A stretch of 60,497 nt of DNA, the filler included. It is 6 parts of 6 records of this genome, joined end to end, with 100 filler letters (N's around TTAATTAATTAA, not from the genome) between each part and the next. Parts side by side here need not be neighbours in the genome. Positions count along the whole stretch, not along the records: positions 1 to 29,346 come from SRR2962707_364; 5 more parts are not named here. The stretch is one strand, 5' to 3'. Position numbers and translations under genes: made by a program. Within the stretch, counting starts at the first letter, position 1; the number at the start of each line of letters is the position of its first letter. This document shows, piece by piece, positions 1 to 60,497 of this stretch. A model generated the notes under the pieces. The model saw nothing but the letters and a program-made list of their open reading frames with translations. It did not search any database and was not told the origin of the DNA.

Positions 1-96
1 TCTCTCTCTCCCCCTCTACCTCTCGCTCTCCTTTCGGGCTGACTCTCGCTCTCTCTCTCCCCCTCTGCCTCTCGCTCTCCTTTCGGGCTGACTCCC
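1..96. repeat. Two-copy 49-bp tandem repeat built on a (TC)n microsatellite at the contig start
   Basis: tctctctctccccctct(a/g)cctctcgctctcctttcgggctgactc occurs at 1 and again at 50. Confidence 0.85.
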
Positions 97-403
97 GTGG
101 GCTGGTGGTGTGCATTTGTGTGGTCGCTGGCCTTTAATTCTCCAAAGAATTTTTGGACGAGCGGCACAGCTGCTGCTGCTGCCCGTCAGTTTTTGTTTTT
201 TTCCTTTGTCCGAGTTTCCAGGTTGCCTTTCGCACCTGGACGCTTGTTGATTTGTTTGGAAACAAATTGTAGCAAAACTGTAAACCTATTGTTATTTATT
301 GAGGTACTTTTTTGTCTGCTGTGAGCTGAGTTGTCAACTCAAACTCGCCAATTTTCAGTGTCCAGCGGGCTCACGGACCAAACCTGCGGTGCGCAGGTCA
401 CTG

Positions 404-3400
404 ATGGACCAGCGACCACCGTGGAGCCCTTCTTGGTCAGGAGGAACTCCCACCCCCCCAAGCGACAGTGACGAAGACAACTTGCTGCTTGACTCACCGG
501 CTGGGAGCGCGCAGCCTGCCCCTCAGAAGCTGTTGTCTCCAGAACCCTACCTCCGCCGCGGATCTGGCGAGCAGCGCCGCCTGGGACGCCTGTTCAACGA
601 CAGCCCGGCACGCTTTTCCCCAACCGGAAGTGGAAGTCCTGCTCGCAGCCCAATGCCAAGTACAGGAAGGATGCTGGCTAGCGGAAGCGGTGCGATGGAA
701 CAACAACGGCGACGTAGTGGTGGTGAGATTGGGTCACCAGTGTCCCCTGTGCCAATGCGTTCGTCGCCGGGAGGCCTGTCTTTGTCACCAGCAGAACCAT
801 CGGGTTCTGCGTCGGTCACCACGCCGCCTCGTAGCCGTCAGACACAACAGTTTTTTGCTGGCGTGCTACACTCGGCGAACCGCGCTGTGGAACTGTACAG
901 CAACCCTGAGAAAGCAGCCAAGGTTGAAGCTGCGCGGACCAAAAGGCTAAGGAGGCGTTCTTCGTCGCGGGGCCGGTCTGGTGGAGAAACTGTCAATTCC
1001 AGTTCATCGGTGACGTCGCCTGGTGGTGATTCGCTTGGACTAGCTCCCACGCACGAGCAAAGGTCAATGCAAGAATACATAAAAAAACTAGAGTCTCAAG
1101 TCGCAGAACAGCAAAGCGCTCTGGCCGAAATCGCGAAGGAGAAGGCAAGTGTGCAAAAGCAGCAACAAGCGGAACGCCAGTTGCATGGGGATGACGTGGG
1201 TCGTGGTGTCGATGCGCCTCCGCCACCACCCTCCCACACGAAAGAAGAAGAAGAAGAATTGCGCGATCTCGAGCGCCTCAAGGCCTTACAAATGGCCCGT
1301 CAACGGGCAGGGCGCGCACAGCCAGCGCCTCAGGCGCACGCCTCGCCCCCTCGGCCTTCGCAGCTTCGGATAACGACACCACCAAAGACACCCGTGGACG
1401 TTCTCAAGAAAAAGAAAAAGACACCGCAAAACATTGTGTTATCACCTGAGGCTGAGTCTTTCATTGGCGAGGTCAGTCAATGAAGTGTGTTTTTTCTGTT
1501 CGGTTGCAGGGAAGCTGCCCGCGGGCTTGGGGGTGTGCTGGCTACATTGCCTCGTGCCACATTCATGTTCCTTTCTCCGCTCTGTTTGGTATTTCTGAGC
1601 TTAAAGCTTGTTGATAAGTTGCTATTAATGATATGCTGGTTTTTGCGCAAAGGTGGTTCGAAAGAGTATCTCAGGACGATGGAAAAGCACTGTGAAGAAA
1701 GTCATGATGGCCGGTCGATTTCAAGGCCTTCTCAAAGCCGTGGGCTCTGCAGCGCGTAGTGGTGTTGAGGATAGTAGTGGAGAGGATGGCGCAAATCTTG
1801 GCAGCGATAGTCTTGGTGGTGTTGGTGCTACAATGCATCGACACACTACGAGCAGCACAGCAACTTCGCCAACTTCTGCAGGCAGTGGTGGCTCGTGGGG
1901 TTCCGATGGTACAGACGACATTAATATGGACGAGGTGCTCAAGCAGCTTGGGCTCGATGAGGACGACAGTGATGGAAGTGAAAGTGGTTCAACCACAGGG
2001 TCAAGTGGGGACTTATCTGCTAAACTGGCCAGCCTCGACAAGGCCGTAGCCCAGGCGGATGTTGAAGAGGACGCTGCCATTCTCAGTGCTGCAGCTGTGA
2101 GTCCTATTTATTATTACAATGATATGCTTGATGTTCGCCCACGAGCATATGCCTGCAGTCGAGGTTGTTAACGTGTTGTGTGCGGTTTTGTGTGTGCAGG
2201 CTGTGCTTGACGAAGGTGAGGCAGCCCTTCCAAATGAAGGGCAAACTCTCACTGTTCGACGTCCAAGCATCGAACCGGGCCACATCCTGCGGTTTGGGTT
2301 TGTAAAGCACATCGCAGCTGTGGTGTAAGAGTTTGCAGCGCCCCGAATATTTCGCCAATCTAAGTGTGTATGTGTGACTGCGCAGATCTGGTGATATCGA
2401 CACTCCAAGTGATGAATCGGATGAACCTCCAAGATCTCCCGATTCTGTCGAAACTCCGCCTTTGGATTCAGGTAATGAAAGTCCTGTCGCTGGACCTGGC
2501 GGGAGTAGTCCACACACACCACCGCCAGAAGGTGATGCTGACAGTGAAGGCATTAGGACTTCGAAACCCTCAATAGTCGAGGCTAAGCAAGATTTTGACA
2601 ACGAAGATGACGAAGAGTGGCGTCGACAGTTTTACAAAACCAAGTCCGACAATGTACCCCTGGTTTCAGAAGGTGCTCGCGCTTCCAATGCCACCAGTGG
2701 GGACGCAAATATGAGGGAGAGCGCCGCATTCGATCCGAATGAGAAAGTTTTACCCGCAATGCCGAAATCAAGCGGTGACAGTGACGACAGCACTAGCGCT
2801 GCTCTTGGGCCTGCTGTGAGGTCTGCAGACAGTCCGCGCGACGCAGTGTTGAACGCGGAAAAGTTTCCATCCTTGGACGAAGAGATTGACCAGCGTCGGG
2901 ATTTGCCGGCGGTTTCCTCAAAGGCATTCGTTCAGCAGCAGCTTTCTGATGTCACGTCAGATCCTGAGGGTGAAACCGTACGAAGCACCGACGGTTCCCA
3001 CCAAAAACAGCTTGAAGATGACGCAGCAGCTATTTCAGAACGTAATCCTGAAGAGTCGCCTACAGAAAGTACGGAAGGCCAAGCAACACTGTTCGAAGAC
3101 CAGGCAGCTACAGTAGCCACGGCGCCGACAGTAGCTTCTGCAAAAGTTGGATCAGACGTTGGTGCTGAAGCTGATGCTGCAGACCGAAGCAATGAAGGTA
3201 ATGCGGCCATGATTGTTCATGGCACTGCGGATAAAACGAACCTGAATTTATCTGCTGAACGGGGGACAATGCTCAAGTTTGACCTTCCTGCGCAAGAAAC
3301 AGTGACGCCCATGACACCTCGTGGCGGTGGACGCAGTCCAGATTCTCCGTCATTCGAGGACGAACGTGACGACGACGAAGAAGAACACATTGCGGCCTTG

Positions 3401-6400
3401 AGTTTGGACAGCGACGAGCATAGTCATGATGTTCTCGATGCGGCAACCGCCGCGGCAGAACAGGCTGCGGCAGATGCTGAGCGAGCTGTAGCGGCTGCAG
3501 AGTCAAGTGTCACCACAGAGCTAAGCCCTGATGGGGTCAATAGCACTCCTGCATCTGTTGCCGTGGTACAGAACGACATCCCAAGACATACTCAACAATC
3601 TCCTTCAGATGCTTCTGCGGATGTTGCACAAAATTTGATTGTTACTCCAGCAAACTCTGACGCAGCAGCTGTGAACACCGAAATTAGTGACAACAGTGTC
3701 AGAATTCGAGAACCGCTGCCTGATGTTGCGGGTAATGCGACTCTGCAAGTGTTGGGAGCAGACGACATAAGAGGGCAGTCTGACACAGTCAACGCTGTGG
3801 GTGATGCTGGCTCTGATGGCGATTTGCCGACTGAGCAGGGACAAAAAGCACATGCACAGCCTGAGGAACTGCCTTTGGCTGGCCTTTCTCCAAGTGAGGT
3901 TATGCCGTTGACCTTTGAAGCCAATTGTTTGATTAGTACGCCCCCTCCGCAGCGCAAGGAGGACGATGACGTGGACTTGGAAACAACACCACAAACACAG
4001 CATACCATGGTAACAGCCTCACCCAACGATACGTCCTCAATAATGGAAAGTGACCTCGATAGTACACGGCAGGACTCGCCAGCTAATGGTGATTCAATCG
4101 TTCAAAGCATTGCGCCACCAACCACAAAGAGCTCGGAAGTTCTGAGTCCTGGGGGTGACGAAGCCCAAGAAATGATCCGAGAGGTACTGGGCTCCGTCGA
4201 CAGCTTTGCTTCAAGTCGAGAGATTCATGCTAATGGTGTTCCAGGGAACACGCCCAAAAGTGGCGCTGTCGGTGGTTCCAGTAACACAGGCCGTGGAGGC
4301 TTTGGAGGGTCAGGTTTAGGGGACGACGAAAACAAGATCCAAGATGATGAAGAAAAATCTGCCGATGCGCCAACCCCGCCCCTAGACCCCGAAGCATTGG
4401 CTCAGGCGGCAAAAGCCGCTCGTAAAGCACGAGAAGACGCGTTTGTGGAGAGCTGTGCAGCGTTTGCAAAGTCAGTACTTTGCGCTCAACAATTGCTTGT
4501 GAAAAAACCTACTCACCGCGGTTCCACTTGCACACCCACGTGCCAATTGATCTGGTTGTCTGATTTTGCAGGTACCAAGCTTACCGTAATCTTGGAACAG
4601 CCGAAGGGCAACGCGAACTTCTTATGGACTACGCCGAGCTGCAACTCGACGACGATCCTTCTACTTCCGGTCTTGGACTGCAGATGGCCATTGGTCACGG
4701 CAAAACTGGTGGCGCTGAAGCTGTGGATAGTGCCAGCGGGCAAGGCGTTGAATCAATTGCTGTTGTTCGACCTGTATTCGACTCGGACCGTGTGTTTGCA
4801 TTATTCGATGTTGATCGTGACGGGATTCTTGACGTGAGCGATTTCAAGGAGATGCTCCGTGAGCTTGGGATTCATGCACCGCTGCCTCGCTTGATCAGTG
4901 CACTTTTAACGTTTGATGACGGAGCAAAAGGGTATGATGGGCCTGCTATTGTCGTTCTGAGCGCCCTTGTGGCGTCGCGGAAACTGAGAGCGAAATGTTC
5001 CTTGTGTGGCTTTTGTATGTGCATTTGTCGGTGTCGTAGGTACTTAACACGGGAAGAGTTTCGGAACTGGGCAGCTTCATCAGATCATGTTAGCCCTGCC
5101 GAAGCGGCTTGGGTACAGAAATTGCTGACGGAGGGGGACTTCTGGGGACATGCGTCCCGGCGTCGGGATGTTATCTTTCGAAGAGTGTCTGCTGCACGGA
5201 AGGCAGCAAAGTCCGACGTGCGCCGGCATAAACTCATTCATGGCTCTGCAGTGTGCGTTGGCTAGTTTACGGCTGAAAGCGTGAAGTGATTGAGGTAGAT
5301 AGTGTACATTGACTTACCCGCGAGCCGGGTACTCACTACATCGAATTTTGCTGCAGGTATAGCCGACGTGGTAGCGGCAACAGTGGAACCATGGGCAATT
5401 CATCCTCCACCGGGCTGGACACGTCTAAACACTTGTTTGCGGCTGACGTATGCAAAGCCCACATGGCAGACTTGGACGCCGTGCTCAGCTCAAAGGAGGG
5501 GCGAACAATTGTGGCGCAACAGGAGAAGGCTCAACACCTAAATTGGACTCAGTCATCGTCAACTGAATCTTCTGGCTCAAAGCACACGAAGAGTTCCCGA
5601 CGTGGGTCGCTTGGATCACCTCGCACGTCTGTTCCTACAGTCGAAGCATTTTTGCGTTTATTTGACGTTGACGGAAGCGGAGATCTGGACCCATGGGAGG
5701 TCGCGATGTTACTGGACGCAGTTGGTGTTATTCACAATGACCGTGACGTGATGAACTTATTCTTGGACAGCTCACTTTCACGGCCGTCGACTGTGTCGGA
5801 AAAAGAGTCAAATTCCCGAGGCGCTAGCTCAAGCCAAGCGAGTATTGTGGACACTGGCATCGGACCAGTGGTGCACACTTCGACGGGCGGCACGCCAGTG
5901 TTCCATATGCGACATGGTGCGCCTCAAATTTCATTGCGAGCTCTTCAGGAGGTTTTAATGACACCCGTAGATAAAACTAAGGGCTCCCCGCGGTCGCGCA
6001 TCCGCACGCGGTCGTCAAGCCTTGACCTCACCGGCTGCCCAGCACCCTTGGCCAGCACCGAAAATGCCTGGACGCGCAGCGATTTTGAGCAGCAGTTGGC
6101 ATACTCGTTTCAAAAGGCCTTTAAGGTTCTCAGCCACGACCGTCGCAAGCTTGGCATGGTGTGTGCTCGACAGGCTTTGGCTCGAGCAGTGATTGTACGT
6201 CATAAAGAATCGGCGGAAAGGGACTTCGTGCGCGCTCATACATTCGACGCCGAAAAGGCTCTGGCGGAGTTTGCATCATCAAGCGACCGACAACGCAACG
6301 CGCGGTTTGTGCGGCAGGCTGACAACCTCTGTGTGCTGACTTTTTTTTACGTGTGAAAACAATATCGTTGGATGTATTTATTGTTGACATGTCAGTTTGT

Positions 6401-9400
6401 GCGTAGGTACTACTGTGGTGCCGTTCCTGTGCCGGACTGCGTTGCACGGCTCGAAGCTGCACTTGCCGTGGCCCAGCAACAAAGTGCTCCAATCGATGAT
6501 GCTGACCATGCAAGTGCTCGCTGCAAAGGCGTACACCCGAAGGCTCGTGCAGCTGTGGTTGCCAGGGACATAACTCCATTTGATGACTTGCGTGGCTACT
6601 TGCAGAAAAAAAGTGCGTGTGACTGATTCGCGCTCAAGTTGCTTGTACATATCGTTCGCTTTAGTTGTGGGGCTTATGGTTTTACACTCACTCACGTGGC
6701 CTGTGCTGTCGACTCATTTTGCATACATGCATGACATACATACGACATACATGCACGATAAAAGGTTCAAGTGGAACATATCAACGGCGCTATTTTAGTG
6801 TGCGCAATGAGTTTGTGAACTACTACTCAAATCAGCATGACTTTGAGACAAAACCTGTCGAAAAGCTGTCTGGAACGTTCAATTTGCGCTCGTGCAGCCA
6901 CGTGGGTGACGGCGAAAATGACGACACCGGGTCTCAGACGGCGAGCCCAATTCTGCGGAAAAAATCCAAGTCACACGGCCGAAAAAAGAAGCCACGGATA
7001 GTTCTTTTTTTCCACGGCAACTTGGAGTGCCGATTGATGGCTGCTTCGCTCAAGGAAGCGGATCACTGGCGCAAGCAATTGCAAGATCGTGTCTTATGGT
7101 TCCGTGAAAAGCCTGCTGATGCTGAGCCAGAAGCAATCGCCCCAGTGTTAGAGTCGCCACGCGTTCGCCGTGCCCGGCGGGCGTCTATTGAAGCTGCCGC
7201 AGCAGAAGCCAAACGCAAGAGAGAGCAGGAGGAGGACGACGAAAAAGAACGGTGGGCGAAGGAACAAGAATCTTCTTCATCTCGTGCCGTTTCTTTATTG
7301 CATGCTGAACACTCGCCAGAAGAACTCCAAGCCCAAAAGGAGATAGATTTGGCCGTCCACGAGGAGCTTGCAGGACCAAAGCGCCAAGAAGGTGGCCACG
7401 ATGGCGTTCGAGCTGTCGGCGAAACCCCTGACCACACTGTCGGGAGTGAAGATGGCCAAGATAGTTTTGGTGCCAACGAGCGCTGTGTTGCGAATGACGA
7501 GGATTTAGTTTTACACCCAGCAGGACCTCAGCATGAAGCTGCCAACTTGGCTGGGGGCGAGATGTTGTCCCCTTCCGCTGCGGGTTTGACTGTCGCCAAA
7601 CACGTTGCCACAGAAAGTGCGGAAATTGCCACTTTTGCAACTCCTTCCCGCTTGCCGTCGGCAAAAGATACTGCACTTGCAACCCCATTACTGGACACCA
7701 GTGCCTGTACGGAGCTCACCCCCGAAGTGGAGGAAAAGCAGAACTTTCAGTTTACGCCTTCGCCGTACGACTCCCAGCAAACTCCTATGCAACTTTTCCG
7801 AGCTGGCAGCATGAAGTCTGTGCTTGAAGACCCGCAAGGTGCCACACTTTCTCAGTTGCTGCTTCCTTCGATAGGCACCGACAACGTGCACTTCTTAGGG
7901 ATCACTGAGGATGGCGATTGGTTTATGCGCTCCTATGCCACTCCCGGGCAACCGCGGCAACAGCGTGCTGGTTTGATCCAAACAGATTTTCTGGATGTGA
8001 CCTCAGGCCAGTCCGTTCTGGAGTGCCCACCAACACTTTCCGAATTCTTTGATAACCAGGTGTCGCAGCCAACGAAACTTGCTGTGCTTGAAGCAAAGGA
8101 ATTGCAACGTCGCTCAGAGGAGCTCGAGTACGTCCACAACCAGGTTGAAAAGGCATCGTCTGCGCTTCGGAAGGCGCTTGATTCTTCGCTGCAAGGCAAG
8201 CTAATTCTTATGCGCGAAGCAGTGCACCAATGCAAAATCCGGCGGTCTTTGCCCGCAGAAAGACAGTGGCTGGCGCGTGTACGCGCTGCTTTTGATCATT
8301 TTGACCGTCGCAATACAGGATCGGTCAATTTCGATCAATTCCTGAACGGTTTGCAGTTGGTTTCCAAAACTTTTGGAACAGCTCTCGAAGTTGATGGTGT
8401 TGACCTCCGTGTGGCGCGCACCGGACTACCATCTTCATCTGCGGGGCGATATTCTGACTCTCAGCTACGGAACATGCTTGTGCACTCCATTCGTGCCATG
8501 TCTGCAGTGGCTGTCAGCGCTCTGTTTCAGCACTTGGTGAATTTACCGAATACAGGGAGCTCCTTGTTCGCGGATGGTGGCCATGTTTCGGCTTCATTCA
8601 TCACGACAGCTTCTGCTGGCGAATTAAGCCGCATTCAATTTTGTCGATTTTTTGGTGGTCCCTGTCCGGCTTTACCTGCGGCCCGAGTGCTTTTTGATGA
8701 GACGCCCATGGACCTGAGCACTGCGGCCTTCACGGCGTGGGTGATGCTTCACCACTTTTTTGATCACCGCCAAGAGGCGGAACATATCAAGCAGCTTAAG
8801 GCTGAGGTCACTGATTTTCTGACCTCACAGGCAGTCGCTAATCTTGATGCGTCTGAAGAGGCTTTATTGCGGCCAGACGTTATGTCAAAAATTGAAGGTT
8901 GTGACATCTCAGTTGCGCGAAAGCAGGTTATTTTAGAAACTGAAGAGCGAATGCTCTTCACATCCATCGAAAGTTTTCGATTACGGCACCCAGTGTACTA
9001 TGTACACCCAATCGACAAAAGCACGCATGTCGAGGGTGCAAGCGATGTTGCACGCAATCAGGACCAAGTACGCGATGGTTCATCAAAACTCATCCAAACG
9101 CCTGCAAAACAACGTCGCCTGAGTCTACGCGGTGGCCGCTCAGATTCCTTGATCACTAATTCTGCCAAAGGACCAGTAGACTTTGCCTCGCTTGCATTGG
9201 GTTCATCGCCGCGAAACTCTGCGGATGCCTCAGGCCTGCAACGCCGCATGTCTTTCAGTCCCTCGCCCCGAGCATCGTCTGGCAATGATACTTTCCAGCG
9301 ACGGTTGAGTTCAAATAGTTTGACCATTGATGCTCAGGGAGGAACCTCTCCCGCTGGCACTCAACTTGTGTCAACAACGCTTCCGAGTGGACCGCGTAGC

Positions 9401-12400
9401 GGAAATGGAAGTGAAGTGCACGCATTCAGCTCAAGTGAAGCTTTATCAGTGGCGCAAACAAAGCAGGTGCTGCTTCTCAATACAAATGTGACGTCCCTAA
9501 AAAAAGAGCAAGGTTCAAAGTTAGTGCAGACGCTGCGAAAAAGTCTGTCTCCTCGTTCACGACACAGCAACACGAAGCTGCCGGCGTCGAAAGACAGCAC
9601 TGACCAGGGGGGCGGACGTTTTGCTGCCAGTGAGCCCGAGCCTTACCTTGTCGTGCGACGTTGTGTCCTAAATTCACCGACTTTGAATCGTTTTGGAAAG
9701 AGTGGCGAACTTCATGACGATAAAACTACTTGGCACTGGGAGGAAGTTGCCCGCACTTCCCGCCTCGATTCAGCTTCTCTAAGCGATGTAAGATCTTGGC
9801 GACCGCTGGCAATTCCGCTACAGTTGCTGCTGGGCTACCATGACGAGGTCATTGGACTTCCACAGCTTCAAGCTCTTGGACCCGTTCTGTCCGAGACTTT
9901 GTTGTCACTGGAACTTGAGGTGTTTGACGCACGCAATGACTGGTCAATTGGACACACTCGGCTTTCGCTTCTTGAGGTTTTGGGAGTGGAGGAAATGATT
10001 CTGCTTATGGCTGAGCATAAAGCGCAGACTCTGGAGCGCCTTGGCAAGCAAGTTGAAGCAACTGATTTGGTTGCCGAGCTTGTGTGCCAACTCATGCCTG
10101 AGGATGTGGACATTCGCCGCAACGTTCTATTTGAAACGGACTTACTCTCTCGGAAGAGGAACTCTGTTCACGGCGGTCTGTTCGGGTCGATGATGGTCGT
10201 GAAGGAAACGTCGGTGACGTCATCGAGAAGACGGCATATTGCCAACGTAAAGCGTCAGATTCGAACTTCAGTGAAAGAAAAACAAGCAGATCGTGAACGG
10301 CGCCAGCGTGAGGGAGAGTTGGCAGCAGTGTCTGCGGCTGCTGAGGAAACTACCGCTAAGCTCGAGGCTGCGGTGCAGCACAATAGTTCTGATGGCAGTG
10401 GGGACCAACGACTATCGAACGAGCTTCGCAATCACGACGAAGGCCAACGAGAACAGTCGCAAGGGTCTAGGAACTCAGTGGACAGCGAGTCTGTAAGTGC
10501 TGGATCTGGCTTTGATGACACGTCTGACGGTGAACCGGAGGAGACAGTCGAGGAGCTTCTTGAAAAGATTCGAGCTTCGATTCGAGCCGCACGGACAGCG
10601 GACGTGAATGTGGCGGAATTTGAACGTATTATTAATGAGCTAGCTGATGCCTATGAAATTACTGATGAATCTTCAGCTTCATTGCGCGAGACACGTTCGT
10701 TGCTGGAGGCGCGAAAGGCGGCCGACCACGCGTTGTCCGCTGCACTGGATAATTTGGTTGTTGCCATTGACGAATGCGCGGCTCGTCGCACGGCTGAGAG
10801 CGCAGCTCAAGTTGCTGCTGCAATCGCAGCGTTGCGAGATAAATCCAAAGAATCTGGAAGTGAGAATCTGCCAGCGGTTGACAGTATCGACACCGAATGG
10901 TATCGTTCGCGTTGTGCAACCACAATTGCTGATGCTGAAAGCCTTTTGAAGCAGGTTGCGATTGAAATCAAATCACGAGGTACTATTGCCCGCTTAGAAG
11001 AACTCCTTCACAACGCGGAGACACGCATTGCTACCGCTATTGCCTCCCAGAATTTCTTAGACGAGCGCGAGTGTGGAAATTGGATCGATCAAATCGCGAC
11101 GGCATCCCAGGCTGCCGGACAAGTCTCTGCTGTTGTGGACAATCTTGAAACGGCACGAAGAAGTGTTCCACTTGATGAATTACCATGCATTGCACGCGCT
11201 GAGAATTTGTTGGCGCAGTTCAATGCTTTCTTCCACTTTCAACGAGCTGCATCTGAGGTTTACAAAACGCTTGGTCTCATCGCAGCACATCCATTCGAAC
11301 TCTCTGTTGGAAGTGCAGCAATTAGAAACCTTGCAACAAAACTCCATGCCGTCGAGTCTTGCGCCACTGCGTGTTTATCGCTCGTGCAGCCTGCAGACTC
11401 ACGTCCGCTGCTGCCGAAAGCATGGCGAGGGGATGGTGCACGTGACGCGATCAATGGACCTCCGCCTGCTTCTGAATCCCTCTTGGGCCGGGCAATGTTG
11501 CAATTACGAGCTCGCAATGCTCTTGCCGGCGTGAACGCGGTTGTTGTTGCCCACCGAGTCAGAAGTCGTAGTGTGAGTCGTGACAACGCCGAAAACGAAG
11601 TGCTTTCGGATGGATCAAATGACATAACTTCGGTAAAGCCTGAGGACGCTGGGCTTGATTGCAGAGACGTTCACGATCTGGAACGTATGTTTGCCGCTGC
11701 CAATGACTTCCTCGCGCGCTTGTCTGCCGCTGCTCGGCGGCAGCGAAAGGTTGATACTGCCAACGGGGAATTATCTTCTGCATTGAAAGCGTTCTTGGAC
11801 GGGACCCAGGATATCGACGAATTTCGGATGGTCGTGAACCGTGTAGGTGCTTCGTCCGCAGGGCTTAGTGACTCAGCGCTCGACGACCTCGTCGAAGAAT
11901 GTCGGGAGCTGTTGATTGTGGAAAGTGGAGCCCAAGGCCTTGTGGACGCTACTGAAGCCCTCCAAAAGTTGATCGCACAGTGTCGCGAAAGTGAAGATAT
12001 TGTAGCACTTCGTGACGGTATGGCCGTTGCGCGTGCGGCCGCCACTGAGGCTACTAAAGCTGGCGCAGCCATCAGTGCCGCTCATGTGACTTTACTTGAA
12101 GACGCGCAGCGCTTGTTCGATGACCTGCGAGCTGCACAGGCGGACCGTGAACGGCTGGAGCGGGAGACAGTCAAAACCAGGAAAGCGCAGCAAGTGACGA
12201 TGCAACGAGCTGAAGCCGAAAAAATCAAGGCTGAAGAAATTGCTGCCCTTGACGATGCTGCACGCGAAGTTCTTGTTAAGTGTGTTGCGGATTCGCGCCA
12301 TGCACTGCTTGAAGTAGAACAGGAGTGCGATCGACTATGTGCGCTCATGGGCCAATCTGATGAGGTTGCTTCCACACGATGCCGCCTTACTGGCGCCGAC

Positions 12401-15400
12401 GAGGTCAATCAAGTAAATGCCGCAACGCTTCGCCACTCCGAACTTGTTCAGTTACAGAAACAGTTAGATGAAGCCATCGATGCTTGCCCGGACGGTAATT
12501 TGGACCTTGACGACGAAGCCATGCAAACGTCAGAGGACTTATCAAATGCGATTCCTGTTGCACAGCTGCTGGGTGCAATTGTGGTTGCAATGTGTGAAGG
12601 AGGTGGTCCAAAGGGCCTCAAGGATGCCCTGGCAGAGGCTGCGTCCAACGGCTTGAGCAAAAGGCATCGTGTTGTCGCCGCAGCCATACGGCTCATGAAA
12701 GCCCTCGATCGTGCGAAGGCTGTCAAGGAAGCAGTTGCAGATGTCAATCGTGCAATAGGAGCTCATTTAGATGGGCGGTACGGGATGTGGTTTATTCAGT
12801 CATGCCCGAAAAAAAAACGAAATGAATTGAGATTTGGTCTGACGTGCGCCGCGTTTGCGTTGTTTGCTCATGCTAGGCTTCCTGATATTACAGAGTTTGT
12901 TTCCGTTCTTGACGAAGTTGCTTCTCGTCAAATGTGCTGTGGCGACCTCGAGTTAGAAGCTGTTTTGGCCCGAGCTCGAGCATATGCGGGAGCGCAGGAC
13001 GCTCACAGCCGACGCGAGGCACGCCTCGCCGCCCTTCGAACAGCTATCGGCGATTGTCGTCGAACTCAGAAAATTCAAGGTCTGGAGGCCGCTCTGCGAG
13101 AAGCTGATCGCAGCAGTGCTGCTGAGGTCTCATCATCGCCGCCATCTGAATCAGAGAGCTGCATTGTTGCAGATCCTGACCTTGAAGCGCTTCGCTTCGA
13201 GGCCAATACCCTCATTAGTGAGCTGAAGCAGATGGCATTTCTTGCGTCGGTTAGAGCTAAAATGGAGGACGTCGTTGTTATTGCACGCGATATCGTTTCG
13301 AAGCACAAACTTGATGGCGTTCAAGAAATTGTCAGCGCTGTCGACTCAAACGTTCTTCAGACCCTTCAAGACAAGCTAGGGCGCAGCATTTCTGCAACAA
13401 GGAACGCATTGGCTGAGGTGCACAGTCATTTGGAGCGTCCCAAGGTTGCTGCACCGGCCTTGGAGGCAGCAACACAAACAATTGAGGACGCAAGTGAAGT
13501 TTTACAAGCGCTTGAAGACATCGCTGCTCGACGAACATTAGCCAAGGCGGTAATATCAGCTCGGGAGAGCCGGGAAGCGGCGCCTCTTCGTGCAATGTTG
13601 GCCCCTTCGCTTCTCAATGCAGGAAGGTCTGGGATCTCAGAGCGTGTAAAAGCGGATGACTGCATCCGAGCGGCTGCACAAAATCTCCTCGAAGAATTAG
13701 ATGCTGCCATGAAAGTTGAGCAAGCGGTATCGAAGGTCAACGACGCAACTTTAGTTTATCTTGCCTCAACACACGCTCATTTGCTCGTGGGCACCGATGG
13801 TCAAGCGCCGACCACTGCACAAGCCAACAGTGACCAGGCTTTGGTTCAGTTTGTGTCAATTATCGCGGAAGTGGAAGCCTCTGGATTGGGAGATAATGCT
13901 CGGCTTGGCCCTATGCTTGCGCGTGCTCACAGCATCATCGATCAGCGGCGTGAAATTGACCGCTTGATGAAGATCCGATCCGATCTTCACGAATCAATGA
14001 CAGTAGCCCGCCGGACCCGAGACCAATCGCTTCTGGAAAAGGCCATTGTAAAGGCCCGAAGTGCTGTGCAAAATCCAGATATTGCTGCAACACATTCCAG
14101 TTCGGAGTCTCATTCACGCCTCGAGCCCACAAACTCCCGTGAGGCCGTTCGTCGAATATCCATTGCGCTGAACTCTGAAATAGACGAGGCCACTGCACTT
14201 GTGAGTGAGATGGGCAAGCATCGCACAGCTTCTGCTGCCCTCGAAGCATTGGAAAGTTTGTTGGGACATGGGCGCAAGATATTTGAAGAAGGCCTTGGCA
14301 ATGCGACTCCAGCAGGTGCTGCTGTTGCAGCGGATTTGCAAAAAAAATTGCAAGTGTCGATGAGGTCAATCCAACAAGTGTGAGTTCAGTGATTCAGTGA
14401 CGTTGGCCTGGCTGGCGTGCTGCGCATGTTATGTTTTGAGAGCGATATTTATGCCCTCTTTGTGCGACGCCGCCATTTTTTAGGAATGTTTACTGACATT
14501 CTGTGTACCGGTATTTCTTTTTTCAACACGCAGGTATGGTCTTGATGCCAGCACGCTCCAGATTCGATCCGCAATGGAGCTCAGTGACGCGCTCGGCATC
14601 CTTTCACTACAAAGAGCATTGACGGCAGCCTGTGACGACGCCGAGAGGGCTCGTGTGGCCGTGGACCTACAGGTTGCTCTCGAAGCAGCCACGCACAATC
14701 CAACCAACGCCGACAGCGGCCCTGATTTCCTTTCAGAAGGTGACCCGGTGCGCTGTCGCGCAGAACATGTAGTTCGCGTGCTGGCTTGGGAAAAAGCAGT
14801 GAGCGATGCATTGCGTTCGGTAACAGACGCATTGGACATGTACAGCAAGGGAGCAACTGATTTTATTTCGTTGGTATCTTGCGTTGCCCACGTTGAAAGC
14901 CAAGGTCTGCTTGCCAACAATCCAACAAAGTTAGATGCTGATTGCACTCCGCTAACTGCGTCGGATGCACATGGTGAGGTCAAAGCCTGTGCTGAGAAGC
15001 TCACAAATGCGCTCAATGAAGCTCACTCAAAGATTGCCAGCGTACAGGAAGCGCGTAGGGTCGCAGACATGCGCCGAGACTTCCAAGAAAAGTTGCACCG
15101 ATTCCGTGTTAAACCCGATAGTCTCAATGCCGAAGCTGCACTAGCCGGTGCGGTGGTAAATGCACGTGATGGCGGCAATGATACAGATCTTCAAGATCTA
15201 ATCATCGATGCTGAGCGTGCACTCGAGGCGCATCACGCAGCTAAGCGAAGGAGTGATGCGATTGCCACCGTGACGCGAGCAATGGCAGACGCGCGTGAAC
15301 TTTTGGATCGCGAAAGTCGCTCTGCTGTGTCGACCGGCTTGCACTCTCCGCTCCGAACGCACATCAATGGCAATGCCGGGACCTCTCCAGCACGTGGGTA

Positions 15401-18400
15401 TTCAATTGTATCTGAAGGTAGCATCGCAGCTGTGCGCGGGCGGCTGGATGACTCAATTGCTGAAGCTGTGGGGCGTGGGGTTAGTGAAGCGGATGCAACT
15501 GTTGCTGCTGCAAGAACAGTTGGGGGGCGCTTGCACAATTTGTTGGTGAGAAGAACCCTGCAAGAAGCAGTTGGGCGTGTTCGAACCGCACAAGATCTTG
15601 CGCTGCTTGAAGGAGCAATAAAATCGGCAAAAGATGACAACCTCCCTTCAAATGATCTTGCTTTAGTCGAGGCCGAAGCCTTGGGCAAGCAGCTGCGCCA
15701 CTCGGCGGCGTTAGACGACTCTATTGCTGCCTTGCAGCGAGCGATAAATCGTTTTGCATCAGCAGAGCTAGACCTGTTCCGCTTCATGTCAGAAATTGCC
15801 CGCGTTGAAAGTCAGGACCTGCGAGATGTACGGATCACCGGTCAGTTTTTTGTACGCATTGTTTTTTTGTGTAGGTGGGACGTGTTGCATTAGGGTATCC
15901 CCATAAGACACTTTGCGTGCGCGTGGCTGTGTCACAGAGCTTGTTGATGCAGGGAGACGTATGATACGAGGTCGGCAAGATGCTGAGAAGGTAGCCGAAA
16001 TGCGAAGCACGCTGCAATCCGCAATCGTGGTTGCTCTCAGCGCTGGAGACCCGGAGTCATTGGAGGAGAAAATTGACGAAATCGAGATTCATTCTGATTC
16101 GGCCAAACTTGAGGACATTCTTGAAGAGGCTCGCCACACAGTCAAACAATTAACCTCACAAGCCTTGCTCGAAAAGGCTCTGGCTGACCTTGAGCAATCA
16201 GTTTCGAATGGGCGAGCCTTGCTGTCCCAGTCAGGCACCTGTGATGAGGAAGATGAGACAAGTGCTGCATTCAATGTTGAACCGACTCAATCACACAATT
16301 CAATGCAAGCAACTGTTGACGCGTCTTTGGCAGATATAGATTTGTCGGCACAGGCGTGCATTGCCGCTGGAGCGGATGTAGGACATGTGGGTCTCGTGAA
16401 TGCGCGTGTTGTTGCGTCATTGTTGCGAAAAGCGAAGGCCGCCCTGCGTCTCGAGGAGGTGACTTCAAGAGCAAGGTCGGAGCGCGTCGTTGACAATCTG
16501 CGAGTCGCTCTTGATATGGCTGTCAGTGCACAGACAGATGCTCTGTCACCGGACCATGCATCCGTGGTTGTGGCTCGGCAGCTACTGTGCGCCTTGGAGC
16601 ACGAACAGGCAGTTAAAGATGCAATTGTGTCGTTAACTGATGCTCTGCGCTTTCACGAATCTGGTGCTACGGACTACCTCCAGCTGCTGTCATGCGTAGC
16701 GCACATTGAAAGCCAAGCGTTGTTTGAAGTCAAAGATGGGTGAGTGCTTGTCTCCATCTTGTTTGTGTGTCTTTCCGTATTCTCTGTACACTTGACAAGT
16801 GTCTCATGACCAATCATAAATTGTGGTTGCTCGTTTAACCGGAAGCGCTGGTTCAGAGGCTAGCCACGTGCAGCGAGACCAGCTTGCCCAGCTTGAAAAG
16901 CAGGCGAAGCAGATCATAGAACATCACGAAGAGCAGCAACGAGTTCATGAACGTCGACGCATTCTACAAGACGAAATATTTAAATGTGGTCGAAGCGAAG
17001 TTGAACAGGCTGGCGGGGACGAAAGTGATCTTGTGGCTGCACTTGAAAAGGCGTCAACCTGCGACGATGCAGAAGCTCTGGTGGACTTGATTGAAGAAGG
17101 CAGAGCTTTGGTGAAAGAGCTCCAAGATGGACGTCCAAAGGCGGCAGCTTTGCGTAGGCTTGCTGTTGCAGTGGACGGGGCGCGACGCGTGTTGGATCTT
17201 GGCGATGATGATTTGCACAGTGCTGATCTCGTTGCTGTAGGAGTGCACGAGAACACGATTGAGACCTTGCGCCATGGGGTCGATGAAGCCCGAATGGCAC
17301 GATTGGATGCTCTGGTATCTCAAACACGTGTTGCACTAGACAAACTCGGAGCTGCCATTAGCATCTGCACGGACGAGGCGTGTGTGCCCACAACACATGA
17401 GGACATTCTTCGTGCCTCAGGACCGCAGGTCGCAGGTGCGCTCAAGCTCCAACTGGCTCGATGTAATCTTGCGCTTCAAATGCGAGTGGCGACTCGCGCT
17501 CGGGGTTCCATTGCAGCTCTGGACAACGCCTTAGATTCCGCACAAACAGCTCACTTGCCTTCTAATGACACTGTACGTTGATCTTTTTCAAGACGTGTGT
17601 TGTTCAGGGCTTTGGACGCTGGCATCCAATTGTGTGGTTTTTTTTGTCTGTAGGTCTTCAAAGCTGCTATGAAGCTTCGAGCTGCATTGCAACGAGAAGA
17701 TGCAATTGCTGCTGCGCGCAGCAGTCTTCGCAATGCAGTAGCCACGTTCCGCGGCCAACCACATAGTTCGTCGTCTTTGTCGACTCTCATGTCAATCATA
17801 GTGAGGGTGCAAGACCAGCCGGAAGTTTGCCGTGATGAGCAAGTCTCCAATTTGCTCGCGGCCGCTAATGCTGCCGCTGCGGAGGAAACGCGACGGCAAC
17901 GCGTTGTGGCATCGCGGGAAGCATTACGTGACGCGATCAAACGTGCGAGAAGAGAGCAACTGACATCTGGACTTGAACGTGCAATTGTCCTAGCAGAGAC
18001 AGGCAGCGACGACGAGGCACCTGCATTGGTTGACTTGATAGCGGAAGCACGGCAGGCAGTTGCCTCAATTCAGCGGCACCACCGGCGCGCAGAAGTAGAA
18101 CGAGAGCTGGAGCGTGTCGTAAGTTTTCAACTCGAAGTCGAACGGTTGCTTGCTTCGGGAATCTGTGAGACACGGGGTAAGATGTTGTACACTCTGCTGA
18201 CCTTGATTGTGCAGGTGGCTTCGATGAACATTGATGAAATCGAGAGCGAGGAGGAGATCGATGTCGCGGAGGAGCGCCTTGAAAATGCAGTAGGAGGCTG
18301 TGAGGCCGAGGGATGTGACGCAGCTTGCGCAGCATTTGCAAGCGCAGCTGCATGCCGGCTCGCTTTGCATAGTCGTCGCAGCCAACTGCGGTTAAGCTCT

Positions 18401-21400
18401 GTAGTTCGCGAAGTTGAGGAGAAGGCATCGGTCGAAATGCCATCTCTGGCTGTGGCGGCGCTTGAGGAAGCTTTAAGCTCAGCTCGAAAGCGTGGGCTTA
18501 AGGAACCAGACAAATTTGTCGAACAGGCTAATCAGCAGCTAAATCAGTGGCAAACGCGTGCTCAGGTGGTTGAGTTTATTGACCGTGTGTCAATGGGGAT
18601 TGCATCATTTCAAGCAGCTATTCGTGAAAGAGCACTTAGCATGCACCAAAGCGACGAGTCGACATCGTCCGTGCGAGATGATTCGTTTCAGATGCCAACT
18701 GATGCAGTTTCCTCAGCGACGGCTGCGGATGTGTTTGAGCTGATCTCTACGATAACACCTGCTGAGCGGGCAGCCCAAGAGTTGGCTGACGCGACTTTGG
18801 ATGAACTGCTTACCGAGGCTCGATCTCTGGTTCGTGCTGCTCAAGCTGGGCAAGAGCGCGCAGACGTAGAATCTGCTTTGGCGGAGGCAGTTGCGCGGTG
18901 CCGGCGTACTCGTGAACCACAGAGCTTGCAGCCTGCCATTGCACGAGCCGAAGCGTATCGAGGAGCAGGCAATCGTCAAAGCGATGGGTCTTCGTCGTCG
19001 TCCCGAATGGAAAACCTGCTTGACGAAGCGCACACACTGCTCCAAGAGCTTCACCAAGAGCAACGCCGCGGTGAGGCACTCGCCAATACACAAGATGCTC
19101 TTGCTCAAGCGCAGTTATTGCTGGCCGCAGACGCTGTCAGGCGCGATGATATAGTACTCGTGCAGGGGCGACTGTCACTCGCCACAGCTGATTCACTGTC
19201 CCTTGGCATTGGCGAGACGCACCCGGTGTTAGCGCGTTCCCTTGCCGCGGTTCGCAATCTCGATGTCATGGCTGCAAGAATGCCATTGCAAGATTGCATT
19301 TCTGTGGTGCAGGCACGATTAGAGGGCAGGCACGAGTGGGCTCTCGCACAAATGGCTGATTTAGGGCTCTTGGATGATTTGAGCGGCGCAAGTGGCTTGG
19401 GGGAACGGCCTGGAATGCCAACAGGTCACGATAAAATCGGCAGTGCCGAATCATCTTTCTCTGTTACAGGGGCACTTGTCCCCGTGGAGCCTGTCGTACA
19501 CTCGGTTGTACGCGATGAGCAGGAAACTATTGATGCTCAATCCATTGACCTTCTCCAAAAAGAAATGGCGGCAGCAAGGAGACATGGACTGTCCTGTGGT
19601 GACGTCGTGTTTGACGAGGCACAGCGACTGCTGTCAAGGTTGAATCAACGTTGCTTTGCGCGTGAGGCCGTTGCAGATGTTCGTGGAGCTGTTCAGGCGT
19701 TTACTGATGGGTCACTAGACCTGGTAGGTTTGATGTCTCGCGTGGCAGCGGTCGAGACTCGCTTCACTGCCACCGAACCGTCGGAGGGATGCACGTTTCC
19801 AATTTTGGAAGCAGCACTTGACGAAGCCCGGGGACTGATTGTGGTGTGTTAAAAGGCAGATTCATTCATGTCCGACATTTTGAAATTTCGGCTTTTTTAT
19901 GGTTGCATGTGCGTCCACGCGAAGGTCAATGTGTATGTGCTGTACTGCTTTACTGCAGGACGAACAGCATCGACGACAGGTTGCTGCCGCACGTGTTCAT
20001 CTTCAAGGTTGCATCTCACGTTGCCGCCGTGACCGTGATACAGTGGCTCTGGAAAAAGTGATTGCTGAGTTGGAGAAACACCCGAACAGCCTCCTCTGTA
20101 GCCAGCCTCGGGGTTCTGTTTCTATGTCAAGCGACGTGGAGCATTTGGTTCAACAGGAATGCGAAGATCTGATTGAAGATGCGCGTTTGCTTATCTCAGA
20201 GATCCGTCGTAATGATGCTCAGACTGCTGTGCTGAACCGGCTTGCTGCGCTCGTAAGCACCGCAGCGGCACTGACCGAAGCAGGCCCCCCGCAAGCTCTC
20301 GGGAACGAGGATGACGTTGCAACGCAACGTCAAATCGATCTGGTCTTGCAAGACATTCAAGAGGGCCTACGTGATGCTGAAACAGTTGAGCTCGATTCGA
20401 GTCTCCCTGTGCGTATCTGTGCTTTGTCAATGCAATTGGCATCTTGCCTTCGTGGAGTGCTTGTGTGATTTATTTGCGTCACCGAAAAAAAAGGCCTAAA
20501 CTCATCAATTGACATGGGATGTAGGTGCTCTCGCTGAAAATTCCGGAGGTGCAAAACGGCTTGTCGGTGCTTCGTGCAGAACTTGACTTGCGTCAGGAGG
20601 TTCACGCTGCATATCTGCAGCACAATGAGGAGAAGCTTGGAGCAGCAATTACCGCTGCAGTCAATGCTGGTGTAGACCCTGAACACTCTGTTGTGCTGCA
20701 AAGAGGGCTGAATTTGCAACAACAATATGCACGGGAGAGCACTGTGCGGCAGCATGTTGCTCGCTTGGAAGCGGCAACCAATGATTTCTTGGATAGCAGC
20801 AATGCTGACATCGAGGATGACCAGAAAAATCAGTCGACGGATTTGCTCTCTGAATTTGCTGCTGTTGTACAAGATGTTGGCGATCTTGCTCAAGCCGATG
20901 GTTCACTTGATGATAATTTTCTTGCGCAGCTGCTTGGGCATTGTCGTGAGTTAGTGGCCGCTGAGGAGGCCCGGCGTGGATTGGATCGTGTGCGTGCAGA
21001 CTTTACCAAAAAAATTGGTGAACTTGAAACTCAGAGCGACTTTGAAGGAATTGAGTCAGCTGTTGAGGCAGCTGAATCATCTGCGGATGCGGCAGGCTTT
21101 CGTGATCTCATTATCCGGGCTAAGCGCACTGCTCGTGCTCTTCGCGGAGCGGACCAACTCTTGCACATGATTGCAAAAATTGATGATATCGCCGCAGCGA
21201 TACCAGACTTGACTGATGCCACCAGCTTGCGCACTCGCCGAGAGTCGCTTGAAGGCTATGCTGACGCGGCGTCAGATCTTGGATTGCCCCATGATCATGA
21301 GCTTGTGAAGCGCATCCGTGTAGCGGTCGAAATCTGTGACGGACGATTGCAGCATGTACTTGCAGCACAAGCACTTGGAAGAGCTGTTGAACTTGCTGAA

Positions 21401-24400
21401 AATACAAGGAACGCGGATGAGCTTCATAGAGCAGTGTTGGTTGCACGTGAATATCTAAGTGAAGGGGACCCTCAACTGAATCTTGCGTTGAATCTCTTGG
21501 CTGAGCTTCGCGACGAGCCGGCAGTTGCAGAACTCGTGAACCGCCTTCGCAGCCACATAGATGATATTGATGAATTGGAGAAAGTCATTGGCGAATTCGA
21601 AGGGGAGAAAGGTGCGGCTGACATTTCTGTGTTGTCTGTTGTGCAGTCGGTGCTCTTGCCGAAGGTTGTTGCGCATACTCACGCTTAATACAATGTTTCC
21701 TTGTAGGTGGGAGTGCCAGACGTGCCAGCGTGCTGCAGGAAGCCAAATCGCTTGTTGCAACTCAGCGCAAGCGCCAGCGCGTGTCTGTGACGGGATCGGA
21801 GTTCTTGTCCGCCATCAGGCAGGCTCATGACGCGGCCTCGCGAGCCAATCTTCTTGCGGCTTCAACAGTGCTGCCGACGGCACCAGATGCATCGCTTCAG
21901 TTAGTCGCGGACCTAAAGGTTGGTGTGCTGTTTGTGGTTTATTGAGTAGTGTTTGGAATCGACCCTCCGTGCAATTACAGATATTTTTTTGGCGATTCAG
22001 GCTGCGCAGGAACGGTTGCTTCTCCTTCGCGACAAGACACCAGAACAAGATGCTGCTGCTTTACCATCTGATCTAGTGGGTGTTGAAACTACTGAGGCTC
22101 TGGAAGCACTCAACCGTGCTCTTCGCATTGCAGCGTCTGTGGGGCATCTCCATCGGTTCGTACGTCTGGCTTTTGGTTCACAACGGTTGAAAAGAGTTTT
22201 GGTAGGTCTCGCGTTCCATTTTTTTGCTCATTTGATGACACCTGACCGTTTCAAATAGATACATTGCATCACTGTACGAGCCTGGAGGTGCCGCTGATGA
22301 ATATTCTACTGCCACTGACACGGCGATAGAAGAGCTTCCACGGCGATTGACAGCTGCAGCTGCCGCCATGTCTGACAGCGGCATGGCCGAAGACTTTTTG
22401 ATATCAGAACACAGCAGAGACTCTTCCAACTCCGACCGTAGGCCCTTCGAAAGCAGCCTTGTTCACACCCCAAACACAAAAGAACGTGTGAGCAGGCGGG
22501 CACAAACAACTCTGGCAATTTTCGATGCAGGAAATCAGGCTCTAAAGCAAATGCACAGACTTCAGCAACTTGCCCGCGCGACGCTAGACTTACGAAAAAC
22601 CCTCGACGATGCGACCAGTGCTCGTGATGGTGGCAACGTTCCACTTGCAATCAAGATTCTGCGCCAATGCATCGATGATTGCGCTTCGCTGGGCCTTGTA
22701 GACGAGAGCGCTGACCAAGCGGGGAGCGATTTTGTTTCCACAAGTGATGCATACCGCTTGTTTTCACTCGCAATGCAATTGTGTGCAGAGCTAGAAGATA
22801 GCTTGGAGGTGGATCGAGTTGTTTTGCGACTTCGCGAAGCAGCACGTGATTTTCAGGTGACAATATGCCACTGACACTGCAAAAAGTTTTGCCTGTTACT
22901 GTTTGTCAGTTGTCAAAGATTCGTGCTGGTGTCTTTGTAGGCTGGACTGCTCTCTCCACAAGAGTTAAAGCAGTTGGTTGAGTCAGTCGATTCTCAATTC
23001 GGTGGAACTGAGCGAGCGCGCCTACGACCACGCGTACAAGCAGCACTTGACGTTGTGGGAAGCATTCAACGTGAGCGTGCCGTTCAGGACGAACGCGATA
23101 CTGTGTTGAAATCTTTGTCTCAATGTCGTAGTGAGCGAGATGAGCCTTCAGTGCGGGCGTTGCAGGCCTGCATTGCTAATTTGAGTGCAGGTGCTGCCGA
23201 TCTGTGCCGTGCGCGAGGCGATCTTCGCGAAGCACAAAGTTTAATTGCATCAGTGGATCGTGAGCTGAAGGTTTGGTCAGCCTTGCACTTACTTCGTGGT
23301 GATGAACTTACTTGTGCACATTTGCTGAGCTTGCCACTGTGCACCTGTCTCTGCGCAACAAAGGTTGGGGAGGCACTGCAATCGTTTGCCACGGACATTT
23401 CACCAGAGACGTCACCCATTGGACAGAGCTCTAACCTTCAAGACAGCATCTTTGAGCAGACCTTGGCAGTCTCGGCCTTTCGAAACGATCAATCGACACA
23501 ACTTAGCATTGGACCTGGTTTCAACAGTGATCAACGGCAATCCGACGCGCGCAGGAACGCTACTAGTCAAACAAAATCGCGTTTAGCACAAGAGTTTTTG
23601 GGCCAGTTGGAGGTCGTGTACAAAAATTCTGTTCGCGATGGTGTTTTTTCTGATCTTACCATTATGTTGGAAAAGGCAAGTGAAGTGCTCCTTCGTGTTT
23701 TGTGGTTGCTGCACAAAGCAACGTTCGTGTTAATTTTTACTCTGTGTTTGTGTGGCGTTTTGCGTCCGTTAGGCACGCGCGCTAGGCTTGAGTGCACAAG
23801 AACACCCGCTAATTGCTCAGTCTTTGAACTTGGTCGCAAACTTGGATCGCATTCCAACGCCGCGCCCAGTTGATGATACTCCCTCTGGAAAAGCGCCGAA
23901 TTTGTGGCTTGATAAGCGAGGTATGCGTACAGACGTTCCCGGCGCAGTGCAAGGAAATGTGGCAGTGACACCCATTCCACGCACCGCTAAGCATGCTGTT
24001 CAAGTGGCAGTTGTGGTGCGAGGCTCTCGCCATGTTCTTTTGCTTCCAGTTCCTGCATCAAATGTGACCCGCTTTGAATCGCAAAATAAAGGAGCGGATT
24101 TGCGCAATGCAGTGGCTGAATTTTGTGCGCAGCACCGACTCAATCACAGAGATGCACATGCGCTCAGGACTTACATTCAGGAACTTGTTTTGGGTGGCCA
24201 CGCAATGTCGCCATTGCATCTAAATGGCAGTCTCGGTAGCGAAGGTGAACAGTCAACGCGCAGCCCTCTCGTGGGAGGCACCAGTTCGTTGGTATCTTCA
24301 CCACCCCGCCCACTCCCTGCGCCAACCGCGCAGCCACACCCGCTTCCATCGTCGACAACGTCACCAGGAATTTATGATTGCGGCTCACCCTTGAACCTTC

Positions 24401-27400
24401 ACAGTAGTGAAGATGGCCAGTCACGGAACCCATGGCTCCACGAGCGACAGCTTTCGTCCGTGGAGCATGGCCAAACCGCAGAGCGGAAACCAAAGCAGCG
24501 CCGATCAGTTCAACCTGTGACGTATGCAGAGTTGTTTGCTTCGAAACAAAGACATGGACGCCGCCCAACAAGCCTGCAAAAAAAGCAACAAGCGCATAGC
24601 GGCAGCTACAGGGTCGATAGTTTGCCTGCCAAGCGTTCCCAGGTCGGAGTGACCCCTGCATGGGATCGTGTATCGATAGCAGATGAAGTTTGGGCGCCAC
24701 AAACACCTTTTTCAACCGCATCACCAATTACAGCCTGGCCATCGTTCGAGGATGCTGCACGAGGCCAAAAGAGAGAGAGAGTACGGAAAGGTTCTCAGAA
24801 ATCAAAAAAGACACCGGCGTCATCGATCCACACGAGCCTTTATGAACGCGGCATGAGAGAGAGGCTTGAGAAAGCCGAACGCCACGAAAGACTTCGCCGC
24901 CAGCAAGAAGAGGCGGCGTTAGCGCAGGTCACTGGCAAGCCAGTGCTCAACCCGCACTCTCGCCAGCTTGCTGCCTCAGCTCCCAGTCTTCTCGCAAGGT
25001 TGGAGGCCAAGCAGACATCAGACAACGGCAAAAATGCAGATTCACACCAACAGAATGCATCCTCGCCCCTGAGTTCTGCGGAGCTCGAGAAATTACCTCA
25101 CGAAGAGCGCGAATTGCGCAAACATTGCACGTTTACCCCAATGTTAGCCGACGGAACACACAGAATTTTGCACGGCCAACATGTCCCTCCGGAACGTGCA
25201 AGTGAGGAAGAGAGCGATGACAGCGTTGACGGAGAAGACTTTCGCAGTGCCCGCGATAGGCATCTTCGCCGGCAGCGAAGAGCGGCTGCTCGTGTTCACC
25301 GACGTGAACAGCAAGCGCAAGACCAGCAGCGAGCATCGAAACTTTCATCTGTGAAAGCTGGCGCTCGCCTGTACAAAGAAGCAGAAGCTCGAGACCAACG
25401 ATTGCAGCAACTCAAGCAAAAAGCTAAAGCAAAGGCTCAGTTACAGTTTCCTTTCACTCCAGACCTAAGTGACACAGTACGTTTTATCCACGCACTTGTT
25501 CAACGCACGGTACTTGTCCAACGCATGTTGACAATCTTTGCTGGATCCAAAAGTCGTTGTTTTGCCGTTTCATGCAGGCACACAAGGCTTCGCAGCTTTC
25601 GAAAAAACGGGGAACTAGCTCAAGCGGGGCGAACTTGTCTTCGATCGATTGGGCAAGTGTTTCCAAGTTGGAGGATCCTTCGTCAGTTCTTCAACCTTTG
25701 TCTGATTCTGGAGCGTCTGAAGTGATGAATGCACCCTTGGTGCAGGATCAGACGGGCAATAGCAACAATGACCGTTTCACGCAATTGTACCGCCGAGGGC
25801 TCGAACAGCAAGCTCGACAGCGTGCAGCGGTGCAGAAAGCGCAGGAGTTGTCTGGTCTTGACCCTGCAACAGGTGCGCTCTCAAATGCTCGTGATAATCC
25901 GTCTGTCGGTTGAATGTTTTGGTTTGTGTTGAAATGTCGTTTGATCGGCCAGGTCGCCCGCTTTTCACTCCTCGCGTTGGTCGCGAGCCTGCTTTCGACC
26001 GACGAGAGCGAATGGCTGGGCTTGATGTGGGTAGCTACTTGTACGTTTTGCATGTTCGAAATCAATGAGTACGCGTTGATGAAGTTTCAGGCGTTTGCTA
26101 CCGATAAACATAGCTGTTCGAATGTAATTGCTGTGCGGTACAATACTTTGAATGCAATTGCCTAGGTATGCCGGGAGACACCTCAAGTCCGACTTGGAGA
26201 ACGCAGATCGCCAGCTCGCTGCTGCCACTGGTAAGCCGCAATTCCAGAGCAGTGCTAATGATATCTCGATCGCGGACGGATCGAAGTCCGCTGAAGTCAC
26301 CTCCCCTCACAACCAAAGCAGTCATCAACCAGAGCGCCATCTTTCAACTGCCAAAGAACAACTTACTGCCGGATCGCTCTTCAGATATTTGGCTTACGCA
26401 GAACAACGATACAGGAATGAATTTGCACCCCTGAAGGATGGTGGCGGTAGTGGTGCCAAGAACAACGGTAGCAATTCCACTGGGAGTGAAAATACGATTC
26501 ATGATTTGAAATTTGTCTGTGACAACTTTGGTGAAGTTGCTGGTCCGCAACTTGCGCGGCTCGTGAGGTCACTAGTTCAAGAGATGGCAGCTGTTTTGGA
26601 GTGTGATGCCGCCGTTGCGGCTGCCACCGCAGAAGTAGACGATGAAACGAGTGGTGGAGACGGGAAGAAACTCATCTCAACTGGTCCCACCAACGCGGAT
26701 GCCTTCGTCGAGGTCCTTGAAGCGGCTCTCAGCCGTGCGAAACGTCGCAGTGGCCGCATGCCAACGCAGGCACTCTTTCCTGCTCGAGAGATTGCTTCAT
26801 ATCTTGAAAGCGCGAGGAGTTTTCAAACGAAACAACAACATCCTACCTTTGGCGAACTTAAAGAACATAGTCGACCTTCACGCAAAGCGCATTTCAACGA
26901 AATGTACGAAAGTGCGCAACAAGCCAAAGCTCGACTTACAGAGCTCAGGGAAGCGACAATGGCAGCAGAATCGGTATGTGTGCTTGCTTGTTTTTTGTTT
27001 GTTAATTCCTTTTGTACCGCCTGTTTCTTATCACCAACTTGCTTGTGCGTGCTGTGATCAAAGGCAAAACTGACGTTTCAACCGAAGCCGGCTGTGCCCG
27101 CAGAGCGAACAAAAGCACTGCTAGAGAAAAGTGAGCGCAAGCGACGATTGAGGGAGCACCAGCGCAAACAGCAAGCTCAATTGCAGCTTGAGAAGCCTTC
27201 CCCGTCTGACACTTTGGAGAACCGCACCATCTCTAAGCTGTCCGCTCGTGATCGTGCACGCATCGAGTTAGCGCGGGCACTTCAGCATTCTCACTCTGAA
27301 CAAGAGCGCCGCGAAGCTCTGCTCGGGAACCAGGGTGTGTCGAATTCCGATACAGGTAAAGAATTGACACCCCGCGGGGTGGCTCGGGCAAAACTCACCA

Positions 27401-27432
27401 GTGTCATGAGGAACGCTCCTCACCGTCAATAA
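404..27432 (+). CDS. Giant multi-exon gene (~26 introns, roughly 8,000 aa): disordered N-terminus, EF-hands, PH, C2-like, long helical super-repeat array, C-terminal xTFxP repeats; probable cytoskeletal/ciliary scaffold
   Basis: Consecutive + strand ORFs join in phase through GT-AG introns, e.g. 1472-1652, 2097-2199, 2292-2385, 4471-4571, 4932-5039, 5253-5356, 6305-6406, 6613-6764, 12778-12876, 14380-14533, 15841-15937, 18119-18214, 23271-23363, 26974-27063. ATG at 404 (MDQRPPW), TAA at 27430-27432. Splicing restores intact EF-hand and PH motifs across junctions. Confidence 0.75.
4800..5070 (+). other. EF-hand pair within the giant protein
   Basis: FDVDRDGILDVSDF and, after removing intron 4932-5039, FDDGAKGYLTREEF. 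Further EF-like loops at ~5660 (FDVDGSGDLDPWEV) and ~8300 (FDRRNTGSVNFDQF). Confidence 0.8.
6585..7100 (+). other. PH domain within the giant protein
   Basis: Spliced sequence LRGYLQKKSSSGTYQRRYFSVRNEFVNYYSN...GTFNLRSC...CRLMAASLKEADHWRKQL has the PH beta1/beta2 pattern and the C-terminal helix Trp. Confidence 0.85.
9630..9990 (+). other. Copine-like C2 domain (degenerate) within the giant protein
   Basis: EPYLVVRR...WEEVARTS...WRPLAIPLQLL...LELEVFDARNDWSIGHTRLSLLEVL resembles the copine C2 pattern (DPYL / V.RTE / W..F.IP...L / IEV.D....IG). Confidence 0.6.
10540..23850 (+). repeat. Protein-level tandem array of ~12-13 degenerate ~300-aa alpha-helical super-repeats
   Basis: Recurring anchors such as AFLDGTQDIDEF (~11790), MYSKGATDFISLVSCVAHVESQGL (~14840), RFASAELDLFRFMSEIARVESQDL (~15750), FHESGATDYLQLLSCVAHIESQAL (~16650) and AFTDGSLDLVGLMSRVAAVE (~19700), plus A..GL...D/H..V..A..L motifs, spaced ~0.9-1.2 kb. 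Confidence 0.75.
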
Positions 27433-27658
27433 CTTCTTGTATGAGGCGGTGGTGTCATGAACGTGCGACATCTTACATCAGAAGATATAAAATTATGAAT
27501 TTTACAGAAACATACAACTCTCTGCATTTGATGGGATCATGGACTCCGGGTGCGCACCTCCACGTTCACAATGGACGGGTCGCCAATTGTCCGTCAGTGT
27601 TGCTTCGGTTTGACGAGCTTGAGTCTTTGATCCTGTTCCGTCGCGGATGCTTGTGGTG

Positions 27659-29180
27659 GGTCAGCATTTCTCTTCGGACACAGGGCGCTTGCAACTCCTC
27701 GAGCACTGCAACAATGAAGCCAAAAGTGCAATTGGCGAGTCACATCACTAGTAAGACAAGCGGCTGTGATTTGACAATTGCACCGACATCCAAAGCGAGA
27801 TACGTTGAGTACAAGCATCAGTGAAATGAACCGCAAGGCTTGGCACGAACAGAAGTTTGGAAATCTGCCAAAACCACATGAAGCTGAGAAACGAAAGAAA
27901 TACATGGCCGATGCATCCGGCGACGAGCAGCCAACGGCGTCGACCAGCTGTTTCCCAAACATGCTCAAAGTCATATACACTGTCTCGAACAAATGCTACA
28001 AAGCTGTACCTATTGCAAGCGGCACCGAATTGTTAGTTTGACCCATGGATACTGGCACTGCAGAGCGCGTAAACAGTTGAGGCCAGCTTCAGCGATTTGA
28101 AGGCCGCAGCGGAAGTGTTTCGCAAGATTCGTATATTTGGCACGTACCCCAGCGGAAGAACACGGAAAACAAGGTAGGCAGCCCAAAGACATATGCCGTT
28201 CAATATCTCAGCTGGACTCGAGCCAGGCCCGCGAATTATATTGTGCTTCTTCAGTATCTTTTGGATATAGTAAATTCCTTGAGCAAATATTGCATTTCAG
28301 AGTTGGCGCACAGCAGCTTTAGTTTCGGTGGCACACTTGTGTGCCCATCGGATCGAGCAACGGGTGACCCACCCAGGAAAAAGTTGCTGCCTTCCAACAG
28401 TCCACCCGTGTAGATGAAAAAATGCACCTGTGACTGACCCAGTCCTGCCACCAAGAACACGATGGCGCACAGGTGGTGCAGGTACTTCAGGGGGTTAAGG
28501 TCCGCTGATTCAAAAAAAAAGAAAAACAAAAAGAATTGAAACGAGGAAACACCAGTGCAGGACAACAACTTCCAAACTTCAAACCCAAAGCAGGGTTTCA
28601 ATGCGCCATTGTACAACAGGCAGTGACAAACCTGTGAGCAGATACCCCCCGATTTCAAAAAGCGATATTGCTCCATGCAGCACAAAAGCGCGAATCACCC
28701 AAGGGCACCTGCAATCGTGTTGTCCAGTTGCAAAGAAGCCTATGAGCCCCACGTCCTTTGACTTGCAGCGAAGCAGCTAGCTTCAGAATGAGAATCAAAT
28801 AAAATACAAAACAAGCGAGACCCATTTCATACGTTGTGTCGAATCGGTGCTCCAGCTCCCAGGCTGTATCCCACCATGCTGGCGCGTACCTGAAGGTGAT
28901 CAGCAACAATTAAATAATTTCGCATGCGTGCGAAAGCTGCAGGTCCGCAGCAAATGATGCGTGCACAGTCGATGTGCCACAAGCAAAAAAATGTCTCACA
29001 TACGATAAGGTCAGGAGTGGAGACACGATCAAGCTGGATACGACACTGTTGGTAATGGTGAACCGGTCCTGCCAAACGTTTAAAACGATGCATATGTACT
29101 TCAAAGGCAACGGAGTGTGGAAGTTGGAGTGGCAGAATACCAAGGTGTTGGAATAATTCTAGTCCAACAAAACATACCTT
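27659..29180 (-). CDS. TLC (TRAM/LAG1/CLN8) domain membrane protein, multi-exon; ends approximate, 5' end uncertain
   Basis: Spliced minus-strand exons give KYLHHLCAIVFL...GGLLEGSNFFL, ILNGICLWAAYLVFRVLP and FLSFMWFWQISK, which are the HH, E.SN.FL, NG...F.V.R and WF..I hallmarks of TLC domains. Confidence 0.75.
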
Positions 29181-29346
29181 TTCACTGAAGCGATTTCGAA
29201 ACGATGACCAACAACACCAAAGGAAAGTCTGAACAAAGACACGCGTTCAGCAGCCAGGCCCGATTCAATAAAAAGCGCTTCCACCCACAATGCCCGTTCT
29301 CATCGACCGACGTCGTCACACAGACACACAGACACACAGACACACA

Positions 29347-29446
29347 NNNNNNNNNNNNNNNNNNNNNNNNNNNNNNNNNNNNNNNNNNNNTTAATTAATT
29401 AANNNNNNNNNNNNNNNNNNNNNNNNNNNNNNNNNNNNNNNNNNNN
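29347..29446. other. Artificial contig spacer
   Basis: 44 N + TTAATTAATTAA (stops in all six frames) + 44 N; flanked by CA-rich and CT-rich simple repeats. Confidence 0.98.
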
Positions 29447-30404
29447 CTCACTCTCACTCTCACTCTCACTCTCTCTTCTCTCGAGCATGTTCCAGGGAGT
29501 CGCTCTCTCTCACGAAGTCGTCGCACGCAGCGGCCACGGAGGGGTTTGTGTGTGTCGAACCTTTTTGCAAGTCGTGCGAGCGGATGAGGAGGCAGCTACG
29601 ATGGATTGTAAGAATTACTCGACAATACCGTAAAAACAAAACGCAACTTCTACGCTTTCTTTCCCAGACGCACTGTCATAGTCTGGGCCTCTGAGTTAGT
29701 ATAAAACTTTAAAAGCGCTATTAATAGCTGTATTTGTTTACTGAATATGTGATATTACCAATTTCTTTCTCATTACCGTGTTGGGTTACTTTGTTACTTT
29801 TGTTTTGCTCGGTCGTTCGGCGTCTCTGTCCTCCTTTGGGGAAGAAAAAAAAAGAAAAGAAAAAAAAGTTTCAGTTCGAGCCTGTTCCCCTCTCTGAGCT
29901 CTTGCCGCCCCCGCCCCCGCTCGCTGTTTCCTTTCCCTGTTTCCTTTTTTTGTTCTGCTCTCTCTTCACTGTTTCTAGACTCTTTCCCCTCCTGCTGGGA
30001 GTGGATTTCCACGTCCGTGAAGCTGAAAACACGCCGGAGCGGTAGTGAGTGATACACCCCGAGTTAGGTGGTACGAAAGCCGCGAGTGTGTCCGCTTCGA
30101 CAGCTTGCAGTGTGCCCTGGTTTCAATTCAATTGCACGCTTGCTGCTGCTGGTGGTCGTTTGCTTCGTCTGTTTGTTTTTTTCAATTGCAAATTGAACAG
30201 CTTGTTTGTCAGCCGCGACAGACTTTGCATAGCATGTTGGGCGCAAGTTCTGCAATGAAGCCACTCGTGGGTGGCTCCGCGTGAGCTTGCTGTCAGCCGC
30301 TCGCCCCCCGTCGAAGTTCATTTTCTATCAACGTCAGTTGCGCTGTCATGCGGCTGGGATTCATTCAAGCAGGGCTGGACGTAGTTGCGTAAAGTGATAT
30401 AAAC

Positions 30405-33400
30405 ATGGCACAGGCGCGAGCAGTGTTGTTGGAGCCTGTCCGAGATGTGTTCCGCCTTGTCCGTTGTGACGAGGAAGACAGCGAGGCGGGAAAGGCGTGC
30501 CTGCTGGAGACACTCGTGTTCGGGTGGAATCTTTTCGGCAGAGTTGATGGGAAATTGCTCACAGACGCGAGGCTCAGTCGCAGGATGGCGTTGACCTACT
30601 TTGACAAAGCAGCAAAGCGTGTGTACGTGCGTTCCTTGCAAAAGAAGAAAGCTATCTTCATTGAAAGCCCTGGAGAGCAACCGCGGTCTCGGCGCCAGTG
30701 CCCGTTTTTTCAGCTCGTTGGCGATACGCCGCCCGACGATGTTGCGAAATTTTGTGACCCTAGTGCCGAGCTTCATGTTGGAGAAAGAATCATTTTCCAG
30801 CCAAGCTCGCCCACAGATAAAACCCGAGCGAGCGATCGCTTTGTGTACGAACTGCAGCTTGCGACATCGACTGTTCCAGGCACAGCAGGTGTGGCGCTTG
30901 AGAGGCAACATGCCGAACCGGCAGAAAAAAAGGCACTTGATCTGCTGCCGGTTGTACAACAAATAAATTTGCCTAGAAAGAGAAAAAGTCCACTTCGAGC
31001 CCCGGTTTCCTTTGAAGAATGCGAAGTCATCGAAATTGACATGAGCGATAGCAGTCCAAGGGTGGAGATGGAAGGCGTGGTGAAAAAGAATCGACGACGA
31101 GATGACACGCCGACCAATCTCGCGACAGTCCAGGCCAGCAAAAGCAGTCCTAGCTCCAATAAAAAGGGTTCACCGCAGCAAAATGTTCAAGCGGAGCTCT
31201 TGAGCAACACTGGGGCAGTCGGGCGCCGCGGCTTCTTCTCTGAAGCTGATGTCATCATGATCCTACCACATCCTCAGGACTGCTCCGTTGAACTTGCCAA
31301 AGCCCAGAGATCAAAAGTGTGCGAAAATGGAGGTCAGGTAGTCCCTGACAACAAACTGTCACGAAAGCCAGCAAAAAATAAAATATTCTTCGAGAATCAT
31401 GTATCCCATATTGTGGCGTCTGAGTATCTCACGGCCGGAGAATTGGTCAAGCAGCTGAATTTGGGAGACAGTGGACTTGCTGGCATTCGGTGCCGCTTTG
31501 GCGACCATGGGGGAGGTAGCGATGTCAAAAGTGAACAATCCCAAAATCTCCAATCAGGACGACCGTTTGTATGGATTGTGAACTTTTCATGGATCCGCAC
31601 GTGTCTGCGTCGACAAGAAAAAGTTGCAGAAATTGACTACCTCTGGCGCCCTTTCGTGCCGCGACCGTCGTCCTCAGCACAAGCTTTGTCTGCTCCTGGT
31701 TCGTTGATGTTGTTGTTGCCATTGTTGCTCAATAATGAGTTTGTTGTGAAGTGCCACAAGCACGTTAGTGTCTTCTTAGTCTGGCATGGCTTGTTTGCGA
31801 TGTTGTGCAAATGCTTTTGCTTGGCTGTGCACCTTTCCTACTGTTGAAGCTCCCTCACGGCGAAAGCTTCGATTGGCCGAAGAATTGGAGCAAAGTCCAT
31901 CGCCGCCGCACTTCGAGCATGATCCTGTAAAGCTTGTTCATGACAATGGAGTGAGGAGTTCAAAGAGCGGAGTTGACTTAGCCAACCCGTGTCATCCAGG
32001 CCTTGATCGTCTTCAAACACTTGCCGCTGCTGCGGAGCGCAAATCGTTTGTGGTAAAAGTTTTGAGAGACATGGGAGATGCATACGAAATGCGCAGTGTG
32101 CGGGCTGGTGCAAATAAACAGGACAAGTGGCGCAAAAAAACATACGATAATTGCGCAGATGCTGTGGAGTGGTACGGAACCAAGGACCATGATTTGAGCA
32201 GGGCACTTTTTGCTTTGCGGCACTGACCAAACAAAGCAATTATCATTTCGATCGCCAATCACTCACTATCTGGACCATTGCGTGTGCAGGCATTGCGGAG
32301 AAGATTTCATGGAAGCTGTTGCGGTTTGTTTTATGACTGTATGAAGCCATTATCTTGTGTAGATGTTCTTCAGTGTCAACGTAGCGCTGTGCTTTTTATG
32401 GCTAGGCTGGACGACAATCCGAAGTATTGAGACTTGCTGCATCGATCGATGGAATTGGAGAAAAAATGGCCACAAAGGTGGCTGCAATTGCTATAACGGG
32501 ATACCATAAACGCATGGATATTCTTGACGATATTGCGATCCAGGGCCAGGTGGGTAATAGCCGTAGGCAGCTGTTTGCAGCTTCTTATTGTGAACATCTC
32601 ACATGTGGTGATTTGTACTTTTCAATTGAACGCAGCTGGCCCTAAAGAAAATTCATGGCGTTGGCCTCGCAACGGCTCGAGATCTCTACAACGCTGGCTT
32701 TACATCAATAGCGAAGCTCAGAGCTGGTAAGAATCTAAATCTTTGCACGTGAAAGTGCGAACAACGCAAGTTGACCAAGTGCGGCAATGTGTGAGTGTTC
32801 CTTTGTCAACGTTCATTGACTTTTTTCGCACTTGTATGAACCCAACAAGAGGTCAAGCGGAGGGCTGAAAATGGAGAGCCACCCCTGCTTAACCGTTCTC
32901 AGACTATTGGCCTTGACTCGTGAGTTGCAGGAGCGATCTATTGTTCTTGAATGCTGGTAGAATGCTGTGCATGGTGTATATTTTAACAGCCAGTGGCTTT
33001 GTGCCGTTATATAGGTATGAAGATCTTTGCAAAAAAATCCCTCGTCGTGTAGTCAAGCGCCTCTCAGAACGAATTGAACGGTTTGTGTTGCTGTTTTTCA
33101 GATTCAGCAGGTCACTTCGTCTCCTCTTTGCGTTTTACTAGTCACAAGTTTGCAATGCCGACCGATGCGTTGTCATAGGGCTGCTCAGCTCTTGTTACCA
33201 GGTGTTCAAGTGACGACATGTGGAAGCTATCGGCGTGGCTGTGCGGAATCTGGAGACATTGACATTTTAATTACGAATCCAAATGGGGACTGCCCCATCT
33301 TGCACCGGCTTGTCGAGCAGTGAGTTCATTCAGTGTGACACTGCCAACTGCTGGAACTGAGCGCGTTTCACATCTGCCTCGACAGCGGGGACAAATATTC

Positions 33401-34444
33401 AGTGTCTTGTTCGCTTGCTTCTGTCGATCTGTTTGATATTATTCCAAGACTTCATGCTGATGGCGTATTGGTCGCAGATTTAAGTCGGCCCAGTGATCAC
33501 GTTGCTGGCACAAAGAGCACGGTATTTTCCGAGTGTCCTTGACGCACATCGCTGGTCAGCTGTGGGCATTCACAATTAATGGGCTCATCCTTCACGGTGA
33601 TTTGTAGATTGGTAATATTGACGGGCAAAGTGACACTTACATGGGAGTTGGTGTGTACGAAGACGATTTGAACCCAGGCAACTTCGTTCGCTGTCGCATC
33701 GATATCAAAGTGTATGTTTCCTGTTGGCCTCCCACTGGATGCCCTTCTTGTTTTTGGCAATGATGTTCATGCAGCCTGCATTGCAATTGGCAGCCCTCCC
33801 CACAGCCACTGTTTCTTGTCTATCCTTGCGTGAAATTGGCAGATATCCACACCACCAAATTGCCTACGCCCTGATATACTTCACCGGCTCCACCATGTTT
33901 TTGCGGAAGCTGAAGCTTTTAGCCTTGCGCCAAAACCTTATGCTGGGTTAGAGCTTTGCTTGCGTCACAAGCAATGTCAGCATGCCAATGATTTTGCAGC
34001 ATTGTTTCACTGAAACGTACTGCTTCGTGCACCAGGTCACGTGCATATGACGCACACTGCAACTCACCGCGATAGAGTGTGCAACAATCAAGAGTTCGGT
34101 CCATCGTACGTTGCTGTTAGTGTGCTCACATGCTTTAATTGTAGACATTCATCTGCGTGCAACAATGTCGTTCATGTCGATTGTTCTGTAAATCAGGCGT
34201 GTTATTCCCGCCATGTACACAGAAGAAGAGGTTTTCAACTTTCTTGGTAAGCTCGATCAATGTGGTTTGTCTTGAATCGTCCAAAAAGAACATCATAGGG
34301 TGTTATGTGTCAATGTGCCATTGTTACACTGCGTCAGGTCTCGAGTACGTCCCACCAACCCAGCGGTTCTTCTTCTCGCTTTCAACACTCACAAGGCAGG
34401 TTTCAGAAACAACGCTCCAAACTCTACGAGGAAAGCGACAATAG
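30405..34444 (+). CDS. Family X DNA polymerase (pol lambda-like) with N-terminal FHA-like and BRCT domains, multi-exon
   Basis: 8-kDa domain DKWRKKTY; HhH motifs IDGIGEKMATKV and IHGVGLATARDLY; catalytic CGSYRRGCAESGDIDILIT (~33220); RIDIK (~33695); YFTGS (~33877); thumb TEEEVFNFLGLEYVPPTQR. BRCT at ~31230-31645 (NGGQVV, SHIVA, IVNFSWIRTCL). The last exon end is uncertain. Confidence 0.9.
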
Positions 34445-34555
34445 CTTTCGCTGCATTGTTGATTGAATATTATGCTACCATTTTATGAGATCAAGAGAAT
34501 GATGGTTTGCTATCTAGGGCGCTGCCCAGCTCGAGAGGTTGTGGTCGTGGCGCAG

Positions 34556-35589
34556 CTACTGTTGAGACGGTGTCTCGAGAGAATCATAACTGTGCTGAAA
34601 CGGCACGCTTGATGGCTCTTTTGAAAACAAATTGGTAATTTTTCGCACCGAGAAAGCTGCACCGTCTGGAATGAGCCAAATTCAGCATGGTGAATAACAA
34701 GCGAAATACTCACATCGCATCCACACAATTCACACACCAAAATTGTACAAGGAAAATAACTCCAAGAATAGTACCTGCTACCAAGCTCGGAAGTTCCCGC
34801 CATGCCTTTGCGTTCGGAATGGCATCGGCTCCACTGAGACCCTCGCGCCTGCAAAGAAATCACATATCGGCGAATTTTTGAGCAGGACTTTATGAAACAC
34901 TGGCGAGCAAATCACGCACTGCATGTGAAGAACACTGGCGAGTCGGATACAATGATGCACTGGACTCACTTGATGTTCCAAAAGAGCCCCCCCACGCAGT
35001 AGGCACTGAAAAGAATCCCACCAATGATTAAGACTGTCCAGCCAGTTCCCAACGAATGGGAAGGGCAGCCCGCCGCGGAATGCATGGTGAGTGTGTAGCT
35101 GCAGAGTGAATCATCTGTCCCCTCGACTCCACCCTCAATTTCTGGCTTCTGCTTCGTGGGATCACAAAGAACTTCAAATATCATGGTTCGTGGTTTACCA
35201 ATTGTATCGCAATGGTCGCCACTGCCGTACGTCAACAAAACGCCTTTCGACGGGTCATTCTTGTCGACGTTCGCCCACTCTGGGGCCACCAACCCACCTA
35301 TTTTAGCCAAGCAGTGCCCGTTTGCCAACTGCACTCCCGTTGCGTCCTTCCTAGAAGGGCTGCGAGGGCAGCCTTGGGACACAATGCCGCACACATTGGC
35401 AAGATACACACTGTTTCCACCAGGGAAAATGTACGGGTCTGCTGCAGGGCGAGTTAACGACGATAAGTCAAAGGTTAGACCGGAGTGAGGGTCAAGCCAC
35501 GAACAAGTGGCACTTGCCAAGGTGCTGGAAAGCAGCACCAGAATCCCGCAACAAAAAACAACCAGCAGTGACGGCGTTCGCGACCCCAT
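34556..35589 (-). CDS. MRH-domain type I membrane receptor (cation-dependent mannose-6-phosphate receptor / ATG27-like), 3 exons
   Basis: Signal peptide MGSRTPSLLVVFCCGILVLL; FDLSSL, NVCG, LTYGSGDHC, CDP, CSYTLTMHSAAGCP; TM helix; spliced tail GADAIPNAKAWRELPSLVADG...YDSL. Confidence 0.85.
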
Positions 35590-35949
35590 TTGCAAACGAC
35601 TTGTGCTTGACTTCGTCACCTTGGCATCGAAACAACTATCACCAGCCCAACTACGCCCCGTAGCTCCGCACCTCAGCACCCACCCGTCGCATGCACGCAC
35701 CAGCAACGAAAATAATGCCCACGAAAATCAGAACCCAGCAACAGCGAGAGAGCTCAAGAGAGACAGACAGACAGAGCTCCAGAGACAACGTGGAAACTCA
35801 ATCAGATCCGCAACGACGAACACACAATCCCGATGAAAATTGATGCGGTGGCAATAACACTCTCCCCTCTTCACACGCACCACTCGTCGTGGCTCACACC
35901 ACATGCACACACCTTCCGACACACCACTCACTCACTCACTCACTCACGA

Positions 35950-36049
35950 NNNNNNNNNNNNNNNNNNNNNNNNNNNNNNNNNNNNNNNNNNNNTTAATTA
36001 ATTAANNNNNNNNNNNNNNNNNNNNNNNNNNNNNNNNNNNNNNNNNNNN
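35950..36049. other. Artificial contig spacer
   Basis: N44-TTAATTAATTAA-N44. Confidence 0.98.
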
Positions 36050-36688
36050 GCCGTCATCGACGACATCGCCAACATGGCCCGCGCCGCCCTATACCTGTCC
36101 GAAGCGACCAGCGATGCCGGCTATATCGCTGATGCCGAAAAATGGGTCACCGTTGCCGACGAACATTATCTCGACACCCAGGGCGGCGGTTATTTCATGT
36201 CCGCCGACGACACACCCGGCCTTGTCGCAAAGCCGAAACCGATATTCGACAATGCGCAACCTTCAGGAAACGGGACCATGGCGGAAGTGCTGGTCCGGCT
36301 CTATCTGATGACCGGCAACGATGCCTGTCGCGCGCGCGCGGAAAGTCTCTTCGAGACCTTCATGACGGAAGAGAACAATCACAACCTGCATCATCCGACG
36401 CTGCTTTTTGCATGGGAGCTCATGGTCAGGGGCACACAGATCGTGATTGCCGGCGAACCCGGGGACGCGGCGACACGCACCCTCGTCGATGTCGCGCTGA
36501 AAACACCGAACCGGCTCAGCGTCGTCACCTGGGTCGGGCCGGAAGATGCCCTGCCCGAAACCCATGCCGCCGCCGGCAAGGGAATGGTCGACGGGAAGCC
36601 CGCGGCCTATGTCTGCGTCGGACCGACCTGCAGTCTGCCGGTCACCGATCCGCAGGACCTCGCGGCAGCCCTGGGGAATCAGGGATGA
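36050..36688 (+). CDS. YyaL/SSP411-like thioredoxin-domain protein, C-terminal part (truncated by contig start)
   Basis: GGYF, DNAQPSGNGTMA and GKPAAYVCVGPTCSLPVTD are characteristic of the YyaL C-terminus. Confidence 0.85.
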   Translation, partial: AVIDDIANMARAALYLSEATSDAGYIADAEKWVTVADEHYLDTQGGGYFMSADDTPGLVAKPKPIFDNAQPSGNGTMAEVLVRLYLMTGNDACRARAESLFETFMTEENNHNLHHPTLLFAWELMVRGTQIVIAGEPGDAATRTLVDVALKTPNRLSVVTWVGPEDALPETHAAAGKGMVDGKPAAYVCVGPTCSLPVTDPQDLAAALGNQG

Positions 36689-37158
36689 CGGAAGCGCCGG
36701 CATATCTTTCGTTCAATTCGCCGATCGGTCCGCTGACGCTGTTCGCCGAGAACGGCTGTCTGATCGTCGTCGAGGCCGGGGCGATCCCCGGCGCCGGGTC
36801 CGATGATCCGTTGCTCAAGGAAGCCCGCCGCCAGATCGATGCCTACTTCGATGGCAGGCTGCAGGACTTCGATCTGCCCCTGGCGCCCGCCGGCACCCCG
36901 CGGCAAAAGGAAATCTGGCAGGCGATGTCGGCCATTCCCTACGGCACAACGAAAACCTATGGCGAACTGGCCCGCGAACTCGGTAGCGCGGCACGGGCCA
37001 TCGGCGGTGCCTGCGGCGCCAACCCGCTGCCGATCGTGATCCCCTGCCACCGGGTTCTGGGCGCCGGAAACGCGATGGGCGGGTACTCATTCGCGGACGG
37101 CCCAGAAACCAAACAGATGCTCCTCAATCTCGAAGGGGTTTCGGTCCGATTGATCTGA
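36685..37158 (+). CDS. ogt: Methylated-DNA--protein-cysteine methyltransferase
   Basis: IPYGTTKTYGELA, ARAIGGACGANPLPIVIPCHRV active-site motif; ATGA overlap with the upstream gene gives the start at 36685. Confidence 0.92.
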   Translation: MTEAPAYLSFNSPIGPLTLFAENGCLIVVEAGAIPGAGSDDPLLKEARRQIDAYFDGRLQDFDLPLAPAGTPRQKEIWQAMSAIPYGTTKTYGELARELGSAARAIGGACGANPLPIVIPCHRVLGAGNAMGGYSFADGPETKQMLLNLEGVSVRLI

Positions 37159-37226
37159 CCGCTTGTCGGCACCTGTCACAGCCCCCATATTTCAAAATAA
37201 CAGAATACTCTAAGGGAGGGATTTCC

Positions 37227-38198
37227 ATGACCAAAGGCATACGCATTCACGAAACAGGCGGCCCCGACGTAATGAAGTGGGAAGATATCGAGGTCGGTGA
37301 TCCCGGTCCCGGTGAAGTTCGCGTCAAACAGTCCGCCGTCGGCCTCAACTACATCGACGTCTATTTCCGTACCGGCCTGTATCCGGCTGAGCTGCCCGCC
37401 ATCATCGGCATGGAAGCCGCCGGCGTCATCGAAGCGGTCGGTGAGGGTGTCACCGAGTTTGCCGTCGGCGACCGCGTCGCCTATCCGATGGTCCCGGGCG
37501 CGTACTGCGAAGCCCGCTGCATGCCGACCCTCAAGGTCGTGAAGCTGCCGGACGCCATCGACGATCAGACCGCGGCAGCGATGATGCTGAAAGGTCTGAC
37601 GGCGCAATATCTTCTGTTCCGCACCTACAAGGTGCAGCCCGGCGATACCATTCTGGTCTATGCCGCCGCCGGCGGTGTCGGCCTGATCATGTGCCAGTGG
37701 GCGAAGAAACTGGGCGCTACCGTGATCGGCTGTGTCGGCTCCGAAGAAAAGGCCGAGCTGGCCAAAGCCAACGGCTGTGATCATCCGATCCTGTACCGTG
37801 ACGAGAACATTCCCGAGCGGGTCAGGGAACTGACCGACGGCAAGGGTGTCGCGGCGGCTTACGACAGCATCGGCAAATCGACGTTCATGGACTCCCTCGA
37901 CAGTCTCGCCCCCTTCGGCGTGCTGGCGACGTTCGGCAATGCGTCGGGCAAGGTCGAACCGTTCGATCCGGGCATTCTCGCACCCAAGGGCTCGCTCTAC
38001 GTCACACGTCCGACGCTCGGCACCCACACCGCAACGCGCGAACTGGTGCTCGACGGCACCAAACACCTGTTCGATGCGGTGACATCCGGGGATGTGAAAA
38101 TCGCCGTCAATCAGACCTATGAGCTGAAAGACGTCGCCAAGGCACACGCCGATCTCGAAGCCCGCAACACAACCGGCTCGACGGTGTTTACCGTCTAA
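37227..38198 (+). CDS. qor: NADPH:quinone oxidoreductase (zeta-crystallin/MDR family)
   Basis: GLNYIDVYFRTGLY, GMEAAG, AAAGGVG, KGSLYVTRPTL, TTGSTV; RBS GGAGG upstream. Confidence 0.92.
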   Translation: MTKGIRIHETGGPDVMKWEDIEVGDPGPGEVRVKQSAVGLNYIDVYFRTGLYPAELPAIIGMEAAGVIEAVGEGVTEFAVGDRVAYPMVPGAYCEARCMPTLKVVKLPDAIDDQTAAAMMLKGLTAQYLLFRTYKVQPGDTILVYAAAGGVGLIMCQWAKKLGATVIGCVGSEEKAELAKANGCDHPILYRDENIPERVRELTDGKGVAAAYDSIGKSTFMDSLDSLAPFGVLATFGNASGKVEPFDPGILAPKGSLYVTRPTLGTHTATRELVLDGTKHLFDAVTSGDVKIAVNQTYELKDVAKAHADLEARNTTGSTVFTV

Positions 38199-38216
38199 GC
38201 TGCAAAACCTGTAACA

Positions 38217-38254
38217 GAAAAGGCACCGGTGTTTCCGCCGGTGCCTTTTTTTTT
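38217..38254. terminator. Intrinsic (probably bidirectional) terminator between convergent qor and rho
   Basis: AAAAGGCACCGG-tgtttccg-CCGGTGCCTTTTTTTTT hairpin with A and T tracts. Confidence 0.85.
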
Positions 38255-38272
38255 GGACTCTGCTAAGTCGTT

Positions 38273-39529
38273 CTATTGATTCATTGAATCGAAGAAATCG
38301 TTGTTGTTCTTCGAGTGCTTGATCTTGTCGAGCAGGAACTCCATCGCATCGGTGACGCCCATCGGCATGAGGATGCGGCGCAGTACCCACATCTTGGCGA
38401 GCGTGCCCTTGTCGACCAGAAGTTCTTCTTTCCGGGTGCCGGACTTGGTGATGTCGATGGTCGGCCAGGTCCGTTTGTCGGACAGCTTGCGATCGAGAAT
38501 GATTTCCGAGTTACCGGTGCCCTTGAATTCTTCGAAGATGACTTCGTCCATGCGCGATCCGGTATCGATCAGGGCCGTTGCAATAATCGTCAGCGAGCCG
38601 CCTTCCTCGATGTTCCGCGCTGCGCCGAAGAAACGCTTCGGGCGCTGCAGGGCATTGGCGTCGACACCGCCGGTCAGCACCTTGCCGCTCGACGGCACGA
38701 CGGTGTTGTAGGCGCGGGCCAGACGGGTGATGGAATCCAGCAGGATCACCACGTCGCGTTTGTGTTCGACCAGGCGTTTGGCTTTTTCCAGCACCATTTC
38801 CGTGACCTGGACGTGGCGCGTCGCCGGCTCGTCGAAGGTCGATGAAATGACTTCGCCCTTCACGGTACGGGCCATGTCGGTGACTTCTTCCGGGCGTTCG
38901 TCGATCAGCAAAACGATCAGATAGCATTCCGGGTGGTTACGTGCGATCGAGTTCGCCATGTTCTGCAGCATCACGGTTTTACCGGTGCGCGGCGGCGCGA
39001 CGATCAGGCCACGCTGGCCCTTGCCGAGCGGGCTGACGAGATCGAGGACCCGGTGCGTCGGATCCTTGATTTCCGGATCGTCGATTTCCATCAACAGACG
39101 CTCTTCAGGATACAGCGGCGTCAGGTTATCGAAGTTGATCCGATGACGCACATCGCCCGGATCGGCGAAGTTGACCTTGTTGATTTTCAGCAGCGCGAAA
39201 TAGCGTTCACCGTCTTTCGGGGAACGGATTTCGCCTTCAACAGTATCGCCGGTCCTGAGCGAGAAGCGGCGGATCTGGCTCGGGCTGACATAGATATCAT
39301 CCGGTCCCGGAAGATAGTTGGCTTCAGGGCTTCTGAGAAACCCGAACCCGTCCTGCAGGACTTCGAGCACACCATCGCCGAAAATGGCGATTTCATCTTC
39401 AGCCAGATGTTTGAGGATCGCGAACATCATGTCCTGCTTACGCAGTGAGCTTGCGTTCTCGATCTCCAATTCTTCGGCGTAGGCCAGAAGATCGGCCGGG
39501 GATTTTTCTTTGAGGTCCTTGAGATTCAT
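38273..39529 (-). CDS. rho: Transcription termination factor Rho (418 aa)
   Basis: [18 protein letters not shown]-loop [26 protein letters not shown]; start MNLKDLK at 39529. Confidence 0.98.
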
Positions 39530-39721
39530 GTCTCTGCTTCGGTTATCGGTTTCGGGGGAGAAAGGAATTTGCGTGACGTGCCGGACCACTCGGGTCGCTT
39601 GGAACCTTGGTGCACCCCTTTGGGGCGTCGTTAAAGTTTAGGCAATCACTTATAGATCGGATCGTGTCCGTTGAAGTTGGCAAACGATTACGATAAGCGC
39701 CGCACCCTGTCAATTGGCTTT

Positions 39722-40153
39722 TCAGAAAGGTTTCACGACAGCCATCACCACGATGACGATCATCAGTATTGTAGGGCCTTCATTCGCAAAACGATAGAAC
39801 TTGTGACTACGGGTATTCCGATCCTCTTCAAAGTCCTTGCGCCACTTGCCCATGAGCATGTGCATGATCATCAAACCGGCGATGGAAGCCAGTTTTACAT
39901 GCAGCCACCCGGACGAAAAATCCTGATAACCAAGCAGATAACCGCCGGCAATCAGCGATACCAGCATGGCCGGATTCATGATGGCGCGGAGCAGCCGCCG
40001 CTCCATGACCTTGAGGGTTTCCGATAATTCCGATCCTGCTTCGGTCTGGGCGTGATAGACAAACAGCCGGGGCAGATACAACAGCCCCGCCATCCAGGAA
40101 ATCACGGCGATGATATGCAGGGCCTTTACCCACAGGTAGACGGACGCATCCAT
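39722..40153 (-). CDS. hemJ: Protoporphyrinogen IX oxidase HemJ
   Basis: WVKALHIIAVISWMAGLLYLPRLFVYH, MERRL, NEGPT, VVKPF; position after hemE-hemH. Confidence 0.95.
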   Translation of the reverse strand: MDASVYLWVKALHIIAVISWMAGLLYLPRLFVYHAQTEAGSELSETLKVMERRLLRAIMNPAMLVSLIAGGYLLGYQDFSSGWLHVKLASIAGLMIMHMLMGKWRKDFEEDRNTRSHKFYRFANEGPTILMIVIVVMAVVKPF

Positions 40154-40172
40154 GCTCAATCCCCTTCCCGTT

Positions 40173-41198
40173 TCACGACCAGGCGCACTGAGCGCAGGTC
40201 TCGGGACAAATACGCCCGTCGGCGCCGGATATACGCGGCGCATCTGCGTGAATGGCCTTGCGGACCAGCCCTGCCATGGCGGACACGAACGACGGATGCG
40301 TGCCGACCGCTGCGATACGCGTATATCCAGGCACGTTGTTTTCTTCGGCCAGTTCGCGGTATTCGATATCGAGTTCCACCAGTGTTTCCGAATGTTCGGA
40401 GACGAAGGCGATCGGCACCACGATCACGCCGACACCATCGCGGCCGGCACGGATGATCTCGTCATCGGTCGACGGGCCGATCCATTCCAGCGGCCCGACC
40501 TGGCTTTGATAACAGACCACCCAGTCAAGTCCGTCGATCCCCAGCCGGTCCACCACTGCCCGGGACGTCTGCTCAACCTGCCACTGATAGGGATCCCCTG
40601 CTGCAATGACCTTTTTCGGCAGGCCATGAGCGGAAAACAGGACGCGTGGCTTGTTCTGCTCTGATGGCGCCCCGTAGGCCGCCCGGATCAGCGATGCCTG
40701 GGCATCCACCCAGCCGTCACTTTCCGGATAGCAGCAGATTTCAACGGTAGGAACGGAAAGACCGATCGCAGCAGCGGCGCGATTCCAGTCCTTGATCGAT
40801 GAGCCGCTGGTCGTTGTCGAATACTGCGGATACAGCGGCAGCAGAATGATTTTGTCCGGCCCGAACTGTTTCACGTCCTTGGCGACCGCATCGCTCATCG
40901 GGTGCCAGTAGCGCATGCAGACAAACGCTTTAACCTCGCCCAGATCCGGACATTGGGACTCAAGCGCACGCGCCTGTTCCACCGTCAGCTCAAGCAGCGG
41001 TGATTTTCCGCCGATCTGTTCATAGATTTCACGCGCCACGGGGGCTCGCCGTTTTGAAATCAGTTTTGCCAGCAACCAGCGAAACGGTTGCGGCACGGAA
41101 ATAATCGCCGGGTCCGAAAACAGATTGGATAAAAACGGCTGAACGGCCTCGGGGCTGTCCGGACCACCCAGGTTGAACAGGATAACCGCTGTTTTCAT
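40173..41198 (-). CDS. hemH: Ferrochelatase
   Basis: LFNLGGP, IGGKSPL, LPLYPQYS, FSAHGLP, FVSEHSETLVELD. Confidence 0.96.
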   Translation of the reverse strand: MKTAVILFNLGGPDSPEAVQPFLSNLFSDPAIISVPQPFRWLLAKLISKRRAPVAREIYEQIGGKSPLLELTVEQARALESQCPDLGEVKAFVCMRYWHPMSDAVAKDVKQFGPDKIILLPLYPQYSTTTSGSSIKDWNRAAAAIGLSVPTVEICCYPESDGWVDAQASLIRAAYGAPSEQNKPRVLFSAHGLPKKVIAAGDPYQWQVEQTSRAVVDRLGIDGLDWVVCYQSQVGPLEWIGPSTDDEIIRAGRDGVGVIVVPIAFVSEHSETLVELDIEYRELAEENNVPGYTRIAAVGTHPSFVSAMAGLVRKAIHADAPRISGADGRICPETCAQCAWS

Positions 41199-42265
41199 GC
41201 AGTATTTCCCCGGATCCGGTCGATCACACGCTGTACGTTTTCCGGCGGTGTTTGCGGCACAATGCCGTGACCCAGATTGAAGACGAACCTGCGGCCCTTC
41301 ATGGCTTCGAGAATATCATCGACACCCTGATCAAGTGCATCACCACCGACCACCAGCAGGCGATTATCAAGATTGCCCTGCAATACGCAGGATTCCGGGA
41401 TTTCCCGGCGGGCCCAGTCCAGCGGCACGGAATGATCCAGAGACACACCGTCGACGCCGGTTTCAGCGACATATTCAGGTATCATCACACCCCCCTGCCT
41501 GGGAAAACCGATAATCGGCACATCCGGTGCCGATGCTTTCACGGTTTGTACGATGCGACGCGTCGGTTCGATCACCAGCGAGCGGAATTGTGACACCGAC
41601 AGCACACCCGACCAGCTGTCGAATAACTGAAGAACCTCCGCACCGGCCTTTACCTGCGCCAGCAGATAACGCGATGTGGCGTCGACCAGAATATCCATCA
41701 GAACCTGAAACTCGTCCGGTGCACGGTAGGCCCAGGCACGTGCCCGCTCACATTCCGTCCTGCCACGGCCTTCAACCATGTAAACCGCGACCGTCCAGGG
41801 GGCGCCGGCAAACCCGATCAGTCCGGTTGTTTCGGGTATTTCAACGGATAGCCGTTTCAGCGTTTCAAACACCGGGGCGAGATGATCGACCACGCCCTCC
41901 ACATTCAGCTTCTGCAAACCGGCCAGATCACGGATCGGTTCAAGAACCGGTCCCTCCCCTTCCTTGAATTCAACCTTCTGACCCAGTGCATCGGGAATGA
42001 CGAGGATATCTGCAAACAGGATCGACGCATCGAAGCCGAACTTCCTGAGCGGCTGCAGTGTCACCTCAACCGCGGCATCGGGTGTATAGCAGAATTCGAG
42101 AAACGAACTGATCCCGGCGCGGACTTCACGGTATTCCGAAAGATACCGTCCGGCCTGGCGCATCATCCAGATCGGCGGCGGCGAAACGACCTCACCTTTG
42201 AAAACCTGAAGAAACGGTTTTGAAGCCTTCCGGTCGGAAGCCGAGTTCTGATTGGATTGAGGCAT
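41195..42265 (-). CDS. hemE: Uroporphyrinogen decarboxylase
   Basis: PIWMMRQAGRYL, FADIL, IGFAGAPWT, QGNLD, FNLGHG. Confidence 0.97.
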   Translation of the reverse strand: MPQSNQNSASDRKASKPFLQVFKGEVVSPPPIWMMRQAGRYLSEYREVRAGISSFLEFCYTPDAAVEVTLQPLRKFGFDASILFADILVIPDALGQKVEFKEGEGPVLEPIRDLAGLQKLNVEGVVDHLAPVFETLKRLSVEIPETTGLIGFAGAPWTVAVYMVEGRGRTECERARAWAYRAPDEFQVLMDILVDATSRYLLAQVKAGAEVLQLFDSWSGVLSVSQFRSLVIEPTRRIVQTVKASAPDVPIIGFPRQGGVMIPEYVAETGVDGVSLDHSVPLDWARREIPESCVLQGNLDNRLLVVGGDALDQGVDDILEAMKGRRFVFNLGHGIVPQTPPENVQRVIDRIRGNTA

Positions 42266-42704
42266 GTTTGACGTCTTTCATCCGTTCGTTCGCAAATCGC
42301 TTGGACCGGCTCCAACTATATAGAGTCTATATATAAAGAATATTGTAGTGGTAGTAGGTCACATGAAAGCTGGGGATTATGTGTCATCCACAGGTTATGC
42401 AGACAAGCGCGATCGTTCGAATTATAGCAGAATTGCTGCAATTAATTTACTCAAATACAAAAACTTTCAATGATTCCAGTGCCCTCTGGCAAAAGACTAA
42501 AAACTTTCTAAAACCGCAGGATTGCGCCGTTTTTGAGTTATCCCAAGGCATTAGCGCTGACTTCAAAGATTTACACAGCGGGACAAGGTGTGTATCGAGA
42601 AACCTTGAGGTGGGTATTAAAGACCTGTTTCATGGTATTGAAAGTTATCCACAATTTCATCCCCCGGCTTATAAGGCGTTTATTCAGACCTCAAAGGTTT
42701 CATT
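42266..42704. promoter_or_regulatory. Probable chromosomal replication origin (oriC) and divergent promoters
   Basis: AT-rich hemE/ppsR intergenic region, the conserved alphaproteobacterial oriC position. Perfect DnaA box TTATCCACA at 42645-42653, TCATCCACA at 42384-42392 and several degenerate boxes. TAG-type trinucleotide run at 42343-42358 next to an AT-rich stretch. Confidence 0.85.
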
Positions 42705-43529
42705 ATGCAGGATTTTCACCTTCACCTTGTTTCTGATTCGACCGGGGAAACCGTAACCCTTCTGGCCCGTGCCTGTCTTGTTCAGTTTGACGATATTCAG
42801 GTGCGCGAACATCTCTGGCCGATGGTCCGGACCGTAGATCAGGTTCGTGAAGTCATGGAACGGATCCGCGAACAACCCGGTTTCGTGATGTGTACGCTGG
42901 TGAATGAAAAGAACCGTCTTGCGCTGGAAGAAGGCTGCCGGATGCATCAGATCCCCTGTATTCCGGTTCTTGATCCGGTGGTGGCGGCGCTGGGGGCATA
43001 TCTGAATGCAAAGAGCGTCCCCCGCCCCGGTGGGCAGCATGCCATGGACGCGGAATATTTTGCGCGGATTGAAGCGATGCAATTTGCCCTCAGCCATGAT
43101 GACGGGCAGATGACGAATGAATTGCGAAACGCCGACGTTATTCTTGTCGGTGTGTCACGCACCTCGAAAACCCCGACATGCATCTATCTGGCAAACCGGG
43201 GCATCAAGGCAGCGAACGTCCCGTTCGTACCGGGATGTCCTTTGCCCGAGGAATTATTTCTCGAAGAAGGCCCGGCTGTTGTCGGTCTGACCAATGATCC
43301 GAAACGGCTGATAGAAATCCGCCGCCAGAGACTTCGCTTCCTCGATCAGGATCCGGATACGGATTATGTGGATGAGGAATCCGTGAAAGAGGAAGTCAAC
43401 AGTGCGCGGCGGCTGTTTACCGAACACGACTGGCCGGTGATCAATGTGTCTCGCCGGTCTATTGAAGAAACGGCAGCCACGATCCTGCAGTATCTGGCCC
43501 GGCTGCAGGGTGATGAAGAAGAAGCGTGA
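42705..43529 (+). CDS. ppsR: Pyruvate,phosphate dikinase / PEP synthase regulatory kinase-pyrophosphorylase (DUF299)
   Basis: LVSDSTGET, HDDG, GVSRTSKTPT, SIEETA. Confidence 0.93.
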   Translation: MQDFHLHLVSDSTGETVTLLARACLVQFDDIQVREHLWPMVRTVDQVREVMERIREQPGFVMCTLVNEKNRLALEEGCRMHQIPCIPVLDPVVAALGAYLNAKSVPRPGGQHAMDAEYFARIEAMQFALSHDDGQMTNELRNADVILVGVSRTSKTPTCIYLANRGIKAANVPFVPGCPLPEELFLEEGPAVVGLTNDPKRLIEIRRQRLRFLDQDPDTDYVDEESVKEEVNSARRLFTEHDWPVINVSRRSIEETAATILQYLARLQGDEEEA

Positions 43530-44131
43530 GCGCACCCGATCTTATTCTGGCCTCGAAAAGCCTTTCGCGAAGACAGGTTCTCGAAAACGCCGGTGTCCCA
43601 TTTTCCTGGCGAGACGCCGGGATAGATGAAGATGCGCTGAAGTTGTCCTGGTCTGAAACCGGCGATGATCCGGCTGCACTGGCGCTGTCGCTGGCCGAAG
43701 CCAAGGCCGGTGCCGTGAGCGTTATCTCGGAAAATCCCCCGCTGGTTATCGGGTGCGATCAGATTCTGGTGCAGGAAGACAAGCTCTACGACAAACCTGC
43801 CACGATGGCCGAGGCACGGGCGCATCTGAAAGCATTCAGTGGCCGGACTCATCAGCTGATTGCTGCCGTCTGCATGATGCAGTCAGGCGAGGTTGTCTGG
43901 TCGCATGTCGACCGTGCGGATATGCATGTCCGTGATCTGAGTGACAGCTTTATCGCTGCCTATCTGGATGCAGCAGGTGAGCAAATACTGTCATCCGTTG
44001 GCGCTTATCTGCTTGAAGGTGCAGGCGCTCAGTTGTTCGAACGGATCCGGGGAGATTATTTTACGGTTCTGGGCCTGCCGCTCCTTCCCCTATTGGAAGA
44101 ATTGCGGAAACGGGGCATTCTCGCCGCATAA
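43526..44131 (+). CDS. maf: Maf family nucleoside triphosphate pyrophosphatase
   Basis: LILASKS..RR, IDE, AEAKA, IGCDQ, KP, SGRTH, GAY, VLGLPL; GTGA overlap with ppsR. An RBS (AAGGAG) for a next gene lies at the contig end. Confidence 0.92.
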   Translation: MSAPDLILASKSLSRRQVLENAGVPFSWRDAGIDEDALKLSWSETGDDPAALALSLAEAKAGAVSVISENPPLVIGCDQILVQEDKLYDKPATMAEARAHLKAFSGRTHQLIAAVCMMQSGEVVWSHVDRADMHVRDLSDSFIAAYLDAAGEQILSSVGAYLLEGAGAQLFERIRGDYFTVLGLPLLPLLEELRKRGILAA

Positions 44132-44136
44132 AGGAG

Positions 44137-44236
44137 NNNNNNNNNNNNNNNNNNNNNNNNNNNNNNNNNNNNNNNNNNNNTTAATTAATTAANNNNNNNN
44201 NNNNNNNNNNNNNNNNNNNNNNNNNNNNNNNNNNNN
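44137..44236. other. Artificial contig spacer
   Basis: N44-TTAATTAATTAA-N44. Confidence 0.98.
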
Positions 44237-44302
44237 GCTGCTGCTGCTGCTGCTGCCGCCGCTGTTTTATTTTTTTTTAATTCGCCTGCATCTGCTCCAC
44301 AG

Positions 44303-45123
44303 TTGCAGCGGGATATTTTCACTGGCCTGCCAAGCAACGTGTCCTTCTTGCACCGTATGGAGCTGTGGGAGGAAGGGGAAGAGGAAGAGGGCACCGCGTC
44401 AAGCGCGGATGAAGTGGTGAACCATGAGGTCGTACAGATGCTGCCGCTGCCAGAGGGTGCTGCGGCACTAGCGCCCGGAACACCGGAGCTAGCCAACCCG
44501 GAGTCCCTCGCCGTGTCACCCGACCGAGGCACCATTCTAGTTGCCAACACCCAAGCCGACACCTTGCTCGAGATCTCCTGTGCTGCAAGTTGTGTGGATT
44601 ACGCCAACGCATCCTCCTCCGTGGTGACGGGCATTCGCACTGTTACCACGATACGCCGCCCGAGAGGGCTGTACATGGCCCCGTCGCTGAACACGGAGTC
44701 GTACAGTCGAGTGTACATCGTGGGCGGCGACGTCAATGACGGATATGTTGCCTACTTTGACTTTGTCACCGACAAGTTACAGTACGTGTCGATGACAGCG
44801 TCGCTCGGTGCTTTCGCATAGCGTGTCCCTGCCCTACGTGTTTTTCTCCGATCTGCCGTCTCGTTGCCGTCTCAATCGTCTGCGGACACTGTTTCTTGAC
44901 CATTTGCCTTTGCTTCAGTTACGTCTCACTGGGCTTACCTGGCAGTCCCGTGGCGGTGTTCGACGACTTGCAACGTCCGAATGCTTCCGGCTTTTCAAGT
45001 GTGTCGCAAATGCAGTCCGAAGAATCCATTTCCGGTCTGTACCTTGCCAACTCGCAGACGGATGAGCTGCAACGCTTCCAGTGCACGCAAGTGATCGACG
45101 AGTACATCATGCCAGCGGTGTAG
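44303..45123 (+). CDS. 3' part of a eukaryotic gene with beta-propeller-like (NHL/YVTN-type) blades
   Basis: NPESLAVSPDRGTILVANT, RRPRGLYM, GLYLANSQTDELQRF; intron ~44808-44918; TAG at 45121-45123. Confidence 0.5.
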
Positions 45124-45368
45124 CCCAGTCAGCAGTTCGGCCAGGGCGAGGGCCACACACAAGCACACGGGCAGCAGTTTGGTGTTGCTTGGTGACCAGG
45201 AGTGAATGCTGCACAGCTGCTCTCGTCTGGGGGTGCGAACGAACGAGAAATACCAACAACCACACTGGCTGATTTCAAACCTAATATTATCAATTCAATT
45301 CATGAGAGCTCCGTGACACCAGGGTTCCCTCCGCGGCGGCCACCCACCGCTCATTCGCAAAGCGCGGG

Positions 45369-48300
45369 TCAGTCGAGTAGGGCGAGCTGAGTGGCCATGC
45401 GGTCTCGCTGCTGTCGCATGGATCCCAGTTCGTGCCGGAGCATGTCAACCATACCCTGCAGGTGTTGCAAAGCCGCGTCCGCGTCGCGCCCTGTGCCGTT
45501 GCCCGCGGCAGAAGACATCGACTGGTACACTGCGAGGCGCGGCTTTTGAGACGACGACGACGACGACGACGTTGATGACGCCTGCGCTCCGCGGGCACTT
45601 CCACCGTTGATGCTATCCATTCTTCCAGACCCAGCTGGCACGTGTGAGGCGTCTGCACATTTGGCTGCCGAGAAGGGCGCCGTGCTTCCCACCGTGAGCA
45701 CGAAACGCCCAGCAACTCCAGGACTCGCGAGCATTGGAACAATGACGTACTGCCCTCCAGGCACGTAGGAAATCTTGTCCACGGAACGCCCTCGCACAAA
45801 GTACTCCGTGCACAGCTGCAAATCCACTTGTGGGTCCGCCGAAGGATGCTGTGATTGGGGCTTCAAAGCAAGACGGTTGGGCCTGCCCAGCAAAATCAGC
45901 ACCCACAAACACACACAGATACACAGCCCACAACACAAAATGCCCGCACCGTGACTTTCAAAAGGGGGGGGGGAGGGGTCAGCGAAGAGTACCAAACAAA
46001 AAACTCACGCGCGCGCTCGCGCGCACACACACATACACACACCTGGCAGATCCTGGCGTGAAAGAATGGGCCAGGACAATGAACCCAACGCCAGGCGGAA
46101 TTGGTGTGCCAGCAGCCCCGAGCGTCCCTACGGCAGCTCCCATTGCAAGTGTAGGGCTCGCATCTGGACTCCCGGCAGCCGCACTCCCAGTGGCCCGAGT
46201 TGAAACTGCTTGCTCAACGGGCCCAACTGGCTGCAGGCTCCTAGAGCGCCCAGATCCCCCCTGCTCCGCAAGACGTCGCCATGTTCGGGGCTCTCGGTAG
46301 GGCACGTCAGGAAGCTGGCGGAGAGAGATCATCAACTCACCGTTCCCTTGCAAGTCAAGGGCGAACTGAGGGTTGCTCAACCACGATTGGTGGTGAAGCC
46401 ACGAACCACCTGCAGTGTTGGCGGCAGGGTCCCACTCGCCCTCAAAGTTGACAATTTGCCCGGGGGAATCGGGAGGACGACCACAGACGTGTGCAGCACT
46501 GAAAATACGGCAAAAGTCGACTGCCGACATCCAGAACACGCCGTCGTCGCTGGTGCCTGCCGCACTATCTCCTGTTCCCGGGGCGTTGGTGCTGCCGCTG
46601 ATGCCGGTGCTGCTGAGGTGTGCGCTGTGGAGAGCCTGGCTTGAATCTCGGTCTAGCAACGAAACTTCGCGCAGAATGCTTGGATGAGCTTTCCATTGAG
46701 GACTTCCTTGGCTCCAAGCTCTTTCGTTTCCAAAGAGAAAACAACGATTGGTGCAACGGCAAGTGAGCGGCACTAGCACGTACAACGGCACAGCGGCAGC
46801 ACCAGAGCGAAAAACAAATAAATATCCGTGCCACTTGACTCACCCGCGCCACACCTTTGCGCCCCAAGCGTTTTTCAGACGCAGCAGCTGCACGGGCGCA
46901 AGCGCCGGCAAGGTGGCGCCCGCAGCGCCACCGACTTCGTGTGGCAGTGCCTGAAATGTGTCGACCACCACATAGGGCCGCCCGGTCTCGATACCGTGCG
47001 AATCCATCGCACGGCCACGCTGCCGGATGCCTGCCACAAGATGCCCTGCCCGAAATGCTTCGTTGAGAAGCTCCCACATACTTCCAGCCGCCTCTTCTTC
47101 ACGGAGGAAGGGTGCATCCGAATCTGGCGCTGGTCGCGTAGTTCGGTGACCTGGTGCAGAGAACAGGTGTACATACTGTAAAGGGATCGCACAGACACAA
47201 AAAGGCAAGCAAAATGCGGTCGGCACAAACACGGACCGCTGTGGCTGGCGTTTGTGGCTGGCTTCCGGGCGCTGGACCGTGCCCCCTCGGCCGTGTCCGC
47301 GTCGACACTGCCACGATGCCCGGGCCACCCAAGACTGAGCGTGTGCACAAACCGACCGGTAACATCCTTGAGCGCGTATTCCAAGTCACCGCCAGCCAGA
47401 TTCTCGTAGCACCCGTGGAGCTTTGCGTAGGCTTTCTCCAGCAACATCGGCCTGCCAAGTGAGAACCAACGCAGCACGGACGAACCAACGTTAATGTCTT
47501 ATTACACGGGACAACCCATGGCGGCCGTTCTCAGCAACTATTGCACAAGCTGACAACTGCGTGCGCCTTGTTAAGCGAACCAGATCTCCTCCCGCTGGTC
47601 ACTGTGTGCAAACAGCGGTTGTCCGCTGGCGTCGCAGGGGATGTGGTCGTCGATGTACACTCGCACCGGCGCTGCGTCTTTGAAAAATCTGACGCAGTAC
47701 CGCCCGTGCGATTCTTGGCCAGTTTCCACGAACAAGTCACGAAAACCTTGTTCGTGCGGCTTGGCGTCGTAAGCAATGACCTGTTCAGGACAAAGGACGT
47801 TAGAACAACAACAACAAAAAGAAAACACAGCAAAAAAAAGAAAGAAAAAAAAACCAGCGCATCCATACGATCCGGTTGAGCAGACGCACCGCGCAAGCAC
47901 CCAGGAACCAATCGTCGTCGAGTGCACCACGGATAATGTGACCTTTGAGCCGATGCCCAACAAAAACGCGTTGATCGCTTCTGGCCGATTCATTTGCGTG
48001 CGCACTGCCAGCTTTCCAACTCGCAAGCTTGGCTGCACGGATCCACTGGATGCATGCTGGCGGGGGCATGCCGACCGGCGGCCGTGCCTATGCAAACGAG
48101 TGCCGTGCCAGTATTTCCAAGCCAAAAGCCATCAGCCACACCAAAGTATGTGCGACAGGCAACACACATCCCCGGGCGGCCTGGAGTGCTGTGTGCCCAC
48201 AACACCTGCCTCCTCCACAATGAAACAAAGGTCGTACCGGGTCAAGGTAAATGGATGTGGCAGCCGGCGGGAAGTCCGGGTCAGTCCAGCCATCGCTTTC

Positions 48301-49338
48301 ACTTTCGAGTGCTTCTATTTTCTCCACGGCCCGGCTCCAGTACACCAAAAAATCCGCCACGCGACGAAGGCAGCGACGCCGTTGCGAGCCTCGTGCCACA
48401 GCTTCCTTTTCTTCTGCGCTCCCTCGTTCTGCAGGACCAGTCCGGGAATGTGGCGCCGCCAGGTCACTGCGACTGCCGCGGGTGCGCAGCAGATCCGCCG
48501 CCTTGCCTTCGTCAAAGGTGGGGCTGGCTGACGCAGCGGCACCGGGGGCCATAGTGGCGCGTGCGAGGTGAAGGAACTGCAGAAACTGTGCCGACGAAAT
48601 TTCGCGGTCCAGGTCATCGTCCTCTTCGGCAAGTGCTTCTTCGTCGCCCCGAGAGGAAGCGTGGCTTGTTTTGGCCTCGGGTTGCTTGAGCGTCATCACG
48701 GACGAAGTGGCTGTCCCAAAGATCTCGGCCGCAACTTCCTCCACAAGCGCAATGTCGGCCTCGGTGCACCGAGGGTCGATTTTCCGTGCGGCCGAGCAGG
48801 CAGTGCGGAGGACCATGGCAAGCTCGTCGAAAGACAGCGTGCCGGAGTCATCAAAGTCGAACAACGCGTGGGCAAACCCTGCGACTGCCTGCTCCGGCGT
48901 CATGCGCGACACCAGTGCCAGACCGACCATCGCCTCGAGCACATCGATCAGGCCGTCGTTGTCCGTGTCAAACACACCAAACACGCTCGCTGCCGTGCCC
49001 TACAAAGTTGAAGCACATACCCCGACAGCGGGGCAGGGAAAAGGCGCGTTCAATCAACCATGTAGGAGACTCGGCGCTGCAGCCAGGGAAGCGCTGCTGA
49101 AGCGAAGCGCAGCGATTGACGCACACGAACACGCACGCACGCACGCACACAAACGTACCGGAGCCTCGCCCGCCCCCAGCACCGCGGCAAACGCGGCCTG
49201 GTCGACGGCAAAGGTGTCGACTTTGTTGCGATAGCGGCGGAGCAGTTGCTGCACCTCCTCTGGCGACTTTGACTGGAAGCTTTGAAGCGCAACAGGCACC
49301 GCCGCCCGCCCGGACAGGCTCGAGGCGTCCACGCCCAT
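45369..49338 (-). CDS. Calpain-like protein with N-terminal EF-hands, CysPc domain and domain III; predicted catalytically inactive; multi-exon
   Basis: MGVDAS start; DTDNDGLIDVLE and DFDDSGTLSFDEL; WTDPDFPP, QWIRA, GRYCVRFFK, VYIDDHIP, LLEKAYAKLHGCYENL, LRLKNAWG, DDGVFWMS, GEW...TAGG...NPQF, YVIVP; C-terminal coiled coil. Confidence 0.88.
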
Positions 49339-49411
49339 CCCCGCACCAAAACGACGAACGTGATCGACAACAACAACAGCCACAACAGCCACAACAGCCA
49401 CAACAACAACA

Positions 49412-49511
49412 NNNNNNNNNNNNNNNNNNNNNNNNNNNNNNNNNNNNNNNNNNNNTTAATTAATTAANNNNNNNNNNNNNNNNNNNNNNNNNNNNNNNNN
49501 NNNNNNNNNNN
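49412..49511. other. Artificial contig spacer
   Basis: N44-TTAATTAATTAA-N44. Confidence 0.98.
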
Positions 49512-49693
49512 CTTGTTTTTTTTTTCTTGTTTTTTTTTTTTGCCAGTTGCCTCCTCCACATCGCACTACTTGGCTACGCGCCGCTTGACAAAAGCGATGA
49601 TGAGTGAGTATGCTACATCGTTGCCTGACGCTTGTTGTTCGCAAAAAGGTTTAGTATTTCGCACAGTTCACGTCGGTGTCTACACGTGCTCAG

Positions 49694-50133
49694 GTACACC
49701 AGCTCAGACTTCGACCAAGAACAGGAGGATCTTCAATGGGAGTTTCCTGAAGAACAAGAGTTGGCTGCCCTAGACACGATTTTTCTGCATCGGCAGCGAA
49801 TCCTTGAAAAAAATAGCCCTGAAGCAGACGACAAAACCTTGGACGATGAGTCGGAGCCATGGTTCGCTCCGAGCGAGGAGGCCGGCAGCACACCCGAGAA
49901 AATCGGAGCGTGGAATCAATTGAGGTCCGTTGATATTTCTCCTATGGCGACGAAAGAACCTCGTGCTTCGTCAAGTCTTATTCACTACGAGCAAGCTGCG
50001 ATATTAACTGGATACCTTGTGGATATTTTTTTCGCTGTTATTTGTTTTGCGCTGGTGCTGTCTGTGAAGTCCGGAGGCAAAAGCGCTGCTACGCGGACTT
50101 CTCGAGCTTCAGCCCAGTCAGCGTCTCACGATG
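49694..50133 (+). CDS. Exon of a partial eukaryotic gene with an acidic region and one predicted TM helix; function unknown
   Basis: Open frame after cag acceptor (YTSSDFDQEQEDLQWEFP...ILTGYLVDIFFAVICFALVLSV), ending near a gtgcgt donor. Confidence 0.4.
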
Positions 50134-50975
50134 GTGCGTGTTCTTTGTCCAACAAATTTCCCGGGTGGTCGCTGACCATTGAAGGCACTCACCTGTCTGT
50201 GCTGCGATGATGAACTTGTGCATGTACTTTGGGAATAGCCTGACGTGCTTCGTCACCCATGGTTTCGCCGACGCTCGAGCATCCGTCGCTAAGTGGGTCA
50301 ACAAGCACCTAATAATAAAAAAAAAGCGGCACAGATTTGTCAGCCCCTGTAAATTGGAAGAGGCACGCAATCTCAGCCAGTGTTTTCGAATGTCCAAGCA
50401 AGCACGTCAAATGTGCGTCGATACATCAACCAACCACACTGACGCCTCTCTCAAAGTGCCCAGGAATGGGGTTCTCTGTACTTACCACAGTGTACGGGTG
50501 CTGGCGTGCGTGTTGAACCACTTTTGTAGTGTTCATTAAAATAGCAATATTAGGTAATAATAAAAGCAGTAAATCTGCCATTTTAACGTATTTTATGTAG
50601 ATAATTGACGTGCCGTGATGACGCTGCGTGCATGACCGTATCTTCCGTGCGTATCTTTTGAGTCTCGACTCCGTTCTTCCCGGTCGGTGTTGCTGCTCAA
50701 GTCTCGATTTTCTTTTCGTGTTGTTGCTTCTTCTTCGTGAGCGACACTTTTCTTTGTTTTGTGGCGAGTTTGGTGGGAAAGCCGTGCATGAAAGAAAGGA
50801 AACAGCGGAAAAGTCGCTCGGGAGAGTGCCTGGCTGTGGCACGCATGCAATCCAGACGATGCGTCCTAGGCAGATAGTGGTGCGCAGCGGGCCCAGGCGA
50901 GACCTGATTTTTCTATAGGAGACGCTCTTCCGCTGCTCTATCGTTTGTTTGGTGCACCACATCTTTCCCAGTTCG

Positions 50976-52731
50976 ATGGATTTTTCCTCTTTTTTCAGTG
51001 GCTGGGCTGGCGGCGTTGTTGGAGTTCTTGCGTCCCACCCACTGGACACGATTCGGACTCACCAGGTGCGCACAGTTTTGCACATGCTGCATGCACATGA
51101 GGATTTCGAATCTTTTGGGAATGCAGGGTCCGTTTTATCAGCTAACGTTCCAGTATGGTTGTGTGTTTGTTGGTTGGTTTGCGCTATTTTGCACTCCGTA
51201 AGGCGATGACCGGGGGCTCAGTGCGGCACATCATTCGTGCGATTTTAAGCTCACCTGGTGGCGCAAGCAACTTTTTTGCTGGCGTCCTTTCACCTTGTTT
51301 CAGCGTGGGTATGTGGAAAGCAACTACGTTGGGGATTAATCATAACTTGACAAGCTTTCTTGCGAAACAGCAAGGGTTAAAAAACGTTGACAGCCCACAA
51401 GGTGACCAACTGCCGGTGTGGCAAGTGAGTACCATGCCTCGTCGTTTACATCCCTTTGCTCGATCGAGCAATGCCACGAAAACACCAAACTGAATGCTAC
51501 CTATTCACCTGCAAAATGCTCAAAATCAACGTTGCTCACTTTCGTTGTCTTGATAACTTTTCTTCACACCTGGCTGGTGATCGCAGATGTGGTTGACTGC
51601 GAGCCTTGCTGGGTCTGTGGGCACTACACTTTTCGGACCCTTCGAGCTGCTCAAGTCTCTGACGATGATTACCACGCCGAAGGCAAATACGCCAACAAAT
51701 GCAGTTTTGGGACGGTCTCCCACGACTGCCCGCACGGTAAGCGAATCACCGCTTCGCCGTGAAATCAACCTTGGTCTCCAGGTACGCGAATACAATTGTT
51801 TGTTCGTTTGTTGCTTCCGCTTGCGCAGTGCAACGCAGTGTGATTGACCAGCCCATCGTTGCCTAGATTTTGCGGACCAAAGGCCTTGGTGGTGTGACGC
51901 GTGGGTTGCCACTGCTTGTAATTCGTGATGCTTGGGGAACTGGATTTTTCATCGGGGTACGTTTGCCCGCAATTACGTGAGGACCGTTGTGGTGACGCAG
52001 AGATTGGGGATCAACTTATCCGTGACAACCGCTCGATGTGATCATGATTTTTCCGTCGATTGTTGGTGCAGGCGTACCAATTTCTAACTGACGTGTTTGT
52101 GAACACCTTTGAAGTGTCGAGACCAATTGCGGGGGCCGCGTCCGGTGTCTTGGTGAGTACTCTGTTGCTGCACTGCCTTGTCCAACAACCAAACAATGCA
52201 GTCGAATTGAAGAAACCAAGAGCACACTTGCTTTGGTTGACCTTTTCTTTTGATACGTTGGTTCTCGTTCAGGCTGGGCCCTTCGGATGGCTCGTGTGCT
52301 ACCCAATTGAGGTGTGTGAGGGCGAACACTCAAAGTTTTTTTCTTGAAAGGTACGAGCAACTGTGTGTGAGTCGTCTATTGGGTGTGACAGGTTCTGCGC
52401 ATTCAGTGGATGTGCTGTTCGGGCGACCCGAAGACCCGATGGGGTTCATACTCGGGTGCCACGAGAGCTATTTATTCGGCCGGAGGAATCGCCGCTTTTT
52501 TTCGTGGTTTCCCGGGTCCGTCTGTGCTTGTGAAAGCCGTTGCAATGTAAAACTGACATTTTGAGCTGCGTACGGGAAGTGTATTTTTCCCCCTCAGTGG
52601 TACCTTTTGCTGTGATTTGCATCTCGTTTTGGACACCCGTCAAAAATGTATGCACTTCAGCATGTTGCGTCAGATCATCGGTCCAGATCGCGACTACGAT
52701 GGCGGTGTATGAAGCAGCACTGCAACAATAG
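50976..52731 (+). CDS. Mitochondrial carrier (SLC25) family protein, multi-exon
   Basis: Three carrier signatures: SHPLDTIRT, GPFELLKS, YPIEV. Also FFSGWAGGVVG, LLVIRD and ...TMAVYE near the C-terminus. Confidence 0.88.
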
Positions 52732-52849
52732 AAAGCCAAGTTCGGTTTCAGTCCAAGCGAAGAGATATTAGATCAGACCAAACAGTTCCCAAAAAAAAAT
52801 ACCATTGCAGTTAAAATAGCCTCATGCCAAAAAAAGACCCCTTGTGGAC

Positions 52850-54755
52850 TTAGCAATCATCGCGGCCTACGTTTTTGTGGACGACGCCGATGCTTCCAGA
52901 CTTCACCTTCTCAATCTGATACGTCCTGCAGCCGCGCCAGCGCACATGCATACACATACATTACAGACAAAGTGAAAAGAAAAGCACGAGATACTGTGGA
53001 GGTGGCTGCAACTTTCCCACGCGCAGCGTGCTTACCAGTCTTCAAAACCGTCGCACGCAAGTGATTCGCCTGTGAGCACATGGCATGCATGCATGACATA
53101 GATACATACATTCAGGTGCACAACAGCACATTTGACCGACTTTAGCCAGCATACGCGAGCATCTGCCAAAAAGTAGACGAGGAAGCCTTCAAACCTCCTT
53201 TCTCTTGAATCAACTTCGCAGGGTGCGACGAGCCCACCAGAGGTCCATAGCGCTGTTCCGTTTCTCGGTACACACGCTCTGCAGTTGCATTTACAGCATA
53301 GACGTCGTCATACCTATGAACAACCAGTAGCCAGACAAAAAATCTCACTTTGCTCGTTAAGCGCACATGGCCATTCTCTAAACCACACTTTGACCACAAA
53401 GCTACTGACTGATTGGCCGCAATGTTTGTGCGGTTGCCCGTGTGCACCTGCACCAGAGCACAGAAACGTCATTTCTTGAAGCACAGTCAAGTTTCGGAAC
53501 AGTCAAGCATTCGTTTCGCTCACTCACATCGCGAGCAATCCCAAGGTCTTTATTGTGAAGGGAAATAAAAAAGCCAGGATCGAACGTCTGGTTAAACATC
53601 AACGGGACCTGGGAAGCCAAATCAATACATCACTCTGAAATGTTCACTCGTGCCACTCGAAGGCCAAACAACACACTTGAGCTGGTCAAACGCTGTTCGC
53701 ACCTCAGTCTCAAAAACGTAGGAGTTCCCAGCAGACGAGCGCACGCTGTCAAAAAAGGCATTAAGCTCGACACCGCTTTGCTTTGCCATCATCACAGCTT
53801 CCCCTGCTGCAACCAGGTGGGTAGCCTGCCGTGAAACAGAATAAGACACGAAAGTGCTCTCGTGAGGACACACGAATGTGCATAAGCAGTCCAACTTTGC
53901 TTAAGCTTGAAAAAGTTCTTACCGCAAGTTGGTTCGTAATGAGTTTGACAACACTGGCGTGACCGATCTAAGATAAAGTGTGAACAAAACCAAACAAACA
54001 AAATAGGGAAAACGCATTACCATCCGCAAAAGCATGTCAGCAGGTCGTCAACGCACAAAAAGCTGTCGTGTACAATACAAATCGCGACTAACCTCGCCAA
54101 CGTGATGAACTGTGGCACTGTACGTTTTCAACAGATCACGATGGGCATCCAGAAGAGCTTTGTCGCCACCTACTAGGACGGTCATCATGCCGGCCACAAG
54201 GAGGGCGTACCCTCCTGTGAGCGGGGCCTCCAGCACTCGGATTCCAAGTTCAGACGCAATCGCTCCAAGGCGTCTCGCTTCCTCAGGGTGGGTAGTCGTA
54301 TGGTCAATCCACGTGGTGCCTTCGGGCAGAGACGAAAGCAAGCCAGGTGAATCTGTTCCTTCACCCTCCATCACGCTTCTAACGTGCGGGGGTGCGGGCA
54401 CCGCAGTGATGAGCACATCAACCGGACCCTGGTCGTCGTTGTCCGGGTGCACTGCGCGCTCTGCCGAGTCCATCCACACCGCGCCAGCAGCCTTGAGAGC
54501 AGCCGCGTTGGCGTCAGACGGGTCGTACACGAAGACTTGGTGACCACCGCGAAGGAGGCCTTGGCTAACGGCTGTACCAATCTGCCCAGCACCAATCACA
54601 GCCACCCGCTGCGGTGATGACGACGGTGCTTCATCGTTGGAATCGGCTGCACCAACTGCTGCCCCAAAGTGGCGGCGCAACTTGCAGATTTGTCGCCGCG
54701 AGGAATACCGGTACACAGACTGAACAACCCGCCCGCGGAAAGTTCGACCAATCAT
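52850..54755 (-). CDS. NAD(P)-dependent beta-hydroxyacid dehydrogenase (3-hydroxyisobutyrate dehydrogenase-like) with predicted mitochondrial presequence, multi-exon
   Basis: Arg-rich N-terminus; VAVIGAGQIG Rossmann motif; WIDHTT; LEAPLTGG; spliced VVKLITNQL with the catalytic Lys; SAGNSYVFETE; HNKDLGIA. Confidence 0.88.
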
Positions 54756-55056
54756 GCTGAATTGAAAGCACAACTGTGCGCGGCGTTTTAAAGTGTGGAA
54801 GACACGAACAAGGGACGCCACGAACCAAACACGTCCTGGTCGAGTCAACGAGACAAGGAACAGAAAAATAATTCACGCTGAAGGGCACCCTTCTCGTACA
54901 GCTGCGAGGTGCAGAGGGCCAGAGAGCGAGCGAGAGAGTGGGAAGATCGGGACAGGTCTCAAAAGAGAGAAGTCCATGGGTATCCACAGCGGCACGTGTG
55001 TGTATCTGCGCGAGTGATTGAGTGAATGAGAGTGTGAGTGAGTGAGTGAGTGAGTG

Positions 55057-55156
55057 NNNNNNNNNNNNNNNNNNNNNNNNNNNNNNNNNNNNNNNNNNNN
55101 TTAATTAATTAANNNNNNNNNNNNNNNNNNNNNNNNNNNNNNNNNNNNNNNNNNNN
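55057..55156. other. Artificial contig spacer
   Basis: N44-TTAATTAATTAA-N44. Confidence 0.98.
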
Positions 55157-55360
55157 GAGAGAGAGAGAGAGAGAGAGAGTGAGTGAAGTGAGCAGCAGCT
55201 GAGTTCGTGAGGGAGAGCGAGTGAGAAGAGAGTGAAGCGAGCAGCAGCTCAATTCGCGATGAGTTCGTGGTGAGCTGCAGCTGCAGTCGCGAGTGATTGA
55301 GAGTCAGCAGTAGCTGAGTTCGTGAGTTGAAGTTGTGAGGGAGTGAGGCTGAGCAGCTGC
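55157..55360. repeat. (GA)n microsatellite followed by a degenerate purine-rich minisatellite
   Basis: Recurring gagtga / gagcagcagct / gagttcgtga units. Confidence 0.6.
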
Positions 55361-55814
55361 ATCGGTATTCGCATATTTAACAAAATCGACGCGCATACGG
55401 TACCACATACATCACAAAAAGATTCGCTAAAGAATCACAAACGCGAGCTGGTCCGCACCGAAAGCTGCGCATTGCCAATGATTGGTGCGTAGCATCGGCA
55501 CGGCACGCGACGCGCTCGGTTTGCCATTCGCTGCGTGTAGCCAGCTGCTCACGAATGCACGCACGGCCAGAAGGCCCGCCGAAGGGAGTCACGCTCAGTG
55601 AGCAGGCTCAAGCGCCCTCTCGCGCGCGTTTGCAAGTCCGCGCAGCGGTTCGTCTGCCTGGCAGCGAATAGCGCACAGCTTCAACATTCGAGACGCATCG
55701 GCCACGATGCGTCGTAGCAGCGCACTACGGGGAGCCCATTTCCTAGACATGCAGGACATGGACAAGGCGAAGCAATCAAGACGATGCCTGGTCGTGGCTT
55801 GTTTGCAGAGAAGG

Positions 55815-58800
55815 CTATGCACGGGGAGGCGGCCGTGTGAAACGCACGAAATCGCCAGCTGCCTCCCAACGCTCCACGATGTAAAACTCGTGCTTCTGAA
55901 GCCACTCAATGCTGCCATTGAATAACTTCAGGGCCTACAGCGTTGAATTGCACCGTAGCACGTGTCAAACGCATGTCTGTTTCAGCCATTGGCAGAATGC
56001 AGGGCATCGATGGTGGCAACATACCCTGTGAAATCGAAGGCCGAGGTGCCGCAGCTTCGCGCGACGCGCTGCCCAGTCACATCCCAAACAACAACCCTTG
56101 AATGCCTCGTGCTTGACAACACTGCACGTCAAACAAGCTATTTTTTCAACACAAATCTGAACGCACCGAAACCGCTTTCACGCCGCTGAAGTCCGAGACA
56201 CATCATCACGTCATCGGCCGCCTGCGAGTCTCGGCAGTGCACGTGGCACCTGACGGCGAATAAGGTGGCTGGGTTACGTCCGGCATCAGCGTTGGCCGAT
56301 AGCGGCACGCACGTCACCACAGGATGCACCCGAGCTCGCCAGCCGCCGCGTGCCGAAGCTCGGCGCGTGCGATACCGCAAATGAGCTGCAGCTCCGGAAG
56401 CAACAGCCGCCTCTTCGGCGTCTGCATCGAGACCAAGGCTAAGCATCGCCAAGACAACCCTCAGCGAGGCAGATAGAAGAAGGGCATTGATCTGCGCCCC
56501 AACCCACAAAAAAAAATCAACCAGTTGCAGAGGGCACAGTGCACACCTACACCATAAAAGCAAACTATTTCAAAAACCTCAGAGGCCCGCATTTTTTCGG
56601 CGCTTTGCGTCTGGCCGTGGCTGCCCTCGTCACTTCCCTCGGAATCGTCAAATTCTTCAGCGTCACTACTCCCTGCATTAATATCGATTCCCAGTTCCAG
56701 CGCAACGCTCTCGGGTGTGCCGCGAACTTTCACAACGTCGGCTGCTGAAGGCAGAGGGGATGGATGCCACAGCCCCGGAAGGCGCAAAGCGCGAACGTCC
56801 ACCTCAAATTGACGCAAGTCTGCATCGTAAATCGTGCATTTTCGCATTGTGGACTGAGCGTGCTGTTCTTGCAGAGAAGCTGCGTCAACAACCTGAAGCA
56901 CGGAGGTGCGATGGGTTCAGATGCAACTCGTCGCGTTGCAACATGGAAAAATTTGAGAACTGTGCAAAAACACACACACACACACACACGAAAACACCAC
57001 ACACTCTTGCGAAACGTACCTCCACCATTCGCCCATGCTTCAGTGCCATATTGCCTGCTTCCACGGTAAACTGCAAATTGTCGGGATACTCAACATCGTA
57101 CGTGCATGGCGGCGCAGGAATGAGCATGGACGTGGCCTTCTCCATTGTGTCTGGAGAAAGAGAGCTGCGTGGCGGCGGAGGCGAATTAGTAGGCGACCCC
57201 GTGCCACCAACACTCCCCGCTTGCGAGTCCCGCTTCGCGCTTGCGGTGCTAAAGTGTTCGGCAACGGGAGCCAGCTCAGACTTCAAAAATGCTTGCCATG
57301 TCTCCCACATGCCAGGCGCAACACCACAGTGCAGGACAAATTGTTTGAACGGTATGGACAAAAGTACTTCCGAGCGCGAACAGCATTCGTTCTGTGGGGT
57401 CGTGCAAAAAGAAATGAACACGTGAGGGGCATTCGCACGCGTAACGCACACATCTTATCAAAATAGTTGGTGCGAAACAGCACGTGCCTCCATAAAATCT
57501 TCAATCCCTGCGATGCGTGAAACCTAAGGCAACGGCCATACACACATGCACATTTGAGGCCAGCGCAGCAAAAGCACCACACACGAAGTCGGGGCTCCGA
57601 TTTTGTCAAACGCAGAGCGCACCAGCCGGTCTTTTTTGCTAAACGGGGACGAAAACTTTGTGCCACCAGACTTGAGAAGCTGCTGGTGCCGGTGGCGGTC
57701 ACGGAAAAAATTACCGGTCGTGCCCGTGCTTCCCCTCCTCTGCAGGGCACTTGAGGGCAATTTTGCGCCCCAGCCACCTTGCGGCTTGGACTCGTTTCCT
57801 CGACTACTGTGCGCCCTCGGCAACGGAAGTACGTGGTGCGAATGCTTGAATTGGGCAACGACGGTGGTGCGTAAAAGTTCAAGATTTTCAAGGTAGAAGT
57901 CAAAAGTCAGAGGCGGAGGCATTGGTAATGTGCCGCGCTTTTGCTGTGGTGGAACTAGTTCAAGTGTGTATTTTCTCGATTTGCCGTAACTTTCCTGTAA
58001 GCCAAACAAATAGTACCCGCTGAGCGCTCGCGCAAAGACGTTGCTAAAATCATCCATGTTGTGCATCACGCACGACGACCTCGTGTGGGATCAAACGACG
58101 TGCCTTTTTTGTTCCAACAATTTTCGCAACAGGGCCGGGAAACAACGCGAGCCCTTCTGGTCCTTCAGTGCGGCTTCGGGGTCGCCTGACTAAACTATCA
58201 AGAGTTTCCGGCGCCACAGGCTCGGACGCTAGTTCAATTTGGGAACGGCCCGGCGCGGAACTGGAAATTCCGCATTCACCTGTAGCAGGGCCTTCTGCAG
58301 AGGAAACAGCCTCCGGTTGTGACGTGGGCAGACCATCCGCGGAGTTTGGGGAACACGGGTCAGCATCATCCATTGCCTCCGCCGGCCACCCGTACACGGT
58401 GCCAAGCAGGTCCCGAGAAAAGGGCTGGCACGCAGCTTTAACGTTGGACGCTGTCGAAACGTCCACAAGTGGTACAGTGTCGACGCCCCGCATCTTTCCG
58501 GGAACTTGCAACAGTGCTGCATACGCCGCGATCGACTCAGCGAGCCGGTCAACGATTTTGGTTCTAAACGCACTACGTGACCGGGCGCTTGTGCTCGCGT
58601 CCGAGTCATCGCCGCAAAAGTCATTGGCGTCGTTACGACCAGTGCATGTGTCACCATTGGCACCATTGGGGAGATGTTCCTTCGATTGATCGCGTGGCCG
58701 CCGCGGACGAAGCCACTTGACTGTCACCCGGAAAGCTTGCTGGTGCAATCGCGGGTTCGACGCTGCGTGTGTCGTGGAGGCGAGCTTGCCAGTACAGCCA

Positions 58801-60263
58801 CAGTCAACTCGAACAAACTCAATAGAGTCTGCCACGCCCGCATTGCAGCTGCGGCCCACGGTGCATCGCTGCAACATGGTTTTCAAGAGCTCTTCCATCA
58901 TTATGCAAACAAGCATGAATCGTGCAGTGGTCAGCCCATCATCCTGCGACTGCTCCGGCTTGTTGTTTCCTTCGAAGTCCGCGCGGTCCACAGGGTCAGT
59001 GCAGGCAGGGGAGCGTAATGTAACAACCGACTGCAGCGTTATGACGGTGCACCACACCACGCGAGGGCGCAGCATGACAAGCTGCGCAGGAACAACATCA
59101 CGCCCACTGGTGTTGGTCGAAGGTATTCCGCGTTTGGCTCGTGGTGGATCCATCATACCTTTCAGCTCTGGTATCACGGTGGTAGCAACATCGTGTCCAA
59201 TTAGCGGCACGGAAAGGCCGTGGCGTACAACGGCGACAACGACATCACCTGGCTGCGGTTCGACAGGATAGACGTGCACAGACTGTTCGGGAGTCCCCAG
59301 TACTGAGCCAGCATTGCGGTCCGAGCCCTTGCTGCCATCAACCGCTCTGTTTTCGTTTTCAGCTTGACGGTCTTGAGAGGCAGCTGCTGGGTTGCTGCCT
59401 GCAGTCCGAGGCTCGTCGGACTCAGGGTTTCGAGCAACGACATCCTTCGAGACGCAGCGAAAGCCACCGATGGTAACGGCCTGCACAACCTGATGTGGGC
59501 GTGTCGCGAATCTATGGAAGATAAAACACTTTTTCCCCCTGCTGGAGCTGTGCGCCCGAAGGTCCCAGACCAAGGCGACTTCGCTGCCCACAGGCCCTCG
59601 GCCCCTGCCACGCGCAATTGGATCAATGCCTGCCTCGTCCGCTTGCGTGCCTGTCGTGTCTCCTCCTCCCTCTGGTTGCCCTGTCGCACCTTCACCCGTT
59701 CGGCACCGTTCCGACCGTGGCGCCCAGCAGAACGGGCTGAACAGCGAAGCTGGGAGGCCCGCGGGCAACAGCGAGCACTCCTGCAGCCACCGGCGGTGCA
59801 GTGGCAGCCTGTAGTACGCGCCAGCAGCGCTGCTCCCCGACGGCAAGCGGCCCCGCGAGTTGATCGTCGCAAGGGAGTTGAGGCGCACGCGCCCACGCCC
59901 GCGCGCACCCAACCTTGGAGTTGCCGCAGTTGCTCGATTCGGAGAGCTCGTGGGCGTGGAGGTGGACGCGGCACCTCCCGTGACCATTAGGTCCGCCGCA
60001 AAGCTGCGAGCGTCAGCTGCTTCTTGAGCGCGCTGCCTGGACGCAGCGAGTCGCTGCAGGCGTGCTTGTACAGCTGCTGCTGCTTCTTGAACAGCTGCTG
60101 CAGCCAGGTCGGCGCACGGGGCAGCGACTGCAAGTGCAAGTGGCGCCTGCAGGTGTTGTGGCGGCGCTCGGTCCGCGGGGTTGTCAGACATTGGAGAGAT
60201 TGCCGCCGCCAGCGGCGCACTCGAAAAAGCAGCAGCAGCAGCAGCGCGCGGCGCTTCGCTCAT
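55815..60263 (-). CDS. Large multi-exon hypothetical protein (>1,200 aa), no confident family
   Basis: Long first exon from MSEAPR (ATG 60263), followed by same-strand coding blocks separated by ~80-110 nt GT-AG intron-like stretches; last exon ALKLFNGSIEWLQKHEFYIVERWEAAGDFVRFTRPPPRA*. Not every junction was resolved. Confidence 0.55.
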
Positions 60264-60497
60264 TCGGCTCGACTCGAGCCGATGCTGCTGCCGAATCCAA
60301 GTCCAATTGTCAGCGCATTTGCGCCGTGTGTGAGGACAACTTGGGGCCAAAAAGACCAACGGTTCAGGAACCAGCAAAAGGCTCAGCGGAAAAAAGCGGC
60401 TTCGCAGGAGCAAGTACGCGGCTGCTTGTCAAAAGCGGGCTCACAAATTCGCGCTGTGTGTGTGTCTGTTTGTCAGTCCAACGGTCTCTGTCTCTCT

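Follow-up and report, generated by a model that had tools for sequence, protein, structure and literature searches.

Positions 404-27432 on the plus strand of the window (60,497 nt of contigs set in a chain, with 100-nt spacers between them) are largely shown to be one gene, which takes up nearly all of its contig, 29.3 kb long and from an uncultured marine eukaryote. An ORF scan found long open frames in chain, the longest of 2,572 codons, and 26 canonical short introns join these frames in phase into a coding sequence of 24,303 nt (8,100 codons plus stop). The original prediction, that more than 20 ORFs splice in phase into one gene for a protein of about 8,000 aa, is thus borne out by a model of 27 exons with a product of 8,100 aa and 874 kDa. 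The introns are uniform in length (61-181 nt, mean 105) and leave 90% of the span as coding sequence; 25 of the 26 have GT-AG splice sites and the remaining one GC-AG. The codon-bias score, trained without exons 1-8 and 18-27, is highest in the modelled frame for all 27 exons. From end to end, the protein consists of an acidic head, a pair of EF-hands (EF1 and EF2), EF3, a PH domain, an EF4-like helix-loop-helix, a conserved segment of ~220 aa, a long rod, a possible small domain and a basic tail. The best explanation overall is probably a single 27-exon protein-coding gene with its parts in this order, encoding a giant rod scaffold. No Rfam family reached its gathering score when the entire window was searched.

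The junctions have two kinds of evidence. RNA contigs show that the span is transcribed and spliced. Alignment of spliced RNA had been proposed as a check of the original prediction, and in it 10 of the 26 junctions appear as joints; nine of these lie on the plus strand in contigs 100% identical to the stretch, and the tenth was obtained from a loose end. The RNA contigs are short (depth 1-7) and none covers the whole gene, and the run from which they come is labelled as RNA by a guess only. RNA cover is present in 27 of 30 bins, and its lack in the other three is uninformative. The other evidence is a relative, L001, a marine sequence of 15.4 kb with two introns only, which is collinear with aa 1229-6475 and whose 4,236-aa ORF, P0002, spans exons 6-15. 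Since P0002 is an ORF of L001, the two are counted as one witness. In this relative, one uninterrupted ORF runs over 12 junctions (introns 4-14 and 16), two of which are also supported by RNA, and L001 also has an intron at the place corresponding to intron 15. Homologues cover neither the first 1,015 aa of the protein nor its last 1,625 aa. The core claim of one gene thus stands at the 21 of 26 junctions with RNA or the relative behind them, while introns 1, 2, 3, 18 and 20 are predicted solely from splice-site scores, frame and codon bias. Automatic gene models were set aside in part. They start at ATG 1067, leave out the exon for PH strand beta1 (6299 to 7055), place an intron at 24244/24291-24860/24928 that is contradicted by an unbroken RNA contig (23907-24842), and lack the intron 18118/18215, which is proven by RNA. 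The predictor missed this RNA-proven in-frame intron and may have overlooked others, so the length of the protein is approximate.

The head (aa 1-1240) is acidic and Ser/Pro-rich, with a pI of 4.57, and is probably disordered. Exon 1 (404..1471, aa 1-356) begins at the first ATG of ORF 284-1480 and has the lowest codon bias of all exons, 0.089 bits/codon; its donor at 1471 and the acceptor at 1653 are the top in-frame pair by splice-site scores. Codon bias is 0.399 in exon 2 (1653..2096), which is bounded by the top in-frame splice pairs, and 0.444 in exon 3 (2200..2324). The 3' end of exon 3 is ambiguous, at 2291 or 2324; the join of 2291 to 2386 scores 3.8 versus 0.8 for 2324 to 2386, and the two differ by 11 aa. 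Exon 4 (2386..4470) encodes the rest of the acidic, probably disordered part, and L001 reads ...CATFAKYQAYRH... unbroken over the exon 4/5 junction.

Exon 5 (4572..4931) has a Pfam EF-hand match and carries EF1 and the first half of the EF2 loop, the second half of which lies in exon 6 (5040..5252). EF1 exceeds the cut-off of both EF-hand_6 (PF13405; 31.5 bits, cut-off 25) and EF-hand_1 (PF00036; 29.3 bits, cut-off 25.4). Its loop, DVDRDGILDVSD at 4807-4842, has the canonical 12-residue pattern, in which positions 1, 3, 5 and 12 are acidic or oxygen ligands, position 6 is Gly and position 8 is hydrophobic. The EF3 loop, DVDGSGDLDPWE at 5664-5699, is also canonical, with an EF-hand_6 score under the cut-off (15.9 bits); it is located in exon 7 (5357..6304), and P0002 aligns over both flanking junctions. 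The acidic ligand positions of EF1 and EF3 are retained in the relative. The canonical pattern is lacking in the EF2 loop, DDGAKGYLTREE, whose third and fifth positions are G and K, and in the EF4 loop, DRRNTGSVNFDQ; for EF4, EF-hand_6 scores 18.3 bits in exon 9, under the cut-off, and 28.3 bits in P0002, above it. It had been predicted that one junction rebuilds a canonical EF loop. The sequence at this junction (4931 to 5040), FDDGAKG joined to YLTREEF, is indeed conserved in the relative, whose counterpart is FDDGAKGFLTRDEF; the loop rebuilt there is the degenerate EF2, and the canonical loops are those of EF1 and EF3. L001 carries a separate intron here, which falls within the codon for the first G of FDDGAKGFLTRDEF and lies three codons upstream of the exon 5/6 junction.

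The PH domain (6585..7120, aa 1808-1935) is split by intron 8 (6613-6764). Exon 8 (6407..6612) ends with the PH strand beta1, GYLQKK, and P0002 is unbroken at both of its junctions (6304/6407 and 6612/6765). The remainder of the PH domain is in exon 9 (6765..12777), which also encodes the EF4-like part, the conserved orphan domain, the first two rod repeats and the start of the third, and ends at an RNA-supported donor. Pfam was run on the ORFs of the stretch and on the proteins of the relatives rather than on the whole spliced product. In the unbroken ORF of P0002, PH (PF00169) is matched over profile positions 4-103 with 31.3 bits (cut-off 25.1); exon 9 alone reaches 19.2 bits over positions 14-102, because beta1 sits on exon 8. 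The spacing GYLQKK-x3-G-x-YQRRYF is identical in P0002 and the spliced PH domain. The junction 6612 to 6765 is therefore real and rebuilds the PH beta1-beta2 motif as predicted, and the expected EF-hand and PH modules are both found, the former as EF1 in the protein itself and the latter above its cut-off in the relative. Basic residues are present in beta1 (KK) and beta2 (RR), a feature that is not diagnostic for the putative phosphoinositide binding.

The best-conserved segment of the protein is aa 2771-2990 (9626..10285), with identities of 90% to P0001, 69% to P0002 and 66% in L001. This segment had been taken for a copine-like C2 domain, which we could not substantiate. C2 (PF00168) gave no match at E <= 0.1 in the ORFs of the stretch or in P0001, P0002, P0003 and P0004. 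The AF2 model has four strands plus helices at low confidence (pLDDT 51.9), and a fold search with this model, of little meaning at such confidence, gave no C2 among the 50 matches listed and none at E <= 0.001. Atlas scores did not exceed 0.83, with faint leads to C2 and RPGR1_C clusters at 0.80-0.82. Scans of the genome contigs with this segment and with exon 26 found no relative. When the PDB was searched by sequence with exon 23, exon 26, aa 2196-3016 and the repeat profile, the sole match at E < 0.01 was the EF-hand protein 3cs1 (E 0.0021).

The rod (10526..23591, aa 3071-6985, 422 kDa) is composed of 13 helical super-repeats. Repeats R1-R7 start at 10526, 11606, 12593, 13571, 14652, 15570 and 16483, and R8-R13 at 17483, 18431, 19520, 20600, 21389 and 22662. 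An iterated HMM defined the 13 units of ~285 aa, with units outside the model scoring E 1e-11 to 2.5e-16, and BLASTP between units gave E 5e-15 to 5e-5. The AF2 model of R5 is all-alpha (pLDDT 82.8, pTM 0.60) with helices of 34-59 residues; a unit has seven helices, which form antiparallel bundles and not a single continuous coiled coil. The ~4,000 aa of helical repeats in the original prediction were thus close to the 13 units of ~285 aa, about 3,900 aa, given by the HMM. A Foldseek search with the R5 model gave no match at E <= 0.001 (best E 0.48). The repeats pair one-to-one with those of the relative at ~38% identity, whereas units within the protein are 22-37% identical to each other, so that the array appears to be old and its unit number stable. 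A stable unit number is as expected if length matters.

Within the rod, P0002 is unbroken at both ends of exon 10 (12877..14379), exon 11 (14534..15840) and exon 12 (15938..16739), and RNA joins 12777 to 12877. It is also unbroken in exon 13 (16846..17572), with a 9-aa gap directly after the 16739/16846 junction, and in exon 14 (17654..18118), whose donor is found in RNA joined to 18215. Exon 15 (18215..19843) ends at a phase-0 site (19843/19959) whose homologous position in L001 is also occupied by an intron. In the region of exon 16 (19959..20408), a frame-3 ORF of L001 is 44% identical and collinear over aa 5973-6475, and L001 is unbroken over 20408/20525 into exon 17 (20525..21611). RNA joins the donor at 21611 to 21707, in a contig that runs on to 21895 in exon 18 (21707..21918); the donor at 21918 belongs to the top in-frame pair (score 5.4) and was placed by splice sites. 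The last 10 bases of exon 19 (22001..22155) correspond to nine loose letters plus one of the RNA contig that resumes at 22259. This contig (22258-22758) covers much of exon 20 (22259..22856), and the 20/21 junction is predicted. A donor at 22841 has a better PWM score, yet it deletes a conserved repeat motif, and 22856 is preferred because it keeps the motif. Exon 21 (22941..23270) and exon 22 (23364..23675) are connected by RNA joints, 23270 to 23364 and then 23675 to 23773, the latter being the GC-AG intron after the cut is shifted by 2.

Downstream of the rod, exon 23 (23773..25476) contains a possible small alpha/beta domain (23971-24228), for which an Atlas search gave a best score of 0.81 and no family. 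RNA joints flank all of the following exons: 25476 to 25578 and 25872 to 25953 at exon 24 (25578..25872), both sides of exon 25 (25953..26040), and 26040 to 26166 and 26973 to 27064 at exon 26 (26166..26973). Exon 27 (27064..27432) ends with the stop codon TAA at 27430-27432, which is passed by an RNA contig (27063-27477). The tail (24244..27429, aa 7171-8100) is basic (pI 9.86) and of low complexity. What had been called xTFxP repeats are four short motifs in this tail, and they do not make up a repeat domain. The motifs have the form hydrophobic-T/P/L-F-x-P (hTFxP): CTFTP (25126-25140) and FPFTP (25447-25461) in exon 23, PLFTP (25958-25972) in exon 25 and LTFQP (27070-27084) in exon 27. Five of the nine F-x-P triplets of the whole protein fall within the last 640 aa (binomial p = 3e-4, post hoc).

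Only eight matches were found among 1.84 billion representative proteins, and none is informatively named. At most six of them look like true family members, two long and four fragments. P0001 is 79.7% identical over aa 1834-3820 and ends where exon 9 ends. Among proteins of 4,502-5,000 aa, no homologue of the 2,572-aa ORF was found, and among proteins of similar length exon 23 matched its own protein alone, a database entry of 600 aa. Literature searches found no description of the architecture or of the TFxP motif. These results agree with the prediction that no described protein has this combination. Our best reading is a new, lineage-restricted giant rod scaffold, which resembles spectrin, spectraplakins and talin in layout and lies outside those families.

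Spectrins and spectraplakins (alpha/beta-spectrin, MACF1/dystonin/Shot) have rods of tandem helical bundles and EF-hands, and beta-spectrin also has a PH domain. The protein described here is similar to this superfamily as a giant modular helical rod with EF-hand and PH modules and with distinct ends that would suit a membrane-polymer link. However, its repeat has ~285 aa and seven helices instead of the ~106 aa and three helices of the spectrin repeat, and its EF-hands and PH domain precede the rod, whereas those of spectrins follow it. No Pfam match to Spectrin (PF00435), CH, plakin or GAR was found in the protein or its relatives, and the spectrin repeats of plectin came at rank 15 (E 1.2) in the fold search with the repeat model. 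The best structural neighbours in the same search were the helical bundles of HIP1R THATCH (E 0.48), talin R13 (E 0.92) and talin R4 (E 2.1), all non-significant; TM-scores were 0.23-0.25, and Pfam gave no match to FERM, I/LWEQ or vinculin-binding families in the protein. The talin rod consists of 13 bundles, the same count as in the rod here. A PH / EF-hand / C2 architecture is known from PLC-delta-type signalling proteins, which share PH and EF-hand modules with this protein, and would share C2 if that prediction were right, but differ in domain order and in their catalytic part, since no PI-PLC X/Y or C2 Pfam match is present here. Trypanosome FAZ10 and other high-molecular-mass proteins are reportedly giant cytoskeletal scaffolds in a flagellate; what they would share with the protein here is the general description of a giant, lineage-restricted scaffold. 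Another comparison is offered by GSBP1 and GSBP2 of Spirostomum, giant Sfi1-like spasmin-binding backbones of 13,125 and 17,974 aa (PMC9946354). They are intronless, have 184-267 motifs of 23 aa, each centred on a Trp and spaced 69 aa apart, and the EF-hand proteins that they bind are separate molecules (PMC9946354). The GSBPs are likewise protist-specific, largely helical giants connected with EF-hand Ca2+ biology, whose full transcripts are hard to recover (PMC9946354), whereas the protein here has 26 introns, its own EF-hands and no Sfi1-type motif.

It is quite improbable that artefacts of the model have joined in phase what are in fact two or more genes, with exons 1-3 as an upstream gene for a disordered protein, for example, or exons 19-27 as a downstream gene. 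Such a division would be in line with the splice-score and frame basis of introns 1, 2, 3, 18 and 20, with the weak codon bias of exon 1, with the lack of a homologue for exon 23 among proteins of similar length and with a compact genome, in which a minus-strand transcript, convergent and much more abundant, begins no more than ~300 nt from the stop, so that short intergenic gaps are possible. However, the gaps at the unsupported junctions (61-181 nt) are of the same size as proven introns and leave scant space for the 3' UTR of one gene plus the promoter and 5' UTR of the next, and each is bounded by a canonical, frame-keeping GT..AG. Because RNA connects exon 17 to 18, 19 to 20 and 21 through 27, a downstream break could only fall at 18/19 or 20/21, inside R12 and R13. 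At the other end, the acidic open frame of L001 runs on upstream of the EF module as far as its contig start. The 5' end of the single gene raises another question. Since the contig starts at position 1, this end may be incomplete and ATG 404 is unproven. A real gene truncated by the contig edge, with ATG 404 internal and a protein of more than 8,100 aa, is rather unlikely; position 1 lies within a (TC)n microsatellite like other contig ends, the frame is already open from 284, ahead of the ATG, and a TTTTCAG that resembles an acceptor occurs near 352, but positions 1-403 have neither a coding signal (best frame -0.11 bits/codon) nor a long ORF, which fits a promoter and 5' UTR.

As to function, we tentatively suggest that the protein may work as a rod-shaped scaffold or linker. 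The PH domain together with the EF-hands would bring one end, depending on Ca2+, onto a membrane or a patch of phosphoinositides, the helical-bundle repeats would act as a long spacer on the order of 100 nm (an estimate from helix lengths alone), and the basic tail would bind something acidic, for example a cytoskeletal polymer. The idea of a tether or ruler seems to fit this anatomy of acidic head, EF/PH modules, long rod and basic tail. The further suggestions of the original prediction, a link to microtubules and a place in a flagellar root or feeding apparatus, drew no support from the analyses. That the protein is not a membrane-cytoskeleton linker but the backbone of a contractile or elastic fibre driven by Ca2+, of the ciliate myoneme type, or a long coiled tether of vesicles or organelles, is improbable. 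Points in favour are the EF-hands within the protein itself, the great length of its helical body and an overall size similar to that of known fibre backbones; on the other hand, the Sfi1-type pattern [FWL]xxW[KR] has 0 matches and there are 33 Trp in 8,100 aa, neither a transmembrane segment nor a known tether domain was found in the protein, and the bundles of the AF2 model would not suit one continuous coiled coil. The rod-shaped linker could be extended, with considerable doubt, to the founding member of a new ~0.9-MDa ruler family. In such a ruler, a head of three to four EF-hands and PH, gated by Ca2+/phosphoinositide, would dock on a membrane, 13 copies of a new repeat would set a distance on the order of 100 nm, the tail with its hTFxP motifs would grip a cytoskeletal polymer and aa 2771-2990 would be a new core domain.

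Titin, spectrin, talin, ciliate GSBPs and trypanosome FAZ proteins are examples of giant scaffolds, which determine how large cell structures are and how they behave mechanically. To our knowledge, nearly all known giant scaffolds have been described in a small number of model lineages. In environmental eukaryotes, giant proteins are systematically hidden, because automated ORF calling splits their genes into many orphan ORFs, as with the 600-aa database entry for exon 23. Here, an uncultured marine protist has an 874-kDa rod protein, in which a repeat without a detectable Pfam or PDB relative is joined to Ca2+/lipid-type modules.

The reading of 404-27432 (+) as one giant gene for a protein of about 8,000 aa had been proposed in the original prediction, and it is borne out by a frame-consistent model of 27 exons, 21 of whose 26 junctions have support from RNA and/or a relative (introns 1, 2, 3, 18 and 20 have neither). 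Thus, a single, expressed and spliced gene has been largely shown. The gene lies entirely within the first contig of the window (1-29346, GC 0.524), and position 1 is inside a (TC)n run. Long open frames of 399, 179, 819, 233, 347, 2,572, 469, 278, 253 and 732 codons, among others, are found on the plus strand of 284-27432, and the gaps between the chained frames are about 100 nt. The model was built with a simple exon-chaining program and then curated by hand with learned splice-site matrices. Its introns are 61-181 nt in size (mean 105), 25 being GT-AG and one GC-AG, and 90% of the gene span is coding. The CDS of 24,303 nt has no internal stop, terminates at TAA 27430-27432 and encodes 8,100 aa (874 kDa, pI 5.4); exon 3 may end at either 2291 or 2324. 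With a codon-bias model trained on exons 9-17 only, the modelled frame scores best in all 27 exons (0.09-0.66 bits/codon), both alternative frames are negative in all but one exon (exon 25), and the mean for the introns is -0.07.

RNA support comes from X1, a public sequencing run labelled only 'RNA?', which contains 39% of the sampled words from 14400-24300. Its contigs were compared over 8000-27999, where each of the 26 matching records shows 99% identity or more to the window. Nine plus-strand joints cut out modelled introns exactly: 12777/12877, 18118/18215, 21611/21707, 23270/23364, 23675/23773, 25476/25578, 25872/25953, 26040/26166 and 26973/27064. Eight of them are GT..AG, and the ninth, AG..TT with five ambiguous letters, becomes GC..AG after a shift by two. 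A tenth junction, 22155/22259, is derived from a contig beginning at 22258 with nine loose letters, since these letters and the next base match the final ten bases of exon 19. Among the matches listed (eight of 36 matching pieces), any one contig crosses three junctions at most, and one contig (27063-27477) extends beyond the stop of the gene. Two introns shown by RNA, of 99 and 96 nt, sit in phase within long open frames; because the exon-chaining program caught only one of the two, more hidden introns are possible. Another intron, predicted by the program within 23907-24842, was ruled out by an unbroken RNA contig across this interval.

Two further observations concern splicing and transcription around this gene. 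Of the 18 acceptors with the best support, 15 have G as the first exon base (AG|G), and at several verified sites the acceptor is a purine-rich AAAG|G without a pyrimidine tract. This unusual 3' splice-site pattern could aid gene prediction in the source organism. Just 3' of the gene, a spliced minus-strand RNA at 27343-27999 (joint 27705/27851, CT..AC) is convergent on its 3' end and marks an adjacent transcription unit, with a contig depth of 45-95 against only 1-7 over the giant gene. Inspection of 27433-29346 for ORFs gave no convincing one, so this RNA may be non-coding or may encode a small protein.

Homologues were searched with the 1,199 aa following the PH beta1 strand against 1.84 billion representative proteins. 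Only eight matches were obtained at E <= 0.001, none with an informative name, in keeping with the original prediction, which recognised no described protein with this combination of domains. P0001 (2,033 aa), encoded on a 23.7-kb contig, spans aa 1834-3820 at 79.7% identity and ends exactly where exon 9 ends. P0002 (4,236 aa) aligns collinearly over aa 1358-1948 at 55% and over aa 2104-5964 at 38% identity. It represents the main ORF on a 15.4-kb seawater-metagenome contig, L001 (GC 0.524), and P0002 and L001 therefore count as a single witness. At the contig level, collinearity covers aa 1229-1955, 2104-5964 and 5973-6475, and from its first positions onward L001 has an open, acidic frame; the middle 5,250 codons of the giant gene are thus collinear with one relative's gene. 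The relative alignments are insertion-free across introns 4, 5, 6, 7, 8, 9, 10, 11, 13, 14 and 16, and a 9-aa gap is found at intron 12. The L001 gene has only two introns, compared with 13 over the equivalent stretch of the giant gene. One of the two (around 13640-13830) has a homologous position and the same phase, 0, as intron 15 of the giant gene. The other (around 960-1100) interrupts the EF2 loop at the codon for the first Gly of GAKG and is shifted upstream by three codons, or about 10 nt, from intron 5 of the giant gene. From these comparisons, the intron differences could reflect loss or gain, possibly with intron sliding.

The unbroken ORF of the relative also bears on two junctions said to rebuild motifs. 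Exon 8 ends with RGYLQKK and exon 9 starts with SSGTYQRRYF, and P0002 reads GYLQKKNSTGVYQRRYF at the equivalent position. The Pfam PH profile matches exon 9 alone over positions 14-102 at 19.2 bits, under the cut-off, and P0002 over positions 4-103 at 31.3 bits against a cut-off of 25.1, which upholds the restoration of PH beta1-beta2 by splicing. The other junction, 4931/5040, yields FDDGAKG|YLTREEF and was expected to restore a canonical EF loop. The junction itself is right, because the relative's protein carries FDDGAKGFLTRDEF, but the loop, EF2, is not canonical, with Gly at position 3 and Lys at position 5. Canonical loops are found in EF1 (DVDRDGILDVSD; Pfam 31.5 and 29.3 bits, over the cut-offs) and EF3 (DVDGSGDLDPWE), and their acidic ligand positions are kept in the relative (DVDRDGIMDVSD and DIDASGAFDPWE). 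An EF4-like site at aa 2326-2351 scores 18.3 bits in the giant protein, under the cut-off, and 28.3 bits in P0002, over it.

The head, aa 1-1240, is rich in Ser (12.6%), Pro (8.3%) and Asp+Glu (16%), with a pI of 4.6. The best-conserved part of the protein is aa 2771-2990, where identity reaches 90% with P0001 and 69% with P0002. P0003, P0004 and P0008, three of the four short fragment matches, map to it, and the fourth, P0006, maps to aa 2203-2268. A copine-like C2 domain had been proposed here. Pfam matched the segment neither in the window nor in any of four relatives, its AlphaFold2 model of four strands plus helices is of low confidence (pLDDT 51.9) and made an uninformative fold-search query, and Atlas searches gave sub-threshold leads only (0.80-0.82), some of them C2-type clusters; C2 is thus a possible but unconfirmed assignment.

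The helical super-repeats were recovered more clearly. Chunked BLASTP detected internal matches of 24-37% identity with E down to 5e-15, and an HMM started from two seed units and iterated found 13 units in tandem, each of about 285 aa, across aa 3071-6985. Scores are inflated once a unit is included in the model; several units had E-values of 1e-11 to 2.5e-16 prior to entering it. AlphaFold2, supplied with an alignment of 13 exon-contained repeat pieces (A2), modelled the fifth unit, R5, as all helical (mean pLDDT 82.8, pTM 0.60; helices of 14-59 residues). Foldseek returned no PDB match to this model at E <= 0.001. The best neighbours are generic helical bundles, namely HIP1R THATCH (E 0.48) and talin R13 (0.92), followed by Munc13 MUN (about 1) and plectin spectrin repeats (1.2), with TM of 0.2-0.3 overall. 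Nothing was found with the repeat profile against PDB sequences or with the repeats against Pfam. Orthologous repeats are 38% identical and paralogous ones 22-37%; from this closer likeness of orthologues than of most paralogues it follows that the array is old and its repeat number stable.

Beyond the rod, a candidate small alpha/beta domain at aa ~7080-7165 had a best Atlas score of 0.81, without a family. The tail, aa 7171-8100, is basic (pI 9.86, net charge +33) and contains the motifs CTFTP, FPFTP, PLFTP and LTFQP, each preceded by a charged helical stretch. The protein has nine F-x-P triplets, five of them within the C-terminal 640 aa (p = 3e-4, post hoc). Family, structure and literature searches gave nothing tying this motif to microtubules. 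Neither a transmembrane segment nor an Sfi1-type motif was found in the giant protein.

The contigs of the window are joined by five identical 100-nt spacers (29347-29446, 35950-36049, 44137-44236, 49412-49511 and 55057-55156). Each consists of [44 N]TTAATTAATTAA[44 N] and gives stops in all six frames. These spacers, together with the microsatellites at contig ends, show that at least six contigs have been strung together in the window, with no meaning to be read into adjacency across a spacer. The window's own proteins are also found on records of differing length, 1,716,269 and 802,047 nt. The contig at 36050-44136 (GC 0.572) is bacterial, with intact genes by Pfam for Rho, uroporphyrinogen decarboxylase, ferrochelatase, Maf and a Zn-dependent dehydrogenase, and with apparent PEP-synthase-regulator-like and Ogt-like genes from ORF reading. 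It is most likely mis-binned rather than a case of gene transfer, and the source thus resembles a binned or concatenated assembly from an uncultured eukaryote that includes this contig by mistake. Minus-strand ORFs of other contigs (46878-47498, 48091-48999, 34969-35727 and 54051-54872) include a calpain fragment, an EF-hand ORF, an ATG27-like ORF and a 3-hydroxyisobutyrate-dehydrogenase-like ORF. For the dehydrogenase-like ORF, identity is only 50-54% to the closest named relatives (nemertean proteins and a transcript in EukProt with the tag 'Hpha'), which points to a source organism without a close named relative in the database searched.

Judged from these searches, the giant protein belongs to an undescribed family with a very narrow distribution among the sequences now available, and no relative of its repeat unit is detectable. 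Its layout is analogous to those of spectrin, spectraplakin and talin, and the membership tests run for these three were negative. The link to microtubules and the placement in a flagellar root or feeding apparatus, both put forward in the original prediction, are speculative. Giant modular cytoskeletal scaffolds with EF and PH modules are a familiar general kind, and we infer that this protein would be a rod-shaped scaffold with a Ca2+/lipid-sensing-type end and a basic end.
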